From positions 1,364,001 through 1,428,000 of the forward strand of contig NW_027361819.1 in assembly GCF_039654945.1 (NCBI RefSeq): 64,000 nucleotides of DNA, given 5' to 3'. The DNA comes from Dendrobates tinctorius. Taxonomy: Eukaryota. A program made the translations under genes and the position numbers. Below are positions 1-64,000 of the stretch, in pieces. Numbering within the stretch: the stretch's first letter is position 1; the number at the start of each line of letters is the position of its first letter. Under the pieces are notes generated by a model that ran no database searches, had not been told where the DNA came from, and worked only from the letters and a program-made list of their open reading frames with translations.

Positions 1-910
1 CACACGGCTCCGCTCCGTACACCTCGTACACATGGCTCCGCTCCGTACACCTTGTACACACGGCTCCGCTCCGTACACCTCATACTCACGGCTCCGCTCC
101 GTACACATGCGGCTCCGCTCCGTACACCTCGTACACACACGGCTCTGCTCCGTACACCTCGTACATATTCGGCTCTGCTCCGGACACCTCGTACACACGG
201 CTCTGCTCAGTACACCTCGTACACACACGGCTCTGCTCCGTACACCTCGTACACACACGGCTCTGCTCTGTACACCTCGTACACACACGGCTCTGCTCCG
301 GACACCTCGTACACACGGCTCTGCTCAGTACACCTCATACACACACTGCTCTACTCCGTACAACTCGTACACACACTGCTCTGCTCCGTACACCACGTAC
401 ACACACTGCTCTGCTCCGTACACCTCGTACACACGGCTCCGCTCCGTACACCTCGTACACACACGGCTCCGCTCCGTACACCTCGTGCACACACGGCTCC
501 GCTCCGTACACCTCGTGCACACACAGCTCCGCTCCATACACCTTGTACACACGGCTCTGCTCCATACACCTCGTACACATATGGCTCGACTCCACTCCGT
601 ACACCTCGTACACACACGGCTCCGCTCCGTACACATGGCTCCGCTCCGTACACCTTGTACACACGGCTCCGCTCCGTACACCTCATACTCACGGCTCCGC
701 TCCGTACACACGCGGCTCTGCTCCGTACACCTCGTACACACACGGCTCCGCTCCATACACCTAGTACACGCGGCTCCGCTCCGTACACCTCGTAAACGCG
801 GCTCCGCTCCGTACACCTCGTACTCACGGCTCTGCTCCGTACACACGCGGCTCTGCTCTGTACACCTCGTACACACACGGCTCCGCTCCGTACACCTCGT
901 ACACGCGGCT
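1..910. repeat. 30-bp CpG-rich minisatellite (unit ~GGCTC(C/T)GCTCCGTACACCTCGTACACACAC), runs off window start
   Basis: Direct tandem periodicity; explains the HGSAPYTSYT / RLRSVHLVHT pseudo-ORFs. Confidence 0.95.
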
Positions 911-1169
911 CCCGGTGCAGGACATATCATGATCCTCTCACATGGCCGGCATCCCCGATTCCAAGGCGATCCTGCTGTCCTCGCTGTCGGAGGAGGACAT
1001 GGTGATGGATCTGAAGCATTCCTAGTTCCCTCACAATCTCCTCATGAAATTACCTAATTTCCGGTCAGCTTCCAGCACATCACTTCCGGTGGACCGTCAT
1101 GTGTGAGTTTTAAAATGCTCCTCTGGGCTCCACCGTGTACTCCTGGGTCCGTGGGAAAAGCCCACTTTG

Positions 1170-2272
1170 TATGCTTCGTACACACTTGGCTCTGCTCCGT
1201 ACATCCAGTACACATATGGCTCCACTCCGTACACACGACTCCGGTCCGTACACCCCGTACACACGTGGCTCCACTCCGTACACCAAGTACACACACGGCT
1301 CCAGTCCGTACACCTCGTACACGTGCGGCTCTGCTCCATACACACGGCTCTGCTCCGTACACCTTGTACACATGGCTCCGCTGTGTACACCTCGTACACA
1401 CACGGCTCCTCTCCGTACACCTCGTACACACGCGGCTCCGCTCCGTACACTTCGTACACACGCGATTCCGCTCCGTACACCTCATACACACGCGGCTCCG
1501 CTCCGTACACCTCATACACATACGGCTCGACTCCACTCCGTACACCTCGTACACACACGGCTCCGCTCCGTACACCTCGTACACATGGCTCCGCTCCGTA
1601 CACCTTCTACTCACGGCTCCGCTCCGTACACCTCATACTCACGGCTCCGCTCCGTACACATGCGGCTCCGCTCCGTACACCTTGTACACACACGGCTCTG
1701 CTCCGTACACCTCGTACATATTCGGCTCTGCTCAGTACACCTCGTACACACACGGCTCTGCTCCGTACACCTCGTACACACACGGCTCTGCTCCGTACAC
1801 CTCGTACACACACGGCTCTGCTCCGTACACCTCGTACACACACGGCTCTGCTCCGTACACCTCGTACACACACGGCTCTGCTCCGTACACCTCGTACACA
1901 CACGGCTCTGCTCCGTACACCTCGTACACACACGGCTCTGCTCCGTACACCTCGTACACACACGGCTCTGCTCCGTACACCTCGTACACACACGGCTCCG
2001 CTCCGTACACCTCGTACACACACGGCTCCGCTCCGTACACCTCGTACACACACGGCTCCGCTCCGTACACCTCGTACACACACGGCTCCGCTCAGTACAC
2101 CTCGTACACACGCGGCTCCGCTCCGTACACCTCGTATACACGCGGCTCCGCTCTGTACACCTCGTAGACACGCGGCTCTGCTCTGTACACCTCGTACACA
2201 CGCGGCTCTGCTCCGTACACCTCGTACACACGCGGCTCTGCTCTGTACACCTCGTACACACGCGGCTCTGCT
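1170..2272. repeat. 30-bp minisatellite, second block (unit A)
   Basis: Near-perfect 30-bp units at 1740-2270. Confidence 0.95.
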
Positions 2273-5200
2273 ACATCTACCCTGTAAACCCCTCCTGACC
2301 CCACACATAATTCTCTCATCCAGCACCACAACACCAGCACAGCAGAGTCCTGCAGACACCATGAGGCAAGGCTGAGCGCACAGGACCTGTGATGAGGTCA
2401 CAGGAGGGGCGGAGTCAATGGTCACATGATCAGGGGTCTGGACAAAGGCTACTGATCATGTGACTTTTTTTAAACAGCAGAAAAAAAGGCAGCAACACTT
2501 ACCTGCCCAGGTCTAAGAACAAATGCACTGCAGGGTGCAGCCAGCCCATAAAGCAAGATGTCAGCAACACAGGTACAAAATACCAGATTAACAGCCACTC
2601 TCCACCTACTCATTCCTGGAGGGGGCGACTGCCCAGTATAAAACTGCACAATAAAGGCCGGCATAGGGCGCTGTTCACACAAGGGAACTACACTGTGTCT
2701 GGCTCACAGCCTATTAGTCACGCCCCTACTATTCGACTAGGCGGGCTGGCCAGCACACCCTCAATGCATCCCAGTGTGAACACCCCTCATACGGGAACAA
2801 ACGTGTTTGGGCTCGGCTGCACTCTGAAAATTAATATTGTGCTATAAGTACACAATTAGTGAGGTATTAGCTGATATTTTGGCCAAAATACTTGAGCCCG
2901 TAAATTGCGCCAAAGTTCCTCATGCTTACGGGTCCCTACATTAAACTAGTTATGTGACCCCCCTGACTCCTCCCCTCCTGTGACCTCATCACAGGTCCTG
3001 TGTACAGAGAAGGGAGCAGGCAAGCGACGCTGTGGGTGGCTGCAGGGAGGTCTCATGCTAGGGCGAGGATGGGGTGCGTGGCGGCTCATCTCCCTGCAGT
3101 GCGGGACAGAAATATCCCGGGAGGGTTGGAAACTATAACCGCCGTGCACACAGAGGGCCGGCGGCAGGAACAACAGCCAGGCCAGTGGCCACATCAGCGG
3201 GCAAGCGGCCAGATGAACGGGCGCTGCCGCCCGCGGCCCACATGACAGCGGCCCAGCGGGTAAATGCCCGGTTGGGCATATTACCAATCCGGGCCTGGGC
3301 TGGAGCATTAGTTCAGCCTCCTGCACATCGGAGCTCTGGACTCCCCCGATGCAGGAGCTGCAGTACGGCCGCAGTGGATGGGGGCACATCGGGGGTCCGG
3401 AGCGCCGCTGTGCAGGGTAAACAGGGAGGGGACAGAGCACTAAATCAGATCTGTGGCCCCTTCATTCTCAGGGTCTGTGACATATGGAAAGTATATACCA
3501 TAAATATATAAAAGGTACAAATTCTACGTACAGGACTCATCTCCACCAATCAGCTCTTCGTCTGTGGCCCTTGAGGAGTTTCTGTTGTATTTTTGCTGAA
3601 TAATAAATGCAGCGTCTTGGACTATGTTCACACAGTGGGTTTTTTCTCCACAGGCACAATCTGCTCTCCTGGCAGTAAGAATCTTGTTTAAAAATCAGGT
3701 CTTGTATAGTTTTTGTTGCTTTTTTTCCTGTGTTTTTGTACATTTGTCTCTTGTGCATGCTGATAAAGTTTAGTGCATAAAAAAAAATGGAAAATGCTGA
3801 GACGTGACCGGCTGCATCCTGCAAAATCCGAGGTATTCCCCAAAACACTGAGGACACAGACCGAGCCGTGTGCAGGAGATTTCTGACATCTCATAGACTT
3901 TGCTGGGACAGTAAAAGCTAAAATTTGCATAAGAAAACGAAGAAAAAACATAATGTGAACATAGCCTTACAGTTGTAGCAAAGAGGATGAGATTTATGGA
4001 GATTTCTTCCCCTCTATGCTCCTTTTTTGCGCAGAGTAATCTGCCCGTTTCCACACTGTGAAGTCCTGGTGCAAAGAAACAGGGAAGAATGAGGGACTCT
4101 GCCCCCTGGTGGAGGTGTGCAGGGCAGGCACAATCTGACGGGAGTAGTAGTGAGGTGATCGTCCTCGTGTAGACGGCTGCTCCACCTGGAAAGCTGACTT
4201 ATTAATACAATGGCGAGGCCAAACATGAGAATAAGTGTTCTGGTCCCGCTGCAAGATACGGTTTATATTTCCTAAATATTATATTTGATTTCTTGGGAAT
4301 AAAGTTCTTTAGAATCCGATCACCACGGATACGGAACCAATGCCGGCATAATATCTTCCTAGCGGAGGCTCGGCCTTCACTACAGGAGGTGATGAGACAA
4401 AATTGAAATTCAGCCATATTCTCAGTAGTTTTAGCATTTTTTCCTCATCTAATCTCCTGTCCTTTTCTTTTTACTACATTCCTTCTGGGACGTCCGTCTG
4501 GAGGCGTCTGTAAGGATATCTTCAGGGCAGCCATTAGTCAGAAACCTCTCTTTGTAGGAGACGTGACGTATATTAGGCCACATCTAAGGTGCCATTCCTT
4601 CTGATCCCCCAATACTGGCAGTGTGGGACATGTTTTATCCACTCCAGGAGACAACACCTCCAAATTCCAGAAAGCTGCTAATATCCACATTTCTAAGTAA
4701 TATGTATGATACAATCTTGTCTGTAGGATCTTGTGAGATTGTGACATCTAGAAATGAGAGAGAATAGTTCGGATTAAACACCAGACCTCGCGGGGTCAGT
4801 GTCAATCACGGAACACAACATCCAGCTTCATGAACAGTAACTGAGCAAATGAGAAATAAATCATCAATAAAAGGTTTATAAAAACAGATGCGAACGATGA
4901 AGAGGGACTCAAAATGCCCCAGTAACAAGTTTACATAACCGGGCGTGAAACGAGACCCCATCGCACAACCCCTCGTCTGCCGGTAGATCACATCCCCAAA
5001 CAGGACTGCCACTAGGAATTTTGGGGCCCCATACTGGCAAAATTTTCAGGGCCCCATTGAGACTCCACCCCTCAAACTGTCCACAGTCCCACCGCTCTCT
5101 CTTGGAAAAACTCCACTTCTCACCTATCACACATTAACAGTTCCCATCACCAGATCACACATGTAGTCGGCAGCTTTTGCTTTGGACAAAAGATTTTTTT

Positions 5201-5329
5201 AAGCCGCCAACATAACAGGGTAGACTCTTTTGGCCGGGCTCTACTCTACTGTAACCTATTAAATATTTGTTAAAATATGCAATACACTGTAGGTATATTT
5301 TTATTTATTTTTCAATTTTTAAAATGACC

Positions 5330-5700
5330 AATAATATCACATACAAGGAACAAATACCGCTACACCATGACCAGACCACATATTACCACCACATAGTGAC
5401 CTATAATACCACATACAAGGAACAAATATCACCACACCATGACAAGACCACATATTACTACCATAGTGACCGAATAATATCATATACAAGGAACAAATAC
5501 CACCGCACCATGCCCAGACCACATATTACCACCATAGTGACAGAATAATATCATATACAAGGAACAAATATCACCGCACCATGCCCAGACCACATATTAC
5601 CACCAAAGTGACCAAATAATAGCACACACAAGGGACAAATATCACCGCACCATGGCCAGACCACATATTATCACCACATGGTGACTGAATACTACAATAC
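5330..5700. repeat. ~65-bp tandem repeat inside hAT element
   Basis: Recurrent ATACAAGGAACAAATA...CCAGACCACATATTACCACC units. Confidence 0.85.
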
Positions 5701-6399
5701 TGATCATTAATAAAAAAACATAATACTATCATCATAAGTGCCATTATACACAGGAGATCTTTATTTAGTATGCAGTGTCTGTGTACAGGTAATATAGTGA
5801 TCAATGACATTATACACAGGAGCTCTGTATATAATGTACAGGTAACACAGTGATCACTGGTGACATTATACACAGGACCTCTGTATATATAGTATACAAT
5901 GTATAGTGTCAGTGAACAGGTAACACACTAACTCACCAGAGACGTCTCTAGGTGAAGTCCTTCATCCTTGCTTTTCATCTTTCATCCAGCACAGACCGCC
6001 ATCACATCTTTCAGCCAGGACTTGTCTCTGCAGGAAATAACACAGTTATCTAGAGCTCCGCTTGCAGAAAACATTACTTATTTTTTCCCAACTTCTGCAT
6101 TACACCACATGAAGAAAAAAAGGCGACATAGTGTCGCTCTGCACAGTAACAGGACCGCCTCCCATTTAAAACAGTATCCTCAAAAAATTAAATACATCAC
6201 TGCAGTAATAATATCCCTTAATTAGCCCCTATGGTAATAATATCCCCCATCCTGACCCCCGTGTGTCTCATTCCTGGCTTTAGCCATATGTTCTCCCATC
6301 GCGCCCTCATGAGTATCCATTCTGCCCCCATATGATCTCCATCGTATCTATCCTGCCCCATGATCCTGTGTGATCTGTGTCCAATCATGCCCCGTATCT

Positions 6400-7423
6400 C
6401 CATTCTGCCCCAGTCCAGCATTCTGCCCCATGTTCACCATTCTGCCCCATGTTCAGCATTCTACCCCAGTCTCCAGCATTCTGCCCCATGTCCACCATTC
6501 TGCCTGCAGTCCAGCATTCTGCCCCAGTCTCCAGCATTCTGCCCCATGTCCAGCATTCTGCCCCAGTCTCCAGCATTCTGCCTCTGTCTCCAGCATTCTG
6601 CCCCCATGTCCAGCATTCTGCCCCCAGTCCAGCATTCTGCCCCATATCCAGTATTCTGCCCCATGTCCAGCATTCTGCCCCAGTCTCCAGCATTCTGCCT
6701 CTGTCTCCAGCATTCTTCCCCCATGTGCAGCATTCTGCCCCATGTCCAGCATTCTGCCCCAATAAAGCATTCTGCCCCATGTTCACCATTCTGCCCCAGT
6801 CCAGCATTCTGCCCCATGTTCACCATTCTGCCCCAGTCCAGCATTCTGCCCCATGTTCACCATTCTGCCCCATGTTCACCATTCTGCCCCATTCTCTAGC
6901 ATTCTGCCCCATATCCAGCATTCTGCCCCATGTCCAGCATTCTGCCCCAGTCTCCAGCATTCTGCCCCATGTCCAGCATTCTGCCCCAGTCCAGCATTCT
7001 GCCCCCATGTCCAGCATTCTGCCCCAGTCTCCAGCATTCTGCCCCAGTCTCCAGCATTCTGCCCCAGTCCAGCATTCTGCCCCATGTCCAGCATTCTGCC
7101 CCATATCCAGCATTCTGCCCCATGTCCAGCATTCTGCCCCAGTCTCCAGCATTCTGCCTCTGTCTCCAGCATTCTGCCCCCATGTGCAGCATTCTGCCCC
7201 ATGTCCAGCATTCTGCCCCAGTCCAGCATTCTGCCCCAGTCCAGCATTCAGCCCCATGTTCAGCATTCTGCCCCATATCCAGCATTCTGCCCCAGTCCAG
7301 CATTCTGCCCCAGTCCAGCATTCAGCCCCATGTTCAGCATTCTGCCCCATGTCCAGCATTCTGCCCCATGTTCAGCATTCTGCCCAGAGTCCAGCATTCT
7401 GCCCCAGTCCAGCATTCTGCCCC
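6400..7423. repeat. 18-21-bp minisatellite (CCAGCATTCTGCCCC core) inside hAT element
   Basis: Direct tandem periodicity. Confidence 0.95.
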
Positions 7424-8251
7424 CGGGCCCCCTGGATCGCCGCTGTCAAAAAAAAAAAAAAAAAGTTCTCCTTACCTGGCCGCGCTCCAGCGGCGGGCGA
7501 GGCTCAGTCCCTCCACGCTGCAGCGCGCTCTAGCCGGCGACTAACACTGATGTCAGACGCCAGATATGTGCGCGCTGCGGCTGACGTCAGCTGCCAGCCT
7601 CCGATTGGCTGTCAACTGTTCACTATAGGGCCCGCATGTCAATAGAGTTTAGCTGCCGCCTGCAGTGCCGCTAGCCAGGGCCCGGTTTATCTGCCGGTAG
7701 GGGCCCGGTGAGCAGAGGAGACCGGGCCCCATACGCCAGTCAGGGCAGTAATGCCCTGATGGCGGCCCTGTCCACAAAGGAAAAATCATTGTGGTTCTAA
7801 ATAAATCTAATACCCTGGATCAAAACCCCAATCTGGCCCCGGGAAAGTTCTGTTATTGTACAAATATATTTCTATGGCTTCTCCACACAAATTAGGCTGA
7901 ATATTAGAGTCTAAAGAATTTACATCTAAAGTGAAAATTACACCGTGAGATGTTCAGATGTGACCGAATTCATCTATAAGATGGGAAGAATCCCGTGAAA
8001 GAAAGGACTGGAGAAATAAATCGGTGTAGTGGGATAAATTCCAAGTGATTGACCCGATCCCCGAAATGATGGGACGTCTGGGGATTATTAATATCTGTAT
8101 GCAGGTTTGGCAAATAATAACAATGAGGTATTTGTATAGTTCTTTATTAATAACAAATCTCTGTCTCTTATGTAGAATTTCCACCCGCTCTGCTGCTAAA
8201 ATCACATTCCGATACTGGATAAATGGCAATCAGAGGAAATAGTCTGATAAT

Positions 8252-8300
8252 AATATGTTAGCGCTATATAAAAATAAAGATTATTATTATTATTATTATT
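8252..8300 (+). mobile_element. Extremely 5'-truncated L2-like LINE 3' tail
   Basis: AATATGTTAGCGCTATATAAAAATAAAG(ATT)n flanked by ATAAT duplication; empty site GTCTGATAATGTCTT in PLE relic copies at 15660, 34360 and 59010. Confidence 0.7.
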
Positions 8301-9699
8301 ATAATGTCTTATCCCCGATATTCGCTGGGATTCAGAGGTGTTTGCAGTGAGATCCCAGATAGCGGCTCCTCCACCTTCATCAGCGGCCCTTATAATTGTA
8401 TCCCCAGTGCTCCTTAACCCCTTCACGACATATGATGTACAGTTACGCCGTATGTCGGGTCCCTGCCTGTGATGGGGGATACGGACACAACGAGTGTAAT
8501 ACACATGTAACGCTGAGGCCGTGTTCACACTTAGTGTAGATGCTGCGTTTATTTGCTGAAGATGTGAATCCGCCTTTTTAACAGTTTTTAATAGTGTAGA
8601 AAAGCTTTGATTCTGAGCTTAAAAATGCAGCAGCGTTATTTTACATGCTTTTCTTTAGGCTCCAGATAGAAGTCTATAGAGGGGAAAAAGCACCAAAACC
8701 GCAGAGTTCAGCAGGGTCTTTGGACCACAGGGGACGAAGATTTCAGGAGATCACATTCACTTTGCTCAGACATTTAGACCATGTTCCCATGTAGCAGAAA
8801 TGTAGATTTTCTTTCTGCACAGAAATTCTGCTGTTTATCTCCAAGCAAAGTGGATGTGATTTCATGAAAATTGCGCCCCCCGGTGGCCTAATGACGCTGC
8901 TGAATTCTGCAGATTTTGGAGCGGTTTTCTTCTCTCTCGTCTTCTATGTGTAGCCTAAAAAAACACAAGTAGAAAACTGCAGATACTTTATTAAGTGCAG
9001 AATCAAAGCTTTTCTGTACTATAAAAAACACATTAAAAGCGCGGCCTCTAGTGATGAGAGAACGTGCTCGGTAAGGTGTTATCTGAGCATGCTCGGGTGC
9101 TAACAGAGTGTCTTCAGCGCGCTCCAAATATATATTAGAGTCTCCGCAGCTGTTAGACAACCACAAGACATGCTGGGAATGCCCGTTTGTTAGACAGCCG
9201 ACCTGGAGACAGCGGACAGTCCTGGCTGTCTACTGATTGTCTCCTGCCAGGGTAGAATGAAATGGTAAATGGGCGTGGTTAGGGGTGTGGTCATGGGCGT
9301 GGTTAGGGGTGTGACCATGGGCGTGGTCAAACTTTTCACAGCACACTGTGCGCACTGCGTTTTTTGATTTCCATTGAATACATTGGCACTGTGCACACGC
9401 TGCGGATCTGTAGCAGTTTCTGCTGCGGTGTACAGCACCTTTATATGCAATGGGAAAAAAACTGCAGTGCACACGGTGCGGATTTTTCCGCGGTTTGAAA
9501 ACAGCAGCATGTCACGTCTTTGTGCGGAATCCGCAGTGGTTTCACTCCTTCTCCATTGCAGAGGTGGGAAACCGCAGGGGAAAACCACAGGCTAATCCGC
9601 AACATGTGCACACAGCCTAAGTGTGACTCAGCAGTGAGCACAACCGAGGAGCTGTAGGGGTTAATGATCCTGCACAGACTCTCCGCTTTCCTACTGGGA

Positions 9700-9723
9700 G
9701 GAAACTTTTCCACTTTCAGTTCC
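9700..9723 (+). promoter_or_regulatory. Candidate kB-like / ISRE-like motif (or 3' splice acceptor) just upstream of TRIM ATG
   Basis: GGAAACTTTTCCACTTTCAGTTCC; reverse strand GGAACTGAAAGTGGAAAA resembles IRF/ISRE sites; identical at 28659-28682 and 54259-54282, degenerate before copy 4. Confidence 0.35.
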
Positions 9724-9740
9724 TGCTCTTTCCCACTACA

Positions 9741-11309
9741 ATGGCGTCTGCGGAGCTGAGGGACGAGCTGAACTGCTCCATCTGCCTGAGCCTCTATACA
9801 GATCCCGTATCCCTGAGATGTGGACACAACTTCTGCCGCTCGTGTATTGTGAGTGTGCTGGATGCCCAGGAGGCGGCTGGAGGGTATTCCTGTCCTGACT
9901 GCAGAGCAGAATATCTGGAGCGTCCGGCCCTGGAGAAGAGCCGAAAGCTGAGGAACATAGTGGAGCGTTTCTCATCTACTCAGCCTGGTATGGAGGAGAC
10001 CAGGATCTTCTGTACTTACTGTACAAAGTCTCCTGTACTGGCAGTAAGGACATGTCTGCAGTGTGAGACCTCCATGTGTGAGGAACATCTCACAGCCCAT
10101 AACAAGTCGGTGAATCACAATCTCATTGAACCAACAGTGTCGTTTAAGGGTCAGAAATGCTCCACACACAAGGAGGTGCTGAAATATTACTGTCCTGTAG
10201 ACGCCGCCTGTATCTGTGTGTCCTGCTGGGTGGCCGGAGAACACAGGGGACATTACGTGGAGCTACTGGATGAGGCCTCTGAGAAGAAGAAGGAGAAACT
10301 AAAGGAATATCTGAATGATCTGAACCCACAAAAAACAGTTATTCAGACAAGAGTCCAGAATCTGCAGGATCGTAAAAGAAAGATCCAGGAGAAAGCCTCC
10401 GATAAGACGAAGAACATCAGTAAGAGATTTATGGATATCAAGGAGCAACTGGAAATGGCAGAAAAGAAAGTTCTGAGCGAGGTCTCCAGGCAGGAGGAGA
10501 AGATTGTGTCCAAGATATCTGATCTGATCAAGAAGCTGGAAATACAGGAGGACGAGCTGTCCAGGAAGATGTGTCACGTGGAGGAGATGTGTCGTGTCAC
10601 CGACCCAATAAGACTCTTAGAAGAAAGTGACATTACAGTATGTAGTCATGGAGGTGATAAGGACACCGGGGGAGATGGTGGAGAGGTCAGTTCTGAGGAG
10701 GATCTGGATGAGGTTCTGATCTCACTGACCTTACTCCGATCTATGAGGGATATTGTCACCAATGTAACATCAGAGCTCGGGGTCCATGTCCCAGACATAT
10801 TGCTGGATGTGGACACTGCTCATAGAAGGGTGAAGGTATCAGAAGATCTGAAAACAGCAACAGATTCAGATAACAAACAGGTGAGGCCAGAATCACCAGG
10901 GAGATTTGTGACTTATTCCCAAGTCTTAAGCAGATGTGGTCTCTCCTCAGGACGACATTACTGGGAGGTAGAGAGGAACCAGATAGGAGACTGTTCTATC
11001 GGATTGTCCTATCCAACTATAGAAAAGGAAGGAGATAAGTCTGCTATTGGATGTAATGATAAATCTTGGTGTTTGTGTAGGTATGATGAGGAATATAATG
11101 TATGGCACAACTCCGATGTATTATCCCTCAGTGTAGAGCCAACATGTCCAACACTTGGTATCTTCTTAGACTATGAGGCCGGGCGTCTGTCCTTCTATGA
11201 GCTGTGTGACCCCATCAGACACTTACACACCTTCACCGCCTCCTTCACTGAACCCCTACATGTTATCATCTATGTGGATTATGGGGCCTCTGTTACAATA
11301 AGAAGCTGA
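9741..11309 (+). CDS. TRIM E3 ubiquitin ligase, RING-B1-B2-CC-PRY/SPRY (TRIM25/TRIM39/finTRIM-like), single coding exon, copy 1, 522 aa
   Basis: RING CSIC..CGHNFC..C..CPDC; B-box1 CTYC..CLQC..C..H; B-box2 C..H..C..C..C..H..H; coiled coil; PRY LDVDTAHRRV; SPRY SGRHYWEVE, LDYEAG.LSFY. Confidence 0.96.
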   Translation: MASAELRDELNCSICLSLYTDPVSLRCGHNFCRSCIVSVLDAQEAAGGYSCPDCRAEYLERPALEKSRKLRNIVERFSSTQPGMEETRIFCTYCTKSPVLAVRTCLQCETSMCEEHLTAHNKSVNHNLIEPTVSFKGQKCSTHKEVLKYYCPVDAACICVSCWVAGEHRGHYVELLDEASEKKKEKLKEYLNDLNPQKTVIQTRVQNLQDRKRKIQEKASDKTKNISKRFMDIKEQLEMAEKKVLSEVSRQEEKIVSKISDLIKKLEIQEDELSRKMCHVEEMCRVTDPIRLLEESDITVCSHGGDKDTGGDGGEVSSEEDLDEVLISLTLLRSMRDIVTNVTSELGVHVPDILLDVDTAHRRVKVSEDLKTATDSDNKQVRPESPGRFVTYSQVLSRCGLSSGRHYWEVERNQIGDCSIGLSYPTIEKEGDKSAIGCNDKSWCLCRYDEEYNVWHNSDVLSLSVEPTCPTLGIFLDYEAGRLSFYELCDPIRHLHTFTASFTEPLHVIIYVDYGASVTIRS

Positions 11310-12952
11310 GGCCGATGTCGTCCTCGTCACATTATAATGACATTATTCCTTGTCACATGGACACATCAGTATATAGTGAGTTATCAGCGGGACCCTCTAA
11401 TAATACAATGTATATGGCGGAGTCATGGGGGGATTGTTCCTATTGTTTTTTCCTCTTCCCTGTAGATCAGATGCAGAATCAATGATTGAGCAGAATGTAA
11501 ATATTAATGGGTGAATTGTCCTGAGACTGGTAGTTGTTATTCAGTAAAGGGTTAATCCTATCTGATACAGTGCTGGGATATGTCAGCACTCTCTGACTCC
11601 CGGGACCCCCACCGATCCTGAGAATAAAGGGGCTGCAGCATTAGTTCAGCCTCCTGCACATCGGAGCTCTGGACTCCCCCGGTGCAGGAGCTGCAGTACG
11701 GCCGCAGTGGATGGGGGGCACATCGGGGTCCGGAGCGCCGCTGTGCAGGGGAAACAGGGAGGGGATGCAGCAGTAAATCAGCTCTGTGGCCCCTTCATTC
11801 TCAGGGTCTGTGACATATGGAAAGTATAGACCATAAATATATAAAAGGTACAAAATCTACATAGAGGACTCTCGCCTCCACCAATCAGCTCTTCGTCTGT
11901 GGCCCTTGAGGAGTTTCTGTTGTATTTTTGCTGAATAATAAATGCAGCGTCTTGGACTATGTTCACACATTCAGTGTTTTTCCTCCACAGGCACAATCTG
12001 CTCTCCTGGCAGTAAGAAACTTGCAGGTTTTGCTTAGTTTTTGTTGTTTTTTTTCCTGTGTTTTTGTGCATTTATTTCTTGTGCATATTCACCATCAGGT
12101 TTCTGGCACAAAAAAAAGTGGTAAAACCTGATTTCTGCGTCTTTTCAGCGTTTTTGCACCACCCATTGCTTTCTATTGGTGGAAAACACTGGAAAATGCT
12201 GAGACGTGACCGGCTGCATCCTGCAAAATCCGAGGTATTCCACAAAACACTGAGGACACAGACCGAGCCGTGTGCAGGAGATTTCTGACATCTCATAGAC
12301 TTTACTGGGACAGTAAAACGCAGATAAAATTTGCATAAAAAACCCAGAAAAAAAATAACGTGTGAACATGAACATAGCCTTACAGTTCTAGCAAAGTGGA
12401 TGAGATTTCTAGAGATTTCTTCCCTCTGTGCTTCCTTTTTGTTTCCGCACTGTGTCAGTTCCTCTCGCGGCTCTGCTGGGTTTTTTGTAGATTTTCACCA
12501 TAGAATTGTATTACGGTAGATGTGGAAAATCTGTGGCATAAAACACATGATCCCATGACCGCATCAAAGATTTGTCAAATTCAAGCAAGTTTCAAAAACA
12601 AAGCAGCTTTATTTAAAGCATGACAAACCACAAAGACAAAAACCACAAAATCAAAAATGTGATAAAAACACATATAAAAAGCCGCACTCCAAAATGTAAT
12701 GTAGGTAATTAGTGCAGAAAATCTACAACATCAGAAACTCCCCGATTCCTCCTCTCGGGCATGTGGCCTCAGGCTGAGTTCACACTGAGTTTTCTCTACA
12801 AGGATTTAGAAAGAGATTCTGCTCCTAAAACCTCATAGAGAACTGTGTCAAATACTCTGAATAAGTTTCCGACTGAACTGAATGGGGAAAGCTCCTTTAG
12901 TGCAGGCAGAGCTGTTTTTCACGTTATTTTGAGCATTCCCCAGTGACCCTAA

Positions 12953-13231
12953 GGGTACGTGCACACGCTGAGGAATGCTCTGCGGATTAGCCTGCGGATT
13001 ATCATCTCTACAATGGAGGAGAAGGCAAACCGCTGCGGAATCCGCAGAAAAGAATGACCAGACAATTCTTTCTGTGGATTGGAAACCGCAGCAAAAAACG
13101 CGCGGAAAACTCCGCACCGTCTGCACTGCGGTTTCCATTTTGCATAAGATATAATGTTACTGTAAAACGCAGAGAATTCTGCTGCGGATCCGCAGCGCCA
13201 GATCCAGAATCCGCAGCGTGTGCACACACCC
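12953..13231. mobile_element. Harbinger/Tourist-like MITE (unit A only)
   Basis: TAA TSD on both sides; TIR GGGTACGTGCACACGCTG / CAGCGTGTGCACACACCC. Confidence 0.8.
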
Positions 13232-13459
13232 TAATAGGAAGATTATTCCGAGGATCTGGAGCTTTATTTGTGGTAAAATCCTCTCTATAAACAATATGAA
13301 TAACAAAGATGAAGAGGTGACACCGGCAGACGGCGCTCTGCACAAGGGCAGGGGTTTGTTCCTGACGGTCTAATGTTTCAGGACAGACATGGAGGCCACT
13401 TGTCTAATCCACATTCTAGAGCCAAACAGGTGAAGAAGATAAAACCGGAGGCTCCATGG

Positions 13460-15780
13460 TGAAGTCCTGGTGCTAAGAAACAGGGAAGAATGAGGGACTC
13501 TGCCCCCTGGTGGAGGTGTGCAGGGCAGGCACAGTCTGACGGGAGTAGTAGTGAGGTGGTCGTCCTCGTGTAGACGGCTGCTCCGCCTGTGATAGCCGAC
13601 TCATTAAAACAAACTAAATGTTTGTGTCTCGTTGCCAGAAAGGTTTTATATTTCCAAAATATCATAGTTGATTTATTGGGAATTATATTCTTTAGAATCA
13701 GATCGCCACGGACAATGAACCAATGCCGGCATAATATCTTCCTAGCGGAGGCTCGGACTTCACTACAGGAGGTGATGAGACAAAATAGAAATTCAGCCAT
13801 ATTCTCAGTAGTTTTAGCATTTTTCCTCATCTAATCTCCTGTCCTTTTCTCTTTACTACATTCCTTCTGGGACGTCCGTCTGGAGGCGTCTGTAAGGATA
13901 TCTTCAGGGCAGCCATTAGTCAGAAACCTCTCTTTGTAGGAGACGTGCCTGTGTATTAGGCCACATGCACACATGGAGTGTTTGGTGAGTTTTTTACCCC
14001 AGTATTTGTAAGCCAAAACCAGGAGTGGAACGGTCACATGAAAAGGGTAAGGCTGTGTTCACACAGAGGTTTTTTTTTGCATTTTTCCTGAGGATTTACC
14101 AAAAAATCTGCTCAAAAAATGCTTAAAAGAAGCTTCCCATTCATTTTAATGCATTTTGCACTTTTTGTGCATATTGATGCGTTTTTTCGTGGTAAAAAAC
14201 ACAGTATGTTCATTAATTTCGTGGTAAATTTCGCATTTCTGGCTATTTTCTGTGTGTCTGGGGACGTGCGGCAAAAAAACGCACGTTTTCTGGGAAGGAG
14301 TCCGGTTTTTATGCAGAAATTTTCTGCATACGTGTGCACATAGCCTAATAGAAACATTTGCACCACTTCTGCATTTCTCACCGACTCCTTGTTTTGGCTA
14401 CAAATACTTTGGTAAAAAAGTCACCAAATACTCACTGTGTGCATGTGAGCTTAAAGTTCACGTCTAAGGTGCCATTCTTTCTGATCCCCCGATACTGGCA
14501 GTGTGGGAAATGTTTTATCCACTCCGGGAGACAATCATGACCAAATTATACAGAGCTGATAATATCCACATTTCTAAGTAATATGTATGATACAGTCTTG
14601 TCTGTAGGATTTTGTGAGATTGTGAGATCTAGAAATTGGACAGAAGAATAGGTCGGATTAAACACCAGACCTCACGGGGTCAATGTCAATCACCGAACAT
14701 AACATTCAGCTTCATGAACAGTAACTGAGCAAATGAGAAAAAAATCACTAATAAAAAGTTTATAAAAACAAATGCAAGCGATGAAGAGGGACTCAAAATG
14801 CCCCAGTAACAAGTTTACATAAACGGGCGTGAAACGAGACCCCATCGCACAACCCCTCGTCTGCCGGTAGGTCACATCCCCAAAGGAAAAATCATTGTGG
14901 CTCTAAATAAATCTGAGGCTATGTGCACACGATGCAGATTTGCTGCTGATCCGCATTGTGATTTACAGTACAATGTAAATCAATGGGAAAAGAAAAAGAT
15001 GTGTGGAATTGCTGCGGATTTAAAAAAAGTGCATGTCACTTCTTTTGTGCGGATCTGCAGCGTTTCTGGCCCCCTCCATGATAGAAATCCGTAGTGGCAA
15101 AAACTGCAGAAAATCCGCATAAAAACCGCGGCTGCGGATTCTGCCAGGAGATGTGGATTTTGTGCAGAAAATTCTGCACCACTTTTCCTACGTGTGCACA
15201 TAACCTAATACCCTGGATCAAAACCCCAATCTGATCCCGGGAAAGTTCTGTTATTGTACAAATATATTTCTATGGCTTCTGCACCCAAATTAGGCTGAAT
15301 ATTAGAGTCTAAAGAAATTACATCTAAAGTAAAAATTACACAGTGAGATGGTTCAGATGTGACCGAATTCATCTATAAGATGGGAAGAATCCCGTGAAAG
15401 TGATGGTGATTGTGAAAGAAAGGACGGAAGAAATAAATCAGTGTAGTGGGATAAATTCCAAGTGATTGACCCGATCCCCGAAATGATGGGACGTCTGGGG
15501 ATTATTAATATCTGTATGCAGGTTTGGCAAATAATAACAATGAGGTATTTGTATAGTTCTTCATTAATAACAAATCTCTGTCTCTTATGTAGAATTTCCG
15601 CCCGCTCTGCTGCTAAAATCACATTCCGATACTGGATAAATGGCAATCAGAGGAAATAGTCTGATAATGTCTTATCCCCGATATTCGCTGGGATTCAGAG
15701 GTGTTTGCAGTGAGATCCCAGATAGCGGCTCCTCCACCTTCATCAGCGGCCCTTATAATTGTATCCCCAGTGCTCCTTAA
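13460..15780 (-). pseudogene. Decayed Penelope-like RT relic (copy 2), interrupted by MITEs
   Basis: Same fragments as copy 1 (GCAMGS, FISDFFLI, RPIISGIGS, IIRAADEGGG); ends approximate. Confidence 0.8.
14917..15205. mobile_element. Harbinger-type MITE within PLE relic (duplicate at 33617-33905)
   Basis: TIR GGCTATGTGCACAC / GTGTGCACATA(A/G)CC; empty site AATCTAATACCC at 7804 and 58553. Confidence 0.8.
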
Positions 15781-17296
15781 CCCCTTCACGACATATGATG
15801 TACAGTTACGCCGTATGTCGGGTCCCTGCCTGTGATGGGGGATACGGACACAACGAGTGTAATACACATGTAACGCTGAGGCCGTGTTCACACTTAGTGT
15901 AGATGCTGCGTTTATTTGCTGAAGATGTGAATCCGCCTTTTTAACAGTATTTAATAGTGTAGAAAAGCTTTGATTCTGAGCTTAAAAATGCAGCAGCGTT
16001 ATTTTACATGCTTTTCTTTAGGCTCCAGATAGAAGTCTATAGAGGGGAAAAAGCACCAAAACCGCAGCGTTCAGCAGGGTCTTTGGACCACAGGGGACGA
16101 AGATTTCAGGAGATCACGTTCACTTTGCTTAGACATTTAGACCATGTTCACATGTAGCAGAAATGTAGATTATTTTCTGCACAGAAATTCTGCTGTTTAT
16201 CTCCAAGCAAAGTGGATGTGATTTCATGAAAATTGCGCCCCTCGGTGGCCTAATGACGCTGCTGAATTCTGCGGTTTTGGAGCTGTGTTCTTCTCTCTTG
16301 TCTTCTATGTGAAGTCTAAAAAAACACAAATAGAAAACTGCAGAAACTTTATTAAGTTCAGAATCAAAGCTTTTCTGTACTATAAAAAAAACACATTAAA
16401 AACGCGGCCTCTAGTGATGAGAGAACGTGCTCGGTAAGGTGTTATCTGAGCATGCTCGGGTGCTAACAGAGTGTCTTCAGCGTGCTCCAAATATATATCA
16501 GAGTCCCCGCAACTGTTTCACATCCGTCCTGGAGACAGCGGACAGTCCCGGCTGTCTGCTGATTGTCTCCTGCCAGGGTGGAACAAAATGGTAAATGGGT
16601 GTGGTTAGGGGTGTGGCCATGGGCGTGGTTTACCTTTGCCAGGCGCACTGTGCGCAGCATAATTTCTTCCTCTTTCTGTTCTTAAACAGTTGGGAATGCT
16701 GAACATGTGAGCGTGGCCTTAGACACAGCGGGCAGCAGTTCTCATGAAATCACATCCACGTTGTTTGCACAGTTAGGTCGTGTTCACACGTAGCAGAAAT
16801 GCTGCTTTTTTCTCTGCAGAAAATCTGCTGCGTTTAACTGTCCAAGCAAAGTGGATGTGATTCCATGTGACCTCCTGTCCGCTGTGGTCTAAAGACGCTG
16901 CTGAACGCTGCAGTCTTGGGGCGTTTTATCTTTATGAGGAGCCTGAAAAAGACACAAAAGACACAGTTGTATTTCTAATGCTGATGTCGACAGTAGCATC
17001 TGTTTATTGTAGTAAAGGGTCACCCTGTTTGTCCCTATCAGCACCCCATGATTGTGATCACACGGTGCCAATGGCAGACATGATCACCCCAGGCGGAGTA
17101 TATATATATATACAGTGTATACTATGCCACTCATAATCTTGGAGCAATTCATTGCCCATTACTCTGTGACGAGCTTTCCAGGTGTTTTTTATTGGCTCAC
17201 CCACCATTAATGTTTGTACTTATTATGTTGGATATTTCTTCTCTTAAAAATTATTCAATAAAGATCATCAGTCACGCTTTATCCACATCTGCTTAA

Positions 17297-19247
17297 GGCT
17301 AGTTTCAAATTAGCGTTTTTTTGCGCAGCGCATCGTGCGCATAAAAAACGCAAAGAAAAACGCAAAACAAATGTGCGTTTTTTTTTCATCATGCGCACGC
17401 TGATGCGTTACTTGCGTTTTACATGCGTTTTTGCATGCGGTTGCGTTTTTTATGCGCATGCGTTTTTAGGTGTGACATTTCACAATAGAAAAATCCTTGA
17501 CCACCAATGGGTCACCAGTGGGCGTGTGTCATTGGAATGTTTTATAGACCCTGTACTGCTGAATTCATCAGATTTTGCTGCTGTTTCCGGTGTCAAGATG
17601 GACCTGCGTCTGGATAATTTCCGCTTCAAGCTGGATCTTGACATTGCGCTGTCTCAGGCGTATGTCTTTTGTTGCCAGCAAGAAAGGGAGAGGGACAGAC
17701 GGCAGCGGCGTAGGTTTTGGAGGCATCCAATCATCGAACTCCGGCCAAGCCGTGGAGCATATCACACGCTGTACAGCGAGCTACAGGAAAACCCGGAGAA
17801 ATTTGCTGACTATACACGGATGTCCCAGGAAAGCTTCCTTGACTTGCTGGGTATGGTTGAAGGAAACATCCGGAGAAGGGACACTCAGCTCCGGCGTGCC
17901 ATTCCTCCCGAAGAAAGGCTCCTTGTCACCTTACGGTATGTATGTTGTTATGTTTGCATAATTTTTTTGGCTTTTTTTTTTTTTTTTTTGTCCAAAAAAT
18001 TTGGTTTTTTTTGGCTATTGAATTTGAACATTATTTTTGGGAAATTGCTTTTTTGCATAATGGTTTTTCTTCTGTCATGTACTAATCCCAAGCCTTTATA
18101 AAATGTTTTTTTGCTATGTTGTATTAAAAAAACATGCAAAATAGTTAGGCCATGTACTTTTTTATTTTCAGTGTTTTTAGTAATACTCAAGACAGAAATA
18201 CAATTATTTTTTCTTTTTATGTTTGGCAGGTTCCTGGCAACTGGAGAGAGTCTTTCATCCCTGCATTTCCAGTACCGGCTGGGAATCTCTACTTTATCCG
18301 GGATTGTTGCCGACACCTGCAGGGCTCTGTGGGATGTTCTGTGTCCGGAGTTTCTGCCATTGCCCACTGCCGAAAAGTGGCTTCAAATATCGGACAAATT
18401 CTGGGCAGTCTGCAATTTCCCGAACTGCCTAGGAGCGGTGGACGGGAAGCACATCCGCATCACAAAACCCGCAAGAAGTGGCTCCGAGTACTACAACTAC
18501 AAGAAGTACTTTTCCACAGTCCTAATGGCCATTGCGGATGCAGACTGCCGGTTTGTGGCGGTGGACATAGGGGCATTCGGACGGGGCAACGATTCCCAGA
18601 CTTTTAAGAACTCTGATATGGGCTGGAGGTTGTACGCCAACCATTTCAATTTTCCACTGGCACGGCCTCTTCCCCAAACCCAAACTCCACCACTGCCATT
18701 TGTAGTGGTTGGGGATGAGGCATTTCAGATGTGCCCAAACCTGCTGAAGCCGTACTCCAGCCGTGACTTGGACCACCGCAAGAAAATTTTCAACTACAGG
18801 CTTACGAGGGCTCGCAGGACTGTAGAGTGCGCCTTTGGCATTCTAGTGTCCAGATGGCGAATTCTCAGCACCGCCATCAATCTCAAAATGGAAACAGTAG
18901 ATGAGGTGGTGAAGGCATGCGTGGTTCTCCACAATTTTGTTATGGCAAAGGAGCGGCCGAACTTTGACATGGATGAGCCTGCTGCCAACCCAGATTTTAC
19001 TCAGCACCCTCTTCGGTCCTCAGTCGAAGTTGCCCAAATGAGGGACCAATTTGCGGACTACTTTTTATCCGATGTTGGTCGTGTAGCATGGCAGGATCAA
19101 ATGGTTTAATAGTTTTCTTGTTTGTTAAAAATAAAATACATGGTTTTTTATACCTGTACCCAGTGTACTGTGTCTTAATAAACTCCACTACTCATCTGCC
19201 CAGGTTAAATTGAAGAAAGGGAAACCACCATAAAAAAAATAAATATA
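17297..19247 (+). mobile_element. Truncated PIF/Harbinger element (left TIR + transposase only), cut by duplication junction
   Basis: TAA|GGCTAGTTTCA.. left end as at 35998; identity with the full copy stops at 19247. Confidence 0.9.
17598..19109 (+). CDS. PIF/Harbinger DDE transposase, 2 exons (17598-17935, 18230-19109), ~405 aa
   Basis: GT..AG splice restores LLVTLR|FLATGE motif; catalytic GAVDGKH, VGDEAF, RRTVECAFG; no stops after splicing. Confidence 0.9.
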
Positions 19248-19405
19248 TGAAGCATTCCTAGTTCCCTCACAATCTCCTCATGAAATTACCTAATTTCCGG
19301 TCAGCTTCCAGCACATCACTTCCGGTGGACCGTCATGTGTGAGTTTTAAAATGCTCCTCTGGGCTCCACCGTGTACTCCTGGGTCCGTGGGAAAAGCCCA
19401 CTTTG

Positions 19406-21228
19406 TATGCTTCGTACACACTTGGCTCTGCTCCGTACATCCAGTACACATATGGCTCCACTCCGTACACACGACTCCGGTCCGTACACCCCGTACACAC
19501 GTGGCTCCACTCCGTACACCAAGTACACACACGGCTCCAGTCCGTACACCTCGTACACGTGCGGCTCTGCTCCATACACACGGCTCTGCTCCGTACACCT
19601 TGTACACATGGCTCCGCTGTGTACACCTCGTACACACACGGCTCCGCTCTGTACACCTCGTACACACACGGCTCCTCTCCGTACACCTCGTACACACGCG
19701 GCTCCGCTCCGTACACTTCGTACACACGCGATTCCGCTCCGTACACCTCATACACACACTGCTCCGCTCCGTACACCTCATACACATACGGCTCGACTCC
19801 ACTCCGTACACCTCGTACACACACGGCTCCGCTCCGTACACCTCGTACACACACGGCTCCGCTCCGTACACCTTGTACTCACGGCTCCGCTCCGTACACC
19901 TCATACTCACGGCTCCGCTCCGTACACATGCGGCTCCGCTCCGTACACCTTGTACACACACGGCTCTGCTCCGTACACCTCGTACATATTCGGCTCTGCT
20001 CCGGACACCTCGTACACACGGCTCTGCTCAGTACACCTCGTACACACACTGCTCTGCTCCGTACACCTCGTACACACACGGCTCTGCTCCGTACACCTCG
20101 TACACACACGGCTCTGCTCCGTACACCTCGTACACACACGGCTCTGCTCCGTACACCTCGTACACACACGGCTCTGCTCCGTACACCTCGTACACACACG
20201 GCTCTGCTCCGTACACCTCGTACACACACGGCTCTGCTCCGTACACCTCGTACACACACGGCTCTGCTCCGTACACCTCGTACACACACGGCTCTGCTCC
20301 GTACACCTCGTACACACACGGCTCTGCTCCGTACACCTCGTACACACACGGCTCTGCTCCGTACACCTCGTACACACACGGCTCTGCTCCGTACACCTCG
20401 TACACACACGGCTCCGCTCCGTACACCTCGTACACACACGGCTCCGCTCCGTACACCTCGTACACACACGGCTCCGCTCCGTACACCTCGTACACACACG
20501 GCTCCGCTCCGTACACCTCGTACACACACGGCTCCGCTCCGTACACCTCGTACACACACGGCTCCGCTCCGTACACCTCGTACACACACGGCTCCGCTCC
20601 GTACACCTCGTACACACACGGCTCCGCTCAGTACACCTCGTACACACACGGCTCCGCTCAGTACACCTCGTACACACACGGCTCCGCTCCGTACACCTCG
20701 TACACACACGGCTCCGCTCCGTACACCTCGTACACACACGGCTCCGCTCCGTACACCTCGTACACACACGGCTCCGCTCCGTACACCTCGTACACACACG
20801 GCTCCGCTCAGTACACCTCGTACACACGCGGCTCTGCTCCGTACACCTCGTATACACGCGGCTCTGCTCCGTACACCTCGTAGACACGCGGCTCTGCTCC
20901 GTACACCTCGTACACACGCGGCTCCGCTCCGTACACCTCGTACACACGCTGCTCTGCTCCGTACACCTCGTACACACGCTGCTCTGCTCCGTACACCTCG
21001 TACACACACGGCTCCGCTCCGTACACCTTGTACACACACGGCTCCGCTCAGTACACCTCGTACACACGCGGCTCTGCTCCGTACATCTCGTATACACGCG
21101 GCTCTGCTCCGTACACCTCGTAGACACGCGGCTCTGCTCTGTACACCTCGTACACACGCGGCTCTGCTCTGTACACCTCGTACACACGCGGCTCTGCTCT
21201 GTACACCTCGTACACACGCGGCTCTGCT
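19406..21228. repeat. 30-bp minisatellite (unit B), 720 bp longer than unit A copy
   Basis: A/B offset changes from 18236 before the array to 18956 after it. Confidence 0.95.
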
Positions 21229-23019
21229 ACATCTACCCTGTAAACCCCTCCTGACCCCACACATAATTCTCTCATCCAGCACCACAACACCAGCACAGCA
21301 GAGTCCTGCAGACACCATGAGGCAAGGCTGAGCGCACAGGACCTGTGATGAGGTCACAGGAGGGGCGGAGTCAATGGTCACATGATCAGGGGTCTGGACA
21401 AAGGCTACTGATCATGTGACTTTTTTTAAACAGCAGAAAAAAAGGCAGCAACACTTACCTGCCCAGGTCTAAGAACAAATGCACTGCAGGGTGCAGCCAG
21501 CCCATAAAGCAAGATGTCAGCAACACAGGTACAAAATACCAGATTAACAGCCACTCTCCACCTACCCATTCCTGGAGGGGGCGACTGCCCAGTATAAAAC
21601 TGCACAATAAAGGCCGGCATAGGGCGCTGTTCACACAAGGGAACTACACTGTGTCTGGCTCACAGCCTATTAGTCACGCCCCTACTATTCGACTAGGCGG
21701 GCTGGCCAGCACACCCTCAATGCATCCCAGTGTGAACACCCCTCATACGGGAACAAACGTGTTTGGGCTCGGCTGCACTCTGAAAATTAATATAGTGCAA
21801 TAAGTACACAATTAGTGAGGTATTAGCTGATATTTTGGCCAAAATACTTGAGCCCGTAAATTGCGCCAAAGTTCCTCATGCTTACGGGTCCCTACATTAA
21901 ACTAGTTATGTGACCCCCCCTGACTCCTCCCCTCCTGTGACCTCATCACAGGTCCTGTGTACAGAGAAGGGAGCAGGCAAGCGACGCTGTGGGTGGCTGC
22001 AGGGAGGTCTCATGCTAGGGCGAGGATGGGGTGCGTGGCGGCTCATCTCCCTGCAGTGCGGGACAGAAATATCCCGGGAGGGTTGGAAACTATAACCGCC
22101 GTGCACACAGAGGGCCGGCGGCAGGAACAACAGCCAGGCCAGTGGCCACATCAGCGGGCAAGCGGCCAGATGAACGGGCGCTGCCGCCCGCGGCCCACAT
22201 GACAGCGGCCCAGCGGGTAAATGCCCGGTTGGGCATATTACCAATCCGGGCCTGGGCTGGAGCATTAGTTCAGCCTCCTGCACATCGGAGCTCTGGACTC
22301 CCCCGGTGCAGGAGCTGCAGTACGGCCGCAGTGGATGGGGGCACATCGGGGGTCCGGAGCGCCGCTGTGCAGGGTAAACAGGGAGGGGACAGAGCACTAA
22401 ATCAGATCTGTGGCCCCTTCATTCTCAGGGTCTGTGACATATGGAAAGTATAGACCATAAATATATAAAAGGTACAAATTCTACGTACAGGACTCTCATC
22501 TCCACCAATCAGCTCTTCGTCTGTGGCCCTTGAGGAGTTTCTGTTGTATTTTTGCTGAATAATAAATGCAGCGTCTTGGACTATGTTCACACAGTGGGTT
22601 TTTTCTCCACAGGCACAATCTGCTCTCCTGGCAGTAAGAATCTTGTTTAAAAATCAGGTCTTGTATAGTTTTTGTTGCTTTTTTTCCTGTGTTTTTGTAC
22701 ATTTGTCTCTTGTGCATGCTGATAAAGTTTAGTGCATAAAAAAAAAATGGAAAATGCTGAGACGTGACCGGCTGCATCCTGCAAAATCCGAGGTATTCCC
22801 CAAAACACTGAGGACACAGACCGAGCCGTGTGCAGGAGATTTCTGACATCTCATAGACTTTGCTGGGACAGTAAAAGCTAAAATTTGCATAAGAAAACGA
22901 AGAAAAAACATAATGTGAACATAGCCTTACAGTTGTAGCAAAGTGGATGAGATTTATGGAGATTTCTTCCCCTCTATGCTCCTTTTTTGCGCAGAGTAAT
23001 CTGCCCGTTTCCACACTGT

Positions 23020-26000
23020 GAAGTCCTGGTGCAAAGAAACAGGGAAGAATGAGGGACTCTGCCCCCTGGTGGAGGTGTGCAGGGCAGGCACAATCTGACG
23101 GGAGTAGTAGTGAGGTGATCGTCCTCGTGTAGACGGCTGCTCCACCTGGAAAGCTGACTTATTAATACAATGGCGAGGCCAAACATGAGAATAAGTGTTC
23201 TGGTCCCGCTGCAAGATACGGTTTATATTTCCTAAATATTATATTTGATTTCTTGGGAATAAAGTTCTTTAGAATCCGATCACCACGGATACGGAACCAA
23301 TGCCGGCATAATATCTTCCTAGCGGAGGCTCGGCCTTCACTACAGGAGGTGATGAGACAAAATTGAAATTCAGCCATATTCTCAGTAGTTTTAGCATTTT
23401 TTCCTCATCTAATCTCCTGTCCTTTTCTTTTTACTACATTCCTTCTGGGACGTCCGTCTGGAGGCGTCTGTAAGGATATCTTCAGGGCAGCCATTAGTCA
23501 GAAACCTCTCTTTGTAGGAGACGTGACGTATATTAGGCCACATCTAAGGTGCCATTCCTTCTGATCCCCCAATACTGGCAGTGTGGGACATGTTTTATCC
23601 ACTCCAGGAGACAACACCTCCAAATTCCAGAAAGCTGCTAATATCCACATTTCTAAGTAATATGTATGATGCAATCTTGTCTGTAGGATCTTGTGAGATT
23701 GTGACATCTAGAAATGAGAGAGAATAGTTCGGATTAAACACCAGACCTCGCGGGGTCAGTGTCAATCACGGAACACAACATCCAGCTTCATGAACAGTAA
23801 CTGAGCAAATGAGAAATAAATCATCAATAAAAGGTTTATAAAAACAGATGCGAACGATGAAGAGGGACTCAAAATGCCCCAGTAACAAGTTTACATAACC
23901 GGGCGTGAAACGAGACCCCATCGCACAACCCCTCGTCTGCCGGTAGATCACATCCCCAAACAGGACTGCCACTAGGAATTTTGGGGCCCCATACTGGCAA
24001 AATTTTCAGGGCCCCATTGAGACTCCACCCCTCAAACTGTCCACAGTCCCACTGCTCTCTCTTGGAAAAACTCCACTTCTCACCTATCACACATTAACAG
24101 TTCCCATCACCAGATCACACATGTAGTCGGCAGCTTTTGCTTTGGACAAAAGATTTTTTTAAGCCGCCAACATAACAGGGTAGACTCTTTTGGCCGGGCT
24201 CTACTCTACTGTAACCTATTAAATATTTGTTAAAATATGCAATACACTGTAGGTATATTTTTATTTATTTTTCAATTTTTAAAATGACCAATAATATCAC
24301 ATACAAGGAACAAATACCGCTACACCATGACCAGACCACATATTACCACCACATAGTGACCTATAATACCACATACAAGGAACAAATATCACCACACCAT
24401 GACAAGACCACATATTACTACCATAGTGACCGAATAATATCATATACAAGGAACAAATACCACCGCACCATGCCCAGACCACATATTACCACCATAGTGA
24501 CAGAATAATATCATATACAAGGAACAAATATCACCGCACCATGCCCAGACCACATATTACCACCAAAGTGACCAAATAATAGCACACACAAGGGACAAAT
24601 ATCACCGCACCATGGCCAGACCACATATTATCACCACATGGTGACTGAATACTACAATACTGATCATTAATAAAAAAACATAATACTATCATCATAAGTG
24701 CCATTATACACAGGAGATCTTTATTTAGTATGCAGTGTCTGTGTACAGGTAATATAGTGATCAATGACATTATACACAGGAGCTCTGTATATAATGTACA
24801 GGTAACACAGTGATCACTGGTGACATTATACACAGGACCTCTGTATATATAGTATACAATGTATAGTGTCAGTGAACAGGTAACACACTAACTCACCAGA
24901 GACGTCTCTAGGTGAAGTCCTTCATCCTTGCTTTTCATCTTTCATCCAGCACAGACCGCCATCACATCTTTCAGCCAGGACTTGTCTCTGCAGGAAATAA
25001 CACAGTTATCTAGAGCTCCGCTTGCAGAAAACATTACTTATTTTTTCCCAACTTCTGCATTACACCACATGAAGAAAAAAAGGCGACATAGTGTCGATCT
25101 GCACAGTAACAGGACCGCCTCCCATTTAAAACAGTATCCTCAAAAAATTAAATACATCACTGCAGTAATAATATCCCTTAATTAGCCCCTATGGTAATAA
25201 TATCCCCCATCCTGACCCCCGTGTGTCTCATTCCTGGCTTTAGCCATATGTTCTCCCATCGCGCCCTCATGAGTATCCATTCTGCCCCCATATGATCTCC
25301 ATCGTATCTATCCTGGCCCATGATCCTGTGTGATCTGTGTCCAATCATGCCCCGTATCTCCATTCTGCCCCAGTCCAGCATTCTGCCCCATGTTCACCAT
25401 TCTGCCCCATGTTCAGCATTCTACCCCAGTCTCCAGCATTCTGCCCCATGTCCACCATTCTGCCTGCAGTCCAGCATTCTGCCCCAGTCTCCAGCATTCT
25501 GCCCCATGTCCAGCATTCTGCCCCAGTCTCCAGCATTCTGCCTCTGTCTCCAGCATTCTGCCCCCATGTCCAGCATTCTGCCCCCAGTCCAGCATTCTGC
25601 CCCATATCCAGCATTCTGCCCCATGTCCAGCATTCTGCCCCAGTCTCCAGCATTCTGCCTCTGTCTCCAGCATTCTGCCCCCATGTGCAGCATTCTGCCC
25701 CATGTCCAGCATTCTGCCCCAATCCAGCATTCTGCCCCATGTTCACCATTCTGCCCCAGTCCAGCATTCTGCCCCATGTTCACCATTCTGCCCCAGTCCA
25801 GCATTCTGCCCCATGTTCACCATTCTGCCCCATGTTCACCATTCTGCCCCATTCTCTAGCATTCTGCCCCATATCCAGCATTCTGCCCCATGTCCAGCAT
25901 TCTGCCCCAGTCTCCAGCATTCTGCCCCATGTCCAGCATTCTGCCCCAGTCCAGCATTCTGCCCCCATGTCCAGCATTCTGCCCCAGTCTCCAGCATTCT

Positions 26001-27374
26001 GCCCCAGTCTCCAGCATTCTGCCCCAGTCCAGCATTCTGCCCCATGTCCAGCATTCTGCCCCATATCCAGCATTCTGCCCCATGTCCAGCATTCTGCCCC
26101 AGTCTCCAGCATTCTGCCTCTGTCTCCAGCATTCTGCCCCCATGTGCAGCATTCTGCCCCATGTCCAGCATTCTGCCCCAGTCCAGCATTCTGCCCCAGT
26201 CCAGCATTCAGCCCCATGTTCAGCATTCTGCCCCATATCCAGCATTCTGCCCCAGTCCAGCATTCTGCCCCAGTCCAGCATTCAGCCCCATGTTCAGCAT
26301 TCTGCCCCATGTCCAGCATTCTGCCCCATGTTCAGCATTCTGCCCAGAGTCCAGCATTCTGCCCCAGTCCAGCATTCTGCCCCCGGGCCCCCTGGATCGC
26401 CGCTGTAAAAAAAAAAAAAAAAAGTTCTCCTTACCTGGCCGCGCTCCAGCGGCGGGCGAGGCTCAGTCCCTCCACGCTGCAGCGCGCTCTAGCCGGCGAC
26501 TAACACTGATGTCAGACGCCAGATATGTGCGCGCTGCGGCTGACGTCAGCTGCCAGCCTCCGATTGGCTGTCAACTGTTCACTATAGGGCCCGCATGTCA
26601 ATAGAGTTTAGCTGCCGCCTGCAGTGCCGCTAGCCAGGGCCCGGTTTATCTGCCGGTAGGGGCCCGGTGAGCAGAGGAGACCGGGCCCCATACGCCAGTC
26701 AGGGCAGTAATGCCCTGATGGCGGCCCTGTCCACAAAGGAAAAATCATTGTGGTTCTAAATAAATCTAATACCCTGGATCAAAACCCCAATCTGGCCCCG
26801 GGAAAGTTCTGTTATTGTACAAATATATTTCTATGGCTTCTCCACACAAATTAGGCTGAATATTAGAGTCTAAAGAATTTACATCTAAAGTGAAAATTAC
26901 ACCGTGAGATGTTCAGATGTGACCGAATTCATCTATAAGATGGGAAGAATCCCGTGAAAGAAAGGACTGGAGAAATAAATCGGTGTAGTGGGATAAATTC
27001 CAAGTGATTGACCCGATCCCCGAAATGATGGGACGTCTGGGGATTATTAATATCTGTATGCAGGTTTGGCAAATAATAACAATGAGGTATTTGTATAGTT
27101 CTTTATTAATAACAAATCTCTGTCTCTTATGTAGAATTTCCGCCCGCTCTGCTGCTAAAATCACATTCCGATACTGGATAAATGGCAATCAGAGGAAATA
27201 GTCTGATAATAATATGTTAGCGCTATATAAAAATAAAGATTATTATTATTATTATTATTATAATGTCTTATCCCCGATATTCGCTGGGATTCAGAGGTGT
27301 TTGCAGTGAGATCCCAGATAGCGGCTCCTCCACCTTCATCAGCGGCCCTTATAATTGTATCCCCAGTGCTCCTT
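23020..27374 (-). pseudogene. Decayed Penelope-like RT relic (copy 3), split by hAT insertion
   Basis: Duplicate of 4060-8415. Confidence 0.8.
23961..26729. mobile_element. Non-autonomous hAT-like element with minisatellite (25360-26383), duplicate copy
   Basis: Same TSD and TIRs as 5001-7770. Confidence 0.85.
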
Positions 27375-28699
27375 AACCCCTTCACGACATATGATGTACA
27401 GTTACGCCGTATGTCGGGTCCCTGCCTGTGATGGGGGATACGGACACAACGAGTGTAATACACATGTAACGCTGAGGCCGTGTTCACACTTAGTGTAGAT
27501 GCTGCGTTTATTTGCTGAAGATGTGAATCCGCCTTTTTAACAGTTTTTAATAGTGTAGAAAAGCTTTGATTCTGAGCTTAAAAATGCAGCAGCGTTATTT
27601 TACATGCTTTTCTTTAGGCTCCAGATAGAAGTCTATAGAGGGGAAAAAGCACCAAAACCGCAGAGTTCAGCAGGGTCTTTGGACCACAGGGGACGAAGAT
27701 TTCAGGAGATCACATTCACTTTGCTCAGACATTTAGACCATGTTCCCATGTAGCAGAAATGTAGATTTTCTTTCTGCACAGAAATTCTGCTGTTTATCTC
27801 CAAGCAAAGTGGATGTGATTTCATGAAAATTGCGCCCCCCGGTGGCCTAATGACGCTGCTGAATTCTGCAGATTTTGGAGCGGTTTTCTTCTCTCTCGTC
27901 TTCTATGTGTAGCCTAAAAAAACACAAGTAGAAAACTGCAGATACTTTATTAAGTGCAGAATCAAAGCTTTTCTGTACTATAAAAAACACATTAAAAGCG
28001 CGGCCTCTAGTGATGAGAGAACGTGCTCGGTAAGGTGTTATCTGAGCATGCTCGGGTGCTAACAGAGTGTCTTCAGCGCGCTCCAAATATATATTAGAGT
28101 CTCCGCAGCTGTTAGACAACCACAAGACATGCTGGGAATGCCCGTTTGTTAGACAGCCGACCTGGAGACAGCGGACAGTCCTGGCTGTCTACTGATTGTC
28201 TCCTGCCAGGGTAGAATGAAATGGTAAATGGGCGTGGTTAGGGGTGTGGTCATGGGCGTGGTTAGGGGTGTGACCATGGGCGTGGTCAAACTTTTCACAG
28301 CACACTGTGCGCACTGCGTTTTTTGATTTCCATTGAATACATTGGCACTGTGCACACGCTGCGGATCTGTAGCAGTTTCTGCTGCGGTGTACAGCACCTT
28401 TATATGCAATGGGAAAAAAACTGCAGTGCACACGGTGCGGATTTTTCCGCGGTTTGAAAACAGCAGCATGTCACGTCTTTGTGCGGAATCCGCAGTGGTT
28501 TCACTCCTTCTCCATTGCAGAGGTGGGAAACCGCAGGGGAAAACCACAGGCTAATCCGCAACATGTGCACACAGCCTAAGTGTGACTCAGCAGTGAGCAC
28601 AACCGAGGAGCTGTAGGGGTTAATGATCCTGCACAGACTCTCCGCTTTCCTACTGGGAGGAAACTTTTCCACTTTCAGTTCCTGCTCTTTCCCACTACA

Positions 28700-30268
28700 A
28701 TGGCGTCTGCGGAGCTGAGGGACGAGCTGAACTGCTCCATCTGCCTGAGCCTCTATACAGATCCCGTATCCCTGAGATGTGGACACAACTTCTGCCGCTC
28801 GTGTATTGTGAGTGTGCTGGATGCCCAGGAGGCGGCTGGAGGGTATTCCTGTCCTGACTGCAGAGCGGAATATCTGGAGCGTCCGGCCCTGGAGAAGAGC
28901 CGAAAGCTGAGGAACATAGTGGAGCGTTTCTCATCTACTCAGCCTGATATGGAGGAGACCAGGATCTTCTGTACTTACTGTACAAAGTCTCCTGTACTGG
29001 CAGTAAGGACATGTCTGCAGTGTGAGACCTCCATGTGTGAGGAACATCTCACAGCCCATAACAAGTCGGTGAATCACAATCTCATTGAACCAACAGTGTC
29101 GTTTAAGGGTCAGAAATGCTCCACACACAAGGAGGTGCTGAAATATTACTGTCCTGTAGACGCCGCCTGTATCTGTGTGTCCTGCTGGGTGGCCGGAGAA
29201 CACAGGGGACATTACGTGGAGCTACTGGATGAGGCCTCTGAGAAGAAGAAGGAGAAACTAAAGGAATATCTGAATGATCTGAACCCACAAAAAACAGTTA
29301 TTCAGACAAGAGTCCAGAATCTGCAGGATCGTAAAAGAAAGATCCAGGAGAAAGCCTCCGATAAGACGAAGAACATCAGTAAGAGATTTATGGATATCAA
29401 GGAGCAACTGGAAATGGCAGAAAAGAAAGTTCTGAGCGAGGTCTCCAGGCAGGAGGAGAAGATTGTGTCCAAGATATCTGATCTGATCAAGAAGCTGGAA
29501 ATACAGGAGGACGAGCTGTCCAGGAAGATGTGTCACGTGGAGGAGATGTGTCGTGTCACCGACCCAATAAGACTCTTAGAAGAAAGTGACATTACAGTAT
29601 GTAGTCATGGAGGTGATAAGGACACCGGGGGAGATGGTGGAGAGGTCAGTTCTGAGGAGGATCTGGATGAGGTTCTGATCTCACTGACCTTACTCCGATC
29701 TATGAGGGATATTGTCACCAATGTAACATCAGAGCTCGGGGTCCATGTCCCAGACATATTGCTGGATGTGGACACTGCTCATAGAAGGGTGAAGATATCA
29801 GAAGATCTGAAAACAGCAACAGATTCAGATAACAAACAGGTGAGGCCAGAATCACCAGGGAGATTTGTGACTTATTCCCAAGTCTTAAGCAGATGTGGTC
29901 TCTCCTCAGGACGACATTACTGGGAGGTAGAGAGGAACCAGATAGGAGACTGTTCTATCGGATTGTCCTATCCAACTATAGAAAAGGAAGGAGATAAGTC
30001 TGCTATTGGATGTAATGATAAATCTTGGTGTTTGTGTAGGTATGATGAGGAATATAATGTATGGCACAACTCCGATGTATTATCCCTCAGTGTAGAGCCA
30101 ACATGTCCAACACTTGGTATCTTCTTAGACTATGAGGCCGGGTGTCTGTCCTTCTATGAGCTGTGTGACCCCATCAGACACTTACACACCTTCACCGCCT
30201 CCTTCACTGAACCCCTACATGTTATCATCTATGTGGATTATGGGGCCTCTGTTACAATAAGAAGCTGA
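28700..30268 (+). CDS. TRIM E3 ligase RING-B1-B2-CC-PRY/SPRY, copy 2, 522 aa
   Basis: Intact ORF; differs from copy 1 at QPG/QPD, KVSED/KISED, AGRL/AGCL. Confidence 0.96.
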   Translation: MASAELRDELNCSICLSLYTDPVSLRCGHNFCRSCIVSVLDAQEAAGGYSCPDCRAEYLERPALEKSRKLRNIVERFSSTQPDMEETRIFCTYCTKSPVLAVRTCLQCETSMCEEHLTAHNKSVNHNLIEPTVSFKGQKCSTHKEVLKYYCPVDAACICVSCWVAGEHRGHYVELLDEASEKKKEKLKEYLNDLNPQKTVIQTRVQNLQDRKRKIQEKASDKTKNISKRFMDIKEQLEMAEKKVLSEVSRQEEKIVSKISDLIKKLEIQEDELSRKMCHVEEMCRVTDPIRLLEESDITVCSHGGDKDTGGDGGEVSSEEDLDEVLISLTLLRSMRDIVTNVTSELGVHVPDILLDVDTAHRRVKISEDLKTATDSDNKQVRPESPGRFVTYSQVLSRCGLSSGRHYWEVERNQIGDCSIGLSYPTIEKEGDKSAIGCNDKSWCLCRYDEEYNVWHNSDVLSLSVEPTCPTLGIFLDYEAGCLSFYELCDPIRHLHTFTASFTEPLHVIIYVDYGASVTIRS

Positions 30269-31806
30269 GGCCGATGTCGTCCTCGTCACATTATAATGAC
30301 ATTATTCCTTGTCACATGGACACATCTGTATATAGTGAGTTATCAGCGGGACCCTCTAATAATACAATGTATATGGCGGAGTCATGGGGGGATTGTTCCT
30401 ATTGTTTTTTCCTCTTCCCTGTAGATCAGATGCAGAATCAATGATTGAGCAGAATGTAAATATTAATGGGTGAATTGTCCTGAGACTGGTAGTTGTTATT
30501 CAGTAAAGGGTTAATCCTATCTGATACAGTGCTGGGATATGTCAGCACTCTCTGACTCCCGGGACCCCCACCGATCCTGAGAATAAAGGGGCTGCAGCAT
30601 TAGTTCAGCCTCCTGCACATCGGAGCTCTGGACTCCCCCGGTGCAGGAGCTGCAGTACGGCCGCAGTGGATGGGGAGCACATCGGGGTCCGGAGCGCCGC
30701 TGTGCAGGGGAAACAGGGAGGGGATGCAGCACTAAATCAGCTCTGTGGCCCCTTCATTCTCAGGGTCTGTGACATATGGAAAGTATAGACCATAAATATA
30801 TAAAAGGTACAAAATCTACATAGAGGACTCTCGCCTCCACCAATCAGCTCTTCGTCTGTGGCCCTTGAGGAGTTTCTGTTGTATTTTTGCTGATTAAAAA
30901 ATGCAGCGTCTTGGACTATGTTCACACATTCAGTGTTTTTCCTCCACAGGCACAATCTGCTCTCCTGGCAGTAAGAAACTTGCAGGTTTTGCTTAGTTTT
31001 TGTTGTTTTTTTTCCTGTGTTTTTGTGCATTTATTTCTTGTGCATATTCACCATCAGGTTTCTGGCACAAAAAAAAGTGGTAAAACCTGATCCCTGCGTC
31101 TTTTCAGCGTTTTTGCACCACCCATTGCTTTCTATTGGTGAATAACACTGGGAAAATGCTGAGACGTGACCTGCTGCATCCTGCAAAATCCGAGGTATTC
31201 CACAAAACACTGAGGACACAGACCGAGCCGTGTGCAGGAGATTTCTGACATCTCATAGACTTTGCTGGGACAGTAAAACGCAGATAAAATTTGCATAAAA
31301 AACCCAGAAAAAAAATAACGTGTGAACATGGCCTTACAGTTCTAGCAAAGTGGATGAGATTTCTGGAGATTTCTTCCCTCTGTGCTTCCTTTTTGTTTCC
31401 GCACTGTGTCAGTTCCTCTTGCGGCTCTGCTGAGTTTTGTGTAGATTTCCTCCATAGAATTGTATTACGGTAGATGTGGAAAATCTGTGGAATAAAACAC
31501 ATGATCCCATGACTGTGTCAGAGTTTTGTCAAATTCTAGCAAGTTTCAAAAACAAAGCAGCTTTATTTAAAGCATGACAAACCACAAAGACAAAAACCAC
31601 AAAATCAAAAATGTGATAAAAACACATAAAAAAAGCCGCACTCCAAAATGTAATGTAGGTAATTAGTGCAGAAAATCTACAACATCAGAAACTCCCCGAT
31701 TCCTCCTCTCGGGCATGTGGCCTCAGGCTGAGTTCACACTGAGTTTCCTCTACAAGGATTTAGAAAGAGATTCTGCTCCTAAAACCTCATAGAGAACTGT
31801 GTAGTA

Positions 31807-32185
31807 GGGCAGTTTCACACGTCAGTGTCTCCGGTAAGTGTAGTGACAGTTTTCTCACGAACCGGAGACACTGACACACGTAGACGCATTCGAATGAATG
31901 TGTCTATGCAGATGTCAGCGTGTTTTCACGGACCGTGTGTCCGTGTCCAGAACACGCTGACATGTCCGTTTTTGTGCAACAGCACGGATCGCACGGACCC
32001 ATACAAGCCAATGGGTCCGTGTAAACACGTACCGCACATGGATGCTGTCCGTGTGCGTTTTTAAAAGTCAAAGGGTTAACATTGAAACTAATTTTTCAAA
32101 TACACGGATACACAGACAGCACACGGATGTCACACGGACACGAATAGCTCCGGTACCGGAATTATCTGGAAGCGTAAAACTGCAC
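31807..32185. mobile_element. Harbinger-type MITE (unit B only)
   Basis: Imperfect TIR GGGCAGTTTCACACG / GCGTAAAACTGCAC; absent at the homologous site near 57655. Confidence 0.65.
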
Positions 32186-32189
32186 AGTA

Positions 32190-34480
32190 GTGAGGTGGTC
32201 GTCCTCGTGTAGACGGCTGCTGCACCTGTGAAAGCCGACTCATTAAAACAATGGCGAGGCCAAAAATGAGAAAAGAAATGCTTGTGTCTCGTTGCCCAAA
32301 GGGTTTTCTATTTCTTAAATATCATAGTTGATTTCTTGGGAATTAAGTTCTTTAGAATCGGAACCCCACGGACAATGAACCAATGCCGGCATAATATCTT
32401 CCTAGCGGAGGCTCGGCCTTCACTACAGGAGGTGATGACACAAAATTGAATTTCAGCCATATTCTCAGTAGTTTTAGCATTTTTCCTCATCTAATCTCCT
32501 GTCCTTTTCTCTTTACTACATTCCTTCTGGGACGTCCGTCTGGTCTTCCTCTAGGCGTCTGTAAGGATATCTTCAGGGCAGCCATTAGTCAGAAGCCTCT
32601 CTTTGTAGGCGACGTGCCTGTGTATTAGGCCACATGCACACATGGAGTGTTTGGTGAGTTTTTTACCCCAGTATTTGTAAGCCAAAACCAGGAGTGGAAC
32701 GGTCACATGAAAAGGGTAAGGCTGTGTTCACACAGAGGTTTTTTTCGCGTTTTTCCCTCGGATTTACCAAAAAATCCGCTCAAAAAATACTTAAAAGAAG
32801 CTTCCCATTCATTTTAATGCATTTTGCACTTTTTGTGCATATTGATGCGTTTTTTTACCACGAAGAATACGCTTTGCGGTAAAAAACGCAGTATGCTCAT
32901 TAATTTTGCAGTAAATTCCACATTTCTGGCTATTTTCTATGTGTCTGGGGACGCGCGGCAAAAAAGCGTGGAAAAAAATCGCACGTTTTCTAGGAAGGAG
33001 TCCGGTTTTTATGCTGAAATTTTCTGCATACGTGTGCACATAGCCTAATAGAAACATTTGCACCACTTCTGCATTTCTCACCGACTCCTTGTTTTGGCTA
33101 CAAATACTGTGGTAAAAAAGTCACCAAATACTCACTGTGTGCATGTGAGCTTAAAGTTCACGTCTAAGGTGCCATTCTTTCTGATCCCCCGATACTGGCA
33201 GTGTGGGAAATGTTTTATCCACTCCGGGAGACAATCATGACCAAATTATACAGAGCTGATAATATCCACATTTCTAAGTAATATGTATGATACAGTCTTG
33301 TCTGTAGGATTTTGTGAGATTGTGAGATCTAGAAATTGGACAGAAGAATAGGTCGGATTAAACACCAGATCTCACGGGGTCAATGTCAATCACCGAACAT
33401 AACATTCAGCTTCATGAACAGTAACTGAGCAAATGAGAAAAAAATCACTAATAAAAAGTTTATAAAAACAGATGCAAGCGATGAAGAGGGACTCAAAATG
33501 CCCCAGTAACAAGTTTACATAAACGGGCGTGAAACGAGACCCCATCGCACAACCCCTCGTCTGCCGGTAGGTCACATCCCCAAAGGAAAAATCATTGTGG
33601 CTCTAAATAAATCTGAGGCTATGTGCACACGATGCAGATTTGCTGCTGATCCGCATTGTGATTTACAGTACAATGTAAATCAATGGGAAAAGAAAAAGAT
33701 GTGTGGAATTGCTGCGGATTTAAAAAAAGTGCATGTCACTTCTTTTGTGCGGATCTGCAGCGTTTCTGGCCCCCTCCATGATAGAAATCCGTAGTGGCAA
33801 AAACTGCAGAAAATCCGCATAAAAACCGCGGCTGCGGATTCTGCCAGGAGATGTGGATTTTGTGCAGAAAATTCTGCACCACTTTTCCTACGTGTGCACA
33901 TAGCCTAATACCCTGGATCAAAACCCCAATCTGATCCCGGGAAAGTTCTGTTATTGTACAAATATATTTCTATGGCTTCTGCACCCAAATTAGGCTGAAT
34001 ATTAGAGTCTAAAGATATTACATCTAAAGTGAAAATTACACAGTGAGATGGTTCAGATGTGACCGAATTCATCTATAAGATGGGAAGAATCCCGTGAAAG
34101 CGATGGTGATTGTGAAAGAAAGGACGGAAGAAATAAATCAGTGTAGTGGGATAAATTCCAAGTGATTGACCCGATCCCTGAAATGATGGGACGTCTGGGG
34201 ATTATTAATATCTGTATGCAGGTTTGGCAAATAATAACAATGAGGTATTTGTATAGTTCTTTATTAATAACAAATCTCTGTCTCTTATGTAGAATTTCCG
34301 CCCGCTCTGCTGATAAAATCACATTCCGATACTGGATAAATGGCAATCAGAGGAAATAGTCTGATAATGTCTTATCCCCGATATTCGCTGGGATTCAGAG
34401 GTGTTTGCAGTGAGATCCCAGATAGCGGCTCCTCCACCTTCATCAGCGGCCCTTATAATTGTATCCCCAGTGCTCCTTAA
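32190..34480 (-). pseudogene. Decayed Penelope-like RT relic (copy 4)
   Basis: Paralog of 13460-15780. Confidence 0.8.
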
Positions 34481-36314
34481 CCCCTTCACGACATATGATG
34501 TACAGTTACGCCGTATGTCGGGTCCCTGCCTGTGATGGGGGATACGGACACAACGAGTGTAATACACATGTAACGCTGAGGCCGTGTTCACACTTAGTGT
34601 AGATGCTGCGTTTATTTGCTGAAGATGTGAATCCGCCTTTTTAACAGTATTTAATAGTGTAGAAAAGCTTTGATTCTGAGCTTAAAAATGCAGCAGCGTT
34701 ATTTTACATGCTTTTCTTTAGGCTCCAAATAGAAGTCTATAGAGGGGAAAAAGCACCAAAACCGCAGAGTTCAGCAGGGTCTTTGGACCACAGGGGACGA
34801 AGATTTCAGGAGATCACATTCACTTTGCTTAGACATTTAGACCATGTTCCCATGTAGCAGAAATGTAGATTTTCTTTCTGCACAGAAATTCTGCTGTTTA
34901 TCTCCAAGCAAAGTGGATGTGATTTCATGAAAATTGCGCCCCTCGGTGGCCTAATGACGCTGCTGAATTCTGCGGTTTTGGAGCTGTGTTCTTCTCTCTT
35001 GTCTTCTATGTGAAGTCTAAAAAAACACAAATAGAAAACTGCAGAAACTTTATTAAGTTCAGAATCAAAGCTTTTCTGTACTATAAAAAAACACATTAAA
35101 AACGCGGCTTCTAGTGATGAGAGAACGTGCTCGGTAAGGTGTTATCTGAGCATGCTCGGGTGCTAACAGAGTGTCTTCAGCGTGCTCCAAATATATATCA
35201 GAGTCCCCGCAACTGTTTCACATCCGTCCTGGAGACAGCGGACAGTCCCGGCCGTCTGCTGATTGTCTCCTGCCAGGGTGGAACAAAATGGTAAATGGGT
35301 GTGGTTAGGGGTGTGGCCATGGGCGTGGGTAACCTTTGCCAGGCGCACTGTGCGCAGCATAATTTCTTCCTCTTTCTATTCTTAAACAGTTGGGAATGCT
35401 GAACATGTGAGCGTGGCCTTAGACACAGCGGGCAGCAGTTCTCATGAAATCACATCCACGTTGTTTGCACAGTTAGGTCGTGTTCACACGTAGCAGAAAT
35501 GCTGCTTTTTTTGTGCAGAAAATCTGCTGCGTTTAACTGTCCAAGCAAAGTGGATGTGATTCCATGTGACCTCCTGCGCGCTGTGGTCTAAAGGCGCTGC
35601 TGAACTCTGCAGTCTTGGGGCGTTTTATCTTTATGAGGAGCTTGAAAAAGACACAAAAAAGACACAGTTGTATTTCTAATGCTGATGTCGACAGTAGCAT
35701 CTGTTTATTGTAGTAAAGGGTCACCCTGTTTGTCCCTATCAGCACCCCATGATTGTGATCACACGGTGCCAATGGCAGACATGATCACCCCAGGCGGAGT
35801 ATATATATATATACAGTGTATACTATGCCACTCATAATCTTGGAGCAATTCATTGCCCATTACTCTGTGACGAGCTTTCCAGGTGTTTTTTATTGGCTCA
35901 CCCACCATTAATGTTTGTACTTATTATGTTGGATATTTCTTCTCTTAAAAATTATTCAATAAAGATCATCAGTCACGCTTTATCCACATCTGCTTAAGGC
36001 TAGTTTCACATTAGCGTTTTTTTGCGCAGCGCATCGTGCGCATAAAAAACGCAAAGAAAAACGCAAAACAAATGTGCGTTTTTTTTTCATCATGCGCACG
36101 CTGATGCGTCAAAATAACGCAGTGTTACTTGCGTTTTACATGCGTTTTTGCATGCGGTTGCGTTTTTTATGCGCATGCGTTTTTAGGTGTGACATTTCAC
36201 AATAGAAAAATCCTTGACCACCAATGGGTCACCAGTGGGCGTGTGTCATTGGAATGTTTTATAGACCCTGTACTGCTGAATTCATCAGATTTTGCTGCTG
36301 TTTCCGGTGTCAAG

Positions 36315-37850
36315 ATGGACCTGCGTCTGGATAATTTCCGCTTCAAGCTGGATCTTGACATTGCGCTGTCTCAGGCGTATGTCTTTTGTTGCCAGCAAGA
36401 AAGGGAGAGGGAGAGACAGCAGAGACGGCAGCGGCGTCGGTTTTGGAGGCATCCAGTCATCGAACTCCGGCCAAGCCGTGGAGCATATCACACGCTGTAC
36501 AGCGAGCTCCAGGAAAACCCGGAGAAATTTGCTGACTATACACGGATGTCCCAGGAAAGCTTCCGTGACTTGCTGGGTATGGTTGAAGGAAACATCCGGA
36601 GAAGGGACACTCAGCTCCGGCGTGCCATTCCTCCCGAAGAAAGGCTCCTTGTCACCTTACGGTATGTATGTTGTTATGTTTGCATAATTTTTTTGGCTTT
36701 TTGCTTTTTTTTTTTTTTTTTTTTGTCCAAAAAATTTGGTTTTTTTTGGCTATTGAATTTGAACATTATTTTTGGGAAATTGCTTTTTTGCATAATGGTT
36801 TTTCTTCTGTCATGTACTAATCCCAAGCCTTTATAAAATGTTTTTTTGCTATGTTGTATTAAAAAAACATGCAAAATAGTTAGGCCATGTACTTTTTTAT
36901 TTTCAGTGTTTTTAGTAATACCCAAGACAGAAATACAATTATTTTTTCTTTTTATGTTTGGCAGGTTCCTGGCAACTGGAGAGAGTCTTTCATCCCTGCA
37001 TTTCCAGTACCGGCTGGGAATCTCTACTTTATCCGGGATTGTTGCCGACACCTGCAGGGCTCTGTGGGATGTTCTGTGTCCGGAGTTTCTGCCATTGCCC
37101 ACTGCCGAAAAGTGGCTTCAAATATCGGACAAATTCTGGGCAGTCTGCAATTTCCCGAACTGCCTAGGAGCGGTGGACGGGAAGCACATCCGCATCACAA
37201 AACCCGCAAGAAGTGGCTCCGAGTACTACAACTACAAGAAGTACTTTTCCACAGTCCTAATGGCCATTGCGGATGCAGACTGCCGGTTTGTGGCGGTGGA
37301 CATAGGGGCATTCGGACGGGGCAACGATTTCCAGACTTTTAAGAACTCTGATATGGGCTGGAGGTTGTACGGCAACCATTTCAATTTTCCACTGGCACGG
37401 CCTCTTCCCCAAACCCAAACTCCACCACTGCCATTTGTAGTGGTTGGGGATGAGGCATTTCAGATGTGCCCAAACCTGCTGAAGCCGTACTCCAGCCGTG
37501 ACTTGGACCACCGCAAGAAAATTTTCAACTACAGGCTTACGAGGGCTCGCAGGACTGTAGAGTGCGCCTTTGGCATTCTAGTGTCCAGATGGCGAATTCT
37601 CAGCACCGCCATCAATCTCAAAATGGAAACAGTAGATGAGGTGGTGAAGGCCTGCGTGGTTCTCCACAATTTTGTTATGGCAAAGGAGCGGCCGAACTTT
37701 GACATGGATGAGCCTGCTGCCAACCCTTTGCCAGATTTTACTCAGCACCCTCTTCGGTCCTCAGTCGAAGTTGCCCAAATGAGGGACCAATTTGCGGACT
37801 ACTTTTTATCCGATGTTGGTCGTGTAGCATGGCAGGATCAAATGGTTTAA
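36315..37850 (+). CDS. PIF/Harbinger DDE transposase, 2 exons (36315-36661, 36965-37850), ~410 aa
   Basis: Splice restores VTLR|FLATGE; D-D-E motifs GAVDGKH, VGDEAF, VECAFG intact. Confidence 0.92.
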
Positions 37851-38006
37851 TAGTTTTCTTGTTTGTTAAAAATAAAATACATGGTTTTTTCTACCTGTAC
37901 CCAGTGTACTGTGTCTTAATAAACTCCACTACTCATCTGCCCAGGTTAAATTGAAGAAAGGGAAACCACCATAAAAAAAATAAATATATAAATATATATA
38001 TATATA

Positions 38007-39209
38007 CACTCACTGGCCACTTTATTAGGTACACCTGTCCAACTGTGTGTTAAGACTTAATTTCTAATCAGCCAATCACATGGCGGCAACTCAGTGCATT
38101 TAGGCATGTAGACATGGTCAAGACAATCTCCTGCAGTTCAAACCGAGCATCAGTATGGGGAAGAAAGGTGATTTGAGTGCCTTTGAACGTGGCATGATTG
38201 TTGGTGCCAGAAGGGCTGGTCTGAGTATTTCAGAAACTGCTGATCTACTGGGATTTTCACGCACAACCATCTCTAGGGTTTACAGAGAATGGTCCGAAAA
38301 AGAAAAAAAATCCAGTGAGCGGCAGTTCTGTGGCCGGAAATGCCTTGTTGATGCCAGAGGTCAGAGGAGAATGGGCAGACTGGTTCGAGCTGATAGAAAG
38401 GCAACAGTGACTCAAATTGCCACCCGTTACAACCAAGGTAGGCAGAAGAGCATCTCTGAACGCACAGTGCGTCGAACTTTGAGGCAGATGGGCTACAGCA
38501 GCAGAAGACCACACTGGGTACCACTCCTCTCAGCTAAGAACAGGAAACTGAGGCTACAATTTGCACAAGCTCATCGAAATTGGACAGTAGAAGATTGGAA
38601 AAACGTTGCCTGGTCTGATGAGTCTCGATTTCTGCTGCGACATTCGGATGGTAGGGTCAGAATTTGGCGTAAACAACATGAAAGCATGGATCCATCCTGC
38701 CTTGTATCAACGGTTCAGGCTGGTGGTGGTGGTGTCATGGTGTGGGGAATTTTTTCTTGGCACTCTTTGGGCCCCTTGGTACCAATTGAGCATCGTTGCA
38801 ACGCCACAGCCTACCTGAGTATTGTTGCTGACCATGTCCATCCCTTTATGACCACAATGTACCCAACATCTGATGGCTACTTTCAGCAGGATAATGCGCC
38901 ATGTCATAAAGCTCGAATCATCTCAGATTGGTTTCTTGAACATGACAATGAGTTCACTGTACTCAAATGGCCTCCTCAGTCACCAGATCTCAATCCAATA
39001 GAGCATCTTTGGGATGTGGTGGAACGGGAGATTCGCATCAGGGATGTGCAGCCGACAAATCTGCGCCAACTGTGTGATGCCATCATGTCAATATGGTCCA
39101 AAATCTCTGAGGAATGCTTCCAGCACCTTGTTGAATCTCTGCCACGAAGAATTGAGGCAGTTCTGAAGGCAAAAGGGGGTCCAACCCCTTACTAGCATGG
39201 TGTACCTAA
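38007..39209 (+). mobile_element. Tc1-superfamily DD36E (Incomer-like) transposon, right TIR runs into gap
   Basis: TA|CACTCACTGGCCACTTTATTAGGTACACC left TIR; GGTGTACCTAA at 39199-39209 is the inner part of the right TIR; ~1.2 kb. Confidence 0.9.
38155..39195 (+). CDS. Intact Tc1-like transposase, 346 aa, DD36E
   Basis: N-terminal [30 protein letters not shown]; 36 residues counted between second D and E. Confidence 0.95.
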
Positions 39210-39677
39210 NNNNNNNNNNNNNNNNNNNNNNNNNNNNNNNNNNNNNNNNNNNNNNNNNNNNNNNNNNNNNNNNNNNNNNNNNNNNNNNNNNNNNNNNNNN
39301 NNNNNNNNNNNNNNNNNNNNNNNNNNNNNNNNNNNNNNNNNNNNNNNNNNNNNNNNNNNNNNNNNNNNNNNNNNNNNNNNNNNNNNNNNNNNNNNNNNNN
39401 NNNNNNNNNNNNNNNNNNNNNNNNNNNNNNNNNNNNNNNNNNNNNNNNNNNNNNNNNNNNNNNNNNNNNNNNNNNNNNNNNNNNNNNNNNNNNNNNNNNN
39501 NNNNNNNNNNNNNNNNNNNNNNNNNNNNNNNNNNNNNNNNNNNNNNNNNNNNNNNNNNNNNNNNNNNNNNNNNNNNNNNNNNNNNNNNNNNNNNNNNNNN
39601 NNNNNNNNNNNNNNNNNNNNNNNNNNNNNNNNNNNNNNNNNNNNNNNNNNNNNNNNNNNNNNNNNNNNNNNNNNNNN
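39210..39677. other. Assembly gap (468 N)
   Basis: Run of n. Confidence 1.
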
Positions 39678-39737
39678 TATACCGGATGGTCAGCCATCCA
39701 ACTCTGAAAGGGATACTATATTTCATTTTTTTTTTAG

Positions 39738-39787
<50 letters not shown>

Positions 39788-39840
39788 AAAAATGAAATAT
39801 AGTATCCCTTTCAGAGTTGGATGGCTGACCATCCGGTATA
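39678..39840. repeat. Perfect foldback palindrome with (TA)n centre
   Basis: TATACCGGATGGTCAGCCATCCAACTCTGAAAGGGATACTATATTTCATTTT.. and its exact reverse complement ending at 39840. Confidence 0.92.
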
Positions 39841-39944
39841 AAGTAAAGAAAAACAAATCATAGTGTAGGGCGCAGTGTGTGCAGGCGGCGAAAGACACAA
39901 TAAGAAAACATTATTTTGAAAAAAAAATTTAACATTTATTTAAC

Positions 39945-42874
39945 TTATTTTTTAGTTGCTGGAAACTGGGGGGTGTGGAGGGATGAGGAACGGCTTTGGG
40001 TGGAGTAAGGGGTTCTAGGGGAAGGAGGAACCAAAGAAGTGGGGGAAGGGAGCCGAGGCAAGGAAAGTTGTGAAGTGGGAGGTGATGGAGGAGGGAGGGT
40101 AAGAGTCCTCCTCTTAGTTTTTTTAGGACGGTGGCCCGTCGTCTTCCTGCTGTCCTCGCTTGAGCCTGAGGACTGGCTAGACCCCGGGGACCGCCTTGAG
40201 CCTCTGGACCGCCTTGAGCCTCTGGACCGCCTTGAGCCTCTGGAACGCCTGGAGGCTGTGGACTGGCTGGAGCTGGGGGACCGCCTGGCGCTTGTGGACC
40301 GCCTGCCAGGATCTTGTTCCAGCTGTGGCATGCTGGTGGTGGTGGATGTCCTGGCAGGGGCCGTAAATATTGAATGCGGGTCCCCCAGCTGATGCTGCTC
40401 CGAGGTGGTGGTGGTGGTGGTGGTGGTGGCGGGCCATGCAGGCGTGGTGGCTGTGGCGGTCCATACCGGGGTGGTCCTCCCGCTGGTGGTGGTGGTGGCG
40501 GCGCTACAGGCAGGGGTGGTGACGACGGGCCATCCAGTGGTGGTGGCGGCAGCAGTGGTGGGCCAGGCAGGAGCAGCGCTTGGCATTGTGTTGGCGGGTA
40601 AGTGTCCAGCTGCACTCGGACTTGGGGCAGTATATTGGTGTCCGGCGAGGCTTGGAAGTGTGGTGGCTGTGCAGTGATATGCAGCAGAAGTAGGTAATGC
40701 TGTAAAACGAGTCAGTGGTGGCACCGGTGGAAATGCCACCACTGACTGCTGCATAATCCTACTCTGCTGCATAGCCTGCATAAAAGCATTGTTGCAGGCC
40801 TGCATGACAGTCAACTGGAGGTCAGGGGTAAGGTGTTCCGCCGTGTCCCGAGCTATTTGGGTGTAAAAATGATGCGCTGGTCTGGCGAGGTCGACTTCCA
40901 GGCGCTCAAGGCGACCCTCGATAGACTTGTAGCGTTGGTCCAAAAGGAGGAAACCACTCTCAAGTCTATCGGAGAGTGCCTTGAGGCTACTCTGAAAGAC
41001 CGAGCTCAGTTCAACGAACTCGGGCATGAGAGGCCTGTCCAAGGTCCTCTGCCGCTGCTGGCGGGAAGTGCCCGCAAAACCAGTGGCAGAGACCTGGGAC
41101 AGGGGAACACCTGAGCGACCAGCTTCCTGGTCTCCAGATGACTGTGGTGCAGACCTGCAAGGTGCTTCCTCGCTGATGGATGGCTGGGAGGGGTCCGGGA
41201 CAGCTTGATGAAGGACCGCTTCGGGACCAGGTTGCAGGGTGCTGCTCCAGGTGCTGTGAAAAGAAAAGAAAGAAATTACTACCATAAATTAACAATCGCC
41301 AACTCCTGTGGAATAGAAAAGCACAGAATAAAACACAATACAACTAGAAAATACTTACGTTCGGGAGGCAAGGACCGGTCTTAAAAATGCCAAGGCACGA
41401 TGGTATCGGTACTTCGTGCCGGTCCTTGCCGCAGCACCACTGCGAACCTTATTCTCCTGACGGATATCCCTGTTGAAGCGGTCCTTCATCGAGCGCCAAC
41501 GGGTTCTGACTTTGTTCACTGTGATGGAAAAAAAAAAAAAAAAAAAGTAAGACTACGCACTGGAGGCTGTGATCATCCAACTGTGTGTGATGATAGAAAC
41601 TCCATGGAGTTAATAGCATCACACACAGTTGGGTGATCCCGGCCAAGATCACTGCTGCATCACACTGCATTTAAATACTTACGAAAATCCTTGCGGACCC
41701 GGGGAGAGGCGTTGTCCCAGCCATCCATCAGCGATGCGGCCACCTCGTTCCAGAGCCGCCGGATCACCACGTTGTCCGAGTGCAGTTGGTGACGGGTGTC
41801 CCACAACGGGACTCGCTCCTGGACTAGACGGATGAGCTCGTCGTTGTCCAGGGCGAGGTCCTCCTCCCGCTGTGGAGCCTAGAAAAGAAAGACAAACATT
41901 AATCTTTGAAAGATTTTAAAATAAAAAATATCTAAAACTAGCTGAAGAGCCCGGCGCTGCCCGGGCATAGTAACTACTGTGGTTAGTTATAGAAATTTAA
42001 AATTATCCTCCATCCCATAATCCCGTGCCCATATTCCATCATACATATCCTCCATCCCATAGTCCTGTGCCCATATACCCATCATACATATTCGCCATCC
42101 CATAGTCCCGTGCCCATATACCCATCATACATATTCGCCATCTCATATGCCTGTGCCCATATACCCATCATACATATTCGCCATCCCATAGTCCCGTGCC
42201 CATATACCCATCATACATATCCTCCATCCCATAGTCCTGTGCCCATATACCCATCATACATATCCTCCATCCCATAGTCCCGTGCCCATATACCCATCAT
42301 ACATATCCTCCATCCCATAGTCCTGTGCCCATATACCCATCATACATATTCGCCATCTCATATGCCTGTGCCCATATACCCATCATACATATTCGCCATC
42401 CCATAGTCCCGTGCCCATATACCATCATACATATCCTCTATCCCATGCCCATATACCCATCATATATATCCTCCATCCCATAGTCCCGTGCCCATATACC
42501 CAAACAAACAAACATGAAAATAAATGCAAAAAAAGAAACAAACATCGAAAAAAACAACCATGAAAATTTAAAAAAAAAACAAAAAAAACAAAAAAAAAAT
42601 AAATAAATAAATAAAGCAAACTAGAAAATAATTAAAAAAAAAAAAAAAAAAACAGTCCGTCTGTACTTACATCACGTCTACCCGCCCGCACTTGGCCTTG
42701 CTGCTCCTGCCGTTCCTCCGGTGGTGGTGGCGTGATGGAGGATGAGGTCTGAAAATTAAACAGAAAAAATTAATCACATGTGTTTATTTTTTCAAATCCA
42801 TACGGAAGCATAGTACTCACTTCTTCTGCCTCTTGCCCTGTCCCGGGGACATATTCTTCACCAGATGAAGACAT
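39945..42874 (-). CDS. Harbinger ORF2 MADF/Myb-SANT-like DNA-binding protein, 5 coding exons (42874-42821, 42748-42671, 41878-41683, 41518-41359, 41253-39945), ~598 aa
   Basis: All junctions are polyY-AG / GTRAGT with consistent phases 0,0,1,2; spliced product has LIRLVQERVPLWD..W.EVA..KVRTRWRSMKDRF..YRYHRALAFLRP. Confidence 0.88.
41938..42500 (-). mobile_element. Helitron-like 3' end plus ~40-bp minisatellite inside the MADF intron
   Basis: Minus strand ends GCCCGG-GCAGCG-CCGGGC hairpin, 7 nt, CTAG|T; tandem CCCATAGTCCCGTGCCCATATACCCATCATACATAT units at 42004-42500; 5' TC end not found. Confidence 0.6.
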
Positions 42875-43405
42875 GCTGCAATAAAAAAAAAAAGAGACAT
42901 AAGTACATAGAAATGTATTGAAATTTCAGCCAGACATTAGGTTTTTCATACTTACATTGGTGCAGCTTGTGCTGTGTGTCCACTAGTGAGCAATCCTTAA
43001 AGTATTGTGGAATCCCAGTGCCCACACCATTTTATCACCTTGGTTTTTTTTTTTTTTTTTACTGTCTAGACCAAATTTCAGTCATGTTTATTTAAAAAAC
43101 GCATGCGCATAAAAACGCAAGCGTGCGCAAGACCATGCGCAAGTATTGCGCTCCCATAGGCTCCAATGTGGTGTTTTTGCGCATTCCGTGCGCATGCGTT
43201 GTTTTAACGAGACAGGGCGGAACCAAAAATGCAACATGTTGCGTCTGACGCGCCTGGCGCGAAAGACAAAAAAACGCATGCGCACGAAAGCGCAAATATG
43301 CGCAAAACCATGCGCACATCATGTAAAATATAGGTGCGCAGTGCGCATGCGCACTGGTGCGCCCGATGCGCTGCGCACAAAAGCGCTAATGTGAAACCAG
43401 CCTTA

Positions 43406-44260
43406 GTCCTACACAAGGATGAATGGTTAAAACACAATTCAAAGACCCCCCCTTGCTATGTTACAGACAACCTCCCAATCTAAGAAACATCATTATCTGA
43501 AGGTCAATGCCCTCTGATTCACCAAGAGGAACATATCCTTGCAATGGGAGAAGATGCAAAACCTGCATTCATATAGAGACCAAAGACAAAATCCAAATTC
43601 CCAACACACAGCAGGACTATAAGATCCCAGGGACATTCACATGTTCCTCTTCCAATGTGGTGTATTTAATTCTATGCAATATATGTCCTGTGGGTGGCCT
43701 CTATGTTGGAGAAACAGGACAGAGACTGAGAGCAAGGATGAGGTCTCATCGTCATACAATTACAGACAAAAAACCATTTACCTGTGGCCAAACATTTCTG
43801 TCATCCAGGTCACAACATAGACAATATGAAAGTTGTCATTTTAAAAGGCAATTTCAAATCACAGACACATTGGAGAGTGTGGGAACACAAATTCATTACA
43901 ATCTTTCATTCTATTCACACAGGACTCAATTTGTCAGAAGGTTTTATGACCCATTACCATATCTGAGCTATGTCCTCCAAGTAGCCCTTTGATCTCACAG
44001 AACTTATCACACTACCTATCTAATCTTACCTAATTAAGGATTCTCTCTCCAAGCTCATTGTTTGCTTATTGAAATGTTGTGCTTTAAACTGTATATAAAT
44101 AAGGTTTCTTCAAATATCTTGTCATATCAGCCTGATGAAGGGACGTAAGCAGTCCCGAAAGCTTGCTTTGTAACAACATTCACTATTATTTGTTAGCCAC
44201 TAAAAGGTATCATACGCACAAGATTCCTATTTTGTATCTCTCACTGAGAGCACTTATATA

Positions 44261-44292
<32 letters not shown>

Positions 44293-44337
44293 CTACTGGC
44301 TAACACAGTACCAAACCCTTTTTTCGTTTTGCTTTAG
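43406..44337 (+). mobile_element. 3' fragment of Penelope-like element (GIY-YIG endonuclease, frameshifted) plus pLTR
   Basis: RQPPNLR, CNGRRCKTC, NVVYLILC..LYVGETGQRLRARMRSH, then VAKHF..EHKFI..GLN in another frame. Confidence 0.88.
44129..44167 (+). ncRNA. Minimal type-I hammerhead ribozyme-like motif in PLE pLTR
   Basis: AGC-CTGATGA-A-GGGAC-GTAAGCA-GTCCC-GAAA-GCTT-GCT: core boxes, 5-bp stem II, palindromic AGCT stem III, 3-bp stem I. Confidence 0.75.
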
Positions 44338-45090
44338 TCCTCGCACATTTCTTTTTTTTTTTTCAGGTTTATGAACCAATCCAGTAAAATCCACGTTCAG
44401 AAAGCGGAATGGTCCCATCTGATTCCCACAGCGTGCGCAAACCACAACTATCAATATGTACAGCATTACTGCAAAGGGGAGAACCCACCTAAAAGGCTTC
44501 TCCAGGTCTAATCATTGATCAGCTATTCACTGCATACTTCATCGATATGAGATCGATGGTTGGTGTGCTGGGTGTCAGACCCACAGTCAGCTGAACACTG
44601 CTGCACCAAAACAACGTCCGGGCAGAACACAGCAGCACCGTCCATTGCTTAGTGCGCACAGGGGAATATTGCGCTTTGTCCATTGAAGTGAATGTACTGC
44701 GGGACTCGGCGTCGGCCGCTAAACATTACAGAGGACGGCTGTCTGTAGCCCGTACATCACTTAGTTTGGGGCACAGTCATAGCAGTTCTCAGCTCATCGT
44801 GGGACTGTCGGACCGCCATCAATCATATTTTGAGATGAGTCATTGAGCTTTATGTTCCAGACAACTCAACAATCTAAGAGGTGTGGGTCTCCAGAAGCAC
44901 AAGCTGGGCACAGTGTATACAGCACAAAAATGGCATATTTGCAAATTTTCACTCTGCAACATCCACTGTGTACTGATTTCTGGAAACCGCCAGTGGGGTC
45001 AAAATAGTCACTACACCCCTAGATGATTTCCCTGAGTGTAATTTGCTCATTCAGGCCACTTTTGGGAGGTTTTGTAGTATTGGTAGCTTA

Positions 45091-45473
45091 GGCCACTTTC
45101 ACACTTCAGGCTTTCGGTATCAGGCATGGTGCGGCGAAAAACCGGACTGCCGGATCCGGCGCCTGTTACGACCAGATCCGGCTTTTTCCCAGTGCTGTTT
45201 CGTTGGTGCCGCATGGCAATGCGGCGCGTCCATTTTTTTCTGGATCCGGAGAAAATAGCCGGTCCGGCGTCTGGAAAAAACGTTGCATGCAACGTTTTTT
45301 CCCAACGCCGGACCGGTTTTTCGCACTGCGCATACCCGGAAACCTTCTCTGCCAGGAATATATTATATCCGGCAGAAAGAAGGATCCAGTGTCTGCGTTT
45401 GTGGCCGGATCCGGTAGTCTGGTGGTTCGCCGCACCATGCCGGATACTGAAAGCTTGAAGTGTGAAAGCAGCC
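45091..45473. mobile_element. Harbinger-type MITE with long TIRs
   Basis: TTA TSD on both sides; GGCCACTTTCACACTTCAGGCTTTC.. / ..GAAAGCTTGAAGTGTGAAAGCAGCC. Confidence 0.85.
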
Positions 45474-46539
45474 TTAGGAGGCTCTGCAAATGGTGCCCAG
45501 ATCTTACACCAGTGTTGGAAGTCAACATGGACATTGCATGTATTATCAGAGCATTGAACTAACACCTAATGTCTACATCACATGAGCTGTGAAGGGGATT
45601 GTGAAAGCTGTGAGGCAGGAAGGCCATTGTGTGCTGTGGTATATGGTCCTCTGTCCTGGTAATGGAATAGAGACAGCACCTACATGTGAGATGGACATCT
45701 TGTCTGTCCTCTTGAAAATCACATAACCCCTGTGGTGTTTGGATCACAAACCATTGTTCTTGATGGACATCATGACTTCAGCTTAAATGGAATTTGAACC
45801 TGTCCTCAGGCCTTTTTTACACAATGACCTTCTGGTTATATACAAGGACGCCATCTGCAGGAAGTTGAAGACCACTGCAATCACCTTTGACCCTTTAGCC
45901 ATTCTGGACCTAAGAGTGTCACCTTCCGGAGAGAGTGGACATCAGCAGCCATCTGCATGTTTCTGGAGAACTCAAAAGACTGACCTGATGGTACCTTTAT
46001 GTGGAGATGTTATGCTATGTGCCCACTTTGTAAAAATGCTGCGGAATTGTCCGCAGCATATCCGCAACTCCCTGCTGTGGGTAAAACGCATGCAGAATTC
46101 GCATGCGTTATGCATGCATTTTTAGCTTGCATAATGCAAGCGCTTTTCCAAGCGATTTGAAGGACTGCTTGGAAAAGTGATTGACCTGATTGACCGGTTG
46201 GTCACACACAAGCATCGTGCTTGACAAGTGTGACTAACCTTTTACTATTGATGCTGCCTATGCTGCATCAATAGTAAAAGAGAGATTGTTAAAAATAATT
46301 TAAAAAAAATAAAAACTATGGTTATTCTCACCTTCTGACAGCCCCCGATGTCCTTAGCGGCACTCCCAGTACGTTCCGTTCCCAGGCGTGCTTTGCGCGA
46401 ATGACCTTTGTAACATCACGGTCACGCAACCGCGACGTCATCTCAGGTGATTCGCGCAATGCATCCCTGGGAACAGAACGCACTGGGAGTGCCGCTAAGG
46501 ACATCGGGGGCCGTCAGAAGATGAGAATAACCATATATT

Positions 46540-46751
46540 GGCTGCACGACCAGCTCTACCCTCGCCTACTGTATTCTCACCCATGCCTTGTAGACTGTGA
46601 GCCCTCGCGGGCAGGGTCCTCTCTCCTCCTGGACCAGTCGTGACTTGTATTGTGTAAGATTACTGTACTTGTATGTATTATGCACACCCCTCCTCACATG
46701 GAAAGCGCCATGGAATAAATGGCGCGATATCAATAAATAATAATAATAATA
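46540..46751 (+). mobile_element. L2-like LINE 3' end nested in a larger MITE-like element (~46013-47125)
   Basis: TTGTAGACTGTGAGCCCTCGCGGGCAGGG..AAAGCGCCATGGAATAAATGGCGC..(TAA)n tail. Confidence 0.7.
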
Positions 46752-47181
46752 TATTTTTTTAATTCTATTTTTACAGGAATATGGTACCCAGGGCATGGAG
46801 GACAGTCTCCTCTACTCCAGACCCTGGGTACCATCCGCACATGAAGTGCTCACTTTACGCATGGTGGGCATAGCCACATGTGTAAAGTGAGCATTTCAAT
46901 TCAATCCTATGGTGGCAGATTCGCCATGATTCTGCAGAATTAATGAACATGCTGGGAATTTTACCGCTATGCGATTCCGCAGCTGTAAAATCCGCAGCAT
47001 TAGCACAGCAACTGCGAAATCCCATAGGATTGCATGGGGATGCGTTTTGTTAGCATTTTTTAAGCATTTACGCAGCGGCAAAAACAAGGCGGAAATGCAT
47101 AAAAAAAGCAAGGTGGGCACACAGCCTTAAGGGGATGGGCAATGTATGGGCTATGTCTGACCATGTGGATGATATAGGTAG

Positions 47182-48497
47182 TGGGTCGCCCCCGTTCCCA
47201 GGGCTGTGGGGTACTCGGTACCGGGCCGGTGTCAGGGGGATGTGCTGCGGTGGCGGTGACCCGGTCCGTGGCCCTTGGCACCCAATGCAATGGTGGTTTT
47301 AGGTTATAGTTTATATGGATAGTTCGTGACGCCACCTGTGGTGTTTGGCAAGTGTGATGTTAAGCCAACGCTGCGGCAGATCCACTGGAACTGATGGTGT
47401 GTGCAGCCTAGATGGTAAAGCTCCCCACAGGCGGAGCTGTAGTCCCAGGGCAGTGTAGAGGCGGTTATGGAGGAGAGGCGCAGGTGGTGTAGATACAGGT
47501 GCTCAGGTGTAGCGGTGCTGGAATAACTAGAGGGCACCAGAGTATGCGGTTCCAAAGCTTTACTCACTGTTGCAGTTCACACAAATGCCTGCCTCCGCAC
47601 TGTGTTCTCCAGGTCAGGGCTCCCTTCCACACTCCGCCAACATGTATCTTTCTGAATGACTCCTCCAATGCGCCTTTAGGTGCGAAGCACTCCAGTACTT
47701 AGTTACCCTGGAATGCCTCTCTCTAGGTGTTCCTAGTCTCTACTTGTATGACAGACAGCTGTAGCCTCTTTCAGGGACTCCTCACTCCGGAGTCCTGGCT
47801 CACTATCCAAGTGCTGTTGTGTCCCATGTCTATGATGGGAGTAAGGCGTTAGCGGCTCACTACTCCACCGGTGTCTGTTGCTGGATATTAAGGATCCGAT
47901 CATCCTCGGGGAACGGGCCCCGGCCTTGCGCTTTGGACTGGAAGGGTTATCTATTTCTCTAACCCACTTCCCACCGTCCTTGTTTTCGCCTTCGTTCCAA
48001 TCTATTCTGTCTTTCTTAAGGAAAATGCAGTTTCAGGTCTACGTCTCTTCTCCTTCCTTTCCTTTCCGTGCCAGCTGGTCCAGATCACTGAGGCAGCTGC
48101 AGCACTCCTTCTTCCATCCCTTCTCTCAAGGATCCTCACTCCTCACCGAGTGACTTTCCTTCCTACTCCGCCTGCCCTCTTCTGCAGACTGACCTTCGAT
48201 TGATCCCAGACTAATCTGAGACTATTCTGCTCTCAATCCTACACTCTCCCCTTCTTTATACTAACTCCACCCGCCTCCCAGCACATCTCGTGTTACAAAG
48301 CAGGGTTCCACGAAAGGTGCTCCTTCTACACCCTGAGCCTAAAGCTGCAATGTGGCCCTGCTGAACTATCCTGTGTGTGGGATGCAAGTGTTGGAGTGTG
48401 GTCAGGGTTTCCCACCTTACCTGGATGGTGGGGTACCACACCTGGAGAGGAGCAGGTGCAATACCTCTGTGGTGACTGAAGCCTCAGGGGCGCCACA
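47182..48497. mobile_element. Solo LTR (Gypsy/ERV-type)
   Basis: TG..CA termini, imperfect terminal IR TGGGTCGCCCC / GGGGCGCCACA, 4-bp TSD GTAG (47178-47181, 48498-48501), no internal domain. Confidence 0.75.
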
Positions 48498-51400
48498 GTA
48501 GCACACCAAGCTATTTAGGCATCTTCCTCCTTTCTATCTTGCTCCATCCTCTCCTATTACCTTTTCTCTTGCATTGTACTCTCATCTCTTATTATTACTA
48601 GAAATAGGCCTGATGCTATCACATCGGGATTGCGGTGAGATTATCATCTCTGTAGGCATAGTGGTAATGACAGGAGCAGCGGGCAAAGCAGTGCCTCAGT
48701 GGTATGAACTACATACATACGAGTAGAATACGGTATTTTTGTGTCTCAGTTAGTAGACAAAATTGATACACAGTACGGGACTGTGGAGAAATTTGTGCTG
48801 TGTGAGCTAATCAAGAATCGTAAGTAAGCATGCGCGGGTACACCGCACAGTTATGGCTGCACAAGTAAAACGTAGACGTCGCAGATATTCCCCATGGAGG
48901 CGCAGTAACAGCTGCGTTTGTTAACGCGCATGCGCGGGAATAGCAGTGACGTGAATGTCACTTGCCCAGGCACAGTTCGTGAGTGATAGTTTCCACAATG
49001 CCATTTGTTATTTTTTCTGTTTTGGCACATTGGTGGCACTGAAATCTCAACATGGCATCCACAATCTGTTCCAGCCAAACATGAGCTCTGAAAGTCACAG
49101 ATCGACTTCAGGAGAAATTGCTGCCCAATATTTCATCACTTTCTCTCTCATTACAGGGGGAGACTGAGGATAAAGAGACGTTTCAGTCTCCTAAGTGTGG
49201 GCAACACTCCGGGCAATGACAATCGAGTTCTGCTTTAACTTAAAGTTGTCCACTACTTGGAGAACTCCCTGTCGTCCCCCATGGTTGGCCCTGATAAAAT
49301 AAAGCTTACACACCCTTCACATGCTGGCGCTGTTCCCACGGTGTCGGCACTCGCTTTTCCTGAAGCACCCATGCGGTTTTTGTGACACGTGACCCAGGCA
49401 CCTAATCAGCGCTGCCATCACTGTCCCCGTCTCCTGTCGAATTGAACATGAAGAGGAACTCAGAGATCAACTGCAGCCCGGACTTTCTCTTCATGTTCGA
49501 TTTGTCCAAAGGTGGGGACGCTGACGCCAGCTCCGATTGGGCGCCGAGCTAACTTGTCACAACAACCACACGAGAGTCCCAGGACCGTGAGTGCCGACAC
49601 CGCTCGAACTGCTCCGGCATGGGAGGTGAGTATAGGCTTTTTTATTTTATTGGGGCCAAAATATTTAGTTCAGGAAAGGGTTGTCCTTGTAGTGTCCCCT
49701 TAAAGCTGAGCTCCCAGTGGCAATCATGTGGGCACAGCTCCTGTGCCCCCGCACAATTGCCATGACGTATCCATACGTCTAAAGTGGGGAACCCCTATCT
49801 GACTCTAACGTATGGGTACATCAAAGGGCGTGAAGAGGATAACTGTCCAAACTCCTGTGCATCTAAAGACGCTGCTGAACTGTGCAATTTTGGTGCGGTT
49901 TTTTTATGACGAGCCTGAAAAAAAAACATGGAACATACAGGGAAAAACTATAATTGAAAGATTTACACCTGTTCTGTGTTTTGGAGATGCTCCTGGTTTT
50001 GGCACAGAAATACTGATAAAATGCTGATCAAAAATACTAATGTGTGACTGAGGCCTTATATGATCAGGTGGAGTCACTACAACTCCTAATCCTACACCAG
50101 ATCCTCATGGCTGATCAGTAAGGGGATGTGCAGACGATCAGTAACCGGCAGCGCTTTGGGCGCAGCTCAAGTCCGCTGACGGCTATAGAACGCACGTGAA
50201 TCCCCATGTGATCACTGAACCGTGCGGAATCACTGCATCCAATACATTGTACGGATGAAATTTATCTTGCGGAGGCTCGCGTCTCCGCAAGATAAATAGA
50301 TATGCTGCAGTCTGGAAAGACACACCGCATGTCCGTCTCCGCAGGGATGCCACAGGTGTCGGTGCACGCTTAAGCCCCCTTCTCACATAGCGAGATCGCT
50401 GAAGCATCATCGATATTGTGACACAACAGTGATCTCGGTACATGTGACACATAGCGGCAACCGCCCCCCGCTGGATATCGCTGATCTTGCAGGAATGTCC
50501 TGGGCCATTTTTTCGTTGTCGGCGCCCTGCTGGCCAGCATGCATTGCTGTGTTTGACCTGACGAGCGACCTCGTTAGTGATGCAGAACTCAGGGACGCAG
50601 GCTGGAATCATTCAGAATCGCTGCTGTGTGACAAGGTCCCAACCACCGCCGAGGATCGCTGGATGGTTGCTGCGTCGCTGAAGAGATCTGCCTGTTTGGC
50701 AGCTTACTAGCGATCATTTAGTGACACACTAGCGATCCCTTCCAGGTCGCATCGTTGTCGGGATCGCTGGTGCATCGCTAAGTGAAACGGGACCCTTAGG
50801 GTATGTGCACACGTTGCAGCGGATTTGGCCCTTCGGATCCGCAGCAGTTTTCCAAGGGATGTACAGCACCATGTTATCCTATGGAAAACAAAAACCGCCG
50901 TGCACATGCTGCAGAAAAATCCGTGCGGAAGCACAGTGTTTTATTTTCCGCAGCATGTCAATTCTTTGTGCGGATTCCGCAGCGTTTTTACACCTATTCC
51001 ACTATAGGAAGCCGCAGGTGTAAAAACACAGGTGAAATCCGCACTAAATCTGATAAAAATCTGCAGGTATCACGCAGGCATTTTGACCTGCGGATTCTGC
51101 AGATTCCGTGTGGAAATATTCGCAGACGAATCTGCAATGTGTGCACATTCCCTTAGTGGACATTGGATTTCTTGAAATGTCATCTATAATGCTTTAACAT
51201 CTGGATGCTGCGCAAGTACACAGTGTCCAACCCGCGGAGTTTATTGACCCTGTGCACCTACTCCAAGGGTACGTGCACACGTTGCGGATTCTGCAGCAGA
51301 TTCTCCTGCGTTGCACAATACCATTCTATGCTATGTAAAATAAAAAACGCTGTGCACATGCTGCGGAATAATCTGCAGAAACGCTGTGGGTTCATTTCCG

Positions 51401-51943
51401 CAGCATGTCAATTCTTTGTGCGGATTCCGCAGTGTTTTACACCTGCTCCATTATAGGAATCCGCAAGTGTCAAAACGCAGGTGAAATCCGCACAAAAACT
51501 GCAGAAAATCCACAGTAAATCTGTACTAAATCCGCAGGTGAAAGCAGGTCATTTTACCAGCGGATTTAGTAAAATCTGCGCGGAAAAATCTGCAGGGTAA
51601 TCCGCAACATGTGCACCTACCCTAAAGGTGTGTTTCCATATTCAGGATACGCAGTGGAAAGCCCTTTGTGCCCAAAGCGCTGCCCCCTTTTTTATGGGCG
51701 GTGATAACTCATGTGCTCATTGAACACATGCGGAATCACTGCATCCTATCCATAAACTGGGCTATTGCGGAGATGGAGCGTCTCCGCAAGATAAATAGAT
51801 ATGCTGCGGTCTATAAAGACATGCCGCTTGTCTGGTTTCATGAGTGTGTCACCCGCGACTTTGTAAGCATAGTGGAGACAGGATTTCATAAAATCCCCAC
51901 CACTATGCTTTTTAATGGCTAACTGAAAAGATGGTAACACATT

Positions 51944-51981
51944 GCAAGCTTTCGAGACTACTCAGGTCTCTTCATCAGGCT
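51944..51981 (-). ncRNA. Minimal type-I hammerhead ribozyme-like motif in PLE pLTR
   Basis: Minus strand AGC-CTGATGA-A-GAGAC-CTGAGTA-GTCTC-GAAA-GCTT-GC. Confidence 0.75.
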
Positions 51982-52213
51982 AGACTAATACAAAATCTGA
52001 AGAGTCACATTTATGCACAATACAGCACAGAAAAAATGCAATAGATAAGACAAGTCACGTGAAGCAGAACTATCATTATGGGAGAGGGAGAAACATAAAT
52101 ATAAACATTGGACCAGTTCATAGATAAGGAGTCCGGATGTTTTATGGTCCTCTGATTGGGGTCTCCTAATTAATGTGTTGTGATGCCCCCACACGGTCTT
52201 AGGAGCAAATTCC

Positions 52214-53863
52214 TTAATTGATGTAAAAAGACATAAATCCATGCGACACGTTCATTCCAGCATTGAGAGTGTCAAAGGTCGTCATAAATTTATACTCACA
52301 GACTCTTCTCTCTCTCTGAGATGAGAAGTTACCTTTCAGTACCAGTAATTTCATATCCATGTTGCTGTGATGAGGCGTACAAAAATGTTTTGCCACAGGT
52401 AGATCCATTCTTTTTTCTCTTATTGTGTGACGATGAGCATTCATCCTTGTTCTAAGCTTTTGCCCTGTCTCCCCCACATACAGACCCCCAGTTGGACATT
52501 TAGTACAAATAATTAAGTATACCACATTAGATGTAATGCAGCTGAAAGTACCTGGGATCTTGTAGTCCTGATGTGAATTGGGGATCTTTATCTTGTCCGT
52601 GGGCATTATAGATGGACAGGTTTTACATTTTTTCTGGTTGCAAGGAAAGGTTCCTCCAGCTGTTGGATAGGACAGGGAGCTTCTGACAATGATGCTTCTT
52701 AGATTTGGGGGCTGCCTAAAACACAGCAGTGGGGAGTCTGGAAAAATGGATTGTAATTGGGCATCTTTTTGTAGTAAAGGTTGTAATTTCCGTGCAGCGC
52801 CCCTTAGCACCTCCAGATTTGGGTTGTAGGTGACTACTAGAGGCACTCGGTTATTTTCTTCTTTAGCTTTGTAATGTAGCAGGTGATTCCTTGACATTCT
52901 GGTGGCTCTTGTAATTTGGTTTTCAATTGTTCTTGGATGGTAACCCTGATTCAAAAAGGTCTTTTTGAGGTGACCAAGGTGTTTGTCTCTATCCATGGGG
53001 TTGGAACATATACGATTGTATCTGATGGCTTGGCTATAGATAATAGAGTTCTTTATGTGTTTTGGATGGAAACTGTCCCATTTAAGGTATGTTGGACGGT
53101 CAATTGGCTTCTGATACAGGGATGTCTCTATTTCATTGTTTTTTAGCTTAATGATGGTGTCCAAAAAGTTAATCTCAGTGCTGGAGTATTTGAGTGTTAA
53201 ATTGATGGTGGGATGAAATTGATTAAACTGTTCGTGGAACGTCTTTAGCTGTTGCTCAGACTCCGTTCAGATGATTAAAATATCATCAATGAAGCGGTAG
53301 TAGGCCAGGGGCCTGATGGGGCATGAGGACAAAAAGTCGCTTTCAAGCTTGGCCATGAAAAGATTTGCATACTGTGGAGTCATTTTACTTCCCATAGCTG
53401 TGCCAGTCTCCTGTAGATAGATTTTGTTGTCAAATTCAAAGTAATTGTGGGTGAGGATGAATTTTATAAGTTTCACCACAGCATCAGCATCAGTCCCTGT
53501 GTTTTCCATAAAGAATTTGCAGGCATTTAATCCATCTTGGTGGGGGATATTAGAGTACAAAGATTCCACATCAATGGTGGCCAGGATGGTTCCTTCTGGT
53601 AGAGGACCTATTGCTGCTAGTTTATTCAATAGGTCTGTTGTGTCCTGAATGTAGCTAGGTGTATCCTTCACCAGTGGTTTTAGAATACCCTCTACCCATC
53701 CAGATACCTGCTCAGTGACGGTGCCCACACATGAAATAATTGGTCTTCCTGGATTTCCAGTTTTGTGGATTTTGGGAAGCATGTAGAATGTCCCTATTCT
53801 TGGACTCTCTGGTATCAGGTCATCACTGACTCTTATGGACTGGTCAGGCAGACAAGATACCAA
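52214..53863 (-). pseudogene. PLE RT + GIY-YIG ORF, 5'-truncated, one in-frame TGA at 53267-53269
   Basis: ORFs 53267-53863 and 52214-53164 share a frame; LPKIHK, PGRPIIS, DVESLYSNI, GTAMGS, RFIDDILII*T (expected W), VVYLIIC..LYVGETG. Confidence 0.93.
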
Positions 53864-54299
53864 CTTGTTTAGTTCCTTGTAATACTACTGTGTAGGATCC
53901 AACTCCAATTTTCTATACCTGAGTAGTCCCGAAAGCTTGCAATGTGTTACCATCTTTTCAGTTAGCCATTAAAAGGTATCAACTACTGAGGACTCTCAAT
54001 TCTGAATATTATTCTATCTACTGGCTAACAGGTACAAAGATATACATCTTTCCTCCACCACTATGCTGTAATATCTGGACGCTGCGGATTGAAGAGTGCG
54101 GCTGTACGTTCAATCCGCAGCAAATCCTGACACAACACGATATGTGGAAACATACTAGAGCTTTCTTCCTAAATGTGGATCAGCATTCAGCAGTGAGCAC
54201 AACCGAGGAGCTGTAGGGGTTAATTATCCTGCACAGACTCTCCGCTTTCCTACTGGGAGGAAACTTTTCCACTTTCAGTTCCTGCTCTTTCCCACTACA

Positions 54300-55865
54300 A
54301 TGGCGTCTGCGGAGCTGAGGGACGAGCTGAACTGCTCCATCTGCCTGAGCCTCTATACAGATCCCGTATCCCTGAGATGTGGACACAACTTCTGCCGCTC
54401 GTGTATTGTGAGTGTGCTGGATGCCCAGGAGGCGGCTGGAGGGTATTCCTGTCCTGACTGCAGAGCAGAATATCCGGAGCGTCCGGCCCTGGAGAAGAAC
54501 CGGAAGCTGAGGAGCATAGTGGAGCGTTTCTCATCTACTCAGTCTGGTATGGAGGAGACCAGGATCTTCTGTACTTACTGTACAAAGTCTCCTGTACCGG
54601 CTGTGAAATCCTGTCTGCAGTGTGAGACCTCTCTATGTGACGACCACCTGACAGCTCACAACAAGACAATGGATCATATATTAATAGATCCCACAAGATC
54701 TTTTTTCAACAAAAAATGTTCCCATCACAAGAAGATTCTGGAGTATTACTGCTCGCAGGACGCGGCTTGTCTGTGTGTGTCTTGCTGTTTGATTGGAGAA
54801 CACCGAGGACACCAGGTGGAACTTCTAGATGAGGCTTCTGAGAAGAAGAAGAAGAAACTGAGGAAATATCTGGATGAACTAAACCCACAAAAAGCAGAAC
54901 TTCAGACAAGAGCCCAGAATCTGCAGGATCGTAAGAGGAAGATCCAGGAGAAAGCCTCCGATAAGAGGAAGAACATCAGTAAGATATTTATGGACATTAA
55001 GAAGCAAGTGGAAATGGCAGAAAAGAAAGCGCTGAGCGAGGTCTCCAGGCAGGAGGAGAAGATTGTGTCCCAGATATCTGATCTGATCAAGAAGCTGGAA
55101 ATACAGGAGGATGAGCTGTCCAGGAAGATGCGTCACGTGGAGGAGATGTGTCGTGTCACCGACCCAATAAGACTCTTACAAGAAAGTGACATTACAGTAT
55201 GTAGTCATGGAGGTGATGAGGACACAGGAGGAGATGGTGGAGAGGTCAGTTCTGAGGAGGATCTGGATGAGGTTCTCATCTCACTGACATTACACCGATC
55301 TATGAGGGATATTGTCACCAATGTAACATCAGAGCTCGGGTTCCATGTCCCAGACATATTGCTGGATGTTGATACTGCTCATAGAAGGGTGAAGATATCA
55401 GAAGATCTGAAAACGGCAACAAGTTCAGAAGAAAAACAGATGAGACCAGAATCACCAGGAAGATTTGTGAATTACTCCCAAGTCTTAAGCAGATGTGGCC
55501 TCTCCTCAGGACGACATTACTGGGAGGTAGAGTGGAACCAGATAGGAGTCTGTGAATTGGGAATGTCCTATCCCAATATAGAAAGGGAAGAAGAGTCTGC
55601 TATTGGATCTAATGATAAATCTTGGTGTCTGGGTATGTATAATGGAGGATATAAAGTATGGCACAACTTCAATGCATTAACCCTCAGTGTAAAACAAACA
55701 TGTCCAACACTTGGAGTCTTCTTAGACTATGAGGCCGGGCTTCTGTCCTTCTATGAGCTGTGTGACCCCATCAGACACTTACACACCTTCACCGCCTCCT
55801 TCACTGAACCCCTACATGTCGTCTTCTATGTGAATGATGGGGCCTCTGTTACAATAAGAAGCTGA
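54300..55865 (+). CDS. TRIM E3 ligase RING-B1-B2-CC-PRY/SPRY, copy 3, 521 aa
   Basis: Intact ORF with all domain motifs. Confidence 0.96.
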   Translation: MASAELRDELNCSICLSLYTDPVSLRCGHNFCRSCIVSVLDAQEAAGGYSCPDCRAEYPERPALEKNRKLRSIVERFSSTQSGMEETRIFCTYCTKSPVPAVKSCLQCETSLCDDHLTAHNKTMDHILIDPTRSFFNKKCSHHKKILEYYCSQDAACLCVSCCLIGEHRGHQVELLDEASEKKKKKLRKYLDELNPQKAELQTRAQNLQDRKRKIQEKASDKRKNISKIFMDIKKQVEMAEKKALSEVSRQEEKIVSQISDLIKKLEIQEDELSRKMRHVEEMCRVTDPIRLLQESDITVCSHGGDEDTGGDGGEVSSEEDLDEVLISLTLHRSMRDIVTNVTSELGFHVPDILLDVDTAHRRVKISEDLKTATSSEEKQMRPESPGRFVNYSQVLSRCGLSSGRHYWEVEWNQIGVCELGMSYPNIEREEESAIGSNDKSWCLGMYNGGYKVWHNFNALTLSVKQTCPTLGVFLDYEAGLLSFYELCDPIRHLHTFTASFTEPLHVVFYVNDGASVTIRS

Positions 55866-57659
55866 GGCCGATGTTGTCCTCGTCACATTATAATGACATT
55901 ATTCCTTGTCACATGGACACATCTGTATATAGTGAGTTATCAGCGGGACCCTCTAATAATACAATGTATATGGCGGAGTCATGGGGGGATTGTTCCTATT
56001 GTTTTTTCCTCTTCCCTGTAGATCAGATGCAGAATCAATGATTGAGCAGAATGTGAATATTAATGGGTGAATTGTCCTGAGACTGGTAATTGTTATTCAG
56101 TAAAGGGTTAATCCTATCTGATACAGTGCTGGTCTATAGCTGGGATATGTCAGCACTCTCTGACTCCCGGGACCCCCACCGATCCTGAGAATAAAGGGGC
56201 TGCAGCATTAGTTCAGCCTCCTGCACATCGGAGCTCTGGACTCCACCGGTGCAGGAGCTGCAGTACGGCCGCAGTGGATGGGGGGCACATCGGGGGTCCG
56301 GAGGGCCGCTGTGCAGGGTAAACGGAGGGGACACAGCACTAAATCAGCTCTGTGGCCCTTCCATTCTCAGGGTCTGTGATATATGGAAAGTATAGACCAT
56401 AAATATATAATAGGTACAAATTCTACGTACAGGACTCATCTCCACCAATCCGCTCTCGGTGTCCTGAGAAGTTTCTGTTGTATTTTTTCTGAATAAAAAA
56501 ATGCAGCGTCTTAGACTATGTTCACATATTGCATTTTTGCTGCGTTTTTTTTTTCTAAACAGGCACAATCTGCTCTCCTGGCAGTAAGAAACTTGCAGAT
56601 CTTGCTTAGTTTTTGTTGCATTTCTTTCCTGTGTTTTTGTACATTTATTTCTTGCTGATAAAGTTTAGTGCATAAAAAAATCTAATCCACCATCAGGTTC
56701 TGGCACCAAAAAAGTGGTAAAACCTGATCCCTGCGTCTTTTCAGCGTTTTTGCACCACCCATTGCTTTCTATTGGTGAAAAACACTGGGAAAATGCTGAG
56801 ACGTGACCGGCTGCATCCTGCAAAATCCGAGGTATTCCACAAAATACTGAGGACACAGACCGAGCCGTGTGCAGGAGAATTCTGACATCTCATAGACTTT
56901 ACTGGGACAGTAAAACGCAGATAAAATTTGCATTAAAAAAACAGAAAAAAATTAACGTGTGAACATGAACATAGCCTTACAGTTCTAGCAAAGTGGATGA
57001 GATTTCTAGAGATTTCTTCCCTCTGTGCTTCCTTTTTGTTTCCGCACTGTGTCAGTTCCTCTCGCGGCTCTGCTGAGTTTTGTGTAGATTTTCTCCATAG
57101 AATTGTATTACGGTAGATGTGGAAAATCTGTGGAATAAAACACATGATCCCATGACCGTGTCAGAGTTTTGTCAAATTCTAGCAAGTTTCAAAAACAAAG
57201 CAGCTTTATTTAAAGCATGACAAACCACAAAGACAAAAACCACAAAATCAAAAATGTGATGAAAACACATATAGGGTAAGTGGACACGTAGTTTTTAGGG
57301 TGTGTGAATTTTGTAGGAAAATCTGCAGGTAAATCCCCAGGACTTCTGCGGATTAGCCTGCGGTTTCACACCTCATAATGATAAGGTGTAAAACCGCAGC
57401 GGAAACCGCACAAAGAATTGACATGCTGCGGATTGTAACCCACAGCAAAACCGCGCGGAAAAATCCGCAGCATGTGCACATACCCATAAAAAGCCGCACT
57501 CCAAAATGTAATTTAGCTAATTAGTGCAGAAAATCTACATCGGAAACTCCCCGATTCCTCCTCTCGGGCATGTGGCCTCAGGCTGAGTTCACACTGAGTT
57601 TTCTCTACAAGGATTTAGAAAGAGATTCTGCTCCTAAAACCTCATAGAACTCTGCGCAG

Positions 57660-59130
57660 TAGTGAGGTGATCGTCCTCGTGTAGACGGCTGCTGCACCTG
57701 TGAAAGCCGACTCATTAAAACAATGGCGAGGCAAAAAATAAGAAAAGAAATGCTTGTGTCTCGTTGCCCGAAGGGTTTTATATTTCTTAAATATCATAGT
57801 TGATTTCTTGGGAATTATATTCTTTAGAATCAGATCGCCACGGACAATGAACCAATGCCGGCATAATATCTTCCTAGCGGAGGCTCGGCCTTCACTATGG
57901 GAGGTGATGAGATAAAATAGAAATTCGGCCATATTTTCAGTAGTTTTAGCATTTTTCCTTATCTAATCTCCTGTCCTTTTCTCTTTACTACATTCCTTCT
58001 GGGACGTCCGTCTGGTCTTCCTCTAGGCGTCTGTAAGGATATCTTCAGGGCAGCCATTAGTCAGAAACCTCTCTTTGTAGGAGACGTGCCTGTGTATTAG
58101 GCCACATCTAAGGTGCCATTCTTTCTGATCCCCCGATACTGGCAGTGTAGGACATGTTTTATCCACTCCGGGAGACAACACCACCAAATTCTAGAAAGCT
58201 GATAATATCCACATTTCTAAGTAATATGTATGATACAATCTTGTCTGTAGGATCTTGTGTGATTGTGAGATCCAGAAATTGGACAGAAGAATAGGCCGTA
58301 TTAAACACCAGACCTCACGGGGTCAATGTCAATCACTGAACACAACATTCAGCTTCATGAACAGTAACTGAGCAAATGAGAAATAAATCATCAATAAAAG
58401 GTTTATAAAAACAGATGCGAGCAATGAACAGGGACTCAAAATGCCCCAGTAACAAGTTTACATTACCGGGCGTGAAACGAGACCCCATCGCACAACCCCT
58501 CGTCTGCCGGTAGGTCACATCCCCAAAGGAAAAATCATTGTGGTTCTAAATAAATCTAATACCCTGGATCACAACCCCAATCTGATCCCAGGAAAGTTCT
58601 GTTATTGTACAAATATATTTCTATGGCTTCTACACCCAAATTAGGCTGAATATTAGAGTCTAAAGAAATTACATCTAAAGTGAAAATTACACCGTGAGAT
58701 GGTTCAGATGTGACCGAATTCATCTATAAGATGGGAAGAATCCTGTGAAAGCGATGGTGATTGTGAAAGAAAGGACGGAAGAAATAAATCAATGTAGTGG
58801 GATAAATTACAAGTGATTGACCCGATCCCCGAAATGATGGGACGTCTGGGGATTATTAATATCTTTATGCAGGTTTGGCAAATAATAACCATGAGGTATT
58901 TGTATAGTTCTTCATTAATAACAAATCTCTGTCTCTTATGTAGAATTTCCGCCCGCTCTGCTGCTAAAATCACATTCCGATACTGGATAAATGGCAATCA
59001 GAGGAAATAGTCTGATAATGTCTTATCCCCGATATTCGCTGGGATTCAGAGATGTTTGCAGTGAGATCCCAGATAGCGGCTCCTCCACCTTCATCAGCGG
59101 CCCTTATAATTGTATCCCCAGTGCTCCTTA
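57660..59130 (-). pseudogene. Decayed Penelope-like RT relic (copy 5, least interrupted)
   Basis: IIRAADEGGG, RPIISGIGS..HYIDLFL, GCAMGS, KPFIDDLFLI, RKILCRHW. Confidence 0.8.
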
Positions 59131-61469
59131 ACCCCTTCACGACATATGATGAACAGTTACGCCGTATGTCGGGTCCCTGCCTGTGATGGGGGATACGGAC
59201 ACAATGATTGTAATACACATGTAACGCTGAGGCCGTGTTCACACTTAGTGTAGATGCTGCGTTTATTTGCTGAAGATGTGAATCCGCCTTTTTAACAGTT
59301 TTTAATAGTGTAGAAAAGCTTTGATTCTGAGCTTAAAAATGCAGCAGCGTTATTTTACATGCTTTTCTTTAGGCTCCAAATAGAAGTCTATAGAGGGGAC
59401 GAAGATTTCAGGAGATCACGTTCACTTTGCTCAGACATTTAGACCATGTTCCCATGTAGCAGAAATGTAGATTTTTTTCTGCACAGAAATTCTGCTGTTT
59501 ATCTCCAAGCAAAGTGGATGTGATTTCATGAAAATTGCGCCCCCCGGTGGCCTAAAGACGCTGCTGAATTCTGCAGATTTCTTCTCTCTTGTCTTCTATG
59601 TGAAGCCTAAAAAAACACAAGTAAAAGACTGCAGATACTTTATTAAGTTCAGAATCAAAGCTTTTCTGTACTATAAAAAGAACACATTAAAAACGCGGCT
59701 TCTAGTGATGAGAGAACGTGCTCGGTAAGGTGTTATCTGAGCATGCTCGGGTGCTAACAGAGTGTCTTCAGCGTGCTCCAAATATATATTAGAGTCCTCA
59801 AGGCTTTTAGACAACCACAAGACATGATGGGAATGCCCGTTTGTTAGCCAGCCGACCTGGAGACAGCGGACAGTCCAGGCTGTCTACTGATTGTCTCCTG
59901 CCAGGGTAGAATGAAATGGTAAATGGGCGTGGTTAGGGGTGTGGCCATGGGCGTGGGTAACCTTTGCCAGGCGCACTGTGCGCAGCATAATTTCTTCCTC
60001 TTTCTGTTCTTAAACAGTTGGGAATGCTGAACATGTGAGCGTGGCCTTAGACACAGCGGGCAGCAGTTCTCATGAAATCACATCCACTTTGTTTGCACAG
60101 TTAGGTCGTGTTCACACGTAGCAGAAATGCTGCTTTTTTTCTGCAGAAAATCTGCTGCGTTTAACTGTCCAAGCAAAGTGGATGTGATTTCATGTGACCT
60201 CCTGCCCGCTGTGGTCTAAAGACGCTGCTGAACGCTGCAGTCTTGGGGCGTTTTATCTTTATGAGGAGCCTGAAAAAGACACAAAAAAGACACAGTTGTA
60301 TTTTTAATGCAGAATCAAAGATTTTCTGTTGTACAAAAACATTAAAAACGCGGCTTCACATCTGCACCAAAAACAATCAAAAGGAAAAAAGGCATAAAAA
60401 ACCCCGGCAAAACCACAATAATGACAGATTGTTATTGTGCAGTTTGGTGCACAAGTAGATAAGAAGCAACAGAGGAAAACGCAACAGTTACGCTACATGT
60501 GAACACGGCCGTACAGAAAGGATTGGAAAAATGGTTGTTAAAAAGCGCAACATCTCACAAGAAAGAGAAACCTCATATAACGAAGAGGAAAAGTTCTCGC
60601 TGCTACAACTATGAATGAACAAAAATAATAAATGCACAGGTCCCAACCGTCCCGGATACGGCGGACAGTCCCGGATTTGGGTCTGCGTCCCGCTGTCCCA
60701 GGCGTCTGCTGAATGTCCCCCACCGCCCCTCTGACATCTGTCCGTGGTTCTCACAGATGGACTATAACAGGTACATGGTTTATGGGGCTGTTCACATGTC
60801 CGTGTTTTTTGTGGGACGAGTGGTCTGCAAAACATCCGGCAACATGTTCATTATTTATACAAATTAAACTGAACAATTCACGTCTATGAGTCTGAAAAAT
60901 AATCACAGACGGCGTCAGTGCGACTAACATTGTATCAGACAGGAGAAGCTTCACCCTCATCTGTGAAAATCACCAATAAAACACTGATGGTAAAAACTGA
61001 CCGAACACTGATGAAAATGAGAACAAAACCACTGATGGACAACGGCTCGTGATTTCACTGATGTGTGAATAAGACCTAACGATGAGTCCTTCATCAGCCA
61101 CATACAGCGTCGCCTGCCGGACCCCAAATGTATATTTCAGCCTGATAGGAAGAGGTGGAGATGGATTTTACTTCACCCAACTCAAAATTTGTGAAGACTC
61201 TTCTTATTATGCACTGAAGTTTTATGGGTTATCTGCTTACTTCTCCTGCATCATACTGGTGGTGGATTATGTTCATAATAAGACCAGGTGGAATCACTCC
61301 AACTCCTAATCCTACACCAGATCCTCATGACTGATCGTTGGTTTCTTTCTAAGTTGGATTCAGCAATGATCACAACCATGGAGCTGAAGGCTTAATTATT
61401 CTCACAATCCTCCTCCCTTCTTATGGAAAGGAACTTTTTAGCTTTTGGTTCCTGCTCTTTCCCGCTACA

Positions 61470-63038
61470 ATGGCGTCTGCGGAGCTGAGGGACGAGCTGA
61501 ACTGCTCCATCTGCCTGAGCCTCTATACAGATCCCGTATCCCTGAGATGTGGACACAACTTCTGCCGCTCGTGTATTGTGAGTGTGTTGGATGCCCAGAA
61601 GGCGGCTGAAGGGTATTTTTGTCCTGACTGCAGAGCAGAATATCCGGAGCGTCCGGCCCTGAAGAAGAACCGGAAGTTGCAGAACATAGTGGAGCGTTTC
61701 TCATCTACTCAGCCTGGTATGGAGGAGACCAGGATCTCCTGTACTTACTGTACAAAGTCTCCTGTACGGGCTGTGAAATCCTGTTTGCAGTGTGAGAATA
61801 CTTTCTGTAATGACCACCTGAATGTCCACAACAAGACATTAGATCACATATTAATAGATCCTACAAGATCTTTTGGTAACAAAAAATGTTCCCACCACAA
61901 GAAGCTTCTGGAGTACTACTGCCTGCAGGACGCGGCTTGTCTGTGTGTGTCTTGCTGTCTGGTTGGCGAACACCGTGGACATCTGGTGGAACTTCTAGAT
62001 GAGGCTTCTGAGAAGAAGAAGATGAAACTGATGGAATATCATAATAAACTAAATCCACAAAAAGGAGAACTTCAGACAAAAGTCCAATATCTGCAGGATC
62101 ATAAGTGGAATATCCAGGAGAAAGCCTCCGATGAGAGGAACAACGTCAGGAAGATATTCAATGCCATTAGGAAGCAAGTGGAAATGGCAGAAAAGAAAGC
62201 GCTGAGTGAGGTCTCCAGGCAGGAGGAGAAGATTGTGTCTAAGATATCTGATCTGATCAAGAAGCTGGAAATACAGGAGGAAGAGCTGTCCAGGAAGATG
62301 CGTCACGTGGAGGAGATGTGTCGTGTCACCGACCCAATAAGACTCTTACAAGAAAGTGACATTACAGTATGTAGTCATGGAGGTGATGAGGACACAGAGG
62401 AAGATGGTGGAGAGGTCAGTTCTGAGGAGGCTCTGGATGAGGTTCTGATCTCACTGACCTTACACCGATCTATGCGGGATATTGTCACCAATGTGACATC
62501 AGAGCTCGGATTCCATGTCCCAGACATATTACTGGAGGTGGACACTGCTCATAGATGTGTGAAGGTATCAGAAGATCTGAAAACAGCAGCAGATTCAGAT
62601 AAAGAACAGGTGAGACCAGAATCACCAGGGAGATTTTTGACTTACTCCCAAGTGTTAAGCAGATGTGGCCTCTCCTCAGGACGACATTACTGGGAGGTAG
62701 AGTGGAACCAGAAAGGAACATATGAATTGGGAATGTCCTATCCCAGTATAGAAAAGAAAAGAAAGGAGTCTGGTATGGGATATAATGATAAATCTTGGTG
62801 TCTGTGTATGTATGATGGAGAATATAAAGTATATCACAACTCAGATGAACTAACCCTCAATGTAAAGCCAAAATGTCCAATACTTGGGGTCTTCTTAGAC
62901 TATGAGGCCGGGCTTCTGTCCTTCTATGAGCTGTGTGACCCCATCAGACACTTACACACCTTCACTGCCTCCTTCACTGAACCCCTACATGTCGTCTTCT
63001 GTGTGGATGATGGGGCCTCTGTTACAATAAGAAGCTGA
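61470..63038 (+). CDS. TRIM E3 ligase RING-B1-B2-CC-PRY/SPRY, copy 4, 522 aa
   Basis: Intact ORF with all domain motifs. Confidence 0.96.
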   Translation: MASAELRDELNCSICLSLYTDPVSLRCGHNFCRSCIVSVLDAQKAAEGYFCPDCRAEYPERPALKKNRKLQNIVERFSSTQPGMEETRISCTYCTKSPVRAVKSCLQCENTFCNDHLNVHNKTLDHILIDPTRSFGNKKCSHHKKLLEYYCLQDAACLCVSCCLVGEHRGHLVELLDEASEKKKMKLMEYHNKLNPQKGELQTKVQYLQDHKWNIQEKASDERNNVRKIFNAIRKQVEMAEKKALSEVSRQEEKIVSKISDLIKKLEIQEEELSRKMRHVEEMCRVTDPIRLLQESDITVCSHGGDEDTEEDGGEVSSEEALDEVLISLTLHRSMRDIVTNVTSELGFHVPDILLEVDTAHRCVKVSEDLKTAADSDKEQVRPESPGRFLTYSQVLSRCGLSSGRHYWEVEWNQKGTYELGMSYPSIEKKRKESGMGYNDKSWCLCMYDGEYKVYHNSDELTLNVKPKCPILGVFLDYEAGLLSFYELCDPIRHLHTFTASFTEPLHVVFCVDDGASVTIRS

Positions 63039-64000
63039 GGCCGATGTCGTCCTCGTCACATTATAATGACATTATTCCTTGTCACATGGACACATCTGTA
63101 TATAGTGAGTTATCAGCGGGACCCTCTAATAATACAATGTATATGGTGGAGTCATGGGGGGATTGTTCCTATTGTTTTTTCCTCTTCCCTGTAGATCAGA
63201 TGCAGAATCAATGATTGAGGAGAATGTAAAAATGACTGAATTGTTGTGAGACTGATAATTGTTCAGTAAAGGGTTAATCCTGGTATATAGCTGGGATATG
63301 TCAGCACTCTCTGACTCCTGGGACCCCCACCGATCCTGAGACTAAAGGGGCTGCAGCATTAGTTCAGCCTCCTGCACATCGGAGCTCTGGACTCCCCCGG
63401 TGCAGGAGCTGCAGTACAGCCGCAGTGTATGGGGGGCACATCGGGGGTCCGGAGCGTCACACTAAATCAGCACTGTGGCTCCTCCATTCTCGGGGTCTGT
63501 GGGGTCCACACCAGTCAGACACTGATGGTATACTCTAGCTATATACCACCATGTGAAATGTCCTGTAATCTCCCGATGTCTCCAGCAGTGTTACAGGACC
63601 CCGGTGACGTCTGATCTGTGTGATCTGATCGCCCGGACTGTGGAGGATGATGGGAGTTGTGGTCTCCGTTGTGTATTTTTTATTAGATCTTCTCAATATT
63701 ATATGAAATTAAATAAAGATTTCCTTTAATCCCACCAGAAACATCTCATATATAGGAGGACGTGTGATCAGTAATCAGGGGACGAGATCGGGGGTCCTGT
63801 GTGCGCTCAGCCGCTTCTCTATCCCCCTGCTCCTGTATCTCTGTAGTCACTAAGGCGCCGTACACACAGCAGAGCCGGATACACGGAGGCCGCACAGGCT
63901 CTGGTGGGGTCCTATGTGCAGAGATCCCCCATAGATGCAATGTGTGCTATATCCAGACTGCAGACAGATCATCATGGCGCCGCGGGCTCTGAGCTTCACA

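Follow-up and report, generated by a model that had tools for sequence, protein, structure and literature searches.

A large tandem array of single-coding-exon class-IV TRIM genes in Dendrobates tinctorius with mosaic modules and a PRY/SPRY domain under diversifying selection

The stretch of Dendrobates tinctorius DNA analysed here (64,000 nucleotides, hereafter the window) carries four TRIM genes, T1 to T4 (Table 1). As an initial annotation of the locus had proposed, all four are intact: each is a single open reading frame on the forward strand with complete domains and zinc ligands. Searching the whole window with tblastn revealed no further TRIM copies or fragments. T3 is annotated as a single-exon gene in GCA_039654945.1, and the RefSeq name for the frog genes is 'TRIM25-like'. 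Since T1 and T2 are 99% identical, the four genes represent only three independent sequences; T4 in turn has a 98% identical paralog at a distance of about 290 kb. Residues 1–43 and the C-terminal block 483–508 are the same in T1–T4, and four SPRY patches singled out earlier (residues 374–381, 412–433, 446–462 and 509–514) do vary among them. The basic gene unit consists of a single coding exon of 1.57 kb, preceded by about 100 bp of conserved upstream sequence and followed by a short 3' flank.

Table 1. Features of the window, with positions counted from its first nucleotide.
Feature	Position	Strand	Description and basis
T1	9741-11309	+	522 aa; intact single-exon class-IV TRIM; B-box type A; ORF and Pfam
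T2	28700-30268	+	522 aa; near-identical copy of T1 (3 aa, 4 nt differences); ORF and Pfam
T3	54300-55865	+	521 aa; intact TRIM paralog; B-box type B; 84% aa identity to T1
T4	61470-63038	+	522 aa; intact TRIM paralog; B-box type B; 79% aa identity to T1
Upstream block of T1	9617-9740	+	putative proximal promoter/5' UTR; paralog homology
Upstream block of T2	28576-28699	+	as for T1
Upstream block of T3	54187-54299	+	as for T1
Upstream block of T4	61349-61469	+	as for T1
3' flank of T1	11310-11737	+	putative 3' UTR; conserved, with equivalents after T2, T3 and T4
Duplicon copy 1	1176-19248		tandem unit of ~18.96 kb carrying T1; 30-mer minisatellite borders; self-BLAST and tandem repeats
Duplicon copy 2	20098-37989		carries T2; ends at a Tc1/mariner insertion, followed by the assembly gap
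Assembly gap	39210-39677		468 N, an estimated length; overlaps no TRIM gene

T1–T4 are class-IV (RBCC-B30.2) TRIM genes, in which RING, B-box, TRIM_CC, PRY and SPRY all exceed the Pfam cut-offs. The RING is recognized by zf-C3HC4_4 and zf-RING_UBOX (E-values of 1e-11 to 1e-12), and its zinc ligands C12, C15, C27, H29, C32, C35, C51 and C54 are invariant, as are all those of the B-box. At residues 137–174 zf-B_box scores 37–38 bits (cut-off 24), TRIM_CC reaches 33–38 bits (cut-off 30), and PRY and SPRY score 41–45 and 51–60 bits. A B-box1-like stretch at 90–125 stays under the cut-off of 27 with 18–23 bits; its Cys/His residues are conserved. AF2 models the coiled coil as a single helix over residues 181–286 and the PRY/SPRY with pLDDT values of 85–96. 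Foldseek matches the latter to the PRYSPRY domains of TRIM25, TRIM14, TRIM16 and TRIM21 at a TM-score of about 0.85. The intact RING suggests that T1–T4 would act as E3 ubiquitin ligases.

Are these genes then TRIM25 under another name? The closest solved relatives are TRIM25, an E3 ubiquitin/ISG15 ligase and the best match over RING, B-boxes and coiled coil (E-value of 5e-56 over the RBCC), and the PRYSPRY domains of TRIM14 and TRIM25, the last of which superposes on the frog model with an rmsd of 1.3 Å. However, PRY/SPRY identity to TRIM25 is only 28–31%, and TRIM25 is a single multi-exon gene of about 630 residues, whereas the frog proteins have 522 residues, tens of paralogs per genome and a single coding exon. 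Orthology to TRIM25 was rejected on copy number, exon structure, length and this low identity, so that the frog genes are better described as its paralogous relatives.

The four genes are part of an array that has at least 13 distinct intact coding sequences and occupies 1.31–1.73 Mb of contig JAYMGB010000173.1 (about 420 kb) on one strand throughout; one further copy is dispersed. The proposed lineage-specific expansion into an array is borne out in both respects, as the copies lie in tandem and in the same orientation, and all 52 dendrobatoid sequences in the sample group together in a single clade, to which none from Bufo, hylids or leptodactylids belongs. The copies multiply by tandem or segmental duplication at the DNA level, as exemplified by the 19-kb duplicon of T1 and T2. 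How far homology extends into the flanks differs between paralogs: its 5' limit lies between -60 and -465, its 3' limit between +1 and +1367.

An alternative for this duplicon is that T1 and T2 are two haplotypes of a single locus, set in tandem by the assembler beside the gap. Their coding sequences are only 4 nt apart, their flanks are 96.8–98.4% identical (self-BLAST matches 1176-12848 to 20098-31802 at 98.4% and 13547-19248 to 32186-37989 at 96.8%), and the second copy stops about 1.2 kb short of the gap. Yet the 30-mer minisatellite that borders copy 1 also borders copy 2, offering a natural substrate for unequal crossing-over, and copy 2 has a private Tc1/mariner insertion. The array also holds other recent duplicates, including one identical coding sequence at two places about 60 kb apart, with further similar places on the contig. 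We consider the haplotype explanation unlikely and retain that of a tandem duplication. The gap itself lies 8.9 kb past T2 and 14.6 kb ahead of T3, between a Tc1/mariner 3' end and a (TA)n palindrome. No TRIM reading frame touches it, and given that its length is only estimated it might conceal another TRIM copy.

How did the family come to have a single coding exon? The coding sequence is free of introns in Dendrobates, Bufo, Xenopus and Bombina, where gene calls equal the CDS length, and ten out of ten sampled distant full-length relatives of T1 are frog sequences. The initial annotation had invoked a retroposed founder and described finTRIMs as normally multi-exon. The second point fails for medaka, where 47 of 55 finTRIM genes are intronless (PMC2657112). 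As for the first, a processed retrogene is not supported as a description of the present genes: apart from the intron-free CDS, its expected marks (a poly(A) tract, target-site duplications and an mRNA-like, fixed 5' end) were not found, including a terminal poly(A) tract on the shared 3' flank. Instead, the length of flank homology varies, and the promoter-like upstream block is also conserved with two Bufo bufo genes. An acceptor-like CAG occurs in this block at about -27, and a 5'-UTR intron is possible.

Any retroposition must be older than crown frogs, since Bufo, Xenopus and Bombina share the single coding exon. That the family was founded before that point by retroposition of a spliced TRIM25-like mRNA, with only DNA-level duplication thereafter, has in our view slightly less than even odds. 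The frog-wide absence of coding introns speaks for it, as both canonical TRIM25 and the majority of class-IV TRIM genes have several exons. The intronless medaka finTRIMs offer a precedent (PMC2657112). Against it stand the missing poly(A) tract, target-site duplication and fixed 5' end and the conserved promoter-like block that moves along with the gene; stepwise intron loss may be an alternative.

Divergence between the paralogs is distributed in a modular way. Of the 'invariant scaffold' proposed earlier, the RING and the distal coiled coil are indeed near-constant, but no part of the protein diverges more than the B-box module: over residues ~91–236 (B-box1, B-box2 and proximal coiled coil) dN is 0.15–0.28, compared to 0.12–0.15 in the SPRY. 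At synonymous sites, dS reaches 1.36 between the two B-box types, with values of 0.08–0.09 for RING and distal coiled coil and 0.18 for PRY/SPRY. The near-identity of the conserved modules at synonymous sites points to gene conversion. Likewise, the constancy of the N-terminus is partly homogenisation, because the first 129 nt are near-identical at the DNA level, being the same in T1, T2 and T3 and different by 1 nt in T4.

Trees of DNA segments also conflict with each other (AU p=5e-34 and 4e-6). In a set of 98 proteins from 12 species, which is biased since it consists of the best matches to T1, the B-box tree splits (support 99) into two types that each contain Bufonidae and Dendrobatoidea, whereas RING and distal coiled-coil trees track frog families (AU p=0.014 and 0.004); such conflict between domain trees indicates gene conversion or recombination. 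The T1 B-box groups with those of L003 and L008 (clade support 100/100). Judged by these trees, at least two ancient B-box types predate the split between Bufonidae and Dendrobatoidea and are reassorted by recombination. Gene conversion together with purifying selection keeps the RING and the distal coiled coil/linker near-identical within a frog lineage. The array shows unusually clearly how one protein is split into modules by conversion, ancient polymorphism and positive selection.

One may speculate that the array is a modular, recombining innate repertoire in which ancient B-box types are reassorted with selected PRY/SPRY domains, effector modules are homogenised and the B-box type controls which paralogs co-assemble. 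We regard this extended scheme as rather doubtful. If true, co-assembly governed by the B-box would allow specificities to be combined, going beyond the plain model of TRIM5 and finTRIM in which one gene serves one ligand.

The claim that discrete PRY/SPRY positions are under diversifying selection is upheld by site models and, more modestly, by independent-pair tests. M2a is preferred over M1a for the PRY/SPRY (LRT 77, p=1.6e-17), with 15.6% of sites at an omega of 4.4, in codon models of our own implementation on fixed trees, a type of test that recombination can inflate. Short sub-segments of the domain on their own trees remain significant (p=0.0015, 1e-7 and 6e-5), and the same test is not significant for RING (p=0.21), B-box (p=0.07) and distal coiled coil (p=0.30); these runs and the three control segments lower the risk of inflation by recombination, but do not abolish it. 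Diversifying selection is accordingly supported only in the PRY/SPRY. For the 27 sites whose entropy in other species exceeds 2 bits, five independent pairs give a pN/pS of 1.71 (P=0.024), and for the remaining sites one of 0.48. At positions hypervariable in other frogs, D. tinctorius pairs have a 4-fold higher N:S ratio (Fisher p of 1e-6 to 1e-8), an excess which argues that the SPRY variability pattern is not due to chance.

Could the variable patches simply be unconstrained, drifting neutrally at an omega near 1, with values above 1 produced by recombination among paralogs? The whole-domain omega of 0.76–0.96 would fit, the independent-pair test gives only P=0.07–0.10 for broader site classes, and recombination is demonstrably present. 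However, M1a already includes a neutral class and M2a is still better by the LRT above, hypervariability recurs at the same positions across 12 species beside invariant neighbours, and every reading frame remains intact. Drift is thus a distinctly improbable explanation, and we hold to diversifying selection.

Where do the selected positions lie? The picture of 'hypervariable loops' needs correction: 16 of 40 hypervariable sites fall into predicted strands, at alternating positions. Within strands entropy alternates with a period of two (lag-2 r=0.66 against lag-1 r=0.36). The models place about 15% of PRY/SPRY codons under positive diversifying selection; these codons occupy loops as well as every second position of four adjacent strands. 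Judged by the secondary-structure prediction and the period of two, the selected strand sites would face outward.

Homology, selection pattern and a partial IRF/ISRE-like motif point to an immune role. This motif, at -27 to -33, has 1 mismatch in T1–T3 and is imperfect in all four window genes; a perfect core is found in only 3 of 13 D. tinctorius paralogs, none of them T1–T4. By analogy, the coiled-coil dimer would ubiquitylate targets in a RING-dependent way, the PRY/SPRY surface would recognise fast-changing ligands, most likely pathogen proteins, and the array would supply a set of germline-encoded specificities, as do finTRIM, TRIM5 and harbiTRIM. Ligase activity, type of ligand and immune role are in this sense probable attributes, suggested by sequence.

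The family might instead be real and selected but directed at ligands other than pathogens, serving the germline or development, the control of transposable elements or self-recognition. Nuclear, developmental RBCC-B30.2 proteins such as xnf7 and A33 do occur in amphibians, most copies have an imperfect ISRE-type motif, and the array sits in dense transposon sequence. On the other hand, the nearest solved relatives are the antiviral TRIM25 and TRIM14, and several paralogs as well as Bufo share a perfect IRF/ISRE core at one position, where the chance expectation is 0.9%. Moreover, the same signature accompanies antiviral activity in finTRIM, TRIM5 and harbiTRIM (PMC2657112, PMC12262214). A non-pathogen role hence appears unlikely, and recognition of pathogens is the reading we favour.

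Comparable arrays have been described in other vertebrates. Fish finTRIMs (ftr) are, like the frog genes, TRIM25/TRIM16-like RBCC-B30.2 genes in tens of tandem copies; they show recombination and positive selection at B30.2 positions that correspond to variable loops of TRIM21 and hypervariable regions of TRIM5, and in medaka are mostly intronless (PMC2657112, PMC3137616). They are described as teleost-specific, with no Xenopus orthologue (PMC2657112). Zebrafish ftr genes are multi-exon, whereas the frog family is single-exon frog-wide, and the ancient B-box dimorphism is a feature of the frog family, unlike finTRIM. The shared multigene array and B30.2-focused selection are a resemblance of family behaviour and do not prove ftr membership.

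The squamate harbiTRIMs are, like the frog genes, related class-IV TRIMs in tandem; in them duplication is coupled to gene conversion with breakpoints in the PRY-SPRY, they are antiviral and interferon-induced, and a Harbinger element lies nearby (PMC12262214). The frog window also holds one Harbinger-type DDE_Tnp_4 transposase reading frame in each 19-kb duplicon (18111-19109 and 36846-37850). It is absent from the other ~260 kb of the array sampled, and since it is confined to the duplicon the Harbinger link may be chance. The mammalian TRIM5/6/22/34 cluster (TRIM5alpha) has undergone lineage-specific duplications, with strong selection in B30.2 patches that contact the viral capsid (PMC2657112, PMC12262214). 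Like the frog array it consists of class-IV TRIMs with discrete selected B30.2 patches, but it is multi-exon, has few copies and recombines little (PMC12262214), and by sequence the frog genes are closer to TRIM25 and TRIM14.

We thus read the locus, with a probability of roughly 0.75, as part of a large tandem array of frog-wide single-coding-exon class-IV TRIM genes that arose by DNA-level duplication, with mosaic modules, a selected PRY/SPRY and probable functions as ligases in pathogen recognition. Gene anatomy, duplication mode, mosaic history and selection signal are established by the present analysis. The array is a further case of a known type of TRIM expansion among already annotated genes; our literature search found no paper describing the frog family. 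It would be the fourth independent case, after fish, squamates and mammals, in which TRIM25- or TRIM5-like ligases gave rise to fast-evolving arrays. Amphibians are declining from ranaviruses and chytrid fungi, and their cell-intrinsic restriction factors are almost unknown. The array offers a sequence-defined set of candidates: dozens of intact, easily cloned single-exon genes with mapped selected positions, suited to the kind of screen against frog viruses by which harbiTRIM was discovered in iguana.

The tandem TRIM array described in the initial annotation is real. An alignment of T1 to T4, the four class-IV TRIM genes of the window with products of 521–522 residues, recovers all the sequence identities and variable patches first read from the DNA, and the zinc ligands of RING and B-box show no variation in it. 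A tblastn search of the window found no further TRIM copies, fragments or pseudogenes, and an Rfam scan returned zero families at the gathering score. As T1 and T2 are 99% identical and lie within one tandem duplicon, the window holds just three independent sequences. In the deposited annotation T4 is fused with downstream sequence into a 1240-aa product extending past the window end (L001:17171-21566 in the fetched locus, window 61470 onward), which is probably a fused gene model.

Coordinates of features in the window
Feature	Position	Strand	Description
T1 ORF	9741-11309	+	RING, B-box, TRIM coiled coil, PRY, SPRY above Pfam cut-offs
T2 ORF	28700-30268	+	as T1
T3 ORF	54300-55865	+	as T1
T4 ORF	61470-63038	+	as T1
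18.96-kb tandem duplicon	1176-19248, 20098-37989		96.8-98.4% DNA identity; 30-mer minisatellite at bounds
Harbinger/PIF-type transposase	17373-19109, 36129-37850	+	DDE_Tnp_4, E 6e-28; one per duplicon copy
Tc1/mariner transposase ORF, intact-looking	38155-39195	+	HTH_Tnp_Tc3_2 and DDE_3
N run (assembly gap)	39210-39677		nominal length; (TA)n palindrome after it
Perfect long palindrome centred on (TA)n run	39678-39840		directly after gap
Reverse-transcriptase ORF fragment	53267-53863	-	RVT_1, E 2.5e-11
GC-rich, strand-skewed minisatellites	100-2272, 19409-21228, 6401-7423, 25361-26383, 5325-5676, 24285-24636, 42010-42502

At 8.9 kb from T2 and 14.6 kb from T3, the assembly gap is too far off to affect any TRIM reading frame, and it possibly hides a further TRIM copy. 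The (TA)n palindrome likely caused the assembly break. Just before the gap, the Tc1/mariner insertion is private to duplicon copy 2, with its stop codon 15 nt ahead of the N run. It is possible that the second copy of the T1 unit, beside the gap, is a false haplotype duplication. As for the tandem duplication itself, the 30-mer arrays bounding the 19-kb duplicon may have been mediators of unequal crossing-over. The minisatellites have units of 30, 19, 71 and 43 nt, and the long ORFs that they produce in every frame are spurious. The Harbinger transposase reads as a pair of ORFs in one frame, and the AT-rich, stop-containing stretch between them may be an intron. The reverse-transcriptase fragment runs antisense to T3 and is 437 bp ahead of that gene's start.

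RefSeq models matching the T1–T4 proteins are named 'E3 ubiquitin/ISG15 ligase TRIM25-like'. Together with neighbouring loci, the array comprises at least 13 distinct intact paralog coding sequences at 1.31–1.73 Mb of the D. tinctorius contig JAYMGB010000173.1, to which the window belongs, on one strand throughout. A dispersed intact member of 523 aa (L009:10001-11572, contig JAYMGB010000175.1) lies in an intron of an opposite-strand 1916-aa gene, and its homology with the array copies is limited to about -107 to +1 and a portion of the 3' flank. Some paralogs outside the window (L004:16120-17670, L005:10001-11563, L008:10001-11563) keep an intact ORF while having lost single zinc ligands: C51 to R in the RING, and C105 to S and C91 to N in B-box1. 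In P0062, a further paralog outside the window with 598 aa, about 70 aa are inserted into the linker between coiled coil and PRY. These changes may represent early decay or functional variants.

Every paralog gene call has the length of its CDS, hence a single coding exon. Longer RefSeq models of 589 aa were considered as a sign of upstream exons and set aside: the extra N-terminus is read-through of contiguous upstream DNA. A single coding exon is likewise found in one relative each from Xenopus tropicalis and Bombina bombina, and in two Bufo bufo clades that sit on separate chromosomes. An exhaustive profile-free search gave 947 clusters at E<=1e-30, among which all full-length collinear matches looked up (10/10) were frogs. 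Thus, the family and its intron-free coding exon are frog-wide and old, not particular to D. tinctorius, and the term 'lineage-specific' needs correction. The single-exon relative in Xenopus tropicalis has a multi-exon TRIM gene as its neighbour (L012:13625-21228; RING/B-box/PRY/SPRY, 632 aa, extending across 7.6 kb), which could aid in finding an intron-containing relative.

The extent of homology between divergent paralogs varies, its upstream limit falling between -60 and -465 and its downstream limit between +1 and +1367, and neither a terminal A-tract nor a target-site duplication was found at the paralog flanks; the copies therefore spread by DNA-level tandem or segmental duplication. 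The 'retroposed' part of the initial annotation needs correction: retroposition of a founder may have occurred, with no testable trace left here. A sharp 5' boundary near -125 was discarded as an mRNA start, being seen in T1 alone. Directly ahead of the ATG, Dendrobates and both Bufo clades share a conserved block of about 100 bp. Within it lie an AT-rich TTAAT box, near -90, and an IRF/ISRE-type GAAANNGAAA core, near -33 and on the minus strand. The core is perfect in one Bufo gene out of two and in 3 of the 13 D. tinctorius paralogs, has one mismatch in T1–T3 and is degenerate in T4; the background rate is 0.9% per 130 bp. It is a lead towards possible interferon control of the TRIM genes.

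The coding sequence itself is a mosaic rather than the 'invariant scaffold' of the initial annotation. Between T1 and T3 or T4 synonymous divergence varies more than 15-fold along the gene: dS is 0–0.05 in the RING, 0.9–2.6 in B-box1 and B-box2, 0.05–0.19 in the distal coiled coil and linker, and 0.09–0.13 in the SPRY domain. Nucleotides 1–129 are identical in T1, T2 and T3. In a set of 12 paralogs the two B-box types are separated by a dS of 1.36, compared with 0.08–0.09 for RING and distal coiled coil. Segment trees are also in conflict, with the PRY/SPRY groupings rejected by the B-box data (AU p=5e-34 and 4e-6). In protein trees of 98 proteins from 12 hyloid species, sampled as best hits to T1, the whole protein, RING and distal coiled coil/linker cluster by frog family (Dendrobatoidea 92–99), whereas the B-box tree separates two types at 99% support, each with Bufonidae and Dendrobatoidea. 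Dendrobatoid monophyly is rejected by the B-box data (p=0.014) and monophyly of B-box type A by the RING plus coiled-coil data (p=0.004). The dS contrasts and conflicting trees hence indicate that the constant modules have been homogenised within lineages by gene conversion atop purifying selection, and that the B-box keeps an ancient trans-family dimorphism reassorted by recombination. At codons 479–498 (e.g. 11175-11234 in T1) synonymous diversity among the 12 paralogs dips to 0.012, compared with 0.1–0.2 in the flanking codons. A hotspot of conversion, a constraint at the nucleotide level or mere noise from the small sample might account for the dip.

In the 98 proteins entropy peaks at 362-363, 375-381, 391-393, 417/419, 430-438, 446-462 and 509-514, with a second high-entropy cluster at the B-box1/B-box2 junction. 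Sites chosen as hypervariable in other species were measured in five phylogenetically independent D. tinctorius pairs: pN/pS is 1.71 (P=0.024) at the 27 sites above 2 bits and 0.48 at the remainder, and the N:S contrast between the two classes has p about 1e-6. At the B-box hypervariable sites the value is 0.74 with a pS of 0.44 in the independent pairs, so these point to old divergence and not adaptive change.

Site-class likelihood (Goldman-Yang, F3x4, fixed ML tree, purpose-written code) supports diversifying selection in PRY/SPRY, favoring M2a over M1a (LRT 77, p=1.6e-17) with omega 4.4 at 15.6% of codons. Reruns that split the sequence into short pieces with separate trees, meant to limit recombination artefacts, agree for PRY (p=0.0015), SPRY 404-470 (p=1e-7) and SPRY 471-522 (p=6e-5), and give no significant result for RING (p=0.21), B-box/proximal coiled coil (0.07) or distal coiled coil/linker (0.30). 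The selected sites, which in T1 numbering include 363, 375, 391, 393, 417, 419, 432, 446, 460, 462, 482 and 511-515, coincide with the cross-species hypervariable sites.

An AlphaFold2 model from the 98-sequence alignment is confident just for PRY/SPRY (pLDDT 85–96) and the long coiled-coil helix; its PRY/SPRY part superposes on the PRYSPRY structures of TRIM25, TRIM14, TRIM16 and TRIM21 (rmsd 1.3 A to 9iun). Part of the variation does fall in loops, as first described, yet no loop enrichment of hypervariable sites was found (24/95 loop residues versus 16/76 strand residues), and 'surface patches' is therefore a better term than 'hypervariable loops'. The predicted strands 417-423, 442-448, 451-456 and 506-513 show an alternation of hypervariable with invariant hydrophobic positions (correlation 0.66 at lag 2 versus 0.36 at lag 1). 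From predicted secondary structure and this periodicity we infer that the variable sites form a contiguous solvent-facing patch of loops plus one sheet face, so that they would not be buried, nor be limited to loops.

Among solved proteins, TRIM25 comes closest in the RBCC part, and TRIM14 together with TRIM25 in the B30.2 domain. In contrast to TRIM25, the frog genes are multi-copy, shorter and single-exon; they are its relatives, not its orthologues. Teleost finTRIMs show positive selection at TRIM21- and TRIM5-equivalent B30.2 positions as well as recombination, and medaka copies are mostly intronless (PMC2657112, PMC3137616); in B30.2 selection, recombination and intronless copies the frog array appears alike, functionally and evolutionarily. 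The array also resembles the squamate harbiTRIMs, antiviral genes whose tandem arrays were shaped by gene conversion along with duplication and adjoin a Harbinger element (PMC12262214). The Harbinger-type ORF in each 19-kb duplicon recalls that neighbour, but does not recur in the ~260 kb of array sampled elsewhere, and its link to the TRIM array may be chance.

No published description of the frog family was found in the literature searched. The array belongs to a kind of system already known, and a putative immune role seems reasonable. Its most interesting feature is its modular evolution: the B-box dimorphism is ancient, the effector modules are homogenised, and the recognition surface is under selection.

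Follow-up and report, generated by a model that had tools for sequence, protein, structure and literature searches.

Two diverged copies of a Penelope-like element (PLE) in the window, by which we mean the whole 64,000-nt stretch of Dendrobates tinctorius DNA analyzed here, share short sequence blocks downstream of a hammerhead ribozyme, and the locus raises the question of what these blocks do. The first-pass annotation read them as a splice donor and a branch point hidden in a hairpin. We favor, at a probability of roughly 0.7, the reading that the blocks form a stem-loop at the 3′ terminus of the PLE template RNA (stem S1), at which the template is recognized and its copying begins, and which doubles as a 5′ untranslated region (5′ UTR).

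PLE copies and the shared module

The copies in the window are endonuclease-positive PLEs, in which the reverse transcriptase (RT), a telomerase-like one, is followed by a GIY-YIG domain in one open reading frame (ORF) upstream of the module. An RVT_1 match was obtained on 53863-53267 of copy B, homologues carry PF00078, PF01541 (GIY-YIG) and PF26215, and the nearest proteins were those of Dendrobates tinctorius (93%) and Ranitomeya imitator. The features of the three copies and their target-site duplications (TSDs) are given below.

43411-44333, plus strand: copy A, a 5′-truncated PLE insertion with the end of the GIY-YIG coding region, 3′ UTR, hammerhead and terminal stem-loop module
43403-43410 (left) and 44334-44341 (right): probable 8-bp TSD of copy A, TTAGTCCT, the basis for its insertion end
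44132-44164, plus strand: minimal type-I hammerhead of copy A (CUGAUGA, unpaired A, 5-bp stem II, then GAAAGCUU)
between 44164 and 44165, plus strand: predicted hammerhead cleavage in copy A, after GAAAGCUU
44192-44199, plus strand: S1a, the 5′ arm of the stem, GTTAGCCA
44206-44211, plus strand: GGTATC, formerly read as a donor between 44206 and 44207; the copy B insertion ends just before this motif
44297-44304, plus strand: S1b, the 3′ arm of the stem, TGGCTAAC, formerly read as a branch point
44305-44333, plus strand: last 29 nt of the copy A insertion, AC-rich and then T-rich, formerly read as a pyrimidine tract
44334-44341, no strand: right copy of the probable TSD of copy A, flanking host DNA that holds the proposed acceptor AG at 44336-44337
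51909-53863, minus strand: copy B, a 5′-truncated PLE with RT and GIY-YIG ORF pieces at 53863-53267 and 53164-52214
51978-51946 and 51923-51916, minus strand: hammerhead and S1a of copy B; the insertion ends after GTTAGCCATTAAAA, without a tail
53917-54057, plus strand: copy C, an inverted 5′-truncated copy lying against the 5′ end of copy B and starting within hammerhead stem II
53961-53968, 53975-53980 and 54022-54029, plus strand: S1a, GGTATC and S1b of copy C, followed by a full tail with a final CTTTCCT at 54057
51896-51908 (left) and 54058-54070 (right): 13-bp TSD of the composite B+C, CCACCACTATGCT

The ORF remnant of copy A (43426-43957) was 51-62% identical to the EN region of copy B by tblastn with the copy B protein as the query. 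The first-pass annotation had located the shared blocks in two diverged PLE copies (A and C), and this held; copy B is a third copy, on the minus strand, with a complete hammerhead (51946-51978) and a stop directly after GTTAGCCATTAAAA. The block GTTAGCCA.TAAAAGGTATCA was present exactly at 44192-44212 and 53961-53981, with two matches compared to 0 in 100 shuffles, and the block TCTACTGGCTAACA was present exactly at 44292-44305 and 54017-54030. The spacers between the blocks are unrelated, as had been claimed, and measure 97 and 53 nt. The stated complementarity of GTTAGCCA (44192-44199) to TGGCTAAC (44297-44304) was also correct and holds at every position.

A hammerhead motif is present in copies A and B and in relatives; it consists of CUGAUGA, one unpaired A, a stem II of 5 bp, and GAAA with the palindrome AGCU after it. 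The minimal hammerheads of PLEs have been described as having CUGANGA, an unpaired nucleotide, G10.1-C11.1, a long stem II and GAAA, with helix III palindromic and helix I short (PMC4209133). Because the motif fits this published minimal PLE hammerhead, the predicted cleavage site of copy A was placed after GAAAGCUU. Helix I covaried between families, with GCAU/AUGC in the Hyperolius locus L003, GUGC/GCAC in L005 and GUGU/ACAC in L087, the latter two being distant metagenomic families. Of the two originally annotated copies, the one at 53917 starts inside stem II and therefore lacks CUGAUGA. Rfam detected no hammerhead or other relevant family, either across the window at gathering score or within 43000-55000 at E≤10. 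An extra pattern match at 59842 was dismissed as chance. A compensatory pair was also observed in stem II, with GGGAC/GUCCC in copy A (44139-44156) versus GAGAC/GUCUC in copy B (51971-51954, minus strand).

A 521-aa RING/B-box/SPRY (TRIM-like) ORF is found at 54300-55865 on the plus strand. Its depth in X8, the only run that was clearly RNA-like by depth profile, was thousands-fold above that of the adjoining 54097-54237, and thus the ORF or its paralogues are highly expressed. No link between copy C and this ORF was found among the joints listed. Repeats at 8556, 15919, 27515, 34619 and 59270 (plus strand) contain the same sequences with a spacing of ~19 kb, and RT-like pieces at 4848-5000, 14732-14917, 23808-23960, 33432-33617 and 58375-58702 (minus strand) belong to another retroelement, ~40% identical to the PLE RT. 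The ~19-kb recurrence therefore reflects large tandem duplications, each with fragments of the RT-like retroelement, and these duplications are probably a TRIM gene cluster. Long Pro-, Thr- and Ser-rich ORFs of 446 and 228 aa in overlapping frames are present at 39929-41285 (minus strand), adjoining an assembly gap at 39210-39677.

Insertion ends and the next ORF

Insertions end inside or just after the module, which marks where the retrotransposed unit stops on its 3′ side. Only nine ends of insertions or repeats could be read: a TSD defines five of them (in one case only a probable 8-mer), the point at which similarity stops defines three, and identical pLTRs define one. Within the window, copy A ends 29 nt past S1b (probable 8-bp TSD) and copy C ends at CTTTCCT, 28 nt past S1b (13-bp TSD). 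Copy B ends right after GTTAGCCATTAAAA, a placement made because the 13-bp TSD bounds B+C and empty-site joints exist. These joints (51898 to 54058 and similar) were found in run contigs and derive from other copies of the flanking repeat. In a head-to-head pair from Ranitomeya (L002) bounded by a 12-bp TSD, the minus copy ends at CTTTCCTG and the plus copy ends 9 nt before S1b. The Dendrobates copies, L001 and both pLTRs of L086, end at CTTTCCTG as judged only by where family similarity stops. In the Hyperolius locus, two pLTRs were 100% identical over 388 nt, and this identity ended 26 nt past S1b and 5 nt before the ATG. Summed contig depth in a DNA run peaked over the module, fell ~7000-fold at 54097 and displayed a 5′-truncation gradient along the ORF.

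Inverted or partial-tandem 5′-truncated copies were represented by the B+C pair of the window, the head-to-head pair of L002 and a partial tandem in L003. The extension was found at one end only of the inverted pairs: copy C has it and copy B does not, and in L002 the minus copy is full and the plus copy short. Tail length within a pair differed by 82 nt in the window and by 45 nt in L002, compared with 30-40 bp in the literature. A one-ended tail of inverted pairs, TSDs and partial tandems are standard features of PLEs (PMC8557442, PMC3846280).

The DNA surrounding these insertions is itself repetitive. The target of the B+C insertion is a small hairpin-forming repeat (GCATAGTGG...CCACTATGC; window 51860-51908 and 54058-54110), many other copies of which are without a PLE, as indicated by the empty-site joints. 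A second inverted-repeat family (GCAGCATGTCTATTTATCTTG...; window 51770-51830, L001:5130-5200) flanks PLE fragments in the window and in Dendrobates. A GC-rich repeat with many TGCGCAC/GTGCGCA motifs adjoins copy A (window 43250-43402; L086:4760-5027). In one Dendrobates PLE the same repeat breaks up the junction between pLTR and ORF, and gene prediction took an ATG from the repeat there.

One and the same module serves the element as 3′ terminus and as 5′ leader, or 5′ UTR. The distance from S1b to the start codon was 19 nt in L087 (881-aa ORF), 27 nt in L090 and 32 nt in L003 (intact 883-aa ORF). The Hyperolius locus is arranged as a truncated ORF, a pLTR, the intact 883-aa ORF and a second pLTR; given the point at which pLTR identity stops and the positions of the ATG codons, the retrotransposed unit ends just before the next ORF start. 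No intact pLTR-ORF junction was found in L086, in which ~425 bp of unrelated repeat lies in between, and the loci L088 and L089 contributed nothing on this point. The apparently intact Hyperolius PLE (L003:2210-5522; Hyperolius riggenbachi, GCA_040937935.1) is located inside the range of a Kazrin-like gene and looks recently active.

Conservation of S1 and a candidate role in RT initiation

PLE families from the frogs Dendrobates, Ranitomeya, Hyperolius and Xenopus likewise have the blocks. Five frog families were compared: that of window copy A, the C-type family, Hyperolius, X. laevis and L090, which comes from another assembly and is probably from a frog. These families share, letter for letter, GTTAGCCA, N4-6, GGTAT(C/T) and (CTAC)TGGCTAACA(N)GGTAC. 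The proteins of these families, by contrast, reach only 50-60% identity, and no relationship is seen among the spacers. GGTATC is found in four of the five families, and Hyperolius has GGTATT. The strict conservation of GGTATC and GGTAC in frogs exceeds the needs of a plain stem, and this counts against the favored reading.

In the two distant metagenomic families, the arms are GTCAACTT/AAGTTGAC (L005) and GTTGGATT/AATCCAAC (L087), giving an 8-bp stem of different letters at the frog distance from the cleavage site, followed by AC(A/C)GG as in frogs. In the S1 alignment, 6/8 pairs changed on both sides and all cells paired, a result that is partly circular in that the L005 and L087 arms were chosen for their pairing. 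Since these arms were picked by hand, an independent shuffle control matters. An 8-bp stem at that place was obtained in 5% and 2% of dinucleotide shuffles, and the stem together with the shared AC..GG flank motif in 0.04% and 0/5000. Covariation or conservation of the pair across families, which the first-pass annotation had set as its own test, was found in the form of conservation in the five frog families and covariation in L005 and L087. A crude stem search downstream of the hammerheads of 80 metagenomic PLE loci revealed nothing comparable in most of the more distant, GAAACCGG-type clades; S1 is not proposed for PLEs as a whole.

A lone 8-bp stem in one such AT-rich sequence was not above chance (shuffle p 0.1-0.6). 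Statistics on single sequences do not separate S1 from shuffles and were therefore left out as support; the significance of S1 lies in conservation and covariation across families and not in any single sequence. The predicted pairing probability of S1 was at least 0.97 in five frog modules and lower in L005 (0.50), L087 (0.36) and L090 (0.05). In the predicted fold of L090, a perfect 7-bp GGTATCG/CGATACC helix (2933-2939 with 2976-2982) beats S1.

Other pairings and readings of the blocks were also considered. GGUAUC, which follows the 5′ arm, and GGUAC(C), which follows the 3′ arm, could form a helix in pseudoknot order relative to S1 (window 44206-44211 with 44307-44313; 53975-53980 with 54031-54035). 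As a second helix this pairing was rejected, as its linker of 1-3 nt is too short for crossing an 8-bp stem. GGTACC is palindromic, and RNA dimerisation is therefore another possibility. An alternative stem, UGUUACC/GGUAUCA, was perfect in L086u, confined to the C-type family and absent from the other families. A coding role for the module was rejected as well: families differ in the frame of the interval that separates the blocks, and L003 has a stop.

A described system with a similar layout is PAc of Anolis carolinensis (Poseidon_Ac; Frangieh et al. 2024), in which RT starts in vitro at two internal sites, at an AC-rich stem-loop downstream of the hammerhead, and the genomic tail is the stretch between the two start sites (PMC11167929). 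In the PAc consensus (PMC11167929, File S1), cleavage is at nt 30 and CATGGCC (50-56) pairs with GGCCATG (94-100); the tail covers ~85-119 and RT starts in vitro at 111-118 (PMC11167929). PAc and the frog PLEs have the same order of hammerhead, ~20 nt, a stem of 7-8 bp and a loop of 36-97 nt. In both, insertions end in the 3′ part of the loop and ~10-30 nt past the 3′ arm, with a minor end before the 3′ arm (by 9 nt in the frog pair L002). Both also have an optional tail at one end of inverted pairs, and in both no other part of the family is as abundant in the genome as the module. However, the letters of the PAc arms are unlike those of the frog arms, and the main end lies 11-18 nt past the 3′ arm in PAc compared to 26-29 nt in frogs, where one insertion ends right after the 5′ arm. 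In addition, the PAc ORF starts inside the hammerhead, so that its stem-loop is coding, whereas the ORF starts 19-32 nt past the stem in the frog families and L087. Given the predicted folds of the five frog modules and the compensatory changes in two distant families and PAc, the two 8-mers very probably pair, as had originally been proposed.

Under the favored reading, S1 (GUUAGCCA/UGGCUAAC), whose arms and immediate flanks constitute the two conserved blocks, lies 17-27 nt downstream of the hammerhead cleavage site. The RT of the element would recognize the module on a longer-than-unit transcript and begin cDNA synthesis there. The main start would lie 26-29 nt past the 3′ arm. Minor starts would fall within the loop, in its 3′ portion, or immediately past the 5′ arm, and these alternative starts would account for the optional “tail” characteristic of PLE insertions. 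Where copies are in tandem, this stem-loop stands 19-32 nt before the start codon of the next ORF and hence is also the 5′ UTR. The insertion ends, ORF position, conservation and covariation are observations from the families compared, and the recruiting and positioning of RT by S1 is suggested by analogy with Anolis PAc.

The RTs of R2 and of stringent-type LINEs recognize structures in the 3′ UTR of their templates. A conserved terminal structure of the template RNA setting the start of target-primed reverse transcription would be common to these elements and the frog PLEs. Unlike R2 and such LINEs, PLE RT initiates inside a longer-than-unit RNA, at a position lacking homology with the target (PMC11167929) and without dependence on poly(A) or a 3′ end. 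Vertebrate non-LTR retrozymes derive from PLE pLTRs (Li et al. 2026 preprint, doi 10.64898/2026.07.22.740005). Like the frog PLE module, they are hammerhead-bearing, pLTR-derived sequences found in Xenopus and other frogs, and they presumably depend on PLE enzymes and therefore on the cis-signals of the pLTR. Retrozymes are short tandem noncoding repeats, whereas the module of the window is attached to RT/EN-coding copies.

A role in the translation or transcription of the adjacent ORF fits the position of the module equally well. The module could be mainly a 5′ leader of the PLE mRNA, acting in translation start or RNA stability, or a DNA-level part of an internal promoter, and either role might be additional to RT initiation. 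As a leader, the cleaved, uncapped RNA would begin 17-27 nt before S1, with the stem-loop just upstream of the AUG. Consistent with these roles, the ORF of intact elements begins 19-32 nt past S1b, the Penelope pLTR contains an internal promoter (PMC8557442), and self-cleaving ribozymes are reported to be usable by RNA viruses to start translation (PMC13725137). However, a leader or promoter leaves the clustering of insertion ends at the module unaccounted for, covariation favors a helix of RNA (or single strand) over a factor site in duplex DNA, and the homologous stem of PAc is within the ORF and not before it. We consider it unlikely that this is the main function of the module.

A still less probable reading is that the mutual complementarity of the conserved blocks in frogs is incidental. 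The frog families among themselves displayed no covariation, their arms, GGTATC and GGTAC being kept at the sequence level, and the 8-bp stem is not significant in a single sequence. Against this, the letters differ in L005, L087 and PAc while complementarity is kept at the same distance from the cleavage site, and S1 is the prevailing structure of the predicted ensemble in five frog modules.

Splicing and the meaning of the module

The first-pass annotation had proposed a small intron, located in the pLTR or 5′ UTR, with AAG/GUAUCA as its 5′ splice site and GCUAAC as its branch point; the GUUAGCCA/UGGCUAAC helix would mask the branch point and thereby separate spliced mRNA from unspliced template. 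Its premise that PLEs keep introns in the pLTR or 5′ region was borne out for Penelope: the pLTR of D. virilis Penelope carries a 75-bp 5′-UTR intron (PMC8557442, PMC4209133), and such introns are known in both this element and Chlamys-3_cRei (Arkhipova et al. 2003; Craig et al. 2021, PMC8557442). The D. virilis intron and the proposed frog intron are both in the pLTR or 5′ UTR near the hammerhead. However, the end of the D. virilis intron is on the hammerhead's 5′ side (PMC4209133), and the proposed frog intron lies downstream of the hammerhead. For the latter, no splice junction, consistent acceptor or conservation of splice signals outside frogs was found in the contigs and families compared.

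The proposed acceptor AG at 44336-44337, after the pyrimidine tract, falls inside the duplicated host target of copy A, TTAGTCCT (probable 8-bp TSD). GGTAT and CTAAC are present letter for letter in five frog families, and CUAAC fits the yUnAy branch consensus, which counts in favor of an intron. However, GCTAAC is part of the S1b arm, for which L087 has CCAAC, no branch match, and L005 has TTGAC, which fits yUnAy loosely. Compared with the U1 consensus, AAG/GUAUCA matches from -3 to +3 and mismatches from +4 to +6, and it is without a +5G. GGTATC is also gone from L005 and L087 while the stem covaries, so that these families keep the stem with no GT donor after S1a. An AG (ACAG) is found between S1b and the ATG in L003; it is the sole one there, lies 10 nt from the branch A and is without a pyrimidine tract, and L087 and L090 have no AG in this interval. 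The region from the branch point to the end of the proposed intron is the insertion terminus in eight of the ends read. The proposed intron-retention switch was thus not upheld, in that insertions end at or within the proposed intron and intact elements are without a usable acceptor.

No joint between 53976 and 53977 was present among the 15 joints listed, out of a set with 155 more, single-contig joints included, in assembled contigs of X8 and two runs of uncertain kind, and several X8 contigs run unspliced through the module. These data are assembled contigs and listed joints only, and a very small probability was therefore kept for rare splicing; as an explanation of the blocks, we consider the masked intron highly improbable. 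U12-type introns have a GUAUCCUUU donor and a UCCUUAAC branch site, with 10-15 nt separating the latter from the 3′ splice site. An intron of this type was rejected: the donor reads GUAUCA(U/A/C) and not GUAUCCUU, the branch site reads UGGCUAAC, and the nearest AG of copy A is 33 nt away, in the flank.

It is equally improbable that the frog RT-initiation stem-loop also carries a tiny 5′-UTR intron, with a donor (G/GUAUC) past the 5′ arm and a branch site in the 3′ arm. This version stays open because GGTATC and CTAACA(C)GGTAC are conserved in frogs beyond the needs of the stem. If it were true, splicing would strip the RT start signal from the mRNA, and the helix or bound RT would block splicing on template RNAs, physically coupling the choice between translation and retrotransposition.

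This analysis sets aside an appealing but unsupported splicing model; the favored reading of S1 is the RT-initiation stem-loop. On this reading, the frog blocks belong within the known framework of the PLE tail and an internal RT-initiation site and are not a new kind of system. The comparison adds evidence for a stem ~20 nt past the hammerhead cleavage site that is common to several PLE lineages, namely the frog families, two metagenomic families and Anolis PAc. For PLE biologists, S1 would be a concrete RNA element to mutate in asking how the third class of retrotransposons picks its template, and it may also help explain the mobilization of hammerhead-bearing nonautonomous retrozymes.
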